A stretch of 64,000 bases of DNA, from the NCBI GenBank assembly GCA_973895155.1, contig OZ316898.1:21540122-21604121 (forward strand), in the 5' to 3' direction. The notes beneath the pieces are model-generated. The model saw nothing but the letters and a program-made list of their open reading frames with translations. It made no database searches and was not told the origin of the DNA. A program made the position numbers and the translations under genes. Source of the stretch: Marsupella aquatica. Taxonomy: Eukaryota > Plantae > Marchantiophyta. The stretch's first letter is position 1, and each line of letters begins with the position of its first letter. Below are positions 1 to 64,000 of this stretch, piece by piece.

Positions 1-478
1 ATTGCAGCAAGTGATGGATTTGAGTCGTTGTTGGATGCAGTCTTTGAGCGAAGGCGTTTCCGAATGGTTGCGTTTTTTATGCTTACTGGTGGCAGTGGCG
101 TGGCGTGGTTTCAGGCCGAGTGTGCAGTGATGGAGCTTCCCTTCTGTACAACATCCACGGTTGCGGTATTCATGCCTTGCTACTCACCTCCATCTGTGTT
201 GCAACTCCATTCAGACACTCCTAGGACCCAAATCGCCTTCACTGTCCAACCCACCATACAAGACTCTTATGTAAAGGCTGTGTCTCACATGCGATGCATG
301 GTATGTCTCCAAGTTTCAGCATATGGACTCCCACAACATTTCTGGTTAAAGTGGAGGCTCCCATAACATTTCCGGTTAAACCATAGACTCCCATAGCTTT
401 CATGTTGAAACCTTTAAACTCCGTTAGCATCAAATGTGTCACCATTCAATTTTGGACGTGGGAAATGAGATACAAATT
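1..478. repeat. Fragment of the composite repeat; direct copy of ~53020-53497, partly inverted copy of ~33585-33690
   Basis: ATTGCAGCAAGTGATGGATT...GGACGTGGGAAATGAGATACAAA aligns along its length with 53020-53497; the ORF-track peptides 28..366 and 53087..53389 are near-identical. Confidence 0.9.
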
Positions 479-539
479 AAAGAAGACCAGGCTTCCTAAT
501 TAGAACTAATTCACTCTGTATAGTTGTGATATATTATTT

Positions 540-1650
540 ACTCTCTAGACTCAATGCTAATCCACACCCAGGTCTATGCCCGATCCGCCTCAAACTCTTG
601 GGCCCGTAATGCCAGGTGTGGTAATTCAGCTTCCTCCTGTTGTTGCTGCTCCTCAGCCTACGCCTGCCAAAAAGCTGCCTTCTGCCTTGCCTTATACTCC
701 ACCCCTTGGCACACTTGTAGGACCTCGCGATCCGGCTGTTCCTTTTGATGTGTGGGATGTCGAGTTTCTGCTTCACGAATGTTGAATTGTGTTACCAGGT
801 TGTCAAAATAATGGGGCCGTGATGCAGAACACGCGGCCGGTAAGGGCCTGTAGGAGAAGCAAAAACAACACTGACCGCAAATTCTTGCCCACGTAGTCAA
901 AGAGGATAGTAGACACCTCGGAGTCACTAAGCCGTTGGGAAAATCTTGAGTGTGGATTCCACCAGAGCTGAAATGTGATGATGCTCAATACAGGAGTCTA
1001 GCTTAGCCCGAGTAAATTTACCCACCGGCGCCTCAATGAACTTGATAAATTCATAGATCACCGGGTCGCCCCATTTGATGTAGATAGATTCCAACTGCTT
1101 GAAGTCTGGTTGGTTACACGGGTCAAAGTTTGCTTTGTAGTCATTCACTACGGCATGTTTGTCAAGTGCCTTGAGAGGAGATCTTTGGAGCAGTTGTTGT
1201 TGGATGTCTTCCCCCAAGCTGGCGTTGAATTGAACCACAAAGAGAGCATTACTTAGGCAGTTCGTCGTGGAGTCCCAACTTAATCTCATTCTCCTGGTTG
1301 AAAGTTGACAGCCAATCTCTAGCCTGCCAGGAATTGAATTCCGATTCAAAGCCTAGTACCACCTTATTCCTAAAAATCCGTTGGCTACCCAGCTGTAGAA
1401 TCTCCATGGGGGATGCAGAAGATTTCCTCATTGTCGGCCGTGGGAATACTAGGTGGGTTAAGATTCTTCAGGTGGACAGGTCCACGGGAGGTGGCCTTTG
1501 TTGCGTGGCGGTGGATCACATTTGTAGATTTCAATGAGGTCGGTTTAGACTTCCACTGCGAGTGGGCGCTGGCCATACCGAGACAAAACTTTTTCATATT
1601 TTTTGACAGAGCGTGAAAGCAGCCTTCAAATTAACTTACTGCCACTTTTG
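540..1650 (-). pseudogene. Decayed LINE (L1-clade) ORF1 fragment: DUF4283-like region plus degenerate CCHC zinc knuckle
   Basis: Frameshifted minus-strand peptides ...NALFVVQF...LLQRSPL...HAVVNDYKANFDP...IYIKW...PVGKF..., followed by DYVGKNLR / CCFCFSYRPLPAAC (CX2CX4[H>P]X4C, CAC>CCC). This is the usual plant L1 ORF1 layout. Confidence 0.6.
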
Positions 1651-1782
1651 TCGCATTATAGTTCTAGCTCTCCTGCTATCTTCCTTTGTACCCGTCTCTT
1701 CTCTCTTCTGGTTGGAATTGCTGCTCGACTTAGCATTTCCTTCATATCCACGAGCGATGGCGGGCAATTTGCTCTCTGTTGG

Positions 1783-3968
1783 ACAGAATGCTTGACAGAA
1801 TTCCACGATCACTTGTTATACATAGTTGATATATTCTTGTGTTCATTTTTCTTGTCCATTTGGAAATTGCACAAATTAACAAAAGTATCCATAAAGGTCT
1901 GTCATCGTAGAAAGTCAATTTTAAGCACTCCCTCGGAGGTGTAATTGTTCAGCATTTGTAAATACCTCGCACTATATATCACGGCTGTACACATCGAATT
2001 AGTTCTACTCAGCCATTTCCCACGTCCAAATTTGAATGGTGACACTTTTGATACTAACGGCGTTTAAAAGTTTCAACATGAATGCTATTGCTGCAAAAAT
2101 GTTTAACCGGAAATGTTATGGGAGTCTACGGTTTAACCGGAAATGTTATGAGAGCCTACGAGTGACGAGCACATTAAGGAACTAGATTGAAGACGGGCAA
2201 TAGGAATTCTAGAAGGCCAATACTTCCCGACCATAATACCATCCCAACCATGGCGCAGAAGGGAAATTGAAGGCGGCAAGCACATTAAGGAACCAAATTG
2301 AAGGCGGACAGGAATTCTAGAAGGCCAATGCTTCCCAACTATAATACCAGCCCAACCATGGCATTGAAGGGAATTTGAAGGCGTAGAAAGTGATGACGTC
2401 AAGTCAATTTTAAGCACTCCCTCGGAGGTATAATTGTTAGCATTTGTAAATACCTCGCACTATATATCACGACTGTACACATTGAATTAGTTCTAATCAG
2501 CCATTTCCCACGTCCAAAATTGAATGGTGACACTTTTGATACTAACGGAGTTTAAAGGTTTCAACATGAATGCTATTGCTGCAAAAATGTTTAACCGGAA
2601 ATGTTATGGGAGTCTACGGTTTAACCGGAAATGTTATGGGAGCCTACGAGCGATGAGCACATTAAGGAACCAGATTGAAGACGGGCAATAGGAATTCTAG
2701 AAGGCCAATGCTTCCCAACTATAATACCAGCCCAACCATGGCGTTGAAGGGAATTTGAAGGCGTAGAAAGTGATGACGTCAAGTCAATTTTAAGCACTCC
2801 CTCGGAGGTGTAATTGTTCAGCATTTGTAAATACCTTGCACTATATATCACGACTGGACACATTGAATTAGTTCTAATCAGCCATTTCCCACGTCCAAAA
2901 TTGAATGGTGACACTTTTGATACTAACGTAGTTTAAAGGTTTCGACATGAATGCTATTGCTGCAAAAATGTTTAACCGGAAATGTTATGGGAGTCGACTA
3001 CGGTTTAACCAAAAATGTTATGGGAGGTAATCAACCATTTCCCACGTCCAAAATTGAATGGTGACACTTTTGATACTAACGGAGTTTAAAGGTTTCAACA
3101 TGAATGCTATTGCTGCAAAAATGTTTAACCAGAAATGTTATGGGAGCCTACGAGTGACGAGCACATTAAAGAACCATATTGAAGATGGGCAATAGAAATT
3201 CTAGAAGACCAATACTTCCCGACCATAATACCAGCCCAACCATGGCACAGAAGGGAATTTGAAGGTGAAGAGCACATTAAGGAACCAGATTGAAGGTGTG
3301 CGGCAGGAATTCTAGAAAGCCAATCCTTTCCGACTAAAATACCACCCCAACCATAGTGCAGAAGGGAAGGGTCTGTCGGCAATTTGAATTACTTGTTCCC
3401 AGGCTGCTTCCAAGTGCAAGCAAGCGTGGACGTGGGTTCCCACTTTAGTTAGACAAACTGTAACTTTAGTTAGAGAAATTCATTGAACGTGGGACGAACA
3501 AAAGTATTGTGCTTGCAAAAAGAATAGAGACAGTTTGTGTCTATCCCAACTTCATATTCTCGCTGCCTTTGGCAACAGAGAAGAAGATTTAATTGCACAA
3601 TGAATTGGTAATACAGAGCGTACAATGGTTTTGGTGGGGACAGTTGCCAACTCAACAACTTTGAGCTTTTAACTATGTTGTGGCCTACCTAATTATCGCT
3701 GAAAGTGCTCAGACAATAAATGTTCACCTATTGCCGTAAAGTATAAACATTGTGCACGTTCAGTTCCGCTACTTGAATTTACTAAATCGAATTGGCAAGT
3801 GTTGGATTACACATCACTTCCCAAGTTAAAGCAACTTAAATTAGCTGGAGTGAGGGTTGCCACCTATTGGAATTTGGAACTGGAGTGCTTCTTGTGCACC
3901 ACCATCAGCTTTGCCTCGGCTGACTTTTGGTGTAGTCCTCCCATCAAGCGTGCGTAGCCCCTGAGACA
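1783..3968. repeat. Composite-repeat block with nested tandem expansions (380-490-bp units starting ~1912, 2401, 2781; ~110-bp and ~29-bp subunits); paralogous to 5477-6660
   Basis: AAGTCAATTTTAAGCACTCCCTC recurs at ~1912, 2401, 2781 and 5606. AAGGAACCAGATTGAAG...GAATTCTAGAAGGCCAAT and TTTAACCGGAAATGTTATGGGAG subunits recur many times. Confidence 0.9.
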
Positions 3969-4034
3969 CAGAAAAAAAGTTTGGAGCCATTTTGGGCTCC
4001 CACCACAAAGCTGAACTTTAAGTTCAGCCAATTA

Positions 4035-5370
4035 AGAGTGTACCAAGGGTTAGCGCGAGGTGCAATACAATGCCCACAACAAGATAGATTAGGCAATTCA
4101 ACCATACTACCCTGCTGTGCCTGTTTGTTCCCAAAAAAACCTTCACCCCTACTGGAAGGTTGCCCATTCAACCTCCTTACAGTAGCAGACAGAACAGAAA
4201 TCATCACAAGTAATCCAAAAATGCAGACTACTGGACAGTACAGTGAGTACTTCTGATTATTATACAATAAGAGTGTTTTGGTCAGTGATGATGTGGTTTG
4301 TCAATAGCTTCTCATCCTACTTTATAAAAACAACAATGAGGACAGTCTGACTAGCACCGCATTTCTTCATTAATGAACATGTCTCTTTATGGTAGTCCAC
4401 AAAACAAGACATTCCACTCGTAAACAAAATAAGACATTCCACTTAGAGGACCATTGCTCTCCTACTGTTCAACTGAGTAATCACTTATCAAAGTGGCTTC
4501 AAGTGTGGCTGTACGTTATAGAATACCCCCATCCCACGTACCCCCCTTCACCTTCAATACTGTAATTTGATACGTAAAAACTTTCGTGACTTTTCTCTTT
4601 GTATATTTGAGTGCATTAATTCTCCATAATGCACCCCTTTTTTTTAGGAGGGGATTATACAAAACACCATAAATATAGTAAAAGCAAAAATTAAATATAG
4701 TTTTACCATACAAAAATAATAATTTAAATCTAGTCAAGATCTCAAGATGATAACCAAATCTTATATGGTGATACTAACACAATATCTATGAATTGAATCT
4801 AATATAACTAAAGAAGGTATATTTTTAGCCAATTCCATAGCAACCACTTCTTGGATGACCCTTTAATTTAAATTTTCTATTTCAGGGATTCATTTTTTCT
4901 TGTTTGTTACCGAAAAGTCACTCAAGTTTTTACGTGCATTAATGTCCTAGTTACAGGCATTATATCCCACAATGCCCTCTAACCAGGACATTATGAATCC
5001 TATTAATACCCTTCAAAGCACATGGGCATTAATTTGCATTACCCCAGCACATGGTGGCTGTGCGTTTTGGAATACCCCATCCCTCCGTACCCCCCAACCT
5101 TCAAAATACTGTAATTTAATACATACATACCCTTCGGAGCACATTGGCACTTGCATTACCCCAGCACATGGTGGCTGTGCGTTTTGGAATACCCCATCCC
5201 TCGTACCCGCAACCTTCAAAATACTGTAATTTGAAACATATATACATACCCATCCGAGTACATGGGCATTTGCATTACCCCAGCACATGGTGGCTGTGCG
5301 TTTTGGAATACCCCATCCCTCGTACCCCCCAACCTTCAAAATACTGTAATTTGAAACATACATACCCATC
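4035..5370. repeat. Composite-repeat block; inverted copy at ~53515-54650
   Basis: AGAGTGTACCAAGGGTTAGCGCGAGG at ~4035 is the reverse complement of ~54625-54650; similarity continues through the minisatellite (ORF 3944..4267- matches 54476..54712+). Confidence 0.9.
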
Positions 5371-5402
5371 CGAGCACATTGACATTTGCATTACCCCAAC
5401 AC
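5020..5402. repeat. ~118-bp minisatellite, ~3.3 copies
   Basis: TTGCATTACCCCAGCACATGGTGGCTGTGCGTTTTGGAATACCCCATCCCTCGTACC...AAATACTGTAATTT repeats at ~5034, 5151 and 5270, with a partial unit at ~5386. Confidence 0.9.
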
Positions 5403-5476
5403 ATAATTATATACAAGCCATCCAGATAGTGCACTTGTGATGCCTATTGAACTCAAATTGCCATCAGAAGCTATGG

Positions 5477-6660
5477 ACAGAATACTTGACAGAATTCCAC
5501 GATCACTTGTTATACATATAGTTCATTTTTCCTGTCCATTTGGAAATTGCACAGATTAACAAAAGTATCCATAATGGTTTGTCATCGTAGAAAGTGATGA
5601 CATCAAGTCAATTTTAAGCACTCCCTCAGAGGTGTAATTGTTCGGCATTTGTAAATACCTCACAGTATATATCACGACTGTACACATTGAATTAGTTCTA
5701 ATCAGCCATTTCCCACGTCCAAAATTGAATGGTGACACTTTTGATTCTAACGGAGTTTAAAGGTTTCAACATGAATACTATTGCTGCAAAAATGTTTAAC
5801 CGGAAATGTTATGGGACTCTACGGTTTAACCAGAAATGTTATGGGAGCCTACGAGCGACGAGCACTTAAGGAACCAGATTGAAGACGGGCAACAGGAATT
5901 CTAGAAGGCCAATACTTTCCAACCATAATACCAGCCCAACCATGGCACAGAAGGGAATTTGAAGGTGAAGAGCATTAAGGAACCAGATTGAAGGCAGGCA
6001 GCAGGAATTCTAGAGAGCCAATCCTTCCTGAAATACCACCCCAACCATAGTGCAGAAGGGAAGGGTCTGTCGGCAATTTGAATTACTTGTTCCCATGCAT
6101 GCTGCTGCCAGGTGCAAGCAAGCGTGGACGTGGGTTCCCACTTTAGTTAGACAAACCATATCGAAGAAATTCATTGAATGTGGGACGAACGAAAGTATTA
6201 TGCTTGCAAAAAGAATAGAGACCGTTTGTGTCTATCCCAACTTCATATTCTCGCTGCCTTTGGCAACAGAGAAGAAGATTTAATTGCACAATGAATTGGT
6301 AATACAGAGCGTACAATGGTTTTGGTGGGGACACTTGCCAACTCAACAACTTTGAGCTTTTAACTATGTTGTGGCCTACCTAATTATCGCTAAAACTGCT
6401 CAGACAATAAATGTTCACCTATTGCCGTAAAGTATAAACATTGTGCACGTTCAGTTCCGCTACTTGAATTTACTAAATTGAATTGGCAAGTGTTGGATTA
6501 CACATCACTTTCCAAGTCAAAGCAACTTAAATTAGCTGGAGTGAGGGTCACCACCGATTGGAATTTGGAGCTGGAGTGCTTCTTGTGCACCACCATCAGC
6601 TTTGCCTCGGCCAACTTTTGGTGTAGTCCTACCATCAAGCGTGCGCAGGCCCTAAGACAC
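5477..6660. repeat. Unexpanded paralogue of block 1783-3968
   Basis: Starts GACAGAATACTTGACAGAATTCCACGATCAC (cf. 1783) and ends ATCAAGCGTGCGCAGGCCCTAAGACAC (cf. ~3943-3968). Confidence 0.9.
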
Positions 6661-7175
6661 GAATTGCAGCTCATGAGCTTCAAACGGTCTACAAGCATTA
6701 CAAGCATTTGTGTGGCAATTCTAATGGTTGTTGTGAGCAATTGAAGGATAGACTTATACTGCAGATAATAATGCCGGCAACCCCATCCCAATTTCCTCAT
6801 TCCAATCAGTAGCATGCTCTGGTTTATTCCACAGCTCTTGTGGGGCCCAATAGAAACTTCCAACCATGGCAACTCAAATGAGCAAGAAGCAGAAGAGGTA
6901 TTCATCGATTTGACTAACCGGTGTTGCGACAACGCTCGCTCAAAAGGACTCAAACAATTCCAGTGCCAATTTTCAAGTGGCTCGCTCAGCCACTCGCTGC
7001 AAAGTTGCGCAGCTACCTTCGGTTCTGCTGTTGCATGAAGACACAAAATTGGCTAGAAAATTTGCAAACAATTATGTGAAGGAGAAACGACGCAGGTGGG
7101 GCAAGTTAATGGCCCGGGCTAAACTCAAAGCATCGATTCAGAGCTTGAAAGCAAACAAAATGGTAGTTGACTAAA

Positions 7176-10100
7176 TTTTTTTGCTGTGGTGGGTGTGTTG
7201 ACCTCGCCACACAACAACTCACAGGACGACAGGGTGAAACAAGTTATAAAAAGTTAAGTTCCAAGATTTTTGGCACTTAACTTTCCAGTGAAGTACTCAC
7301 AAAACGACGGACACTAACTAGAGATCGTTAGTGATTTTAACTATCAGATTTAACTATGAGTGCGAGTTGAGCCGGCAGGAACCCTACGCCTATTTTCTTT
7401 TGATTTCCTTGGAATGGTAGCCATTTTATAAATTGTTTCAGTTCCCCGCAAAAAGCCCCATGGGGAGGCAACCAAGACAGAACAGAGGGCCAAACCTCAA
7501 AAATCCAACCGAATCCCACCTCAGGCAAGGAATTAACCTCCCCGGAGACACCTAATAGCAAAAGAGGACGACCAGCAACCCAAACACACACCACACAAAC
7601 TCACAACCAGCTTGAGGGCATCAATGCCCCCAGAACCATACATTCATTGGTCTCAACGTTCAAACATCACTGCAAAATCAGAGTCACCCAACGGAAGTGA
7701 AACTGATGCCCCCACTGCCAAGCCAGCTCCTGTGAAGCCCATCGATACATGATTTGGCTCGTAGCAGGCGAGTGCACTTCCTACCCCGGGGGCAACGCCG
7801 ACCAGCAGCAAATAAGTTCTCCACTGCCTCTGACAGGACAAGTCCCAGGTCAAACACACGTCTCTCCCCCGTCTGAAACATGTGAGTGTTTCTCCCAATC
7901 CAGAGCCTCCAGAGAATCTGGTGCAAGACAAAAAGTTGCGCCACTCGGATGGGCTCCCTCCCACAGGCTGAATCTAAAAGGGCCATCAGCCCTTGTCCAA
8001 TTGGCATATCCAGCGCACTCAACAAGGTCAAACAGAGACGCCAGCAGCAGACAGCATGTGCACATTGGAAAAAAAGGTGAGGGATGGTTTCCAGCCGTCC
8101 GTTGCACACCTTGCAGTCACCGTTGCTCACCTCTAATCTATGCGCATGGCCCCAGTGAACAAGCCCCCCACAATGATCCTCCATATAAAGTTCTTGCCTC
8201 TGGTTGGTAAATCCGATCTCCATAGTCTGGACCAGCTCTCATTCCATCCTCTCTCCTCTCGGGTAAGAGACCAGATCCTATTCAGGCGTTCGTGATTTGA
8301 GGTCTTGGGCCGCCAGAAGTCATACACTCTACAGTTCTGAATTCTAAAATCCTTCAATGGTTCAGGTCTATCTGTCCACCCCCACTGTTTGGCATACAGG
8401 AAGTACTCTGACCGGCAGTGTGAAGCGCTCCATATACTTTCCAAGAACTTCCGTGCAAGCAATCGATGCTCTGCAGAGAAGCCACGCATGTTGCTCCATC
8501 TAAGCGGGAGATCCTTCCAACATCCTTCCTCTGCCGACCAACCATCACCAATCGATCTCATTCCCAGCCGGCCACAGATCGTTGCAATGTCTGTAATGGC
8601 TGAATTAGGAAGAGAATGAAAGCCCACCATGCATCTGAGTGTGTCAGTGATGCTCCACCGGGCAGGCGGCCCCCCCGGCCAGGCTCATAGGATAGATGGG
8701 CTCTCACTAGCTCCCAACATCGCCAGAGACCCGTAGTGTAGGGGAGCCCACTAAAGGAACGAGGTGTTAGTACATAAAAGCAACTGGTCCTGGAACTAAG
8801 GAGTATCCATTTCTCCTAATAACCTTGTAGTTCATCCACCCCAACAATCCTAGATTGGCCGCCAACATCTTGGACCATTCTAGTTCTGGCGAGTTTAATA
8901 CCCTAAAGCTCACCATTGAGAGAGCACGGCATCAGAGTGGCTGTGGAAATCCCGAAATCCCAGTCCCCCCTCCACTCGTGGCAGTGCCATCCTGTCTCAA
9001 GCCACCAACGGAACCTTCTTCCCTCCTGAGTCGTTGTATCCCCATAGAAAATCTCTACTGAGAGCAATAAGCTTCTTGGCTAGACCAGCAGACGCCTTGC
9101 AATACATTACATGGTAGATCGGAATAGCAAGTAGTACTTGTTTAACTAGTAATGATTGGCCAGTAAAGGAAAGCAACTTGTTGGACCAAACAGCAAGCCT
9201 GGCACAAATTTTGTCGAGGCAGAATTTGTGCAATTGTTCCGTGCTCAAGCCCACCCCAAATGGTGCACCAAGATATTTTTGTATCTCCCCCCTTTGACTG
9301 ATATTGGCAGCCCGTGTTATTCAGCCAAACAGGGACCTCCTCCATTGCCAATGGAATCACAACTGATTTCTTCAAATTCAGTCGAGCACCGCTAGCCTTC
9401 TCATAACAGTCAAGAGCAGTTGTTGCTTCCTCAAAAGCATTCTCAGTTACAGGGATAAACATCTCCACATCATCCGCAAACAATCTGTAGCAAATAGTGA
9501 GATCAAGCGAGATCTGCAAGCCACATAGTCTACCCGCTGCCAGCTCTGCATCAAGAAAATCCATGAGTGGCTGCATGGAAATAACAAACAGCAACGGTGA
9601 TAAAGGGCAGCCCTGTCTTACCCCACACTTGAGCTCAAACGTGTTAGATAGTAAACCATTCACCAAGGCACGTGAAGATGCCTGAGCCAACAACGCTCTT
9701 ACCAGTGTGATGAAACGTCCGCTTATCCCTAGCAACTGCATACATTCCCATATATATTCATGCAAAACACGGTCAAAAGCCTTCTCAAAGTCTAATTTTA
9801 GAAACAATGCCTCTCGTCTCCTTTTGTGAACCCAATCACAGGCAAGCCAAGCAAGGGAAATGTTTTCTAAGATGTGGCATCCAGGGATAAATCCAGTTTG
9901 TTGCGGACTGATTATCAAGTATAGGATTGGTTTTAATTGCAAGGCGAGGATCTTGGCAATTAGCTTGTATATCGTATTTAGCATTGTCAATGGGCGCCAG
10001 TCACTTAACAAACGTTTGTCCGATTTCTTGGGTATGAATTTAACAATTCCTTCACAAATATCAGCATCGAGGGCACCCGTAAGCCAAAATTCCTGTATCA

Positions 10101-11361
10101 TATCCACTAAATCCTGACCAATAAAACCCCAACATGCTCTGTAAACCTCTGTTGTCATACCGTCAGGCCCCGGTGTTTTGTCACTGGGCAAGAGCCACAG
10201 CACATCCTTCACCTCCTGGAATGTAGAGAGCTTCTCCATCTTTAAAATGTCCTCCCTTGAAAGGGCAAACCTTGTGTTGCTGAGCAGTCTATCATGAGCC
10301 AGACGTCTCTCTTCTGCCTCTGCTTTGGAAAAAGACTCAGGTGAGTACAATGTTTCACAAAACTCTTCAACCTCCTTCAAAATCAATCTCGGGTCAGAGA
10401 TCGTACTCCCATCCACCCTGCTCAAGGAAGAGATAGCCTCCCTGGATCTCTTGGCTTTCACTGTGGCAAAGAAAAATTTAGTCAATTCATCTCCTTCCCC
10501 CAACCACTTAACTCTGGCTAGCCTGCGTCCTCTATGAGCTTCCTCCAGTTCCAAAGCATGCAGTGTGTCCTCAGCATCCATGAAATCAACAATGTCCTCC
10601 TCCAATTGATTTTCTAGAATGGCCATCTTAAGTGTCCTTAGTTGAGCTCTCTGAAAAGCCATCTCCACCTCCGTTGTCCTTGGCTTGGCTTGTATCTCCT
10701 TAAGTGCTTGTCTCAGTCTCCAACTTCCATTAGTAAATCGATTACGCAGGTCCACACATTTCTCTCTTCCCACTCTCCAGGCTTCTTCGAGTAGTAGCAT
10801 GTCCTCTCTTTTCCGAAGCACAGCCGAGTTGGCCATAAACAGTCTCACTTTCCCTCGCTCCACAGTCTCAGTCAATCCTGCAATCCTCACATTCAGCAAG
10901 ATCGGGTCGTGATCAGAAAGAGCCAATCCCCCATCGTGAATGAGTTCCACCTCGCTAAGCCATCCACCCATTTCACTTACGTCAATCCTGTCAAGTCTGG
11001 ACTATAGCATCACTCCATTACGCTTCCTCCTCCATGTGAAATGCGGGCCAATCGCTCCACCTCTAAGCTCCCATGATCTGTCAGGTTCAATCTCATCTTC
11101 AAAAATCTCCAGAACTCAGCCTCCCTACCTCGGATTAGTGGAGACGGTCCCGTTGAGTCATTTCTACGTTCAATCATGTTGAAGTCTCCACACAACAGCC
11201 AATCATTGTGCGGCAGCGTCATCTTTAAATCATGCCCAAGAAGTGACCTTAATCTAGCTGAACTGGGAGCGTAAATGCAAGCAATCCCAAACGTCACATC
11301 TTCCTTCGCGACCACGGCCCATACTGCCCTTCCTAAATCCAGTGCTCCGGAGCAAACTAGT
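7176..11361 (-). mobile_element. 5'-truncated L1-clade LINE retrotransposon
   Basis: ORF2 motifs run in order on the minus strand, followed by a ~500-bp 3' UTR and a candidate short poly(A) (T7 at 7176-7182). The 5' end is cut inside the endonuclease at 11361. No TSD was found; the 3' boundary is tentative. Confidence 0.9.
7684..11361 (-). pseudogene. LINE ORF2 (APE endonuclease C-half, reverse transcriptase, zf-RVT), frameshifted
   Basis: EN: CIYAP, WLLCGDFN, SRLDR, LSDHDPI. RT: KTPGPDG, WRPLTMLNTIYKLIAK, QTGFIPG, LKLDFEKAFDRV, GVRQGCPLSP, LFADD. zf-RVT: CKVCNGRLETIPHLFFQC. Split across ORFs 11010..11315, 9142..10971, 8997..9254, 8133..8630 and 7684..8223. Confidence 0.95.
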
Positions 11362-12080
11362 GCGTTGGAGGTGGTTCCAACAGTTTCCCAAAATAGCGCT
11401 CTCCAGCTTCAGCATCAGCTTTTGCTGCCAAGGACAGGCATTCCTGTGGTGACAATTTTTCCTTCTTTGAAAGTCGCGCTCCCTCTACGTACACACCAAT
11501 CACAAAGTGTTGAAGAGGAAGAGAAAAACAGGAAAGTCATCCAATAATCACTCAAAGCAAGGAGTCTACAAATTTGGCACGATTCCGGCAGAAATGCTTT
11601 ATCGATTAGCAAAGCAGGAAGACACAGGACACCTGTAATTGCAAAAGTGCTTTCCAAACAAATGCCAGAGCAAGGGCGACAGCTGCTGTCCATGATACCC
11701 TTGATCACTTTTCAGCAAAGAAAACAAAGTAGCAACAGAGGGGTGCTCAAAGGAAAAAACTCAACGAAAAGAGAAACCAGAACAAGAACCAGAAGATACT
11801 GACGAGAAACACATTGCTGTGAAATTCAGTTGGAATTACCATCCGTAGAGTTTCCTTTTTGAAGCCAAATTGCAAACTTAATTGCCATTTCCAATCCGTC
11901 AGGTACCACTGGGAACATGCGACGGATTATGTCTTTGAGCTCCATTTTCGACGACCCTAGCAACATAGGTACTCCGACCCAGCCAAGGCATAGTTTCACA
12001 GCAACGTCTCGCAGTCGTGTTTCGTCATGAATAGTTCTCCAAAGCAGGTTCATAATATTTTCTTCTTCACCACTCGCCAT
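11357..12080 (-). pseudogene. Truncated paralogue of the Crinkler-type gene (exon 1 11840-12080, exon 2 11357-11484; ~122 aa, SAM-like header only)
   Basis: Aligns with 29257-29974 with both splice sites kept. After ...LLEPPPT the sequence switches to LINE DNA and stops (CAC TAG). Confidence 0.85.
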
Positions 12081-13899
12081 TGGATCTTGCAGGCTAAACT
12101 ATACTGCTTACTTCTTAAGATATATGCTAGCATAGACAAGACAGCCACAGACGCAAGTTATAACAAAAGAAAGCACATACAAATGACAAGCAGAAACGAA
12201 ACCCCTCGGGTTGACAGAAATTGTAGCAACAGAGGAAGCGACAGAGGAAAGAGCACACCACAAGGGTGAAAACTACGGTATGAGGCTGTGAAAATCACCA
12301 TCCACCAAACCCTAGATCACCAAAATCCCAGTCCAAATCCTGCAACCGTGCAATGTAAGGCCTTATGATCCGTAGTCTATCATGACAATCAATTAAACAT
12401 GCAACGATTCACCACCTCAAAATTTCCAAACCAGACTGCTCGCAATCCGCCACACACTTCAGTCTATGCAGAACAGACCAGTATACCGAAGGCTCGGACT
12501 CTTATGCCGAGGGCCTCCTCGGTCGGTAGACAAGGAGTTGATCTCGTTCCCGACCAGTTGTGCCTTGTGTAAACCCCCGGGCCTATATTTGAGATCCCCC
12601 AATGTTGATCCGTTGCCGACCTGTTGTGCCTTGTGTAACCCCGGGCCTATATTTGAGAACCCCTAATGTTTATGGTTATGGTCCTACCTTACTCCTTAAC
12701 GAGGTATTGGTACTTGGCCCTCCATTCAGGATCTCCCTTCTCAAGGCAGATCTTGCCCTCCATTTGGGATCGCCCTTCATGATGCAAATCTTGGTCCTTC
12801 ATTCAGGCTGCTCTACCCGCGGCCAATCTGGACCGTCCATTCAGGGTGCTCAATCCGCAGCTAATCTCCGCCCTCCATTTAAAAATGAACGGCCAGATTG
12901 TTAGGGTTTAGGGCGTTCCTGCATCACCATCCAACAGACAGCTGCTATTGGACGGCCCAGATTTTGTTCACCGGGCCGGTGGTTTCCTGGGCGGGCGTTA
13001 CTTAATCTAGGAGAGCAGCAGGATGCGGCCACTTCCCATTTCACTTTCTGGAAACGCTGTCAGGTTGGAAGTTTGTCGTCTGTGCAGGAGCCATTTCCAT
13101 CTCGGCCGGGATGAGCTTTCTCTCGCATTCTAGTCATTCTCCTTCGTGCCTCTCATTCCGTGTTCATCGAGAGCTTGAGTAGATTTGGGTGTTTTGTCTA
13201 GGCTCGAGACGACCGGCTGTGGTGAATGTGGGTGCGGCTGTGAGTTGACTGTTGGAGCACAACTCAACTTTGAGTGGCCTGGTTTTTATTTCTCTTTCCA
13301 TATCAATTGCTTTGGATGTATGCCATCTTTTTGAATGCGTGCCATACTTGTTTTATTATATGCTTATGTCGGTCATTCTAATGAACATTTTCCGCTCTAT
13401 TTGGAATCTTTTAATGTTGATGCTGAACATGACTGCTGAAGGTTTTTCTCTTGTGTTACTCCCGTTCTGACCTATGTTGCCGCTGTGTAGCAATAATATC
13501 TAGTGGAGTAAGGACAAAGTCGCTCAATCATGCCTCCGAAAACATTCCAAGGTGTTTTGACTGTTTTCTTGCATTCGGTTTTGTTCAGTACTCCCTCCGC
13601 ATTGGGGGCCGCTTCAGTTGTAGACTGCTAGGGGTTGCTTGACACTTGTTCATCTCTTCCCTTGTAGGACTCATCTTGAATCATTATAGACCCAAAACGA
13701 GGCTTCGGCTAACTGATCAATGCTTTCCCCATGAATGATGAAGCAGAGATCGCCAGAGAGCTTGCGCCTTTGATGCAAGTGGAGTTTGATAGTTTAAACA
13801 TCAGTGCGAGAGGAGCTTAATAAGGGTTTAATGATTGCCAGCCAGATTCCAGATTCCAGACCAGAATTTGAACTCCCTGAATTACTAGATAATTTATTT

Positions 13900-15482
13900 G
13901 ATTGTGCCACGGATCGTACTCGGAGAGGTGGTGGGACTCTGCTACCTCCGGTATGAGTCAGTCCTCATTAAGAACCCATTGTCCACTACCCCCTCGGCCA
14001 GGAAGCTAGAGGACTGGTATTTAGCTCCCTTGCCCCCAGGAGCCCGCGACTCTACTCAGTTTATCCCCTCGGGTAAGCCCAAAATCATTTTCAGACGTGC
14101 CTCATTGAGACACATCACTCTCCCGTGCGCTCGGGTTTGTTGACGGGCCTCGTCAAAGTTTTGAATGAACTCCGTCATATCCTGCCCGTAGTACCTGCTT
14201 TCGTTCCAAGGGAGAGAGGCGAGGTGCTCAAACCCTTGGGTCTTCAGATAGCATGCATACTTGGGGTGGAGGATGTTCTTGTGAACATTGTCCCCCATGC
14301 GATGCATGGTCAGCTTGGCTACCGCAACCGTGGCCAAAGGCAACCCGGATACGGCTGCGGGTTCCTTCCTCTTCCTACCCCGAGACTGATTCCCGGGTGA
14401 CTAGAAGAAGGGGACATCTCTCCTTCCTCTCGGTCAGGTGGTGGTAGTGCCATTGCCGTGAATATTGGTGTCGGGGCCGTTAGAGTTACCGTGTTATCCC
14501 CTTGGGCTTGCTGGAGTGATGCTGGGTTGTTCGGCGCTTGTTCGGTCATACCCCGCGGCCGTCGATTCAGGGGAGGGTGAGCCTCCTCATCTTTGGAGCT
14601 AATATTCACCGCATTCACCATGGATCATACTCGAAGAGGTGGTGGGACCGGTGGCGGGGACCGGTTCGGCTGAGGCCAAGGAGGTGTAGGTGCGGGTACG
14701 GCTCGGGGGGCTGACTATCAAAAATCTTAGGAACCACGTGCGATCCAAAATAGGTATTTTTGATAGAAATTAACTAAATTTTTAAAAAGCGTAGGAGGCA
14801 AAAGAAGGTATTATAAACTCATGTTTAGAGAATATTCTCTAATATATAATTTTTATAAAATAAAATATGTTATTAATATTGAAAATAGAGAATATTCTTG
14901 GAATTTTTTTTTTATAAAATAGGTCTATTTATATTAGGCTAGGATCGCACGTGGTACCCCAAAATATACACTTAGTTAACCCCCCGAGGGGTACGGGCAT
15001 GGGTTGGCCGGCACTGGTCGTTGATGGTAGAGTTGCCATGAAGTTCTGCAGGTGCCGGTGGAGGTTTTCCAAAGCAAGTGTAGACGGCCTTGTCGACCGG
15101 GTAGTGTTGAACTCGCTGTTGATGATAGCCCGGACCCAAGCGGGGATGTGGTCGAAGTGGTGCCGTTGCAAGTCGATCGTGCCCGGGAGAGTGAAGACCG
15201 CATCCGGGAGCCGAAGCAATGCTTCCCAGAAGCCGATATATTTTCCCCCATTGAAGAAGTACCCTGATACTTCTTCGGGTCGGTAAAGCTCGCTCTGGGA
15301 CGGGTAATCAATGTTAAGGAGATAGTGGTGTCGGCCTGCTAAGCGAATGGCTCTCTCGTATTCGTGTTTGATTTCCTATCGGCGTGGGTTGGCGTGTTTT
15401 AATGAGTCGGCCAAGTGCCCTCCGATAGACAGGAACTGTGTCCAGAATTGTATGGCCGAACTGGAAAGGATCACATGCGACG
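13900..15482 (-). pseudogene. Decayed plant transposon-associated protein (PMD/Athila-ORF1-like domain at C-terminus), copy 1
   Basis: Broken reading frame ending ...LKTQGFEHLASLPW...DMTEFIQNFD...TRAHGRVMCLNEARLKMILGLPEG...DNGF, with stops, a frameshift and a MITE insertion. Family call is by motif resemblance only. Confidence 0.5.
14702..14988. mobile_element. 287-bp MITE with 8-bp TSD GGGTACGG
   Basis: TIRs CTCGGGGGGCTGACTA / TAGTTAACCCCCCGAG; inner inverted pair ACCACGTGCGATCC / GGATCGCACGTGGT; AT-rich core; TSD at 14694-14701 and 14989-14996. The paralogue at ~32582-32589 is the empty site. Confidence 0.95.
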
Positions 15483-15557
15483 TTCAGAGGAGATAGCAGG
15501 TGACTAAGGATAAGCAAGAGAGCTGGAGTCGAAGCTGGCGTGTGGACTGAAGAACTG

Positions 15558-16908
15558 GGAATTTGAAGGTGACAAGCACATTAAGGAACCAGATTGAAGG
15601 CTGGTACAGGAATTCTAGAAGCATTGACCAAGCTTTGTTTCCTTTGTATTTCTCACGAACCTAATTGAACGGTGACACTTTTGATGCTAACGGAGTCCAA
15701 TGGTTTCAACATGAATGTTATAGCTGCAAAAGACTTTAATTGGAAATGTTATGGGAGTGCGGGATTACAAGTGAGTCACCATGAATGCTAGTGGTGTATG
15801 AATACTTAAAACATAATGTTATGGGAGCCTACGGTAACCACCCGTAAGTCACCCTAATCTATACTAGCGGAGTTTAAAGGTTTTAATAACAACGTTGTGG
15901 GAGTCCAAATGTTGAAACGTCGAGACCGTGCACCCCATGTAGGAGACCATGCACCGCGCTCCCTAAATACCCTGAAATGGCCTGAAGACCGGACTCATTG
16001 CACGCGGTGTGCAAAGAAGATATGTAGAGGTAAACCCCGAACCATAAACGGGAGTTGGCATTTGGAGGATGGCAGGATTGCAGTTGATCCCTTGGTGTAT
16101 TGGGGGCCGTGGGAGGGAGCCACGAGGAACAACGCAAGGGTAAGGGAACCCTATAATAAACCCTAAATGACGGGGAGGGAGGGTGGGCAGAGTTGATGCG
16201 AGGGGAGTATGGAAAGAAGGCCGCAGTGCTATCCGGGCTCCCGAAGCAGTGAGTTTTGAAGAATGGCGCGGGGATCGACTTGCTTCGTAATGTTGATTCC
16301 TTTGTATTTTCATGGCGGGACGGTCTTTTTCGGGCACTTGTGGCAAAAAGACCACGAAAAAGACCGCAAAGACCGGGCATTGCGATCATTGGGCTGCACG
16401 AAAATGTATATAGGGTTGCACATGCCCCCTAGTACTCGCACCCTCTAAATGGGGGGTCACCCTCACCCTCAACCCCCATGGAATCGCTCCCCCATCCTCA
16501 CCCCCAGCTCGTTACACCCCCAAATGCTAGAGTAGGGTTCCACACGCCCCTTGGTACTCGCACCCTCAAAACTGGGGGGCACCTTCACCCTCAACCCCCA
16601 TAGAACCGCTCCCCCACCCTCACCCCCAGCTCATTACACCCCCAAAAGCTATAGTAGGGTTGCACACGCCCCCTAGTACTCGCATCCTCAAAACTGGGGG
16701 GGCACCCTCAACCCCCATGGAACCCCTCCCCCACCCTCACCCCCAGCTCGTTACACCCCCAAAAGCTACAGTAGGGTGGCACTCGCCCCCTAGTACGCGC
16801 ACCCCAAAAATTGGGGGGTACCCCCACCCCTAACCCCTCCAAAATGTGCACACAACAAACTGGGGGTGAAACTCACCCCCAATATTCCCAAATCTCACTA
16901 GTACTTAA
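15558..16908. repeat. Terminal part of the composite repeat, including ~3.5 diverged units of the 121-bp satellite (C-rich strand, ~16410-16830); inverted copy at ~52125-52850
   Basis: 15558-16030 is the reverse complement of ~52381-52850. 16700-16887 is the reverse complement of ~52145-52330 and ~50363-50545. Confidence 0.9.
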
Positions 16909-18159
16909 TGTCAGATGCCTAAAAAACATAATTACATAGGAATTATGTAAATATGGGTAAATGTTTTTGTTTTGTGTATAGTTTATATCAATTAGTTATT
17001 TAGTGTACAAAACTAATATCAATAAATGTATTGATTCTAGAAAAATATTGACTAGGAAAGATAAGTTATAGTTGAAGGTCAATAGAAAAAAAATAAGTAT
17101 TATCTAAGTAGTTGTGGTAGGTGTCAACTAATGAGTGATCAAATAAAGCAATAGGAAATGCCTAAAATTGCTACATGGTCACAACGAAAAAAATATCTTT
17201 GAGAAAAAATCTCAATATAAGTCAAAAATAAAATAAAATAAAAAGACAAGATTCTATAACTTGCAAGAAAAGTTATAAAAAAGCAATAGGGAATGCCCAA
17301 AATTGCTACATGGTCACAACAAAAATAGTGGAGAAAGAATCTCAACAAAGATGATACTTCTAATCCAAGTAGTACTAAGCCAAGGAAAAAGACAATGAGA
17401 TATTTCAATGGACGGATTAGAAGTCAATTAGCTAGTGTGAAGACGATTCTTAGCCTAGTGGAAAAGTGTGGACAAAAAGGAAAAAGAATACTCATCAAGA
17501 AACAAGGAGTAGAATCATTTGAAAAAAAGATAGATATGGTTATAGAAGGGCTCAAGTTCAAGTATAGATAAATAGCATCATGAGTAGTAGATCACAAGCT
17601 TAAGGCAAAGCATTGTGAGAAATCTACAAAGAGTATAGACCTTAGTGAGCAAATTAGAAGTACTAGGAGGGAGATGGTGATCATCAAGGTGCATCAAGCT
17701 AGGAGCTTTAGGCATAGATTCTAGAAATGCCGGTCTATGATCCTATTATATTTGTGCGCACCAAATATCTTGTTTGGAGAAAGTTAGGACATGGCAATGA
17801 TATAGGGAAGTGGTTTACACAATTCCTTGGGGATACTAAGGGAATTTCCAACTCAAGGCTATTGCGATGGGTCTATATTGCACTTTACATTCGACAACAT
17901 CAAGTAGTCTTGAATTCACAAGAGAAGGCAGAACTGAATAGCAAGGTGCAAGATGCTATTGGAGGATGGTTACAAGATTGCATTAGAAGGACAAGACCAA
18001 GAGACAATGACGCAATCACTGACTGACCCTCGCTATCTAGTGTACCTAGATCAGGTCAAACATCGGGCCAAGTTTTCTCTGTGGAATCAAGTAGGTCGTC
18101 CAACCCAGGATCCGGACCTGTGGTTTTAACACTTATTTTGGTACTTGTGAGGCAAGTAG

Positions 18160-21100
18160 TGTGATACAGTACATTAGTTGGATCTTGAACGACAACGGAA
18201 GTCTTTACCTTTCATCGGTATCACACTCAAGACATGGATGAAATTCAAGAAGCTATGCAAGAGAATACCTACACAAGTGTTCAGCAACCGGACCAGACAG
18301 CACTACTCCAACAAGATTAGTTCTCCCACGACAATAGTTAAGATCAGTCAATCTCCACCATTTTAGTTAAATAGTTAAAGTAGTTAGAAAAGTCTCATAC
18401 TTTTCCAGGAGATAGCCCTTATGTAGCAGACCATACCCTGAAAGTATCGACCAAAACCGACATATAGTTTAGATGTTAGAGCATTTTTAGTTTTGCAGTA
18501 GCGTGAGTGCGCAACGGCGCTAGTGCTCCAAAGCGCAAAGGCGCAACGGCGCTTCCAACACTTAGAAAATTTTCCGGAACAATATATTTTTTATCCGACA
18601 GCACTTTTCATTGATTTTATTAAGGCACTTAGACACCTCAAAAAAGTCTAAACTTTTGCTAGCATGTAGCATGTATATAAATCTTCCACCTAGGAAAGTT
18701 TCACCCCATTTTGACTTTTATGTTAGAAATTAAAATTCTGATAAACTCACTATTTATTAGTTTTATCACAAAAGTGCAAAAAACACTTTTACTCCAGTTG
18801 TGACGCCAATGACATGGTCCTTATTTTGTAATCTGATTAAGTAGGTTGCTGTATGCAAGGAGTAGCTATTGATATTGCATAACAATTAGCAAGATGGCAA
18901 GAATAAGGGTAATCATGGCGTTAAAAGTAGGGAAATAAAAGCTATGTCGCGGGTGGTCGACGATCATATCTCTTTCAATATGTCACCAAATCCGGATCTG
19001 TAAAGAGCATTGGAAAGATCTGGTCAGGGCGAGTAAAATCGATATAAAACACTTGAGAAACGGAGGTGTATTAAGAAAGATACGGCCTGATTAGTGTGAC
19101 GGGTTAACTTGTGGCCGGAATTAGCGGATTCGGCTTCAGTTTCGGGTTAACCCAAGCTCGACCACGGCTTAGCTTATGTGAGCACGGCTTCAGCTTAGCT
19201 CAGGTCAGCACGGCTTCAGCTTAGCTTAGGTAAGCACGGCTTCAGCTTAGCTCAGGTAAGAACGGCTTCAGCTTAGCTCAGGTCAGCACGGCTTCAGCTT
19301 AGCTCAGGTCAACACGGCTTCAGCTTAGCTCAGGTCAGCGCGGCCTCAGGTTAGCATAGGTAAGCTCGGATTCGGGCTCAGCTTAGGCTAGGTTAGCGGA
19401 TAGCGGATAGTGGGTAGCGGCCTAACCCGAGACCACGGGTTAGCTCTACTCGGGTTAGATAGGATAGCTAGGTTAGCCAAACTCGGGTTAGCTATGTAAC
19501 TCGGGTTAGCGCAGCAGTGAGTACCCCCTCTCGGTTGCGGGGGCATAACTCTCTGTGTATTTGACCAAATCGGCTATAATTGACCTCGTTGGAAAGAGGA
19601 GCTCAAGCCGCTTCCAACGCTGCTATCCACGCAGAAAATGGTTAAATAGAGAAATCGGGAGAGGAGGCGCAAGCTCGCAAAAACCATGGAGGAGGGCCGA
19701 ATCCGAAGTACATAGCCAATTCGAGATAGAAATAAAGTTGCGAGTTAGGGTTCAGTAGTTAGAGATAGTGGCGGCTCTGTTAGGGCTGGGATGGGGCTCC
19801 AGCAGCGTAGTATCCACCCATTTGGGCTCAGTATGAGAGTATATAGAGCAGCCCCCGGTAGAGGCAAGGGGGGGGACTTCAGTTGTGTGATCTCACTTAG
19901 ACTGAGCAGCGGGGAGGAGCTCTGTGCAAGCAAGGCTGGACTTGGACGCTGCGTGTTGGGGAGAGCTTGGTTGTGCTATTACTCAGGGAGTAATCAGCCA
20001 AGCTTCACAGCAACGGGTTGCTAGGTTTGCGAGCTGGATTGTGGCTCTTTCTAGTGGGCAGCACAACTGGGTTCTTTTCCCCCGATACAGAGCCTTGGTG
20101 ATAGGTGATGTATTGGTGATTGTAAACTATGGGGAGGATTTCAATTCGATTTGCGGTGGGCACATTAGGGAGGCTGAGGTACTGATTAAGGGGCAGCAGG
20201 AGGAGCATTTACAGTTCAATCTGGCAAGGCTACGTGATCCATGGGGAGTCCCGGCCTTTGTCTGGTGGAGAGCACTAAGGGATCTATGGCCAGAGCTAAG
20301 CTTGCAGGGCAAGCGTGAGGCCGGGCCTCATTGCAGTCTGGGGTAGATCGCCGTTAGGCCTGGTACCAGCTTTGAAGTCGAGTCAACTATGCATGCGTAA
20401 CTTGACGTTCTGAATTGGAGGTGTGAGATCTGTATGTGCCCCCAAGAATGAAGTGCAGTGAAGGAGGTTGAGTTTAGGATTGAGTTTGCAAGGCAAGTAC
20501 GGGATTGGTTCGAGTCCAATCTGCCGTTGCAATCTGGAGTGAGCCGGGCTCAGGTTCAGGATTGAGCTTGCATGGCAAGCACGGGGCTTGCAGGGCAAGC
20601 ACGTCACAATCTGGAGGAGACAGCCTTCGGCCCTAGTGTTCGGATCAAGTGTTCTCAGTGAACTATTGTGCACATCTTTGAATCTAATTGAGTTTTCCTC
20701 TCAGGCCTCATTTCTCTCATGGATGTGTGTGTGAGGCAATCTGAGTGTATGATGGAACTAGCAGCGCCACTGAGAGGTGTACCGGGTGCATTGAAGCGGG
20801 CTGGGTGAGGACTGTCATAGCTCTGATTGTTGAGAGTGGAATGGCAGAGTGGTGGGGCAATGGCTTAGAAGTCCCTAAGCCGGGAATCAGTCAGGAGTCA
20901 CTGGTTTATGGGTACATTCCGGTGGCGGAATAGAAACATACCTATGACAGTAAGCATATGTATAGACCTATGCGCACCGTAGCGCTAGGCCCTGTGTGTA
21001 CGGGCCCGATATGAAGACCCCTTCTCACCAGAACTATCATGAGCGCAGATCTGATCCCCAACCTTGGTTCCTTGGGATTGAGCTTGGGTGATGTGTGATA

Positions 21101-22248
21101 GAGTCTTGCTATGATAGTCTGGTGTTAAGGGCATAAACTGGTGTTTACCGGCATTCACAACATCCCTTCGTGATCCTCAGGTACAAGGAGATGGTTTTGG
21201 CACCCATAGTGACGTTTTTGGTGTTAAAACCCATGTCAATCGCGTGACACCAGTTTACACTAGGGATAACTTTTGGTTAGTTTTTCATTCCAGCAACATT
21301 CTAGTGAACCTTGAGTACTCTTATAGCATATTTTCATACTTTTTACTTTAGTTTATGACCCATAAGATATGAAAGGGCATGTCCTTTCATTATCTCTTTC
21401 CCTTAGTTCCTGCCACCCTATATGTAGTTGAATTTTTGCCACTTTTTGTGTGAAAAAATTTCATGAGCGCTCAGTTGCAAGATTGCAACTTTGTTACCTC
21501 CATTTGTAGTAAGCACTCCATTGTATATGAGTACTTAATACAAAGGAATTCTTCCCCCTTCAAGTCTAAATGAATGAGAAGTTTGGACCCTTGAAGTAAA
21601 ATTATTGTGATTGTTAAATCTTTTGAGTATGTGGAAATAGATTCCTTGTTGGTGATGTTTCACATATTCCTTAGTTCTTGATGCATAGTTTTTGGCGTGA
21701 TATTGCTTGTGCATGGGATGCAAAGATTGTTACTTACCAATTACTTATGGCTTCAAATTTGATCATGATGGTGTCTCTTATTTGTGACACAAAGTACCGA
21801 TTGGATACAGAAGTGATTGATTACTAGTCTCCACTCAGTACCTTGGAAAGAAAAGTTGAGACATGTTGACGGCATTTTAGTAATCATCCTAGTACCGTAA
21901 TCCTTTCCAGAAATGTTCTTCCGGATATACCACCTAAATCATACCAAATGAAGTTATGTTGAGGAATCACCTTGGTTGTTTCCTAACTCCCTCACCATAC
22001 CTCAAGATTTTCATTGTGTTTTATTAATTGTTTCCATTTTGTTAATTTTATTTTTAATGTCAAGCAGACATTTAAAACTATGCCTTGCTGAGCAACCATA
22101 GTAAAAGGCTCAACCTTTGTGTTTTTGTTACCTTATTCATTCATAAGTGCTAAATCATAGAAAATCATTCCTTACATGTTTTTCCATGGGAACGAATACC
22201 GAGTTTTGGATCTTAAATGTTTATTTATGTCCCTAGTGTGATACTACA
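18160..22248 (+). mobile_element. Nested 4089-bp solo LTR, Athila-like family
   Basis: TGTGATAC...TACTACA with TSD AGTAG (18155-18159, 22249-22253). Its last ~0.9 kb shares ordered motifs (GATATGAA..GGCATGTC, GACATGTTG.CGGCATTTTA, GGGAACGAATACCGAGTTT, ACTACA) with the LTR ending at 49478. Confidence 0.88.
19165..19395. repeat. 26-bp tandem repeat (AGCACGGCTTCAGCTTAGCTCAGGTC), ~7 copies, decaying into CGGGTTAG motifs to ~19510
   Basis: Direct inspection; units start at 19181, 19207, 19233 and onward. Confidence 0.92.
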
Positions 22249-23658
22249 AGTAGATGGGGTAACTTGGAATCTGCATGTTGTGTAGAGATCAAACGAGACA
22301 ATGAAGCTTTGTCGGCTCATACTCGTAGTATTCTTTGTAAATACCTTTTAGATCAGTATGCTACTTACTTGGTGAAAAACCAAAAGTAGAAAACCTTATA
22401 AATAGTAGTTGTAGAATAAATAATCAAGATTCTTTGTACAAATCTTGAGATATGTAGCTCTAGGTATTTAGCCTAGGGTTGTTAAGAATGATTCTTGACC
22501 TTAGATGTACTATGGCAATTGAGTGGCTTTGATTGGATTTGAGTGGAGGCCATAGGATACCAACCATATAAATAAGAGGGAGTGGAGGCTCACTTCCTCA
22601 CTTGCTCATTAGTTGCTCACTTGCTTGCTTTCTTGGAGGGGCGCCACGGGTTGGGACTCAAGAGAGAAGGAGTGAGGACTAGTGAGGAGGTAGAGTGTGT
22701 GGCACCTTGGAAGTTAGGAGTTAGTGTTCATGAAAGACTCTAGTATTGAAGACCTTGGGTGGAGTCCAAGCTTGTACTAAGTTTACTTGATATAAACCTA
22801 TGTGCCTTACTTCCTTGGACACTCTTATTCTTACTTGTGAAAGGAGTGTGATACTTTCTTTTGGTGGTTTTATAACATGTTTTTGACGGTTTTCTTTTGA
22901 TTTTTTTGGTGACATCTTTTATAATCTTGAAGTACTTTGGTGATAGAGTTTGATTACCAAACAATGTTGGAGTACATCACCAAGATTTCTTGGACAAGAA
23001 ATGATGTGATTGTATGCTCGGTGGTTGTTTGGCCAAGCACTAGCACACCAAGTGGAAACTTTATCTTTGTTTGAGATTTTGAAGCCAAACTTTGGTGATC
23101 GAGTTTTGGTTGATCAAGAAGGCACTGGGGTGTAGTATGGGCAAGGATTCTTATGGCGAGTGTTGACATGACTATATTGGCGAGAGGCAATTGATCGATC
23201 ACTAGCGAATCAAAGTGGCGCTTCCATTTTTTTGTGGTTAGACAATTAGAAGTTGTGTAGGCTGACTTGTTGGATGGTAGCCTGACATGACAACCCACGG
23301 TGGTAACAGCCCGTGGTGGTTCTGACATTGGTTGGTGCAGGGTGACCAGTTATAGAGGCTAGAAGTCCCCTTGATGGATTTCTCTTCTGGCGACAGAAGT
23401 AAAATCATCTAGTGCAAGTTTGGATTTGATACAAGATTACTAATGTGGCGGCAGCCAATAACGGTCTTGTAGTTGTTTAGAATACTAAAATCTGCAGTAT
23501 GTGTGTGAGGATTTAGTTTTCCTAAAGATAGATGTATTGTGAGTACTAATTTCCAAGATTGCATCCCTCTTGAGAACCCAAAATGATAAGGGACTGTGTT
23601 TTGAGAGTGAAATGAATTAAGTATGTGTTAAGTCCCAAAGCAGAGGTCTGACACTTAA

Positions 23659-23694
23659 AAAACTAGGGATGACACCCTAAACCCTAAACTTAAA
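23659..23694. repeat. Composite-repeat terminus with (CCCTAAA)2
   Basis: AAAACTAGGGATGACA-CCCTAAA-CCCTAAA-CTTAAA is the reverse complement of the termini at 50277-50320 and 52052-52102. Confidence 0.85.
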
Positions 23695-26600
23695 TTTTTG
23701 GGTTTTGTGTTAAATGGGTGCTGTTTGACGAAGCACCACTCTCCATAACTGATGGTGTACAATTGCTTTTTGGATATACATGCGATGAAAGAAACCAGTG
23801 TAATCATTCATAGTTTTACTAGCAATGTTGCTAGCAAGAATAGTACACATTGTAACATTGCAATCGGACAAACTGTTCAAACATTTATTCCAAATTCAAC
23901 CCAACCGTTCTGAGATATAACTCTGTTACACACCAAACGTCCGAGAACTCTTGGAACTTCGAGGTCAAGGGTCCGGACTCAGGAGAACTAGACTGTTACA
24001 AAATGTCTATGCCCTAGAAGCTGGACTACTGATCATGGACTTCTGATCAAGGACTTGCTGCCTTGTATGCATCGGAATCGGAGTCAGAAACCGTATCATA
24101 GTTGGATGAAGCGAGTACATTTTCCGTCCAATAGTTGTGAATCTCCAGGTCCCTCTAGTATGACTCCTCCTCTCTCTTCCGCTTCTTTGATACCCCCTTA
24201 GTGAGGGGAACATTTGAGCGAGAAGACAAGGGAGTTTGGGAGACCGACTTGGAAGATGTCTCCTTAGAAGGTGTCACTACCTATGATTCCTTGCAGACGA
24301 AGGGAGGGACTCAAGTCGAAGAAGATGTACTACTCTTCATTGCATGGTTATACTACTCTGCTTCGGTTGAGGGGAGCTTGGCGGGGAGTCTAGTGGACCG
24401 TTTGTTTTGGCGTTATATCGGAGGGCTTTGAGAATCCATTTTGGAGGAGCTTTACCCTTGTTCCGTGCTATTTCTCTTTGTAACTGAAACCAATGCCATT
24501 CAGATTACTTATAATCTTATGCAAGATCTACTTATGTCGACAAACCAGATAGCAGATGACATTCAATACCTCAAAGATGACCAAATAGCAAGGAGAAAAT
24601 AAATGACAGAGAACGGAGATACCTCAATTCGGAACCGACTTACAAATCCCTGGTGCGTGTGATTGCCGAGGAACTCTTTGCAATGCTGCAATGACAGTAG
24701 AACATGACAGGCCTTCGAGTCCCGCAAAGAGAAGAAGAGAAGCGCGTTTGGAGTCTCGCGGCGAAGAGAAGGAGAGCGCAAAACAATGACCGAAATGGAA
24801 GGAATGGAAATGGTTCGGAAGGTCCGAGTGAGATATAGGGGATGGTGGAAAGCGGGAGATCCTACACAACGGTTTTGGGATCCGGTCTGTTAGGGGGGTA
24901 CGATGAGTGTCACGCTTGATAGCCGTATGGAGCTTTGGATTATGTCCGGGGATGCGCTCCCAAGATTGCTTTAGTCAAAGACCGTTATTCCCAGTCCGTT
25001 CTCATGATGCATTTTTCACGTTGTTAAAGACCGCACGCCGAAGTTCGTGGGAGAATTATGGGCTGCACGATGGCTAGCGATTTTGCTGGCCTGATGTACG
25101 TTCAAATAGTACGGTCAATTATGGTTGCTTTGAGTGGCTGGTTGTGCGAGAAATACGTGATATGTACAAATATATTGTCAACGATAGGTTTCGTAATGTA
25201 ATGTAATAATGAAGTTTCTGTTGTAAAACAAATTACTTTTAGGCTAGCGAGTGTCAATTCATGCTAGTGAGGTAATTTTCATGCCAGATTTTGCATATGG
25301 CAAGGAGAAAATGTTCCCGTGCAAGGAATTTTTTTACTGTTTCCTCGCACGCTACAATGACCCGATGAAACTGGCATCCTTACAGGTCATCAAAGCTTAG
25401 ACCCGGTCGAGCTAGCGGAGAAGGCGATAGGGAACGTTAGAAAGATGGACGAACAAGCCAAGGCACTAGCATGGAGACACAGAGCGAAAAGAACTAGAGA
25501 GCACAATGAGGCCTACTTAAGAGAAGCAGCTACTGCTCAAATTAGATTAGGAGAATTTGATGAGGCTCCTAGTGGGGCTTTTGGTGAAAGGGGGCAATGC
25601 TGACTCTCGTACAAAAAAGCCAAGAGGTGGGCTGACTGCTCTCTTGCGAAAGAAACCAACGGTGAAGGATAGGCTGGCTCGCAGGCTACTGAATGGGCGT
25701 GTCACGGATGCAACTGTTAGTCAGCTAGCCAGGGATCAAGATGCAGCTTACCGTGAATCGTTTCGCAATCAGTGGACAATGAAGTAGTTGTCTTCATGAG
25801 TCCTTCAAAAGGTTCCAGATTATGTGTGTAGTCAACTGGACCATAGAAACTGATCGAGGCGAACGTCCTGGTACTACAGTTTTTAGAGTTCCATCTTGAG
25901 ATTGGTAAGCTGCGAAAGGGGAAACAGTGAGCTAATATGGAAGTTGTCAAGCTTATTCTAAGACTTCCGCAGGTTTCTGAAAGGAAGACCGGGAGTAAAC
26001 TAAAGAGAGATATCGATGACTTTACCTGGTGAGTTAAGGCAACTCATAGAAGAAGTTTTTCTTTATGGCATCTGAATTTCAGGACTTGTGAGTCTCAAAA
26101 TTTATCAGTCCGGCCGCGGTGTTAGTGACAAAGGACCGTCCTGAGATTTGCGTTGGTTGCTGAATACTATCCATCGTTTGAAAGTTTGGCAGTTGAATGA
26201 GAGGGGGCTTCTTTTTTGCGTCATATGAACTACGTTTTAAAGGGCAGAATGTACAGAAGAATTTCATTTAGTGTAGTTCTGTATTTGTTTTGACAGCTCG
26301 GTCTGATTATTTCATAGTGGATTGCTGTCAGGTTTTGGAAAGGAAGAAGTGAAGGCTCACGCAACCATGCCTCTCAGATCAATCTCTTGGAAGACCATTA
26401 TTGGGATTAAATTGTCAGATTTCGTACATGATCTCACGACTTGCAGAGAGCAAGGCAGATATGTCAAAGATAGTTCAAAAGGATCTCACAATGAAAAAGA
26501 GTATCTAATTGACAACCGATGTAGGTATGCAGTAGTTCCTATTTGGGGGAAACTCTAGCAGTTGTAGCTTATTCTGCTAACTTCCCACTCAGTTTCCGTT

Positions 26601-27865
26601 GCAAAGGGAGAATCTCCTGTTCCTTGACGATTGGGCCGGCGTGTGAAATAGCTCAAACCCATTGATATTTTAAACTCTCCTGTGCCCTTCTTCGGTCCAG
26701 TGTGTCCTCATTCTTGATTGGGTCATTATTTGGCATCTTGTACTCTGTCCTTTCCGTTCCCAAGTGGGGGATTTTAGACTTGAAAATCAATCTATTCGAC
26801 AAAAATCAACGGAGGATTCATCATCCCAAACTATTGAATATCTTTGGACCTCGTTGCTACTGTAAGTGCAGAGAAGTACATTAAAGTATGCTTACATGTG
26901 GAGCATCACTCAATTTGTGCCTCTAGTTGCTACTTCCTATCCTGTTCCATCAAAAATAATGGTATGATCGAAGGCAAAGTTCTGGCAAGGCAGAGTGAAA
27001 AAGGGGGCAACGTGGCTCTCGTCTGCCATCTTCGTGCAAATTTTGCATACCAACAATGCTATGCAAATTGTGTATACTAACTGCATTAAACTCAATTTTG
27101 GACAGTCAAGTCCATGTCATATTGGGATCAACTGTCTCTCCTTGGAGGAGACTGCCCTATGGTGTTTCTTCTCCAAATCTTCATTGACTGACAGATGCAA
27201 TAACAAAACCCAATTGTAGTTGGAGAAGCTAGAGAAACCATAGGATCAGGTGTCCCCATATAGGAGAAGCCAGAGAAACTATGGGTGAATCAGTTGTCAC
27301 CATATCAACAGCAATCGACTTGACAGAACTCAACAAATATGGAAGATAGAAATGTATCACTTATACTTGCGTGTCAAGAAGTAAAATTTAATACAAAAAT
27401 GTTAAATGTTCTCTTAGGCTGTCATCAGTTGATCGTTGATTGTGTCTTCAAAGTTGGCCACCAACTGTCACTCCAACACACCCCTCTCATGAAATGTGAA
27501 CTATAGTCATCACTATCTTCAGGGTTTTGAGGCCCAAATCTCAGCAAGGAATGCGGTCTTGGCATTGCCTGAGAAACAAGAAGCACCTACTTTTCAGACT
27601 AACTGAAACAGACACACAACACCAGAAAACAGCAGATCAACACTATCATGCCTGCCACCTAACGTATCCATGTGAAGTGCATTGGAGATTGAAAAGATCA
27701 ACATCCACAAGAAGTGACCGAGTTGTAGTCATCTAGAGTAAGATCAATGGGCAAAACGAAGGGTAAACCACCCAAGATGAGTATGCTGATGAGAATTGAA
27801 CACGAATTTCAGGGAAAGCAGATCACCTTCCAATGAGTTACTGATACGAGTATCATAAAACCTGT

Positions 27866-29974
27866 CTACAGCTTTGTGCCAAACACGCGACATCGTTCGC
27901 AACGTTTCTTGCAGATATCCTCAAGCATCTTCGCTGCTGCTGTACGCTCCTGCTGCATTTGTTTTGCCCGGGATCTCATCAATTGACGTTCTTCCGTACC
28001 GCCTGTAGAAAAGTCATCGAGCCATTCAGCTATAAGTTTCCCGAGTTGGTACATGTCCGATCCCTTGGTGTATCTTTTCCTTTTGTCATTGTCTTCTTCC
28101 AACGTTTCCGCATCCCAACCCGTTAAGTCCTCACCAACCCATACTTCATTGTCGGGTCCAGCAGCTTCCAAGTCTATGATCACCCATTTCCATTCACCCA
28201 AATCATTTACTTTGATAACGTTGGGCCACCTTATGTCCCTGTGGGTGTAGCCTTTCATGTGCAAGTCCGCAAGGCCGCATAACATGTCATGCGTGGCATT
28301 TACTAAATCCTTGCAATCCTTAGGCTTTGCATATGGGTCACCAACAGGTTGTAGTCGCAATACTGTTCTAGCCTTGGATCGTCGGACGGATATAAGTTGG
28401 ATCAGGTACCTGGAGCCAGCGATTTTTTCATACAGGCATTCTATCGCGGTCACCTTCTCTTTCGTCAATCCTGGGATTTCCTTCGTCACGCAGTCAGGAT
28501 AGATCGTCACTGCTCCACCATAAACTCTTGCTATTGGCTTATATAATGCCAAGGGGATGTCACTATCCAGTTCTTCCTGTAGTTTCTGTAGGAGACAGTG
28601 CATCCGAATGGTGCTATGTAGGAACTTGGCTACATCGCTCAACATATTCAAGTCATAGAGTTGTGAGATACTTTCACAAAGAATTTCCTTGCCTCGCGGA
28701 TAGAGCTTCAGCCATCGAAACTGCCTTCCACCGGAGCAACCACCAATCACATAAGGGAGCTTACCATAGAACAAAGGGCTCCATGCCTTTAATTTTGAGG
28801 TGTTCTCACCTGCAGCCTCGTGCCGAAGTGCCGGGTCTGTCTTATTCTCCCATCGGAGAATGAGACAATCCCTCACAAACAGCTGAAAATCTGGTCTTAA
28901 TAGCGGTTTTAGTGGTCGCGATGCTACAGTACTAGTCGGGGGATTGGGTGAATCCAGTAACCAGTCCAAACCTTTTAATTTTCCGTTTGCTGGAGCCTCC
29001 TCATTTAATAATGAGATGAACTCTCCAGTGAGAGTAGCCAATTCATGTGAGCTGGTGGCCTCATTGCCTGGACAACGACGCATTATATGTCCGAACACAA
29101 TGTCGCAGAAGGATGCCAAGTCTGTCGCCGCTGCGGGAATATCAAGCTCCACCAGCTCAGAAGAGCGTATTTTCTTGAAAATTACAGGATTGCGAATTGG
29201 GAGCGGTACTGGTGTCTGGGACAAAAACTCCGAGAGTTCAAGGGCACTTCGTGGGAGCGTCGGAGGTGGTTCCAACAGTTTCCCAAAATAGCGCTCTCCA
29301 GCTTCAGCATCAGCTTTTGCTGCCAAGGACAGGCATTCCTGTGGTGACGGTTTTGCCTTCTTTGAAAGTCGCGCTCCCTCTGCGTACACACCAATCACGA
29401 AGTGTTGAAGAGGAAGAGAAAAACAGGAAAGTCATCCAATAATCACTCGAGCAAGGAGTCTACAAATTTGGCACGATTCCGGCAGAAATGCTTTATCGGT
29501 TAGCAAAGCAGGAAGACACAGGACACCTGTAATTGCAAAAGTGCTTTCCAAACAAATGCCAGAGCAAGGGCGACAGCTGCTGTCCATGATACCCTTGATC
29601 ACTTTTCAGCAAAGAAAACAAAGCAGCAACAGAGGGGTGCTCAAAGGAAAAAACTCAACGAAAAGAGAAACCAGAACAAGAACCAGAAGATACTGACGAG
29701 AAACACATTGCTGTGAAATTCAGTTGGAATTACCATCCGTAGAGTTTCCTTTTTGAAGCCGAATTGCCAACTTAATTGCCACTATCAATCCGCCAGGTGC
29801 CACTGGGAACAGGCGCCGGATTATGTCTTCGAGCTCCATTTCCGACAACTCTAGCAACATAGGTACTCCGACCCAGTCAAGGCATAGTTTCGCAGCAACG
29901 CCTCGCAGTCGTGCTTCGTCATGAATAGTTCTCCGAAGCAGGTTCATAATATTTTCTTCTTCACCACTCGCCAT
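27866..29974 (-). CDS. Crinkler (CRN)-type effector-like protein: SAM-like header + PD-(D/E)xK REase + protein kinase; exons 29974-29734 and 29379-27866, 584 aa
   Basis: Phase-1 intron (G|GTAATT ... pyrimidine tract...TACGCAG|AG) joins the 80-aa exon (VAAKLCLDWVGVPMLLELSEMELEDII...GLIVAIKLAI, SAM-like) in frame to the long ORF. REase motif LRPDFQLF...LRWENK; kinase motifs LHMKGYTHRDIRWPNV, WVIIDLEAAG, SDMYQLGKLI. No internal stops. Confidence 0.85.
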
Positions 29975-32900
29975 TGGATCTTGCAGGCTGAACAATATAC
30001 TGCTTACTTCTTAAGATATATGCTATGAAACCAGGCAGAGACAAGACAGCCACAAACGCAAGTTATAACAAAAGAAAGCACATACAGATGACAAGCAGAA
30101 ACGAAACCCTCGGGTTGACAGAAATCGTAGCAACAGAGGAAGCGACAGAGGAAAGAGCACCACAAGGATGAAAACTACGGTACAAGGCCGTGAAACTCAC
30201 CATCCACCAAACCCTGGATCACCGAAAACCCAGTCCAAATCCTGCAAACGCACGATGTAAGGCCATTTGATCCGCAGTGTATCATGACAATCAATTAAAC
30301 ATGCAACGATTCACCACCTCAAAATTTCCAAACCAGACTGCTAGCGAATCCGCCTCACTTCAGTCTATGCCGAGGGCTCGGACTCTTATGCCGAGGGCCT
30401 CCTCGGTCGGCAGACAAGGAGTTGATCTCGTTCCCGACCAGTTGTGCCTTGTGTAAACCCCCGGGCCTATATTTGAGACCCCCCAATGTTGATCCGTTGC
30501 CGACCTGTTGTGCCTTGTGTAACCCCCTGGCCTATATTTGAGAACCCCTAATGTATATGTTTATGGTCCTACCTTACTCCTTAACGAGGTATTGGTACTT
30601 GGTCCTCCATTCAGGATCTCCCTTCTCGAGGCAGATCTTGCCCTCCATTCGGGATCGCCCTTCACGATGCAAATCTTGGTCCTTCATTCAGGCTGCTCTA
30701 CCCGCGGCCAATCTGGACCGTCCATTCAGGGTGCTCAATCCGCAGCTAATCTCCGCCCTCCATTTAAAAATGAACGGCCAGATTGTTAGGGTTTAGGGCG
30801 TTCCTGCATCACCATCCAACGGACAGCTGCTATTGGACGGCCCAGATTTTGTTCACCGGGCCGGTGGTTTCCTGGGCGGGCGTTACTTAATCTAGGAGAG
30901 CAGCAGGATGCGGCCACTTCCCATTTCACTTTCTGGAAACGCCGTCAGGTTGGAAGTTTGTCGTCTGTGCAGGAGCCATTTCCATCTCGGCCGGGATGAG
31001 CTTTCTCTCGCATTCTAGTCATTCTCCTTCGTGCCTCTCATTCCGTGTTCATCGAGAGCTTGAGTAGATTTGGGTGTTTTGTCTAGGCTCGAGACGACCG
31101 GCTGTGGTGAATGTGGGTGCGGCTGTGAGTTGACTGTTGGAGCACAACTCAACTTTGAGTGGCCTGATTTTTATTTCTCTTTCCATATCAATTGCTTTGG
31201 ATGTATGCCATCTTTTTGAATGCGTGCCATACTTGTTTTATTATATGCTTATGTCGGTCATTCTAATGAACATTTGCCGCTCTATTTGGAATCTGTTAAT
31301 GTTGATGCTGAACATGACTGCTGAAGGTTTTTCTCTTGTGTTACTCCCGTTCTGACCTATGTTGCCGCTGTGTAGCAATAAGATCTAGTGGAGTAAGGAC
31401 AAAGTCGCTCAATCATGCCTCCGAAAACATTCCAAGGTGTTTTGACTGTTTTCTTGCATTTAGTTTTGTTCAGTACTCCCTCCGCGTTCGGGGCCGCTTC
31501 AGTTGTAGACTGCTAGGGGTTGCTTGACACTCGTTCATCTCTTCCCTTGTAGGACTCATCTTGAATCGTTACAGACCCAAAACGAGGCTTCGGCTAACTG
31601 ATCAATGCTTTCCCCATGAATGATGAAGCAGAGATCGCCAGAGAGCTTGCACCTTTGATGCAAGTGGAGTTTGATAGTTTAAACATCAGTGCGAGAGGAG
31701 CTTAATAAGGGTTTAATGATTGCCAGCCAGATTCCAGATTCCAGACCAGAATTTGAACTCCCAGAATTGCTAGATAATTTATTTGATTGTGCCACGGATC
31801 GTACTCGGAGAGGTGGTGGGACTCTGCTACCTCCGGTATGAGGCACGTCCTCATTAAGAACCCATTGTCCACTACCCCCTCGGCCAGGAGGCTAGAGGAC
31901 TGGTATTTAGCTCCCTTGCCCCCAGGAGCCCGCGACTCTACTCAGTTTATCCCCTCGGGTAAGCCCAAAATCATTTTCAGATGTGCCTCATTGAGACACA
32001 TCACTCTCCCGTGCGCTCGGGTTTGTTGACGAGCCTCGGTCGAAGTTCTGAATGAACTCCGTCATATCCTGCCCGTAGTACCTGTTTCCGTTCCAAGGGA
32101 GAGAGGCGAGGTGCTCAAACCCTTGGGTCTTCAGATAGCATGCATGCTTGGGGTGGAGGATGTTCTTGTGAACATTGTCCCCCATGCGATGCATGGTCAG
32201 CTTGGCTATCGCAACCGTGGCCAAAGGCAACCCGGATACGGCTGCGGGTTCCTTCCTCTTCCTACCCCGAGACTGATTCCCGGGGTGACTAGAAGAAGGG
32301 GACATCTCTCCTTCCTCTCGGTCAGGTGGTGGTAGCGCAACTGCCGTGAGTATTGGTGTCGGGGCCGCTAGATTTACCATGTTATCCCCTCGGGCTTGCT
32401 GGAGTGATGCTGGGTTGTTCGGCGCTTGTTGAGTCGTACCCCGCGGCCGTCGATTTAGGGGAGGGTGAGCCTCCTCGTCTTTGGAGCTAATATTCACCGC
32501 ATTCACCATGGATCATACTCGGAGAGGTGGTGGGACCGGTGGCGGGGACCGGTTCGGTTGAGGCCAAGGAGGTGTAGGTGCGGGTACGGGCACGGGTTGG
32601 CCGGCACTGGTCGTTGATGGTAGAGTTGCCATGAAGTTCTGCAGGTGCCGGTGGAGGTTTTCCAAAGCAAGTGTAGACGGCCTTGTCGACCGGGTAGTGT
32701 TGAACTCGCTGTTGATGATAGCCCGGACCCAAGCAGGGATGTGGTCAAAGTGGTGCCGCTACAAGTCGATCATGCCCGGGAGAGTGAAGACCGCATCCGG
32801 GAGCCAAAGCAATGCTTCCCAGAAGCCGATGTATTTTCCCCAGTCAAAGAAGTACCCTGATACTTCTTCGGGTTGGTAAAGCTCGCTCTGGGATGGGTAA

Positions 32901-34087
32901 TCAAAGTTAAGGAGATAGTGGTGTCGGCCTGCTAAGCGGATGGCTCTCTCGTATTCGCGTTTGATTTTGTATCGGCGCGGGTTGGCGTGTTTTAATGAGT
33001 CGGCCAAGTGCCCTCCGATAGACAGGAACTGTGTCCAGAATCGTATGGCCAAACTGGAAAGGATCGTGTGTGACATTCAGAGGAGATAGCAGGTGACTAA
33101 GGATAAGCGAGAGAGCTGGAGTCGAAGCTGGCGCGTGGACTGAAGAACTGGTGCACTGCAAAGGATCGGCCCCCCTTTATACCCTGAGAGCTCGTCGATC
33201 GCCCGATGCCTCCTCGTCGCTTATAGGCCGAGCCTTTCACGCTCGCAGTGTACCGGCCACTTTGCCGGTCCGGGTCAGCTTGTGTCAGTGGCCGCCTCCC
33301 GGAGTTTGTTATACGGTCCCGAGGGGGGGGGGAAGGGGGCCCATTACACGCTCGCAACCCGGGCATGCGAATGGCAACCTGCCGCCAGCCCGAACATGAA
33401 TTCCTCTTATTGACTAATGATTTCCTACTCATAATGGCTACCTAAATACTGTCGTTATGCTAATAATAACAACCTAAGATACCCCTAACGCGCATGCTAA
33501 GCATGGTTAGACCGAATCACTCATTACCCACCGTACCAGCGGCGTCACACAATACGCCATCCAAGCGACGCAAGATTCAGGGCGCACTGCCACCAGTAAG
33601 CATAAAAAATGTAACCATTTGGAAATGCCTTCGCTCGAAGACTACATCCGACAATGACTCTAATCCATCACTTGCTGCAATTATTGACGACGTCAATACG
33701 CCATCCAAGCAACGCAAGATTCAAGACGCAGAAGGGAATTTGGAGGTGGCGAGCACAGTAAAGAACCAGATTGAAGGCCAACGACAGGAATTCTCGAAGG
33801 CCAATGCTTCCCGACCAAAATACCGACCCAACAATAATGCAAAAGGGAATTTGAAGGTGACAAGCACATTAAGGAACCAGATTGAAGGCTGGTACAGGAA
33901 TTCTAGAAGCATTGACCAAGCTTTGTTTCCTTTGTATTTCTCACGAACCTAATTGAATGGTGACACTTTTGATGCTAACGGAGTCCAATGGTTTCAACAT
34001 GAACGTTATAGCTACAAAAGACTTTAATTGGAAATGTTATGGGAGTGCGAGATTACAAGTGAGTCACCATGAATGCTAGTGGTGTAT
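29257..34087. repeat. Direct segmental duplication, copy 2 (copy 1 = 11362-15799), ending at a CACTA insertion
   Basis: Colinear with copy 1; similarity stops exactly at GTGGTGTAT|CACTAG. Confidence 0.95.
31790..33076 (-). pseudogene. Decayed plant transposon-associated protein, copy 2 (~430 codons, Pro-rich linker, PMD/Athila-ORF1-like C-terminal domain)
   Basis: MSHTILSSLAIRFW...(stop)...RHHFDHIPAWV...PPWPQPNRSPPPVPPP...(stop)...RGRKRKEP...LKTQGFEHLASLPW...TEFIQNFD, then a frameshift. Confidence 0.5.
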
Positions 34088-34340
34088 CACTAGTAGAAAC
34101 CGGGGCATTTCGTGACCAGACCACTTGTGACTGGGGTGACCACGCAAGTGCAACCTTTGAACATCAGTCTTATTTTTGAGACGCCATAAGACTAGATAGT
34201 CATAAGTAGTCATGTTTATGACTACTTAAGACCATTGAACTTTTTAAAAATCTTGATCTATTGAATGAGTCATTCAAGTATGACTACATAGTCATACTTA
34301 GTCAACATAAGACAATGGCCAATAGTAAGCCAAGTCCAAT
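34088..34340. mobile_element. Left terminus of a CACTA (En/Spm) DNA transposon; right end not found in window
   Basis: Begins CACTAGTAGAAAC exactly where the duplication breaks off (empty site GTGTAT|GAATAC at ~15794-15805; predicted 3-bp TSD TAT). Subterminal TAGTCA/TGACTA repeats occur in both orientations at ~34195-34345. Confidence 0.75.
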
Positions 34341-37300
34341 TTAGTCAACAAAATTGACTTGTCCATTAATTTTCATTGTGGCCATTGAACACTTTTTAAA
34401 ATAATGTAGTGCCATATGCCTGGTTAGAGGATATTTACCCGATCCCATACACATTCTGAGCCATGGGATTACGCTTTACATAGCCATTGACTGAACTATA
34501 TGCAAGGGGCATAAGGGTTTGCTAGGGAGGCTTTTTTGTGGTTTTGTGTTACATGAAGTGCAGTTTAGGCCTAACTCATCCACATGCATGTAACCCTTCC
34601 TGCCAAAGTTTAGGGGGGGTTGTAGCAAGACACCTAAAGGGGGTTTAGGGGGGGTTTTAGCAAGACACCTAAAGGGGGTTTAGGGGGGTTATATCACAAG
34701 GGTGGGGGGGTTATATCGATCTCAAGGGGGAGGGGGTTTAATCGGAGGACATGCACCATTGGATGGAGTTGATCGCCACCATCAGGTCAAACTTTTCCGT
34801 TCCCGCGTCCCGTTTAGTCGCACGTCCCGTTTAGTCACACATGTCTGAGCTTCCTTCGATCGGGTCCCGGGAGAGTTTGCAGACACCACTTGAGGCGGAA
34901 GTGCATCCTTGCGGTTGGCTAGGGTGCGCATTTCCTTCACTTTCCCTCGATGTTTACGAGCTCATTGTGGTGGTGTGGGTCCCGTCCATGCGTGCTCCCA
35001 TTGTTGTGGCTTCCATCGCTGCGTGCTGGACACATTTAAGTCTTCCATTGCAAGTAGAGCGCATTTGCAGCTGCTTCAAGGGAGGTGATCACTACTGCTG
35101 CGGAAGGAGGGAGTCAGTCGGGAGTTTCGCTACTGCTGCGGAAGGCACTGCACAAGCTTTACTAATGCGGGACCTGTGTGGGAGGCGTAATAAAAGACTT
35201 AGGATCAAAGCCCGATGCTGTCTAATCTCATTGCTTAGGGTGAAGTCTACTGCTATCCTTCTCTTCCAAGTGTATTGTGAGCTCAAACAACGTACGTGGG
35301 ATTCCTGTGGTCTTACCGTTCAAGCTGCGACCAGTCTCAGGAGCAGCTCCTCAATCATCCCGGGCATTGGAGCTTAGTGAACTGTAAGTGCGTGCATACC
35401 CTTCCAGCTGCGTCTTTTACTAAGGAGCTCATCAATCTTCTTGGGCATTGGAGTTGAAGTTATAGTTGAAGCCAAACCTTATTCAGTTCTTGGTGGGCAT
35501 GAGAACTGAGCGCACAACGCACATTGGCAGCAACAAGGTCCAGGGACCATTTTTGTAGTTGCAAGTAGTGACGGTTTTGCTTTGGGAGTTGGGAGCTCCT
35601 ACGAAGGAGGTCAGCTGAACAAGCCTCATTGCTATTGGGAGTTGGCATTGGCAAGGAGGGCGAAGGGAACGGATTGGCAGCTGCAAGCTACATTGGAGTT
35701 GTTGCGACTAACTCAGGACATTGCAAGGGTGTGTTTCGGGTGAGTTTTTGGTTGAAGAACCGGGAAGAGCCTGCGGTTTGCCATCAAGGAGCTGTAGTTG
35801 GAGACCGGCCCTCGTACCTGCATTCTTCCATCCAGCACATGGGTGAGCGAAAGTCCATTCTTATCTCTCATTGTTTTTCTCTGACTCGTGCTTTGATCCA
35901 ATGTATGTATTGCTGCTATGTCACCCTGTGAAGAGAGACTGGACATTGTAGCTACTCATTCTTGATCATGTCATCAGGCATAGGACCTCAACTACGACGG
36001 AAAGATACCACATTCTGTGGGATCGATAGGACTGTTGTGCCTTGCGACATCGGTCACAGTGTGAGGAAAGGAGCAAGTTCACTACATTGCAGACGTCCAA
36101 GTGGCTCTATGCTTTGCTTTTATCAACCTACGACCGGCCAGCTGCGCGCTGTGATTTCAGTTTAGGGTGGTCTTTGGAGCTTCACATTTTCCCCGAACAC
36201 ACAGGTGCCTTCCTCTGTCTCTTCTTCTATAGCTCTGTCTTGTGCTTTCATCGAAGCCCCTTGCAATCGGATGTTGAATGTGAAGACAAGACTGATTGTT
36301 GACACTGTACTGAATGCTAAGCCTCCTCTAAATCAATTCTGAGATGGGACTGAATGTTGAGATTCATGTTAGGTTTTTTGTGGTCGGAACACTCTGCGAA
36401 GCATTTCAATATATATGCATCCGAGTTCCCAATAAGTATTGACAGCCATCGCAGTCTAAAGTGGGCCTCTGGTAGTATTGTGCATTGGGGGCGCGCACTC
36501 AATAGGAAACTTGTAGTTGGTTTTACCAACAACAGAAGCTGCATTTTTGAGACAATTCCATGGACATAAAATATCCAATTGGACGTCGGAATGAAGACAT
36601 GATCTCTAACTATCTTGCACTATATGTCCTTTGAACTGCATTCTTAGATAGCCCAAATAGTTGAATTCCAAGTGGGACAGTTCACAATCCACAGAGTTGA
36701 ACCAATTCTGAAATAGAATATAATTCTGAAATAAAATATTTTCATTCTGAGAGTCATAAAGTCAAAACTAGTTCATTTTAACTTTGGCCACTGTCTGGCA
36801 TGAAAGTCTGGAATGCATATACATATTCGATATCTTCATGTCTGTTTCATGCATACATTCTTGGCGGTGACTGCTGTATTCAACCTCCAATGTCCCGTGC
36901 ATGTGTGAACAATTGTTTCACTCAGGTTTTTTCAATTCTTTCCGCTCTGTCTTTGAATGTGCTATTCATGAATCACTTTGTCTTTGAATGTGCTCAGGCA
37001 TTTGTTTTGTGTTCTTCGTGTCCCTAGTATTAAGACTTCATTTTGGTGCAGGTGGAGTGCAAAAAGGCAAGAGTTCTAATTCAGTCCTATTTGCGAGCTT
37101 GTATTTGAATGTAGTATTTTGGCTTCGATTGGCTCCTCTGTTTTGCTAGCTTCGAAATGTCTGCTCATAACATTTTTTGATGAACATAGGTATGGACAGA
37201 ATAGAGTAATTGGGAATTCAGATCATATTGTTGTGTGCTTTGTTGGGGATCCTCATGTGTATGTAACTGCATACACATTCTACCTGAGGGCAGTATGCCT

Positions 37301-39611
37301 GTACACCTCAGGTAGAACCAAGTACTATCTGTCGCATGATATAATTCCACTACACTTCTATATTAATGTTGCCTAAGTGCTTTATTGTATTTTTTGGTTG
37401 AAATGATGTCACTTGCATTTCATAGTCAGTCTTAGTTGGTTGGCTTGGTATTCATTTGCTTTTCACTCCCTGGGGCTAGTGAATTTGTTTGCTGTCACTG
37501 AGTTTCTTGCGTAAGAACTAGATGTTGTTCATTTTCTCGATCCATGCTCTGTTTTGCTCTGTTTCCTCTGTTTTGCTGGCTTCTTCATGTCTGCTCATAA
37601 CATTTTTCAGATCGTGTAGTTATGGATAGAACATAGTAATTGGGATCATACTGTCTTCTGCTCTGTTGGGGATCCTCTTTGAATATATATATACTTGGTC
37701 ACATGTATTGAGCTTGGAGGCAGTTTTTTTATTCCCATCTTCATTTTGTCAAGTGACCTTTCTGCCACCCCCTTTTGGTGGCCTCTTTTTTAGGAAGCTC
37801 CTTATTGTGAACACAGTCTGTACTTTGGTTATGAAGTTTGACTGAGTGCTGCGGGCCAATTCCTGTGCCGACCTGTGCTGTAATTTGCTTTGTTTTGCAT
37901 CCACTCTTTAGTTTCCTTCTATTTTATCGACGAGTTTCATGCATATCATGTTTATAAGAGCTTTTGTGCTGATGCACAATATAGTTGTGCCAACTGAATG
38001 CCAATCTACCTACACTCCTGCTCAGTTCACTCTTGCAAGCAGTGAACTACCTCTCTGCTGCTCACTGTAGGGTGAGACTTTCAGTCTTTCTGGATATTGT
38101 AGTTTGCAACATTGTTCATTAGGAGTGTTTCATGCTATGTTTATACTATGACCTCTAGTTGGAACCAAGGGAATGACACAGTGAGTGGGAACTGATTAGT
38201 CTCTCTTCTGGTTGTTGTTGGAGAGGCAATTACAGTTCCTGCTGACCTTGCTGATCGAAGGACGTTTGAGGACGTGAACACAAGACATCTGAACAACAAC
38301 AACAGTTATGGTGAGCACCCGCAATGCTGAACATGATTGTGCGGCTTGCATGCAAGGCAGAGAGGTTGCGCCTTGAGTATGTCAGACTTGGGATCCTTCC
38401 TGCCCAGTCTGCATGGTACTTTGAGTACCTTGTTGTTGCCAGGAATAACTACAGCCGGCCTGTACCTACTTCTCCACCCTTCCCAACATCCTTGGTATTT
38501 CTGTCTCTCGTACATGACCCACCACAAATTAGGGCCCAAGGGTGTGTACACAGTTGCCAATATGACTGTCCTGCCTGTCGGGCATCTGGCCCAGAGTTGG
38601 ATGACCGTTCTCTTGGATGTCAATTTTTGCATAGAGCACAATGTATCATCTGGAACCACTCGCCATCCTGTAGTGTGCCTGGCAATGTCACTTGTCCTGG
38701 CCTCCCAGACCCCACCACTGGTGCTTTTGGTGTCTACACATGTTTGGATCACACGCTGTAGAGGAGCACAGTTTGTCACCCCGTATGCACAGACCAGAGT
38801 GGAATGACCTCACACTTAATGCTCTGACTTAAGCACCAAGGATATTAATTTAAAATTTTGAAGTATGAGAAATTTTGGGTAAAGTGTTTAGGGTCCAGAG
38901 TATATAACTTATCCTATTTTGGCTGCACTAAGTGGAATATTATAATGTAAGAATTAAGCAAGCTCTCTTTAAATTCTCCATTCAAAGATTGCTTTAATGT
39001 CTACTTTAACTTGGCCAACATTGTAACATTCTATGACATAATTAATGGGCCATGCGATAACCTGCAAACATCCCTTACACGTATGACTTATTTGTCTCAC
39101 TATCATAGCCTATATAGGATGTATAAACTAAGTACAACCCTCATCACATTGCTTGATCCCAATCTTGTTGGAAAAATGCCTATTTTTCATGTGATGACTA
39201 TTGTATGTGATTCAAATGCATGAAATGTTGTTGCAGATCTTTTTTGGTGAATCACATCCACGAATTTGAGGTGTTGGTGGAGCAATTGTACTAGGGGTTC
39301 AGTTTTGTGTGTGGGCTCAACAAACCAAAAGTATGTCTGCTCTGCATCCTTGTGTGGCCATTGCAATTCATTGTAGTAGCAAATGCCTTTGTACCTTAAA
39401 TGCTAAATTTTACTTTCTGTGAAGTCTGCTAAAGTACATTGTCTGTACAGTCTGCCAAAATGTATTGCCTGTACCGTCTACTTAATTGTACTGTCTGTCT
39501 CATGCGTAGGTATGGCACGCCCCAAAATTCCAGCGAAAAAGCATGTGATCGATAGAGGTGAGCAACACAGGTGTACCTGGGCCACATGTTACTAACTTCT
39601 CTACAAGTCAG

Positions 39612-42600
39612 ATTTTCCAGAAGGCAGCTCATTGTTGTGCCATTTGTGACGATGGTGGGAGCTTGGTAATCTGTGAGGGCCCTTGCATGAGGCATTTCCA
39701 CCTCAACCCGGAGTCTCACCTTGCTGCAAAAAACAATTGTCCAGGGGTGGGCCTCCCGTCAACACACCAGGGAGACTGGATGTGCACTGGTTGTTTGGAA
39801 AAGCAGGCTAAGTGTGCACAGTGTGGGAAGTTGGGGTCCTATGAGGGCTCTGTTGATGCTGCACCGGATGTTAGGAAATGTCCAGACCATTTTTGTGTGA
39901 GGTTTGTCTGTTTTGAGTGTTTGCCTGCTCATGCCACAACTTGCTGTCAAACACTTGTCAAGGAGCTTAAGCGGCTTTTCTCCCCAAAAGACTACCTAAT
40001 ACCTTCTCCATATCATACCAGGGTCACAAAAAGATTTACAAAACTTTTGAAATGTGCCTACAATGTCTAATCACTCCATACATAAGTAGTTTCAACTCTC
40101 CACTTCTAGAGAGGTAGTCCCCTTGACTACTTTTGTACTCACACCCTTCCTCTCTCCTCTACTCCAAGGATCAGCAAGGGGGATCTCCGCTCCAAGCTAT
40201 CACCTTAGAGTAGATTCTCACACAAACACCCAAGAACCAAAGTACTTTCCTCTTCAAGCTTAAGTCTCCTCAAGACCCTCAAAGTAGTGTTACCCCTCAA
40301 CCTTGCCCCCTGGCCTTGGTTTGGGTCCACACATCCCCCTTTGAGCTCTAGAGAAGGCTCCTCTATCTAAGGACTCTTCCTCGTGTTCTTACTTCTTGTT
40401 AACACCACACACCAAGCAAAATACTTTCCCCCCTCAAGCTATAATCCTTTCTAAGTCTCAAAGTAGTGCTCTACCTTAACCTTGCCTCCTTGGCCTTGGT
40501 TTTGTACTAGCACATCCCCTTTGAGCTTAGACCAAGATTACATCATAGCATGGACTCTTCTCTTGCTCTCATATACTTCAAATGCACTCACACTTAATGG
40601 TCACAATGAAGATTGGCAAGTCTCCTTTTATTGCATCACCTTTACAACAAAAGTTCACTACACATTCTCCACACTAAGCATGGACCACCTCTCCCTTCTC
40701 AAGCTTAGCCCTACCTTGGCAAGGTAGAGATTCCACTTAAGAGATGAGACTCCCGGTCCCTAACAAATAAAAACTTACTCCTTATATACTATTCTCCTTC
40801 CACACCACACCAAGCTTGACCTGGGGTCCAACTACTCCTCCCCCAAGTCCTCCTAACACACAAAGTCCAACTCTATAGTTCGTAGCCCACCCTACAACCT
40901 ATTGTTTGCACTCCTTCCAAGCCCTGGAATATGCCACACATGAGTTGCATGCTTTGACCTCCAAACCTTCTCCCACTTATGGTCCTCCTCACCAGCTTCC
41001 CAACCCACTTGAAAGCTTGCAAAAAGAGTGAGTGAGTCTCAAGGTGTGCCTAGTCAAAGATGGCCTTATTTTACTTGTAACCCCTTTACTACCTAAGTAA
41101 ACTACCCCCTATACTTACTTTTCTTAACATGATGGCCTTACACCTTTGAAAAAAGGTAAGTACCCTTCCCTAGAGCCTAACTAAAGTGGTATGGGTGCAA
41201 GAAAGATCAGCCCCTAAATCTGGTAGTTATTCCCCTATGCCGACTTTGGTTTGCAAGCTATCGGGACCCCCTCGTGGCCTTGGCTAAAAATATATTTGAG
41301 TGACTCTTTTTCTGGGTTTCCACCTTCACCAAGGGGTGCCTTATCTTCCCCTAACTCAACACAAAAAAAATTGGGCCCCAACGGATACCCTAGCCAAAGT
41401 TATGTCCATTCTCCCAAGGCCAGTTTTTGGTGTAAAGCGGGTGTAAGCGACGACCCGATTACACTTACGTTATACACCCCTTATGGAGATTCCAGATGTC
41501 ACCAGGGGAGAGTACTCTCATTATACTCACGTTTCTTATGAAGAATTTGATAAGGACATCAATTTTTGCAGCCATTTTCCTCTCTCTTGAATTCAATCTG
41601 AAAGTGCATCATTCTCTATTGGATTCTAATGGTAGCAGGTCAATCTACAGCTCAACCAGGTTTGCAGCACCCTTCTCAGTCCACCTCCATAGCCATCCAG
41701 CCTTGCAAGTGATTCAAAATCGCAGCAGAATTTTGCAGCAGCCATAGCCCACCAATTCACAGCTAGCAGCACAACAGCACATTCGAAGCACAGCAACAGA
41801 TTCGAAGCACAGCAACAGCAGCCATAGCTTGATTCCTTCTCAGCAACTAGCTCTATTCCAATCACTCATCCAAGCAGGTCTCTCTTCTCAATTTTGCAAC
41901 TGCCCACCTCTGCAATTTCGTAGCTAGCAGCAATCCTATTTTGCAGCCATAGCTCTTCAATTCGCAGCAGTAGCCCTCTTCCTTGTTGATCCGCTAATCA
42001 ATTCTTGTGCAGCAGTCCATCTGATCAGCCGCCAGCCCTTCAATTTCGTAGCCCACCATAGCTCACAGCCAACCAACTAGCTCTTGCTCAGCAGCAGCCT
42101 ATTTCTCCATAGCAAGCAGCTCTATTCCAATCAACAGCATCAAGCAGCCAGCCAATTCTAATCAGCATCCCATGCCTGAAGCTATAGTAGCTCAATTCAA
42201 TTTCGTAGTTGCCTCTTGATCCCAATTCAAAGCAAGCATCTCATGTATTGACCCTTATGGTGTTCCTGACCTCGTGCTTGAGTCGCCCCGGCCTCGTGCT
42301 TAAGTCGTGGTCGCCGCCGACGCGGTTGACACTTAGAAAAATTTTGGATTTTTTTGTTGGGAAAACAGTATTTACAGGCCGTTTTGGATCGCCCCCAAAA
42401 ATCACATATGAGTCCAAAATGACTTCTGAGTATATATACATATTTTCTGGACATAGGACTATGTCCTGGTTTACTAATATCTAAACAAAACCTTATCACC
42501 GATTTTCTAAAATTAGGTAAAGTGGGTCAATTATTATGTTTTCCAAAATTCTTCTCACCTTTGAGATGCTCCCAAAAAGTAACCAAAGATACCCAGCTTC

Positions 42601-43260
42601 TACCACAAGTTTCCAGAGATAGAGTGGACCATATTTAACCCACTTCCAAACTTGGAACTCCTAAATTTACTCATCAGCTATTTTTCCCGGGACCCGCTAT
42701 TTTGTTAATTTAAGTCACACCAAAACACAAGGAAACCCTAGGTTGAGACCCCACTTGACATCTAACTTTTTAGGGGTGCTCTAGGGACCTCCTAGCATCT
42801 ATGGGAAAAATATGAACCAAAACTAAGACTTCAAGTGTCGGGTTGTTTCCCCGGCTTGGAATAGTCGCCTAGTCTAAATAAGGACGGAACGTTGTATGCC
42901 CCATCATAAAGACCTTCTTATCCCTTGTCACTTGTTTAGAACTCAGTAACCTTCCATTCCACTTTCTTTCCTATTCTACCTACTTAAGTTCCTAAAACCT
43001 AGTTACTCCGATAGCACTTAAAACGTCTTTCTTACTATTCCTTGTTCAAAAAGCAAAAAAATGACAAGTTTCTTACATAAACCTATATCGAGCCATTCCA
43101 CACTTGCCCAATTCATAGGTGCAAGGCATGTGGTGAGCATGATGATGAGTACTTGGCTGACATAGTCCACTGTGCTAGGTGTCCCACTATGTGGCACTAT
43201 CATTGCTTGAAAGATCGTCAAGCAGAGGGTTATGCTTGTGACTGTGAGCCGCTCAATTAG
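39612..43260 (+). pseudogene. EDM2/NSD-like tandem PHD-finger exon, split by a solo LTR (parts ~39612-39944 and 43108-43260)
   Basis: CAICDDGGSLVICEGPCMRHFH...C...WMCTGCLEKQAKCAQCGKLGS...C...C...CFECLPAHATTC rejoins in frame, after removing the LTR and one TSD, with PIHRCKACGEHDDEYLADIVHCARCPTMWHYHCL. Spacing matches the PHD array of plant EDM2 as I recall it. Confidence 0.85.
39945..43102. mobile_element. 3158-bp solo LTR
   Basis: TGTCAAAC...TTCCACA with 5-bp TSD CTTGC (39940-39944, 43103-43107); excision restores the PHD reading frame. Confidence 0.92.
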
Positions 43261-44481
43261 TGGGTTAAATTAGTTTTAGGTTAGATTTTTTCTTTTTTGT
43301 TCTAAGTAAGCATATTATGCCTGTAAATGAGTGAGAAGTAGAAGTGAAGCTGAAGTAAACTCTCTTCAGTATAGCAGAGTAAGAAAGTTTCATTAGTTTA
43401 AACCACGGTTAACTTAATAGTGGATTAGTGGATTAGATAGGTAATCAGATCCTTAGAGTTTGTAATTTAGGCTGAGATTTTTTCTGAAGGTTCTAGGCAG
43501 GCCCTGGAGAACCCTTGTAAAAGTGCAAGTCATTTCAACCGTTCAATTAGAAGCTATTTATAGTGGAACAAAACTTAAAATAGCCAACTTGCAGGACCTA
43601 GGGAAAATAGCCAGAGAGCAACAAATGTATTTTGAAGGCTAGCCATGGTGTTACTATACCTAACAATATCCCTCAGAATTACTAAACCTTGTTTTGGACT
43701 TATAGATACTTTTTGGGAGTGGTCCAAATTCTGTAAAAGTAGCTATGAAGTATGACGGATTGCAGACTTTGAACAATTATAAAAAAGCCAAGTTTAGTTA
43801 TATATCAACTCTAAGAATTGTTTTAGGAAGCCCTAGGGCTAGGAAATCCAGGAGTATGTTCATAATAGTTTTTTTTCCTTATGAGTGAGTTTTGAGCTAT
43901 AGGCGAAGATGGCTAATGTTAAATGCCATAAGTAGCACTTAAAGGGAGACTTAAAGGGAGGAAAGTTCTTTGTGCTTACAAAGGGGTAATTCAGAGAAAC
44001 GTGGTGGACTCATTTACATCTGTAAAGGGCAGGGTTACAATGTAAAAGAACTAGCTAAGGCCAGGTGTCGAGCCCAGAATTCAATAGAGCAAAAATCAAA
44101 GTGAAATTGAAGGGAGAATGGAGCTCAACGCTGCAGCTGAATGGAGAGCCAATACTCCACCAAATCAAGTAAGAAGAACTGGGCTGGAATGCTGGGCTCA
44201 AGGAGAATCAGAAGACCTGAACTAGAAGAGGAAATTCTGGAGCACGAATTAAAGGAGAACACATGGAAGGGAAATTAATAGAGAAGATTGAAATTTCTGA
44301 ATCAGAGAGAATATTTTACAGAAAGGAGAAGTCATCGACTACTAACAAGGGGGCTCTTCAGGCGAAATCAACTTGCACCTTCCATAGGGGAACTTCGAGG
44401 TGGCAACAGTGGACAGCTAGAAGACCATTTCCTCAGCTAGGGTGATTGACAAGAAATCTGAGCTGTGGCCCTTAACTTCAG

Positions 44482-44706
44482 GAATTGAATGTAGTATCAA
44501 GTCCATAGAGATATTTCTGAAATTAGAATGGCTGCTCTTTGGACTCAAGAATTGAATGCAGGATTAGTATCAAGTCCATAGAGATATTTCTGAAATTAGA
44601 ATGGCTGCTCTTTGGACTCAAGAATTGAATGCAGGATTAGTATCAAGTCCATAGAGATATTTCTGAAATTAGAATGGCTGCTCTTTGGACTCACAAATTG
44701 AATGCT
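44482..44706. repeat. 73-bp tandem repeat x3
   Basis: CAAGTCCATAGAGATATTTCTGAAATTAGAATGG at 44498, 44571 and 44644. Confidence 0.95.
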
Positions 44707-44721
44707 ACCAAGGTCAACCGA

Positions 44722-44749
44722 CCCTAAACCCTAAACCCTAAACCCTAAA
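44722..44749. repeat. Interstitial telomeric repeat (CCCTAAA)4
   Basis: Four perfect units. Confidence 0.95.
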
Positions 44750-45409
44750 TCGAGAGAAGAACACATGGAAGGGAGATATTTTTGTAAGAATGGAGGGCTG
44801 GTATGAACAGAAGCACCAGCCAGACTTCCTTCAAATAAGCCACGATCCCTTCAAACAAGTTCAGTTCTCTAAGTCCTAGCTTAGTTCTCTCCTTGCTCCA
44901 AACTGAATCAGGCAAACCGAGTTTACACCAGTAACTAAGCCTTGAGATAAGGTTGACCCTAGTTTAAAGTGACAATATCGATGGGTTCTGCTGAAACCTG
45001 AATAAATCGCTTAGTTTAGACTCAATCGGAGTACTTTTAAATGCATTGGAAAGCTATCGACGGTGGCTAGAGGCTGGCACAAGCTAGGAGGATTGGGAGT
45101 TCACTAAGATTCTCTTGGAAGTCAGGTTGTATAACAGTTTGATATTGCCAGCTACTTGAGAGGTTTCGATTGTGGTAAGGCTCTAAAAGGAGGTCAAGTG
45201 GGACTACAATCAAAGTGCATGGCTGATCCAAGAGTTCCTGATCCAAGAGGGCTACCTGATCATCACTTTCCTCCCCTGGTCCACAAGGCTAAGTTCACCT
45301 TGTGGAGTAAGCATGGGAGAGCTGTAAGTAGTGAGTAATTCCAGAAGTATGAAGAAATTGAAATTTTTAAATTTTTTTACGTTGTTTAAACTACACTTAC
45401 TGTTAATAT

Positions 45410-45665
45410 CGGGAAGTTACTTTAGTTTACGAGTTTAAGAGTATACTCAGATTACGAGTATACCAGTCTACGGGTTACTCTTTTACGAGTAAACTGATGG
45501 CGAGTAAACTTACTTTACGAGTTTACTAGTTACGGGTAAGCTCCACTTTACGAGTTTACTAGTTACGGGTAAGCGAGTTTACTAGTTTGCGACAGTATAC
45601 GAGTTACGAGTATAGTAGTTACGACTTACTAGTTAGGGCATTACGAGTTGTGCCTTACGAGTTGG
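45410..45665. repeat. Degenerate TTACGAGT/TTACTAGT micro-repeat array upstream of the 800-aa ORF; second array at ~48400-48570
   Basis: Many TTACGAG, TTACTAG and TTACGGG motifs in both tracts, in the same orientation. Confidence 0.85.
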
Positions 45666-45848
45666 CAACCGATGATCGCGACGTCTTACGGCTACTTTCA
45701 ACGGGACTTAGCAACGGGATGGCGAGCGCGAATTGAAGGGAAGGGGAATTAGACCTCGAGCGCTCACTCCTGACTTATTTACTGCCACCTCCATTGTTTC
45801 TGCCAGCTCCCCCACTCCTTAGCGCACTCAACATAACGGAGGAGAGCT

Positions 45849-48251
45849 ATGGCGAACCTCGGTATTGATGAACAGTACCGAGTTGACACTCTGGCAATTC
45901 CTAAGAGCATAGTCGCCCGAATTCCACAAGCGCCCGATAGCTATGCAAATTTACGGACTTCCTTACAACAGCTAGGTTTGGAGCATCTACTTGCCGTCCC
46001 TTGGAAAGTAGAGCTCGACACATATTTGCAGGATTTTGTAAAGGGATCAATGCTTGCTCCTGAATGTCAACAAACTATTAGAGCTCGACCCAGCTTATGG
46101 ACTGTAGAACAAATTGCTTATGCCTTCCGCTGCCCTTCAGAAGGAGAAGGATTATATTCAAAGAAGAAAGATTTGTCTACACCCTACTTCTCTGGGATTC
46201 GCAATCTCACCAATGGCTGGAATTTGACACAGTGTACTTCTCCAGATTTGAGAGTGCTTCTGGAATTTCTAGTACCCATTTTACACCCGAAGAAGCCAAC
46301 CATCTGTCCAGTGGCTTTGGTGAATACAATTGTAGCCGCACACAGTGGAGCCGTCCAGGTTAATTGGGCCCTGTTAATTTTCAATGTGATGAAGGATCAG
46401 GTGAGAACCATGAAGGCAGGTAGACCCACTCATCTGCAGGTTTATTTGTCTCAACTCTATCATGCTTATGAATGTTTATATCCAGAGGAGAGAACGGAGA
46501 GAGGGCTGCTCTTGATTGAGTTAGGCATTGAAGAAGGCCTGAGTATGGAAGAACCAGTGGATGCTATTCCCCTGGATTCTCATGATCAGAATGTGGATGC
46601 TGAGATGGAATTTGAAGATACACCTGCTCATAACTTAGAGCTGGTTCGACACCCCCTGGCTAACATGGTGTATTCACCAAGAGTTTATACAAGAGAATCT
46701 GGAGCTGGCGAAGACAGAGATTTCCCTGAGCAACCAGCCGACGTTGCTGAACTCGTTCTTGCAACTATCAATCTAAGGACCAACTCATCCACACCTCCAA
46801 AGGCAGAAGCGAATCAACAACTCGTCGATAAGTTGACATCTCTTCTTAGTTGCAGTGATGATGGTCTTTTCGATGCTGTCAATGATTTAAGAATGGAAGC
46901 TGTCAGTTTGAAGTCACCATTCCCTGATCAGTTAAGCCCTATCAGGATGACCTCTCCTCCAGGAGAGACAACACCAGTGGAATATGTGACTCTCACCCCT
47001 GTTACCCAACAGACCTCCTTTCAAGCAGGTGGTGACCTTGTTCCAGTAACAGACAATATTAGCTGTGCAGCTATTGTGGATGATCTACTGGAGATACTAC
47101 AGTGTAACCCTCGGCAGATAGTCACTGTAGTTAGCAACCTGGTGCAGCGATGTCCCACTGCTACCCCTTCTCCTAGTCGAAGTTTTCCCCCTTACAGCCC
47201 TGACTCTAACTATGAACCCACCGAAGGACCGTCCTATCATCAGACACAGTATGAGCATCCTTATGTTCGAAGGGATCTTCCCGAAGACTCTGATCCGCCC
47301 TCAGATGATGACTCTATTAGGTCTTATGAAAATTCTCTTTGGTCATCCCCAAGGCAAGGATTTGAGAATATTGATGTAGCTCTAAAATCAAATCCAAATC
47401 TAGTAGCAGTGATCACCTCGTCTACCCAAACCCCCAGGAATGCTACTATCGCAAGCAGGTACCCTAGACGTCCTGAGTCAGAAGTACACAGGTATGTCAC
47501 CACTTGCAAAGTAATGCAGGCCAACAGACCACCGGTTGGAGAGTTCTGGAGATACTACTATCTAAAGAAGACTGAGGCAAGCTACATTTTTGATCTTAGG
47601 TGTCTTGGAACTTCTAGAGTGGAAATGGCACAATTTGATGAGTTCTGGACTGACTCAATTTACTTTCGGCCTATTCTTGCTATGATGCTACTCCAAGGTG
47701 ATGTAGAGGTAGAGGATCCAGACCTAGTTCTGGCATACTTTGGAAACTTTGCCGCCTATGCCCTAGATTTTGTGATTTCCTTCCTGATGCAGAGCAAGAA
47801 GTCTACTGCTCCACAGCACGATTACATACCACGAGAACCCAAGGTTACCCTTGTTTCAACCAGTACATTGGCTGAGAAACAGAGGATCTGGAATAATGTC
47901 ACTTCTCAGACTCTAGCTGAATTCAATCGATATTTCAGAGATGTCAGGTGGAGACTTCGCCCCTTCTATTCCAGGATGCTGAATAGTGATGAGTTCCTGT
48001 TTCATTATTCCCAAGTGTACGCTGCTACTTGCAACAACTATGATGTGCTCGGGATCTACAGAGAAGCTCTTCGTATAGATTCATGTTATTTAATGAAAAG
48101 GATGCCCTTGATGTATCCTGAGAGACAACTGAGGTGCCTACCTTACTCAAGAGGATCCCCACGCCAAGCTGAACTGATAGAGGTTACTCAGAACCGAATT
48201 GTTACCCTTGTGGAGTTGCTGGAACCCGACGACATCCGACAGCAAGCTTGA
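45849..48251 (+). CDS. Intact 800-aa retrotransposon accessory protein; N-terminal domain resembles plant-mobile-domain/Athila-ORF1-like proteins, Pro/Ser/acidic middle, unknown C-terminal domain
   Basis: Uninterrupted 2.4-kb ORF from ATG; N-terminal motifs LGLEHLLAVPW, TIRARP..W, NGW...C, LEFLVPILHPKKP, VNWA, YLSQLY; no gag, protease, RT or integrase motifs. Confidence 0.75.
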   Translation: MANLGIDEQYRVDTLAIPKSIVARIPQAPDSYANLRTSLQQLGLEHLLAVPWKVELDTYLQDFVKGSMLAPECQQTIRARPSLWTVEQIAYAFRCPSEGEGLYSKKKDLSTPYFSGIRNLTNGWNLTQCTSPDLRVLLEFLVPILHPKKPTICPVALVNTIVAAHSGAVQVNWALLIFNVMKDQVRTMKAGRPTHLQVYLSQLYHAYECLYPEERTERGLLLIELGIEEGLSMEEPVDAIPLDSHDQNVDAEMEFEDTPAHNLELVRHPLANMVYSPRVYTRESGAGEDRDFPEQPADVAELVLATINLRTNSSTPPKAEANQQLVDKLTSLLSCSDDGLFDAVNDLRMEAVSLKSPFPDQLSPIRMTSPPGETTPVEYVTLTPVTQQTSFQAGGDLVPVTDNISCAAIVDDLLEILQCNPRQIVTVVSNLVQRCPTATPSPSRSFPPYSPDSNYEPTEGPSYHQTQYEHPYVRRDLPEDSDPPSDDDSIRSYENSLWSSPRQGFENIDVALKSNPNLVAVITSSTQTPRNATIASRYPRRPESEVHRYVTTCKVMQANRPPVGEFWRYYYLKKTEASYIFDLRCLGTSRVEMAQFDEFWTDSIYFRPILAMMLLQGDVEVEDPDLVLAYFGNFAAYALDFVISFLMQSKKSTAPQHDYIPREPKVTLVSTSTLAEKQRIWNNVTSQTLAEFNRYFRDVRWRLRPFYSRMLNSDEFLFHYSQVYAATCNNYDVLGIYREALRIDSCYLMKRMPLMYPERQLRCLPYSRGSPRQAELIEVTQNRIVTLVELLEPDDIRQQA

Positions 48252-49488
48252 AGAGATCTTTAAGTATTTTTAGTTAACTTTAAGAGTAGTACATCTTATC
48301 TGATTTTTATAAATGTGCTCTAGAGCTTTAAAAGTCATGAAACCTTTTCAGTGTATAGTCTGCACTTAGGAAAGCCTACTGGCAAAATTTGAGGCTTTTC
48401 TGAGCTACGAGTAGGCAGTTAAAAATAGTTGAATTTACCAAGTTTTTACTTATGTTGAAATTACGAGTTACGACTTAGTTAGATTTTTACTAGTTAAGAG
48501 TTACTAAGTTTCCGATTACGAGTTACGGTAGACAGACAATTACGAGTTAATAGTTTACTAGTTACGAGTTCATACTTAGCCATTTTTCCGACTTTTCACT
48601 TACTGAATCGCCATTTTAACTTTTTGAGGGATATGAAGAGGCATGTCTTTTCGACCCTGTAACCTCTCACTCGACCGATTTTGACTATAAGATAGTTCTG
48701 CCACTAGTGTAGTGGATGGTTAAGTTTTGCAGTTTTGCCTCTCCCTTGTGTTAAACTAGTTGATCATGAATCTATGAGTTCGAGATCAGGTTTAACATTT
48801 GGAGAGACTTACCTCCTTCTTGTATTTTGGAACCCAAATACTTGAAGTAAAACCTCAGTTATGAATCTCGTGAATTATAATGTCAGATTCCGCTTTGGTG
48901 ACACATTGTAATCTCACAAGTTCTTAGAGTTAACTCATTGAGTTTAAGTTGCATTGGAAATGATGTTTTCACCTTCATGTTGCTTAGTACCATCTAAATG
49001 CTGAAGTATTTATCCTTTTAGATCTTGACTAAGTATCACTTAGGAAGAAAGGTCAAGACATGTTGCCGGCATTTTAAAAGGATACTCTAGTATGCAGTTT
49101 AGATCTGAAAAGCCGTGTGGATTTGGATTCCCTTAAAGTTATTCCATTATTACTTATGTCTAAGGAGTAACCTTGGTCTATTCCAGACTCCCTTAGCATA
49201 CTCTAAGAGATTTTTCCTTGTGTTTCGTTAATTGCAACCTTTTGCTTAATTGATGGTTATATGATGTTGAGTTATCATCAAAAACTGCTCACCGCTGTGG
49301 AGCGATCTTCAAAATACCTTAGTAAAGTAATCAAATTTGATTACTATGTGTGGAAAACATCTTAATTTCTTTATTATTGTTTAAAACTATCAAACCAACC
49401 CAATCTTGTTCTTTACGGGAACGAATACCGAGTTTGAAGACCTTTAAATGTGTTTTTGGTTCTTCATAGCAAACTACATGAGATTTTT

Positions 49489-49506
49489 TGGCGCCGCTGC
49501 CGGGGA
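49489..49506 (+). other. Primer-binding site TGGCGCCGCTGCCGGGGA (tRNA-Asp type, typical of Athila-lineage elements)
   Basis: One mismatch to the canonical TGGCGCCGTTGCCGGGGA; lies 10 nt after the LTR end. Confidence 0.85.
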
Positions 49507-49796
49507 ACAAATCAAGGATGGTTTGAAGTACAGGCAGTGAATGCCAAAAGGAGGTTAATTCAGTGAATCTGGAATAAACAAAAGAAAGGTGGAAGTTGAC
49601 CATGGAACCCCAAGGAGAATGGGAGTTCCCTCCATTACAAATTCGATCTTTCACAATGGAAAATGCACCAGAGGCATTTAGGGAGAGATTTGGAGGTGAA
49701 ACTCCTTCCTCAATTTTGGAAAGAAAGAGAAAAGCTAAAGCCAAGAAGGAAAGACGAAATGGGGCTTAGTGGGGGAATATCCTTCCCAAGAAAGAG

Positions 49797-50288
49797 ATGG
49801 TGAGGAAAAGCAGACCTCAGAAAAGAGAAAGAGCCTTGATTAGGTCAAGGGATAATCAAACACACATGATTATCAGTGCCACTGCAAGAGAGAGAACAAC
49901 TATTTTGAGAAGGCAGGTGTCCAACATCAGAGGAGGAAGCTACTTTTGGGGTGGCGAATTGGTGAAGGTTGACTCCTGGGACACCAATATTTTGTATGAT
50001 TGTGTATTTGTTTTCAGAAGAGCCCTAGATGGAAGACTGGAATTGATTGAAGCCACTCAAGATGAGGAATTTGATGCCAATTTTATTCCCCCCTTACTAA
50101 AAGAACATGACATTAAGGAGGAAGTATTGGAGGAGGAACTTGAACATCAATTAAGGGAAACGTTGGATAAGTTAAAAGGGAATCCATTGTGGAGAAACCA
50201 ACTTGATTATGTTTTAACAGAGTTTTACCAGAATAATCCCAATTTAATACTTAGGGAGGAAAGACCAGTTATGACCTTTAGGGTTTAG
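49797..50288 (+). pseudogene. First internal ORF of the Athila-like element, cut off at 50276 by telomeric repeats
   Basis: Open from ATG 49797 to the junction; its last codons (FRV*) are encoded by TTTAGGGTTTAG. Identity (gag N-terminus or extra ORF) is not recognisable. Confidence 0.55.
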
Positions 50289-50304
50289 GGTTTAGGGTTT
50301 AGAG
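50277..50304. repeat. (TTTAGGG)3 TTTAGAG at composite-repeat terminus
   Basis: Directly followed by TGTCATCCCCAGTTTT. Confidence 0.95.
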
Positions 50305-50477
50305 TGTCATCCCCAGTTTTCACATGTGGCATACCAGTTTTTTAAGTACTGGTATGATTATTGAATATTGGGGGTGAGTTTGACCCCCAGTTTGTTGTGT
50401 GCGCATTTTGGAGGGGCTAGGGGTGGGGGTACCCCGCAATTTTCGGGGTGCGTGTACCAGGGGGCGAGTGCCACCCT

Positions 50478-51800
50478 ACTGTAGCTTTTGGGGGTGTAAC
50501 GAGCTGGGGGTGAGGGTGGGGGAGGGGTTCCATGGGGGTTGAGGGTGAGGGTGGCCCCCAGTTTTGGGGGTGCGTGCACATGGGGGCGTGTGCAACCCTA
50601 ATTGAGCATTGGGGGTGTAACGAGCTGGGGGTGAGGGTGGGGGAGGGGTTCCATGGGGGTTGAGGGTGAGGGTGGCCCCCAGTTTTGGGGGTGCGTGCAC
50701 ATGGGGGCGTGTGCAACCCTAATTGAGCATTGGGGGTGTAACGAGCTGGGGGTGAGGGTGGGGGAGGGGTTCCATGGGGGTTGAGGGTGAGGATGGCCCC
50801 CAGTTTTGGGGGTGCGTGCACATGGGGGCCTGTGCAACCCTACTGTAGCATTGGGGGTGTAACGAGCTGGGGGGGAGGGTGGGGGAGGGGTTCCATGGGG
50901 GTTGAGGGTGAGGGTGGCCCCCAGTTTTGGGGGTGCGTGCACATGGGGGCGTGTGCAACCCTAATTGAGCATTGGGGGTGTAACGAGCTGGGGGTGAGGG
51001 TGGGGGAGGGGTTCCATGGGGGTTGAGGGTGAGGGTGGCCCCCAATTTTGGGGGTGCGTGCACATGGGGGCGTGTGCAACCCTAATTGAGCATTGGGGGT
51101 GTAACGAGCTGGGGGTGAGGGTGGGGGAGGGGTTCCATGGGGGTTGAGGGTGAGGATGGCCCCCAGTTTTGGGGGTGCGTGCACATGGGGGCGTGTGCAA
51201 CCCTAATTGAGCATTGGGGGTGTAACGAGCTGGGGGTGAGGGTGGGGGAGGGGTTCCATGGGGGTTGAGGGTGAGGATGGCCCCCAGTTTTGGGGGTGCG
51301 TGCACATGGGGGCCTGTGCAACCCTACTGTAGCATTGGGGGTGTAACGAGCTGGGGGTGAGGGTGGGGGAGGGGTTCCATGGGGGTTGAGGGTGAGGGTG
51401 GCCCCCAGTTTTGGGGGTGCGTGCACATGGGGGCGTGTGCAACCCTAATTGAGCATTGGGGGTGTAACGAGCTGGGGGTGAGGGTGGGGGAGGGGTTCCA
51501 TGGGGGTTGAGGGTGAGGGTGGCCCCCAATTTTGGGGGTGCGTGCACATGGGGGCGTGTGCAACCCTAATTGAGCATTGGGGGTGTAACGAGCTGGGGGT
51601 GAGGGTGGGGGAGGGGTTCCATGGGGGTTGAGGGTGAGGATGGCCCCCAGTTTTGGGGGTGCGTGCACATGGGGGCCTGTGCAACCCTACTGTAGCATTG
51701 GGGGTGTAACGAGCTGGGGGTGAGGGTGGGGGAGGGGTTCCATGGGGGTTGAGGGTGAGGGTGGCCCCCAGTTTTGGGGGTGCGTGCACATGGGGGTGAG
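50478..51800. repeat. 121-bp G-rich satellite, ~11 near-identical copies
   Basis: Exact 121-bp period (ORF-track starts 50579, 50700 ... 51789); each unit has about ten G3-G5 runs on the + strand. Confidence 0.97.
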
Positions 51801-52051
51801 GGTGGTCAAAATTGGGGGTGAATCACCCCCAATGTATGCATACTAGGAGTGAGTCCACGCTCCTATCGCGACGAGGTGATCACAACTAGGGGTACGAGTA
51901 GTTGGCTTTTTATGTAATTTTGACTTTTTTAAAGTATTGGTAAAACGTTTCATTTTGGTGGATTTGCGCAAATAGCACGTTTTGGAACGTTACGTGCTCG
52001 CCTAGCACGTTTTTTTGACAAGTTTAGCAAAAAGAAAAAAAAGGGTTAGCG

Positions 52052-54650
52052 TTTAGGGTTTAGGGTTTATGGTTTAGGGTTTAGAGTGTCATCCCCAGTT
52101 TTCACATGTGGCATACCAGTTTTTTAAGTACTGGTATGATTATTGAATATTGGGGGTGAGTTTGACCCCCAGTTTGTTGTGTGCGCATTTTGGAGGGGCT
52201 AGGGGTGGGGGTACCCCGCAATTTTCGGGGTGCGTGTACCAGGGGGCGAGTGCCACCCTACTGTAGCTTTTGGGGGTGTAACGAGCTGGGGGTGAGGGTG
52301 GGGGAGGGGTTCCATGGGGGTTGAGGGTGAGGGTGGCCCCCAGTTTTGGGGGTGCGTGCACATGGGGGCGTGTGCAACCCTGTATATATCTTCTCTGCAC
52401 AGCGCGTGCAATGAGGCCGGTCTTCAGGCCATTTCAGGGTATTTAGGGACCGCGGTGCATGGTCTCCTACATGCAGTGCACGGTCTCAACATTTCATTAT
52501 TTGGACTCCCACAACATTATTATCAAAACCTTTAAACTCCACTAGTATTGATTAGGGTGACTTACGGGTGGTTGCCGTAGGCTCCCATAACATTATTTTT
52601 TAAGTGTTCATACACCACTAGCATTCATTGTGACTCACTTGTAGTCCCGCACTCCCATAACATTTCCAATAAATGTCTTTTGCAGCTATAACATTCATGT
52701 TGAAACCATTGGACTCCGTTAGCATCAAAAGTGTCACCATTCAATTTGGGTTCGTGAGAAATACAAAGGAAACAAAGCTTGGTCAATGCTTCTAGAATTC
52801 TTGTACCAGCCTTCAATCTGGTTCCTTAATGTGCTCGTCACCTTCAAATTCCCTTCTGCATTATTGTTGGGTCGGTATTTTGGTCGGGAAGCATTGGCCT
52901 TCGAGAATTCCTGTCGCTGGCCTTCAATCTGGTCCTGACTGTGCTCGCCACCTCCAAATTCCCTTCAATCTGCATCTTGAATCTTGCATCGCTTGGATGG
53001 CGTACTGACATCGTCAATAATTGCAGCAAGTGATGGATTAGAGTCATTCACTGTCGGATGCAGTCTTCGAGCGAAGGCATTTCCGAATGGTTGCATTTTT
53101 TATGCTTACTGGTGGCAGTGGCGTGGCATGGTTTCAGGCTGAGTGTGCAGTGATGGAGCTTCTCTTCTGTACAACATCCATGGTTGCGGTATCCATGCCT
53201 TGCTACTCACCTCCATCTGTGTTGCAACTCCATTCAGACACTCCTAGGACCCAAATCGCCTTCACTGTCCAACCCACCATACAACACTCTTATGTAAAGG
53301 CTGTGTCTCACATGCGATACATGGTATGTCTCCAAGTTTCAGCATATGGACTCCCACAACATTTCCGGTTAAAGTGGAGGCTCCCATAACATTTCCGGTT
53401 AAACCGTAGACTCCCATAGCTTTCATGTTGAAACCTTTAAACTCCGTTAGCATCAAATGTGTCACCATTCAATTTTGGACGTGGGAAATGAGATACAAAA
53501 TTTTGGACGTGGGAAATGCCCATGTGCTCAGATGGGTATGTATGTTTCAAATTACAGTATTTTGAAGGTTGGGGGTTACGAGGGATGGGGTATTCCAAAA
53601 CGCACAGCCACCATGTGTTGGGGTAATGCAAGTGCCAATGTGCTCCGAAGGGTATGTATGTATCAAATTACAGTATTTTGAAGGTTGGGGGTATGAGGGA
53701 TGGGGTATTCTAAAATGCACAGCCACCATGGGCTGGGGTAATGCAAATTAATGCCCATGTGCTCTGAAGGGTATTAATAGGATAATGTCCTGGTTAGAGG
53801 GCATTGTGGGATATAATGCCCGTAACTAGGACATTTAATGTACGTAAAAACTTGAGTGACTTTTTGGTAACAAACAAGAAAAAGTGAATCCCTGAAATAG
53901 AAAATTCAAATTAAAGGGTCATCCAAGAAGTGGTTGCTATGGAATTGGCCAAAAATATACCTTCTTTAGTTATATTAGATTCTATTCATAGATATTGTGT
54001 TAGTATCAGGTAGGTGTTTTGTATAATCCCCTCCTCAAAAAAAGGGGTGCATTATGGAGAATTAATGCACTCAAATATACAAAGAGAAAAGCCACGAAAG
54101 TCTTTACGTATCAAAATTACAGTATTGAAGGTGAAGGGGGGTACGTGGGATGGGGGTATTCTATAACGCACAGCCACAGTTGAAGCCACTTTGATAAGTG
54201 ATTACTCAGTTGAACAATAGGAGAGCAATGCTGCTCTAAGTGGAATGTCTTATTTTGTTTACGAGTGGAATGTCTTGTTTTGTGGACTACCGTAAACAGA
54301 CATGTTCATTAATGAAGAAATGCGGTGCTGGTCAGACTGTCCTCACTGTTGTTTTTATAAAGTGGGATGAGAAGCTATTGACAAACCACATCATCACTGA
54401 CCACACACACTCTTACTGTATAATAATCAGAAGTACTCACTGTACTGTCCAGTAGTCTGCGTTTTTGGATTAGTTGTGATGATTTCTGTTCAGTCTGCTA
54501 CTATAAGGAGGTTGAATGGGCAACCTTCCAGTATGGGTGAAGGTTTTTTCGGGAACAAACAGGCACAGCAGGGTAGTATGGTTGAATTGCCTAATCTATC
54601 TTGTTGTGGGCATTGTATTGCACCTCGCGCTAACCCTTGGTACACTCTTA
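52052..54650. repeat. Inverted copy of the composite repeat, starting with a second telomere-repeat terminus (52052-52086); 52059-52380 duplicates 50277-50598
   Basis: Contains in order the terminus, one satellite unit, reverse complements of 15558-16030 and 33585-33860, the 1-478 block, and the reverse complement of 4035-5370. Confidence 0.92.
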
Positions 54651-54859
54651 ATCTTAAAAGGTGTTCATCTGTAAAGGCCAAGTATTCTGATAAACCCACA
54701 CAACACTATTGAAAGAAAAGGAACAAGGTTTAGGGTTTAGAGTATTCTGAGAAAACCACACACTGTTGACACTGTTTACATGATAAATGGCCATTGTCAG
54801 TAAGAGATACAAAAGTTGAGGTCATGTAATGCGGTATTATGGTTCATATTATTTAGGAA

Positions 54860-55260
54860 ATTGGGCCATATACGTGGATATCATGCACAAGCTAGGGTAA
54901 TCTAATAATCGAGTAATGTACAACTAAGGTTAATGTTAGGAATACATCCGAACCTCGGGGTAATCCAATCACAAAGCAATGTACTAGACAAGTTAATCTT
55001 AGGATATTGTGCCATACACACGGATACGAAAGTTGGGGTAATCTTATCCATCAATAAATATACATTAATTAATGTTTAGGATTTGTGCCATACACATGAA
55101 TACAAAAGCCGGGGTAATCTTATAATCAATAAAGTACTAGTAAGGTTAATGTTTGGAAATTGGCCACACCCATGGATACAAAGCTGGGGTAATCCTACAC
55201 ATAGATACGAAGCAAATGCCGGGGTAATCTAATAATCATAATTAAAGTACAAATGAATGT
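54860..55260. repeat. Degenerate ~70-80-bp tandem repeat (GCCATACACATGGATAC...GGGGTAATC), ~6 copies
   Basis: GGGTAATC recurs at ~54895, 54958, 55036, 55112, 55187 and 55222. Confidence 0.75.
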
Positions 55261-56434
55261 ATTAAGGAATGTACTAAGCTGGGCTGTAAAAATGTGGGGT
55301 TTTACATACATGGACACAAGACTATAAACGTGACGAAATGATGTAATCATGCAGGTCAGGTAAAGTAGGAAGATTGTTTGTTACACCAACAGTCTTCGGC
55401 CACAAATGAGTTTTCGGCCACAAATGAGGTGTTGTACAACACATTTGTTATGTCATACAGCCATCCATTTGAGTAGTGTTTTTTTATCTAGATGTAAGTG
55501 TCCAGTGTGAGGGAAAATTGGCAGGTCATGTGGGACTGGGGAAAATAAATTTTGATTTGTGTGAAGTGCGGCTCACACGTCGCTTCTAGGTTCTGAAAAT
55601 CTAGGGTTGATGGTAAAAATGAAAATGTATAATCTGAGTATGAAATAGATACGGAGGTGTCGAGGAGTAAAACTAGACCAGACCAGAATGGGGCAGGGGG
55701 AGTTTAGGGTCCATTTATATTGAATGTAATGAGAGAATTGTTTACTAGAATAAATGGTACCCCATATTTAAATAACGTGTCTATTGATCGATACCCAGGA
55801 AAGAAAATACCGTCCTATCTTCTTTGCACTTCAACCGATGCACAATGCTTGCCTTTCTAGAGAACAAGGTAGCCAAAACAAATTCACCGAAGAGAATAGA
55901 TAGTTCAAAACTCCTGACTCTAATTTACAAATACTACAAAAAAACATTTGACTCTTACCTGAAGTTTTCCTATCGTCTAAAATCTTAAAGTTTCCCTTTC
56001 CTGAAGCTCAAATTGTTTTTCCTTCCCTGCCCTTCCTCAAGTTTTTTTCCCTAGTGCCTGAAGCTGGAGTTTTTTTTTCCTTCCCCCCTGACGGTGAAGT
56101 TTTTTTTTCTTCCTGGAAAAAGCTGAATTTTTTTTTGCTTGCTTTGGTTTTTGCTGTTTTTCTTCTCCCCCACTTTCACATTATGTAGGTTTGTACATCA
56201 TGTGCGAAAAAAACTAGGATACAATGTATGGATTTGATGAAAAAAATCACCTCTGGTTTAGGGAACCAATATAGAGCAGGTAAATTCAGGCATGTACTTT
56301 GGCTGGTATTTGTCCCTGCAATACCCAAAATGCTGGTCCGGTGAGGTTTAGGGTCTTTTCAGTACGTTTGGAGTCCTTCTACCGGCGCAGGGCGCCTTCA
56401 TGGGGTCCCTGCCCGCTTTGTTGCTTGCTATGAC

Positions 56435-56925
56435 TAATAAAAGTACCCTCATTAATAAGAGTACCCTCATGGACAAGGCCCAACACAAGGATACCCTTAG
56501 GAGATAAGAGTACCCTCACTGATAAGGGTACCCTCATTATCAAAGTACCATTGTTGATAAGTGTACCCTCATTGATACTTAAGAGTACCCTCATACGCAA
56601 GGGTACCCTCAGGAGATAAGAGTACCCTCATTGATAAGGGTACCCTCACTGATCAAAGTACCATTGTTGATAAGCGTACCCATTGATAAGAGTACCCTCG
56701 CTGATAAGAGTCCCTCGCTGATAAGAGTACCCTCGTTGATAAGAGTACCCTCAAGCACAAGGGTACCCTCAGGAGATAAGAGTACCCTCATTGATAAGGG
56801 TACCCTCATTGATCTAATTAAGTACCATCGTTGATAAATGTACCACATTGATAAGAGTACCCTCACTGATAAGAGTACCCTCATGCACAAGGGTACCCTC
56901 AGGAGATAAAAGTACCCTCATTCAC
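56435..56925. repeat. Array of ~18-bp GATAAGAGTACCCTCA units with a higher-order AAGGGTACCCTCAGGAGATAA marker
   Basis: More than 20 GTACC cores; marker at ~56488, 56599, 56759 and 56889. Confidence 0.92.
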
Positions 56926-58870
56926 ATGGGGAGCAATGAAAATAGGGATAATTGTAACCACGTCCAAAAGGTGAGATCTGTGATCATAGCCATTCAAAAA
57001 TACTGTCCTTCAAAACCTTGAGGACTTTAGTTTAAGAACTTTTCTAACAAACAGTTCAAGAATGTTTTTATAACAAAGAATCCAATAAAGTGTAAACTTT
57101 AATTTTATGGTGTTCAATTTTTTTAGATTTTCCCACACTATAGCAAACAAATCCACTGAATTTGTTTATTCTAATTCCAATTCAGTAAATATTACAATTC
57201 CGGTCAAATAGTACACGAACCATTTCAGATCTGAGTACCGAAATGCCGTAAGTTGTAATTTTTATCATTAGATTTATGAATAATTCAACATGTAGGTGGG
57301 GAGAAAGGGGGAATTTTGATGTTGAGGTACTCACCTTCATAAATCTACTATTGATTTGTCCCAAGGAGTGTACAGTTCTTTCCTTGGTCTCGCCTCAATA
57401 TTTGTACAATGTTGGCATGAATGACACTGCACAGAACACTAAAAGGATTTAGTGTCTTGAGGATGACCAAAAACAATGACAAGAAACCTGAAACTGAAAC
57501 TCATTTGTCCAAGTGCATGTAGAGCTTCATATCATTGGCAACAATAGTGCTTGAAGCCAACTTACTTTTGAATGACGTGTAAGGCAATATCTTGTGAAAG
57601 AGGGCCGATAGCTTCCCAACTACTAAAGGAAGTAGATTTTGCACTCACAAAGTCATCCCAACAACCAGATCCCCTTGTGCAATCTGAGAAACGTGGAGTA
57701 TTCAATAAAAAGTTCAAAGCAAAATGTAATAAAACCATCATAAACTCAATATAATGAAATGTAACCATGTCCTTTGTGATAAATTCTGCAAACCCTTCTG
57801 CTTTTTAAATATCTACTAATTAAAAGGAAAAGGATAATACACCAGAATTTACTTCAAAACTCACTGTCAATCATGTTCTCCGAACAATAAGAATGATAGG
57901 GAGGGAAAATGTCAACCTGGGCATACGCCCAAGTCAGGGTGTGAAGCTTAATTTTCAGGATCCTGGAATTGTGGCCGGAGAGAGGCAGCTTGCAGCAACA
58001 AGTGCTTCAGGCTTCTTCCTCATCAGCATAGCCAACACCACTAGGAGACCAACCTAGAGCAAGTACAGGTCGAGCTCCCTCCTTGTTTGTGTAGTTCAAT
58101 GTTCTGACCATGTTCAATGTGCTGCATTCCCTTGGGTTTGGATGATCTTCCCTTGGCAGAAATGAGTCACATTCCAGAGTTACTCCATGCATAATGATTA
58201 TTCACCTGCCCCTGGGGTTGGATGATCTTTGTGTGGGATAAATGCCCGGTTTGAGTTAACGGGCAAGTTTACGTGTTGCCCTACGGGGTGTGGTTGGGAC
58301 CGGGTGGGGTTGGGATAGGGTTGGGATGAGGTTGGGACGGTGTCAGGATAGGGGCGGGATGACCAGGTGTGACGGATGACAAATCAAGGCCAAACCAGGC
58401 ATAAATGAATCACACTTCAGAGTTACTCAAGGCAAAATGATTATTCTTCTGCCGCCAATCTGAATTGACTACTTGTAGCCTGGTGGAATCAGTGGATACT
58501 CATTACTTGGCGAGAGGTTGCACCATAAAGATTGTTATGGTTAGGAATCAAATAATAGTTGAGTGTTCATTAAGTGTTTATAATACCTTGAAAGGGTTTA
58601 ACAGTTTAATGATTAGATGCATGGGACCCGGATGGGATCCCATATGAGCTTACACTTTGAATCGTTCAACAATCTGAACCATAAAATGTACAAGGGTAAA
58701 TTTATAAGAAGGTAATGGCATTGTGACTTTTTTCATCAAAGCAAGCTGGAGTGCCAGTTCCTTGTTATTAGGATATATCTAGATCCAGACTAGCTCCAGA
58801 GTACCAAAATCTCTGCACTTTTGGGGCACTCTGTTGTGCTATGCATTTGAGGGAGTATTCATATCTATAA

Positions 58871-58893
58871 CTAGACCAATGCCCGTGCGTTGA
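58871..58893 (-). mobile_element. Possible Helitron 3' terminus relic
   Basis: Minus strand reads CAACGCACGGGCATTGGTCTAG|T, resembling plant Helitron 3' ends. Only one arm of the hairpin is present. Confidence 0.35.
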
Positions 58894-59984
58894 ACAAAAG
58901 ATGTTGACATGAGAAAACATACCAAGGAGAGAGAAAGAGTAAAAGTGAGGAAAAGATATCAAAGTGAGAAAACTAAGTGAATAGTTTAGCTACTCATTTG
59001 CTAAACTAACAACAATAAGTTCAGCAGTTAATTGGCAAGGGAGTCCACCCTACAATTTAGCTGGTTGCAGTCAAACTGGAGTTTGGACTTTGAATGCCAT
59101 AAACTTACATTCCACCATGGGTGAGTGCAATGTGTGTATTTAGGCAAAGCTCAGATAATTGAAGGGAATGGGCTTACTCCCCTCTTTTATAGGGGGAGTG
59201 ACACTTATTTCACTGACAGTTTACATAAGACTGCAAGATGGGCATCACTAGAAGAAATTAATAAGAAATCATTAGTAAACCCTAAACCCTAAACTTTCTA
59301 CAGTAGTTGATTCTAAGTGTGTTAATTTATATATATAGTGCACGTTGCACATATTGGTGAGAGGCAGCCAGGGGTGAAGTCTCAATGTGTGATCACATGT
59401 AGGGTCTGTTGAGGGGAATCTAACATTTAGGATACTTAGACCAGTACTGTCAAAGAACTCACACTCCCCTGCTGTAAATTAAGCCGACATTGCTCCAAAG
59501 CAGAGACAAACTTTCTAAGTTCATTGATCTACAAAACTCTCCCCACATTGAGACCTTACTAAAATAGAAAACGAGGAAGAAGTACATTTAAGAAAACTAA
59601 GGACCAATTTCCTGAAAAAGGCCAAACAAAGTACAATGGAGTAAAGCAAATTATAGAGATAAACTAAACCCTAAACCCTAAACTTTACCCTCAGCTTAAG
59701 TGATTTAGAAAGGAAATGCAAACACAGCAAAGGTTAATTAAATCAATTATTTTGAGCTCAATTTATTAATTGTTATCAGTAACAAAATGATGAAAAATAA
59801 CTGCAAGAAAGAAGCAACAATGGGTACTAGATAGAGGACAAGGTTCACATGTGGTCCCAATAGGTTTTTGCCCACAGGCAGGTCCCATTTGTTTAATATG
59901 TTCCGTTAGCTTACATACATCTAATGAGGGTCCAAATGGAAATGAATCACTCTACCAAAGAACAAAATGAGCCAAATCTGTGGA

Positions 59985-60315
59985 TGAGACCCAATAAAGG
60001 GGAGAAGGGACAGGATCCCAATTACATGACCCCCCAAAACGGGGAGAAGCTGATACAGGATCTCAACTAAATGAGACACACAAGAGGGGAGAAGAGACAG
60101 AGGATCTCAACTAAATGAGACACACAAAAGGGGAGAAAACCAGAGAAATACCATTTGAAGACCAAAGACTGAGCCAACATTCCTGAGTTCCGAATAACTA
60201 CAAAGATTCAGAAATTATGCTAACCTAGGTATTATCACTATCGAAAATTCCTGATCAAGCCGCCAATAACTACAAAGAACTTAGAACATGCTAACCTAGG
60301 TATTATCACTATCTA
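59985..60315. repeat. Short tandem duplications (~46-bp GGGGAGAAG...GGATCTCAACTAAATGAGACAC units; AATAACTACAAAGA...GCTAACCTAGGTATTATCACTATC x2)
   Basis: Direct inspection. Confidence 0.75.
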
Positions 60316-63300
60316 AAGTAGAGACTAGATTTTCTGCGAGCAACAAGACCATTCATATCTTCTAGAGACTAAAGTGACCAAACACTGTCTAAATGCTCAA
60401 GCAACAGCATGTAACATCCGTATCTTGTAGCTGTCCAACTATGTACTAGTAGTGCCCACTGCAAGGTCTCTAGCTCTGGATGAATGCCTGGATTGAATGA
60501 CAATCACTACCATGAAAGGTTTTGATATATAGCAGGCCAGTGACTCTGTTAATCGATCAAGCTCTTTGGCCAGGCATGTCAAGAAGTTGGAAGGACGGGC
60601 TCATTCCCACAGATCAAGATTCTATTCCTCTTTCAATTGTTGGGTTGTCGACAATCTTTAGAACTGCATTGAGTTGTCGTAGAGACCCTCATCCGTTCGC
60701 CCCAGTGAAGGGAAGGGATCAACGAGAACCGCACTCAACGCCCTCTTCTCCAATTGAAAGAAGGATCTCCTTCTATGGATGTCCCCCCAGGAGATCCCGA
60801 GGTGCACACTCAAGGGGCTATGATGTCTGGCCTTCTCTTACAATTGTTATACCAAATTCCTGGAGGTACTGCTCGGCAGGTCGTTGCACAGTGGAAATGG
60901 TTGCCAATGGAAACGAAGACTTGCGTAGATGCTAAGAGTTATGTAGATGCTAAGAGTTGGGTACATGCTAAGAGATGTGTAGATGCTCTTGTTAAGATTA
61001 ACAAGGAGATCACGGTATTGTGGGAAGTAAAGGCAATAGCCCCGCAGTTACAGACGAACTTGGACACGTAATTGATTTTGTAGTTAAACTTTGTTGAAAG
61101 TCTTTATAACAGAGCAATCACAAGTTCCACGCATGCGCGATTGTGAGGAACCAAGTCCAAGTTGCCGCGCGCGCGAAATGACAAAATTTTACGGGGAGCA
61201 CAATGTGCACACAACGTAAACTCAAGACTCTATGAGTGCTTGGAGCAAGGTGGACAGGCTATGGGACGTGATCCAGATTTTTGACCACCCTCTGCTGGGG
61301 AAGCTGCAGTGGCATTCGTTCTCTTGGAGAAGCTATAGCGGCGACCCTTTGGAGAAATCAGCTGGCAGTCTCGAACAGTCTACAAGGCCCAATGTTAAGC
61401 TTTGATGGCGGCGAGGCAGTCTAATCACAAAACCTAAAAAGTTGTAGCAGGAAGTGGAGAAAAAAACAGGCGCAATGTGTACTACTTAAAAAAGTTCCAA
61501 AAGTGGCGTTTTGGGTAGAATAGGGCGCTGCCCTCAGCCTTTTGGTCCCGATCCCCTAACAACTTTGTGGCGGGCTTCGGCTAACAGGTTCATTATTGGT
61601 GTGGGAGTTCTACTCGACCAGCCACCAGAGGCCTTAGTGGACATAAACGCAGTAGCTAGTACAGTAGTTCACTTGACGTGACCAGTGAGGTGCAACAACC
61701 ACTCGGTTGATTGAAGCATCAAAAGAATTGGCTGAAACGGCCACAATCTCATACAACATACATGGCAAGGTCTCTATGCCAATTTCCCAGCCTTATCTAG
61801 GGACAGATTGAAGGCAGCTTCCGACCACGAAAGTCACAAAACTGCCTATGAGCCATCCGTACCTCTAAAGATCCGCCATATATAGACCCTCTTCACAGCT
61901 TTATACAATCTTCCGACTACCGCAGCCACAATAGTGTGCTAGAATTCACTGTGAAGTACTGGATTGGCTCCACTCTAATTCGTGCCTTACTCGAGACATG
62001 AGAAACGGAAAAATTGACGCGTCTAGTTTTGTCTCACCTTGTTTAAGTAAGCAATGTTGACAATCGGGTCGAGAAGGTACTGGAGGAATGCATCCAATGT
62101 GAAGGAGTGCTTTGCTTTCATCAATATCGTATTCTAGTGAGCCATCTGCTCATTGATGATCTTCTCGGCATCACCCAACCTCGGTTTCACCTTGCTCTGC
62201 GTTCAGAAACTCTTTAAACTTTGCCGGGACAATGACATCATTCTCTGCATACTTGTGCATGCGATCAAATCGCCTCTTTGGTAATTAAACCATTGTCCAT
62301 CAATCTCTCCTCCTATACAAGCTCGGAGTATCCATCTCTATATATCCTGCCCACAGGACTCTAGGGGGAGGCACAACATAATCACAACAAAAACTTTTCT
62401 CTTTTGCACGAATGAAGCACCGAAAATAGTGTTTAGAAGCGAAAAGAAATTATGCACTTAACACAGGCCTGAATATCAGATTTGCACGGGAGGTCAAGTG
62501 TATTATCTAGCTGGGACTATTTTCGCACCTTTCTCCCATAAAACAACGCGCAATATATATATTCCAACACATTCGCAGTGCCAAATTAATGATCCCATGT
62601 TTGCACCCTGAGTTAATAAAGTGCAAAATAATTGAGAGATGCAATAGCTAATTACCGATCAGATCTAACTATATATGGAGAGAAGATACATTCGAAATAG
62701 AGAAGGGAGAACACCACAAGGATCTGTTGGCAGCAGCAGTCGATACAAAGTCGATCTAACCAGACGAGTGACAAGTACACATGTTAGAGACTCCTCGATG
62801 AAGCTCAAACGACAAGACTGGTAACAAGCCCAGTTGAAAAACTCAAGCTGCGATAGTCCAACGAGAAGCAAAACGATGAAGAAATGAAGGCGGGACCCCA
62901 CGAGCCAGAGAATGCAACCCTAAACCCAATATGCCGCTTCACTAATTCGCTCAACCTTCAAACACACGGATCCCTGTGGCCCTGCAAAACATAGGACCCA
63001 TGTGCTCACTAACAAGTGGGTCCGCAAAGGTATTGAAAATGAAAAAACCAAACATCTCACAAGAAAGAATGACGACATCGGCCGTGGGGACTAGAGAGCG
63101 AGAGATGACAGCAGCATCCCGGTTTGTTCGTTTGCAACTCGACACAATATGCAAAAGTGAGTTGTTCGCAAGATGTGGGCACCGTTGACGTGACTCGGTC
63201 ATGTTGCAGTGTTGCGCGTTCCAAAGTCTTCTACCGGACAGGTTTCATCATTCGGAGAATCTCAACGCCTACTTTGGACTGATTGACTGGAGAAGTGGAG

Positions 63301-64000
63301 ATCCTAGTGGACGAAATATTTGCACTGCTGTAATCCTTGTATTCTCAAAACAGTGATGTCGTCAATGTATTTTGTTTTGAGGGGGATTTTCATGTCATTG
63401 CGGCGGACGAGCGTTTGGTGTGTACTTAGAGTAAAGAAACCTTATGCCAGGCGGGGCTGTTCAGTGGTGATTGAGCTCCCGCGTCGACATGCATTCTATC
63501 TCTCAAGTGCTGCCGGTGGTCTGTTGCCCCCCAATGATCTGCGAAAGGCGATGAGACTCTGAGCATCGCTTGCTTGAGTCTACAGGAATGAATGGTTTGC
63601 TTAAGAGGTCACGTGTAAAGTCAATACTGTGCTGAGCTTTGGAAAATTCGGCGGAGTAGTTAGGGATCGCGATGCTGTTGGGTCACTAAGAGTAGATGCT
63701 GTCGGAGTAATGTTGTAGCAAGCCAATGTGATTAGAACAGCCATGTCAGCAGCTTTGGACACTGGGCCAAAGGGAAAAGACTGACATAATACTAAAGCTG
63801 ATTTGATCCACCTGGCTGCTCAGTCGGCTACAAAGTGCACATTCATTCAAGCTGCAATTCGGAAGTGCGGGGGCAAGGAGGAAAAGGGGCTACAGCTGTA
63901 CACAGCCTAGGGATCAAATGGGCGATGGGGACAGTTCGATAAACAACTGGGACGAGCAGATGCTACGGGGCGGGACCCAGAGGTCAGACTTCCCATCTGG

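Follow-up and report, generated by a model that had tools for sequence, protein, structure and literature searches.

Telomere-attaching spread is known mainly from rotifers and fungi. Yeast Y' elements and human subtelomeric blocks are duplicons bounded by internal telomeric tracts and copied by recombination or break-induced replication, while short interstitial telomeric sequences are inserted at sites of double-strand-break repair. Helitrons are recognized by Rep/helicase, a 5' TC, a 3' hairpin plus CTRR, and insertion between A and T. In Athena and Terminons, a hammerhead fold lies directly upstream of the repeats (PMC6431247, PMC8557442), and canonical hammerheads have been reported in all EN-minus PLEs (PMC8557442).

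The locus described here, contained in a window of 64,000 nucleotides (the whole stretch of DNA analyzed), resembles Athena, Terminon and Coprina elements in that a folded 3' terminus leads straight into reverse-complement telomeric repeats, the unit is distal to the tract, copies stand head to tail with short tracts between them, host genes lie between or inside copies, and TSDs are absent. However, the unit has no hammerhead, no PLE RT is present in the window, the copies face both ways in an interior-looking locus, and one copy is no simple 5' truncation. The Athena/Terminon-like mode of spread suggested in an earlier note on this DNA agrees with the arrangement of the termini, TIRs being absent as well, but not with the missing hammerhead (none at E<=10), PLE-type RT and GIY-YIG. 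As in subtelomeric duplicons, the proximal block edge coincides with a short internal tract in telomere orientation, and satellites and a variable gene family are present; here, in contrast, the blocks between successive tracts are not homologous over their full length and the tracts are very short (14-40 bp). Tracts of two to six units at many unrelated sites, one of them in an insert between direct repeats, are reminiscent of short interstitial telomeric sequences, which alone do not account for an identical last base at three ends of one repeat family. Gene-fragment capture, the lack of TIRs and TSDs, and a hairpin near the 3' end recall plant Helitrons, but there is no Rep/Hel, the unit does not end in CTRR followed by T, the hairpin-CTRR spacing does not fit, and the hairpin is AT-rich and only 3 nt from the tract.

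Telomeric tracts and the shared terminus

CCCTAAA-type 14-mers had 16 matches in the window, against 0.04 expected. Three copies of one terminal sequence were found, at 23651-23690 (plus strand, copy 1), 50276-50420 (minus strand, copy D) and 52046-52207 (minus strand, copy C), and all have the same last base. The terminus common to the three ends runs to ...GGGATGACA, after which the CCCTAAA units begin. Copy 1 has two units, copy D four and copy C about six, so that the earlier count of two to four has to be widened, while its description of one terminal sequence with differing flanks and no TSD or TIR is upheld: the flanks are mutually unrelated, and neither a TSD nor a TIR was seen at the three tract-bearing ends. 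The terminus of copy 1 (...AAAACTAGGGATGACA; units at 23672-23690) is 21 nt shorter than the other two, and the missing part is one arm of the hairpin. This stem-loop finishes 3 nt short of the tract and is significantly stable (z -3.7 and -3.0). Copies C and D have the variant first unit CTCTAAA in common and are 99.7% identical over exactly their common 323 bp (self-BLAST); these two ends are therefore not independent old events. Compared with the 3-7% mutual divergence of the satellite units within copy D, this identity would fit recent conversion or duplication.

The chromosome end lies in the 5'-to-3' direction of the G-rich strand. By this polarity the unit is on the distal, chromosome-end side of its tract, and it is therefore no ordinary subtelomere with its own telomere.

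The three ends of the earlier note are not the whole inventory, as at least seven further short tracts had been overlooked (12900, 30785, 44720, 54725, 59275, 59663 and 62916), five of them unrelated to the unit. The tract at 54725-54743 (minus strand), about 70 bp upstream of copy C and oriented as the tract of that copy, lies within a 34-nt insert with direct repeats of about 23-26 nt on both sides and looks like a repair footprint. A four-unit tract at 44720-44751 (plus strand) forms an inverted pair with that at 50276-50305 around 5.5 kb containing an 800-aa ORF (45849-48251). Three tracts, at 54743, 52087 and 50305, have the same orientation. Pyrimidine-rich sequence follows five of eight tracts, and on the reverse strand A-rich or purine-rich runs precede the tract at several sites. 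At the window's other tracts, no common upstream sequence or fold was found; since their upstream sequence is unshared and the fold absent, they were ruled out as ends of sister families.

Copies, satellites and later insertions

Self-BLAST bore out a modular family with at least five copies in both orientations. The body of copy 1 (11362-16908, plus strand; delimited by self-BLAST, TRF and ORFs) comprises a minus-strand 5' fragment of a CRN-like gene (a stub of exon 2 starting at 11362, and exon 1 inside 11826-12080), 64- and 38-bp tandem repeats (12537-12879), a short telomeric tract (12900-12914), ORF remnants on the minus strand (14056-14621), modules of about 110 bp (15557-16030) and a 121-bp satellite (16400-16908). 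Copy 2 (29257-34087, plus strand; self-BLAST) is co-linear with it at 95-98% identity: 11362-14707 corresponds to 29257-32596 (95.8%) and 14989-15558 to 32582-33151. In reverse orientation, 15557-16030 matches 52853-52379 and 33585-34087 matches 53120-52610. TRF placed the 121-bp satellite also at 50421-51796 (11.4 units) and 52124-52381 (2.1 units).

Both minus-strand copies begin with their tracts. Copy D (50276-51796) consists of the four-unit tract (50276-50305), the terminus with the stem-loop (50306-50420) and the satellite (50421-51796). A minus-strand spacer of 249 bp (51797-52045) separates it from copy C and is related to the other copies in nothing but a 27-nt GGGGGT..CACCCCC motif (51809-51833). 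In copy C (52046-54652), the tract (52046-52087; some units degenerate) and terminus are followed by the 2.1 satellite units and by modules (52379-53120), and segments further upstream are in common with 1-476 and 4031-5271 of the window. Copy C has only about 1.2 kb of its 3' part in common with copies 1 and 2, and upstream of its satellite copy D has a sequence different again from that of copy C. The module family recurs in additional partial copies, facing both ways, at 1-6663, together with a 119-bp satellite (5032-5404) and a duplicated cyclin-gene fragment; gene pieces are therefore copied here regardless of a tract. All copies seen fall inside one stretch of about 55 kb, in which self-BLAST revealed numerous further breakpoints of homology without any tract. 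The anatomy of a repeated, satellite-bearing block with tract-marked ends is real.

A later insertion of 6.7 kb (16909-23650) splits copy 1; it has a 7-bp TIR (TGTCAGA/TCTGACA), a 5-bp TSD (CTTAA) and no LTRs. An L1-type LINE on the minus strand (about 7340-11361) has a reverse transcriptase domain (RVT_1, 3e-31, Pfam) and matches L1 ORF2 (3e-40, PDB); it is frameshifted and 5'-truncated within its endonuclease domain, and its 5' end directly adjoins copy 1, at the point where exon 2 of the CRN-like fragment is broken. The statement that the window holds no mobilizing enzyme is accordingly not borne out. At the 3' end of this LINE, the only one in the window, no telomeric match was found. The flank of the copy 1 terminus contains no endonuclease-like ORF and was therefore ruled out as the 5' portion that the LINE lacks; its 50-nt similarity to the sequence after copy 2 is no better than the best of 200 shuffles.

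CACTA (En/Spm) elements are defined by paired CACTA termini, a 3-bp TSD and a transposase. Copy 2 finishes at 34088 against an CACTAGTAG... end (CACTAG...) and has no satellite, terminus or terminal tract. The stop that had been ascribed to a CACTA element is confirmed, but the identity of the element is not, as the window contains a single CACTAGTAGAAACC end and no transposase domain. The putative CACTA may be truncated.

Kinase gene, other ORFs and searches

Members of the Crinkler (CRN) family have the N-terminal header PF20147 and a CRN-type C-terminal module. The CRN-like gene at 27866-29974 (minus strand) has two exons, which were searched separately only. Exon 1 (29974-29734) is SAM-like by eye and has no Pfam match, exon 2 (29379-27866) carries the kinase, and the splice sites are a GT donor at 29733 and an AG acceptor at 29380. 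Its best matches are from Calypogeia fissa (58%) and Ceratodon. Identity to a Phytophthora CRN is 28% (E 1e-14, tblastn) and is confined to the kinase and the region preceding it. No header was detected in either exon or in the bryophyte relatives P0001, P0003 and P0008; it is present in the Phytophthora match P0011. The window as a whole is bryophyte-like plant DNA rather than oomycete DNA. Judged by these matches, the presumed Crinkler nuclease-kinase is a host plant kinase gene and a distant relative of oomycete CRN kinase modules. The CRN part occurs only in copies 1 and 2 of at least five, a single co-linear 5-kb duplication pair, and one of the two is cut off by the LINE. A role as cargo effector gene is therefore unsupported, and the gene looks like a passenger swept into a duplication rather than the cargo of an element. 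Some 800 bp upstream of kinase exon 1, the tract at 30785 (its copy at 12900) neighbors a site-II-like motif, GGCCCA. No tracts were present in 43 kb around the homologous kinase gene at two other bryophyte-like loci, L001 (Calypogeia fissa) and L002 (an ENA contig), which have only coding DNA in common with the window and were set aside.

The ORF of the unit that had been described as a decayed transposon protein could not be confirmed as such, having no Pfam match at E<=1 and only an 18-residue motif in common with a retrotransposon-associated family. It matches the 800-aa ORF family pairwise at E 4e-5 and 3e-4; in a profile comparison the probability was just 4-6%, across 18 residues. On the strand of copy D, the 800-aa ORF is situated 2 kb upstream of that copy, and on contig L004 a member of its family follows a Ty3/gypsy-type pol. 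With no second LTR and no pol, its region was ruled out as an LTR element of which copy D would be an LTR.

In the whole window, Rfam gave no matches at gathering score, and in 50000-53200 no hammerhead ribozyme was found even at E<=10. Pfam, run on the 113 stop-free segments of 85 aa or more in all six frames, recovered only L1-type RVT_1 and zf-RVT. These segments encode no PLE-type RT or GIY-YIG, though an RT is not required in a non-autonomous copy, and likewise no Helitron Rep/Hel, CACTA transposase or integrase. The hammerhead, Penelope-type RT and Helitron proteins raised by the earlier note are thus all missing from the window at these thresholds. Outside the window, JGI metagenome contigs contained no exact match to a terminal 30-mer or a satellite 27-mer, a protein word search with the satellite/terminus ORF (52140-52400) gave no match, and ten window ORFs were absent from the protein collection on exact look-up; these blanks most likely reflect the absence of the species from the collections.

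Origin of the tract-marked copies

We favor, at somewhat less than an even chance, a local mosaic of segmental duplications in which a tract-marked edge has been reused by DNA-level repair or copying. The block is satellite-bearing and probably transposon-derived, with a short interstitial telomeric tract as one edge. A broken or eroded DNA end with a few telomerase-added TTTAGGG units would pair with the CCCTAAA tract at the block edge and would then be extended by copying the block as DNA, in break-induced or template-switch repair; alternatively, this end and the block could simply be joined and later homogenized by gene conversion. Such events would yield a constant junction base, a variable number of units and different flanks without TSD or TIR, and long co-linear copies in which promoter, intron and satellite are retained. 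On this view the CRN-like kinase gene is a neighbor swept into one duplication, one of its two copies then being cut by the LINE. The confinement of the copies to about 55 kb in both orientations, with tract-less breakpoints, supports this mosaic. So do the 5 kb shared by copies 1 and 2 when copy C shares just modules, satellite and terminus and copy D differs upstream of its satellite, the duplicated cyclin-gene fragment, the near-identity of C and D, the window's unusual richness in short tracts in unrelated contexts, the repair-like footprint at 54725-54743, and the failure to find in the window any enzyme or RNA motif typical of elements that attach to telomeres. In at least two independent events, however, the endpoint falls precisely on the outer edge of a 14-40 bp tract; this is short for homology-driven copying and makes a molecule with a defined end more natural. 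Furthermore, a DNA-level process has no use for a stable stem-loop, the three same-orientation tracts (54743, 52087, 50305) give the impression of a head-to-tail array, and the local confinement is that of the window alone.

The earlier note's proposal of a non-autonomous retroelement attaching to telomeric or telomerase-made ends is one that we consider unlikely while giving it appreciable weight. An RNA with the stem-loop and CCCUAAA repeats would anneal to a G-rich 3' overhang, at a telomere or a telomerase-seeded break, and prime reverse transcription; the RT would act in trans, from an endonuclease-free Penelope-like element or an L1 without its endonuclease, and the products would be 5'-truncated and head to tail. 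A common terminal base at three ends, each continuing into C-strand repeats and a different flank with no TSD or TIR, the distal position of the unit, a stable fold where Athena and Terminons have the hammerhead, three same-orientation tracts between consecutive blocks, and CTCTAAA in C and D, as expected if element-templated, would all follow. On the other hand, no hammerhead or PLE RT was found, and the copies face both ways with tract sides toward each other across 26.6 kb, so that they cannot form one terminal array. Copy D, with 11 satellite units against two in C, is no simple truncation, its private 249-bp spacer meets satellite without a tract, copy 1 lacks a fold arm, the kinase gene is in just two of at least five copies, and no copy was found elsewhere (a weak test).

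A stem-loop directly followed by a short repeat tail would also suit a LINE-dependent "stringent" retroposon, whose stem-loop and tail are recognized by a partner LINE for target-primed reverse transcription. Stringent-type non-LTR retroposons have a 3' stem-loop, a repeat tail matching that of the partner LINE, and TSDs. Copy D resembles a 5'-truncated copy, LINEs are present in the genome, and TSDs would go unseen because no 5' end is visible. Against this, which we regard as improbable, the only LINE has no telomeric 3' end and no same-tail partner is in the window, the other tracts have no common upstream sequence or fold, and no TSD surrounds D or the spacer plus D. Read on the opposite strand, the terminus could be where an LTR-like or other repeat begins (TGTCA...). 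The TTTAGGG tract with its upstream purine/A-rich run would then either be favored as a target or mark the polypurine-tract side of a 3' LTR, and the flank with the 800-aa ORF the internal region of an LTR retrotransposon. The initial TG, the purine-rich runs, the gypsy-associated ORF family and the position of the ORF accord with this, but the window has no matching second LTR, gag, pol or integrase, C and D differ after the satellite, and the three flanks are unrelated, leaving this reading a slim prospect. Telo-boxes in plant promoters are established (PMC11287191), and the tracts could be such boxes bound by TRB proteins, their coincidence with repeat edges inherited from one ancestor. The GGCCCA motif beside the 30785/12900 tract and the pyrimidine-rich sequence after five of eight tracts point that way; four to six units are long for a telo-box, however, and such boxes do not account for independent copies, unrelated in their flanks, all losing homology precisely at the tract, so that we give this little credence.

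A bryophyte non-autonomous retroelement without a hammerhead, priming on telomerase-made G-strand ends and forming Terminon-like arrays that drag host genes along, is unlikely but carries appreciable weight. If attachment to telomerase-made ends is true, this mode of spread would reach land plants, with a simpler 3' structure lacking the ribozyme thought universal, and a route for host gene duplication would be shown. If the locus is merely a local mosaic, it would be a clean plant example of short internal telomere tracts at duplication edges, produced by ordinary genome decay.

Repeat copies and their terminus

Self-comparison of the window upheld the earlier note's module order for the repeated unit, namely a kinase gene 5′ end, ORF remnants, ~110-bp modules, a 121-bp satellite, the terminus, and a short tract of CCCTAAA-type telomeric units. 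Copies 1 (11362-16908 plus 23651-23690) and 2 (29257-34087) lie on the plus strand and are colinear, with 95-98% identity. On the minus strand, copy C extends from 52046 to at least 53120, with additional shared pieces reaching 54652, and copy D occupies 50276-51796; additional module copies in both orientations were found at 1-6663. Copy C is common to copies 1 and 2 only over the 3′ ~1.2 kb, and the sequence upstream of the satellite differs among copies 1, C, and D. As C and D are 99.7% identical across their common 323 bp, the three ends trace to two old lineages rather than three. D is not a truncated copy of C, since its satellite comprises 11.4 units (3-7% divergent among themselves) versus 2.1 in C. 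The tract sides of copy 1 and of C/D face each other 26.6 kb apart, and these opposed orientations make a single terminal array impossible. Part of a cyclin gene has also been duplicated in this region, with no tract present: a ~185-bp piece of the exon encoding the cyclin C-terminal domain (ORF 6498-7046, minus strand) was duplicated together with module repeats (3790-3973 and 6478-6663). Palindromic GGGGGT..CACCCCC motifs in the same orientation lie on both sides of the copy D satellite array (51809-51833 and 50345-50370), and a degenerate 18-bp minisatellite (GATAAGAGTACCCTCATT; ~23 units, higher-order periods of 37, 55, and 130 bp) occupies 56433-56922.

All three ends halt at ...GGGATGACA; 2, 4, and ~6 CCCTAAA-type units come next, after which the sequences are unrelated, and neither a TSD nor a TIR was seen at the unit ends. 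The end of copy 1 aligns to those of C and D, except for 21 nt deleted between a pair of AAAAC repeats, once the later 6.7-kb insertion in this copy (16909-23650) is removed. This insertion has a 7-bp TIR (TGTCAGA/TCTGACA) and a 5-bp TSD (CTTAA), lacks LTRs and any recognizable protein, and contains a 26-bp repeat in eight units at 19167-19373. The last ~70 nt of the terminus are predicted to form a stem-loop (MFE, -30.3 kcal/mol; z, -3.67, or -2.95 when the tract is left out) that finishes 3 nt short of the tract; one of its arms is lost in copy 1. Sequences upstream of the other tracts showed no fold (z, -1.5 to +1.6).

Telomere-type tracts and their orientation

Telomere-type 14-mers occurred 16 times in the whole window versus 0.04 expected, and seven tracts were detected beyond those first read (12900, 30785, 44720, 54725, 59275, 59663, and 62916). 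As two related loci in other bryophyte-like genomes showed no two-unit tract over 43 kb, the window is unusually tract rich. Same-orientation tracts at 54743, 52087, and 50305 set apart successive blocks. TTTAGGG is the plant telomere unit, and the G-rich strand of a telomere runs 5′ to 3′ toward the chromosome end. Given this polarity, the reading from unit through CCCTAAA to flank places the flank proximally and the unit on the side expected for the chromosome end. Such an orientation rules out a subtelomere bearing its own telomere and agrees with any model that joins a TTTAGGG-tipped DNA end to the unit or extends one from it.

The tracts at 12900 and 30785 lie within the unit beside a GGCCCA motif, ~800 bp upstream of kinase gene exon 1, and look like promoter telo-boxes. 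At both sites (12900-12975 and 30785-30860) the two-unit motif is accompanied by the site-II-like GGCCCA and by 38-/65-bp tandem repeats, and a two-unit motif with GGCCCA is an arrangement typical of plant promoters. The two longest perfect tracts (44720-44751 and the copy D tract at 50276-50305; four units each) are mutually inverted and enclose 5.5 kb, oriented as the opposite ends of a linear chromosome would be. The tract at 54725 belongs to an insert of 34 nt, made up of two telomeric units and a further 20 nt, that lies within 54700-54790 between imperfect direct repeats of ~23-26 nt ending in TCAGAATACT. This insert, whose first 17 nt are identical to those with which the C and D tracts begin, resembles a footprint of repair or insertion. 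Identical AAACCCTAAACCCTAAACTTT motifs at 59275-59295 and 59663-59684, which share one orientation and are spaced by 388 bp, have unrelated surroundings and no fold.

Coding sequences in and around the unit

The kinase gene, exons 1 and 2 of which were queried separately, had been called a Crinkler nuclease-kinase gene. In the gene model (minus strand), exon 1 (29974-29734) is followed by a GT donor at 29733, an AG acceptor at 29380, and an in-frame exon 2 (29379-27866). The closest relatives of the longest ORF (27866-29398) came from Calypogeia fissa, a liverwort (58% identity), and Ceratodon purpureus, a moss; Chlamydomonas and Phytophthora matched it at just 25-28%. Together with the plant-type telomere unit, these matches indicate that the window derives from a bryophyte-like land plant rather than an oomycete. 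Exon 2 carries a Pkinase_fungal/Pkinase-type kinase, and its alignment to a Phytophthora fragariae CRN protein (28% identity) is confined to the pre-kinase and kinase region. Since that protein has a Crinkler N-terminal domain and neither the window gene nor its bryophyte relatives show one, the gene is, judged by its sequence, a host plant gene carrying a CRN-type kinase module. Nothing found here marks it as an injected effector, and the proposed spread of an effector gene by the unit was not supported. Ten window ORFs were absent from a collection of 15 billion proteins.

The copy 1 version of the gene is broken at 11362 by an L1-type LINE (~7340-11361, minus strand; RVT_1, 3e-31; L1 ORF2 structures, 3e-40; zf-RVT), so the window does contain a reverse transcriptase (RT), contrary to the earlier statement that no mobilizing enzyme was present. 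The LINE is 5′ truncated inside the endonuclease domain and retains an intact-looking 609-aa RT ORF, with frames shifted elsewhere. Its 5′ end joins head-on to the broken exon 2, the remainder of which was not found beyond the LINE, pointing to a target deletion or rearrangement. The supposed decayed transposon-protein ORF (14056-14621 and 31988-32509, minus strand) had no Pfam match even at E<=1, and the supposed CACTA element consists of one CACTAGTAGAAACC end without a partner end or transposase.

An 800-aa ORF (45849-48251, plus strand) lies in the flank of copy D. Its one close relative (72%) comes from Logan, and ~75-82% DNA identity to a Logan contig continues into noncoding flanks with TTTACGAGTT-type repeats. 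A full HMMER search recovered 291 relatives among 1.84 billion representatives, with two conserved parts; none of 10 relatives scanned contained a Pfam domain. As a relative on a JGI contig directly follows a Ty3/gypsy-type pol, this unannotated family probably consists of accessory ORFs of LTR retrotransposons. Within the window, pol was not found.

Origin of the tract-marked ends

The structural observation is real and nonrandom, and its orientation is informative. The retroelement model of the earlier note, in which RNA-mediated attachment to telomerase-made ends generated the copies, is retained as an unlikely reading because the ends coincide exactly, a fold lies at the 3′ end, and the copies are ordered like an array. 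Canonical hammerhead ribozymes are reported in all EN-minus PLEs, directly before the telomeric repeats (PMC8557442, PMC6431247). However, no hammerhead was detected in the window at the gathering score or in 50000-53200 at E<=10, and neither a Penelope-type RT nor Helitron Rep/Hel was found in its 113 stop-free segments; GIY-YIG, transposase, and integrase domains were likewise absent from these segments. Still less probable are a LINE-dependent retroposon tailed with telomere-like repeats, an LTR-like reading on the reverse strand, and telo-boxes.

Between RNA-mediated attachment and DNA-level reuse of the edge, we tentatively favor the latter on the evidence of this one window, due to the mosaic copies, the detection of all of them at a single locus, the absence of a ribozyme and Penelope-type RT, and the general duplication activity in this region. 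The tract-marked edge would then have been reused through break-induced or template-switch copying, or by joining with later conversion, giving a local duplication mosaic.
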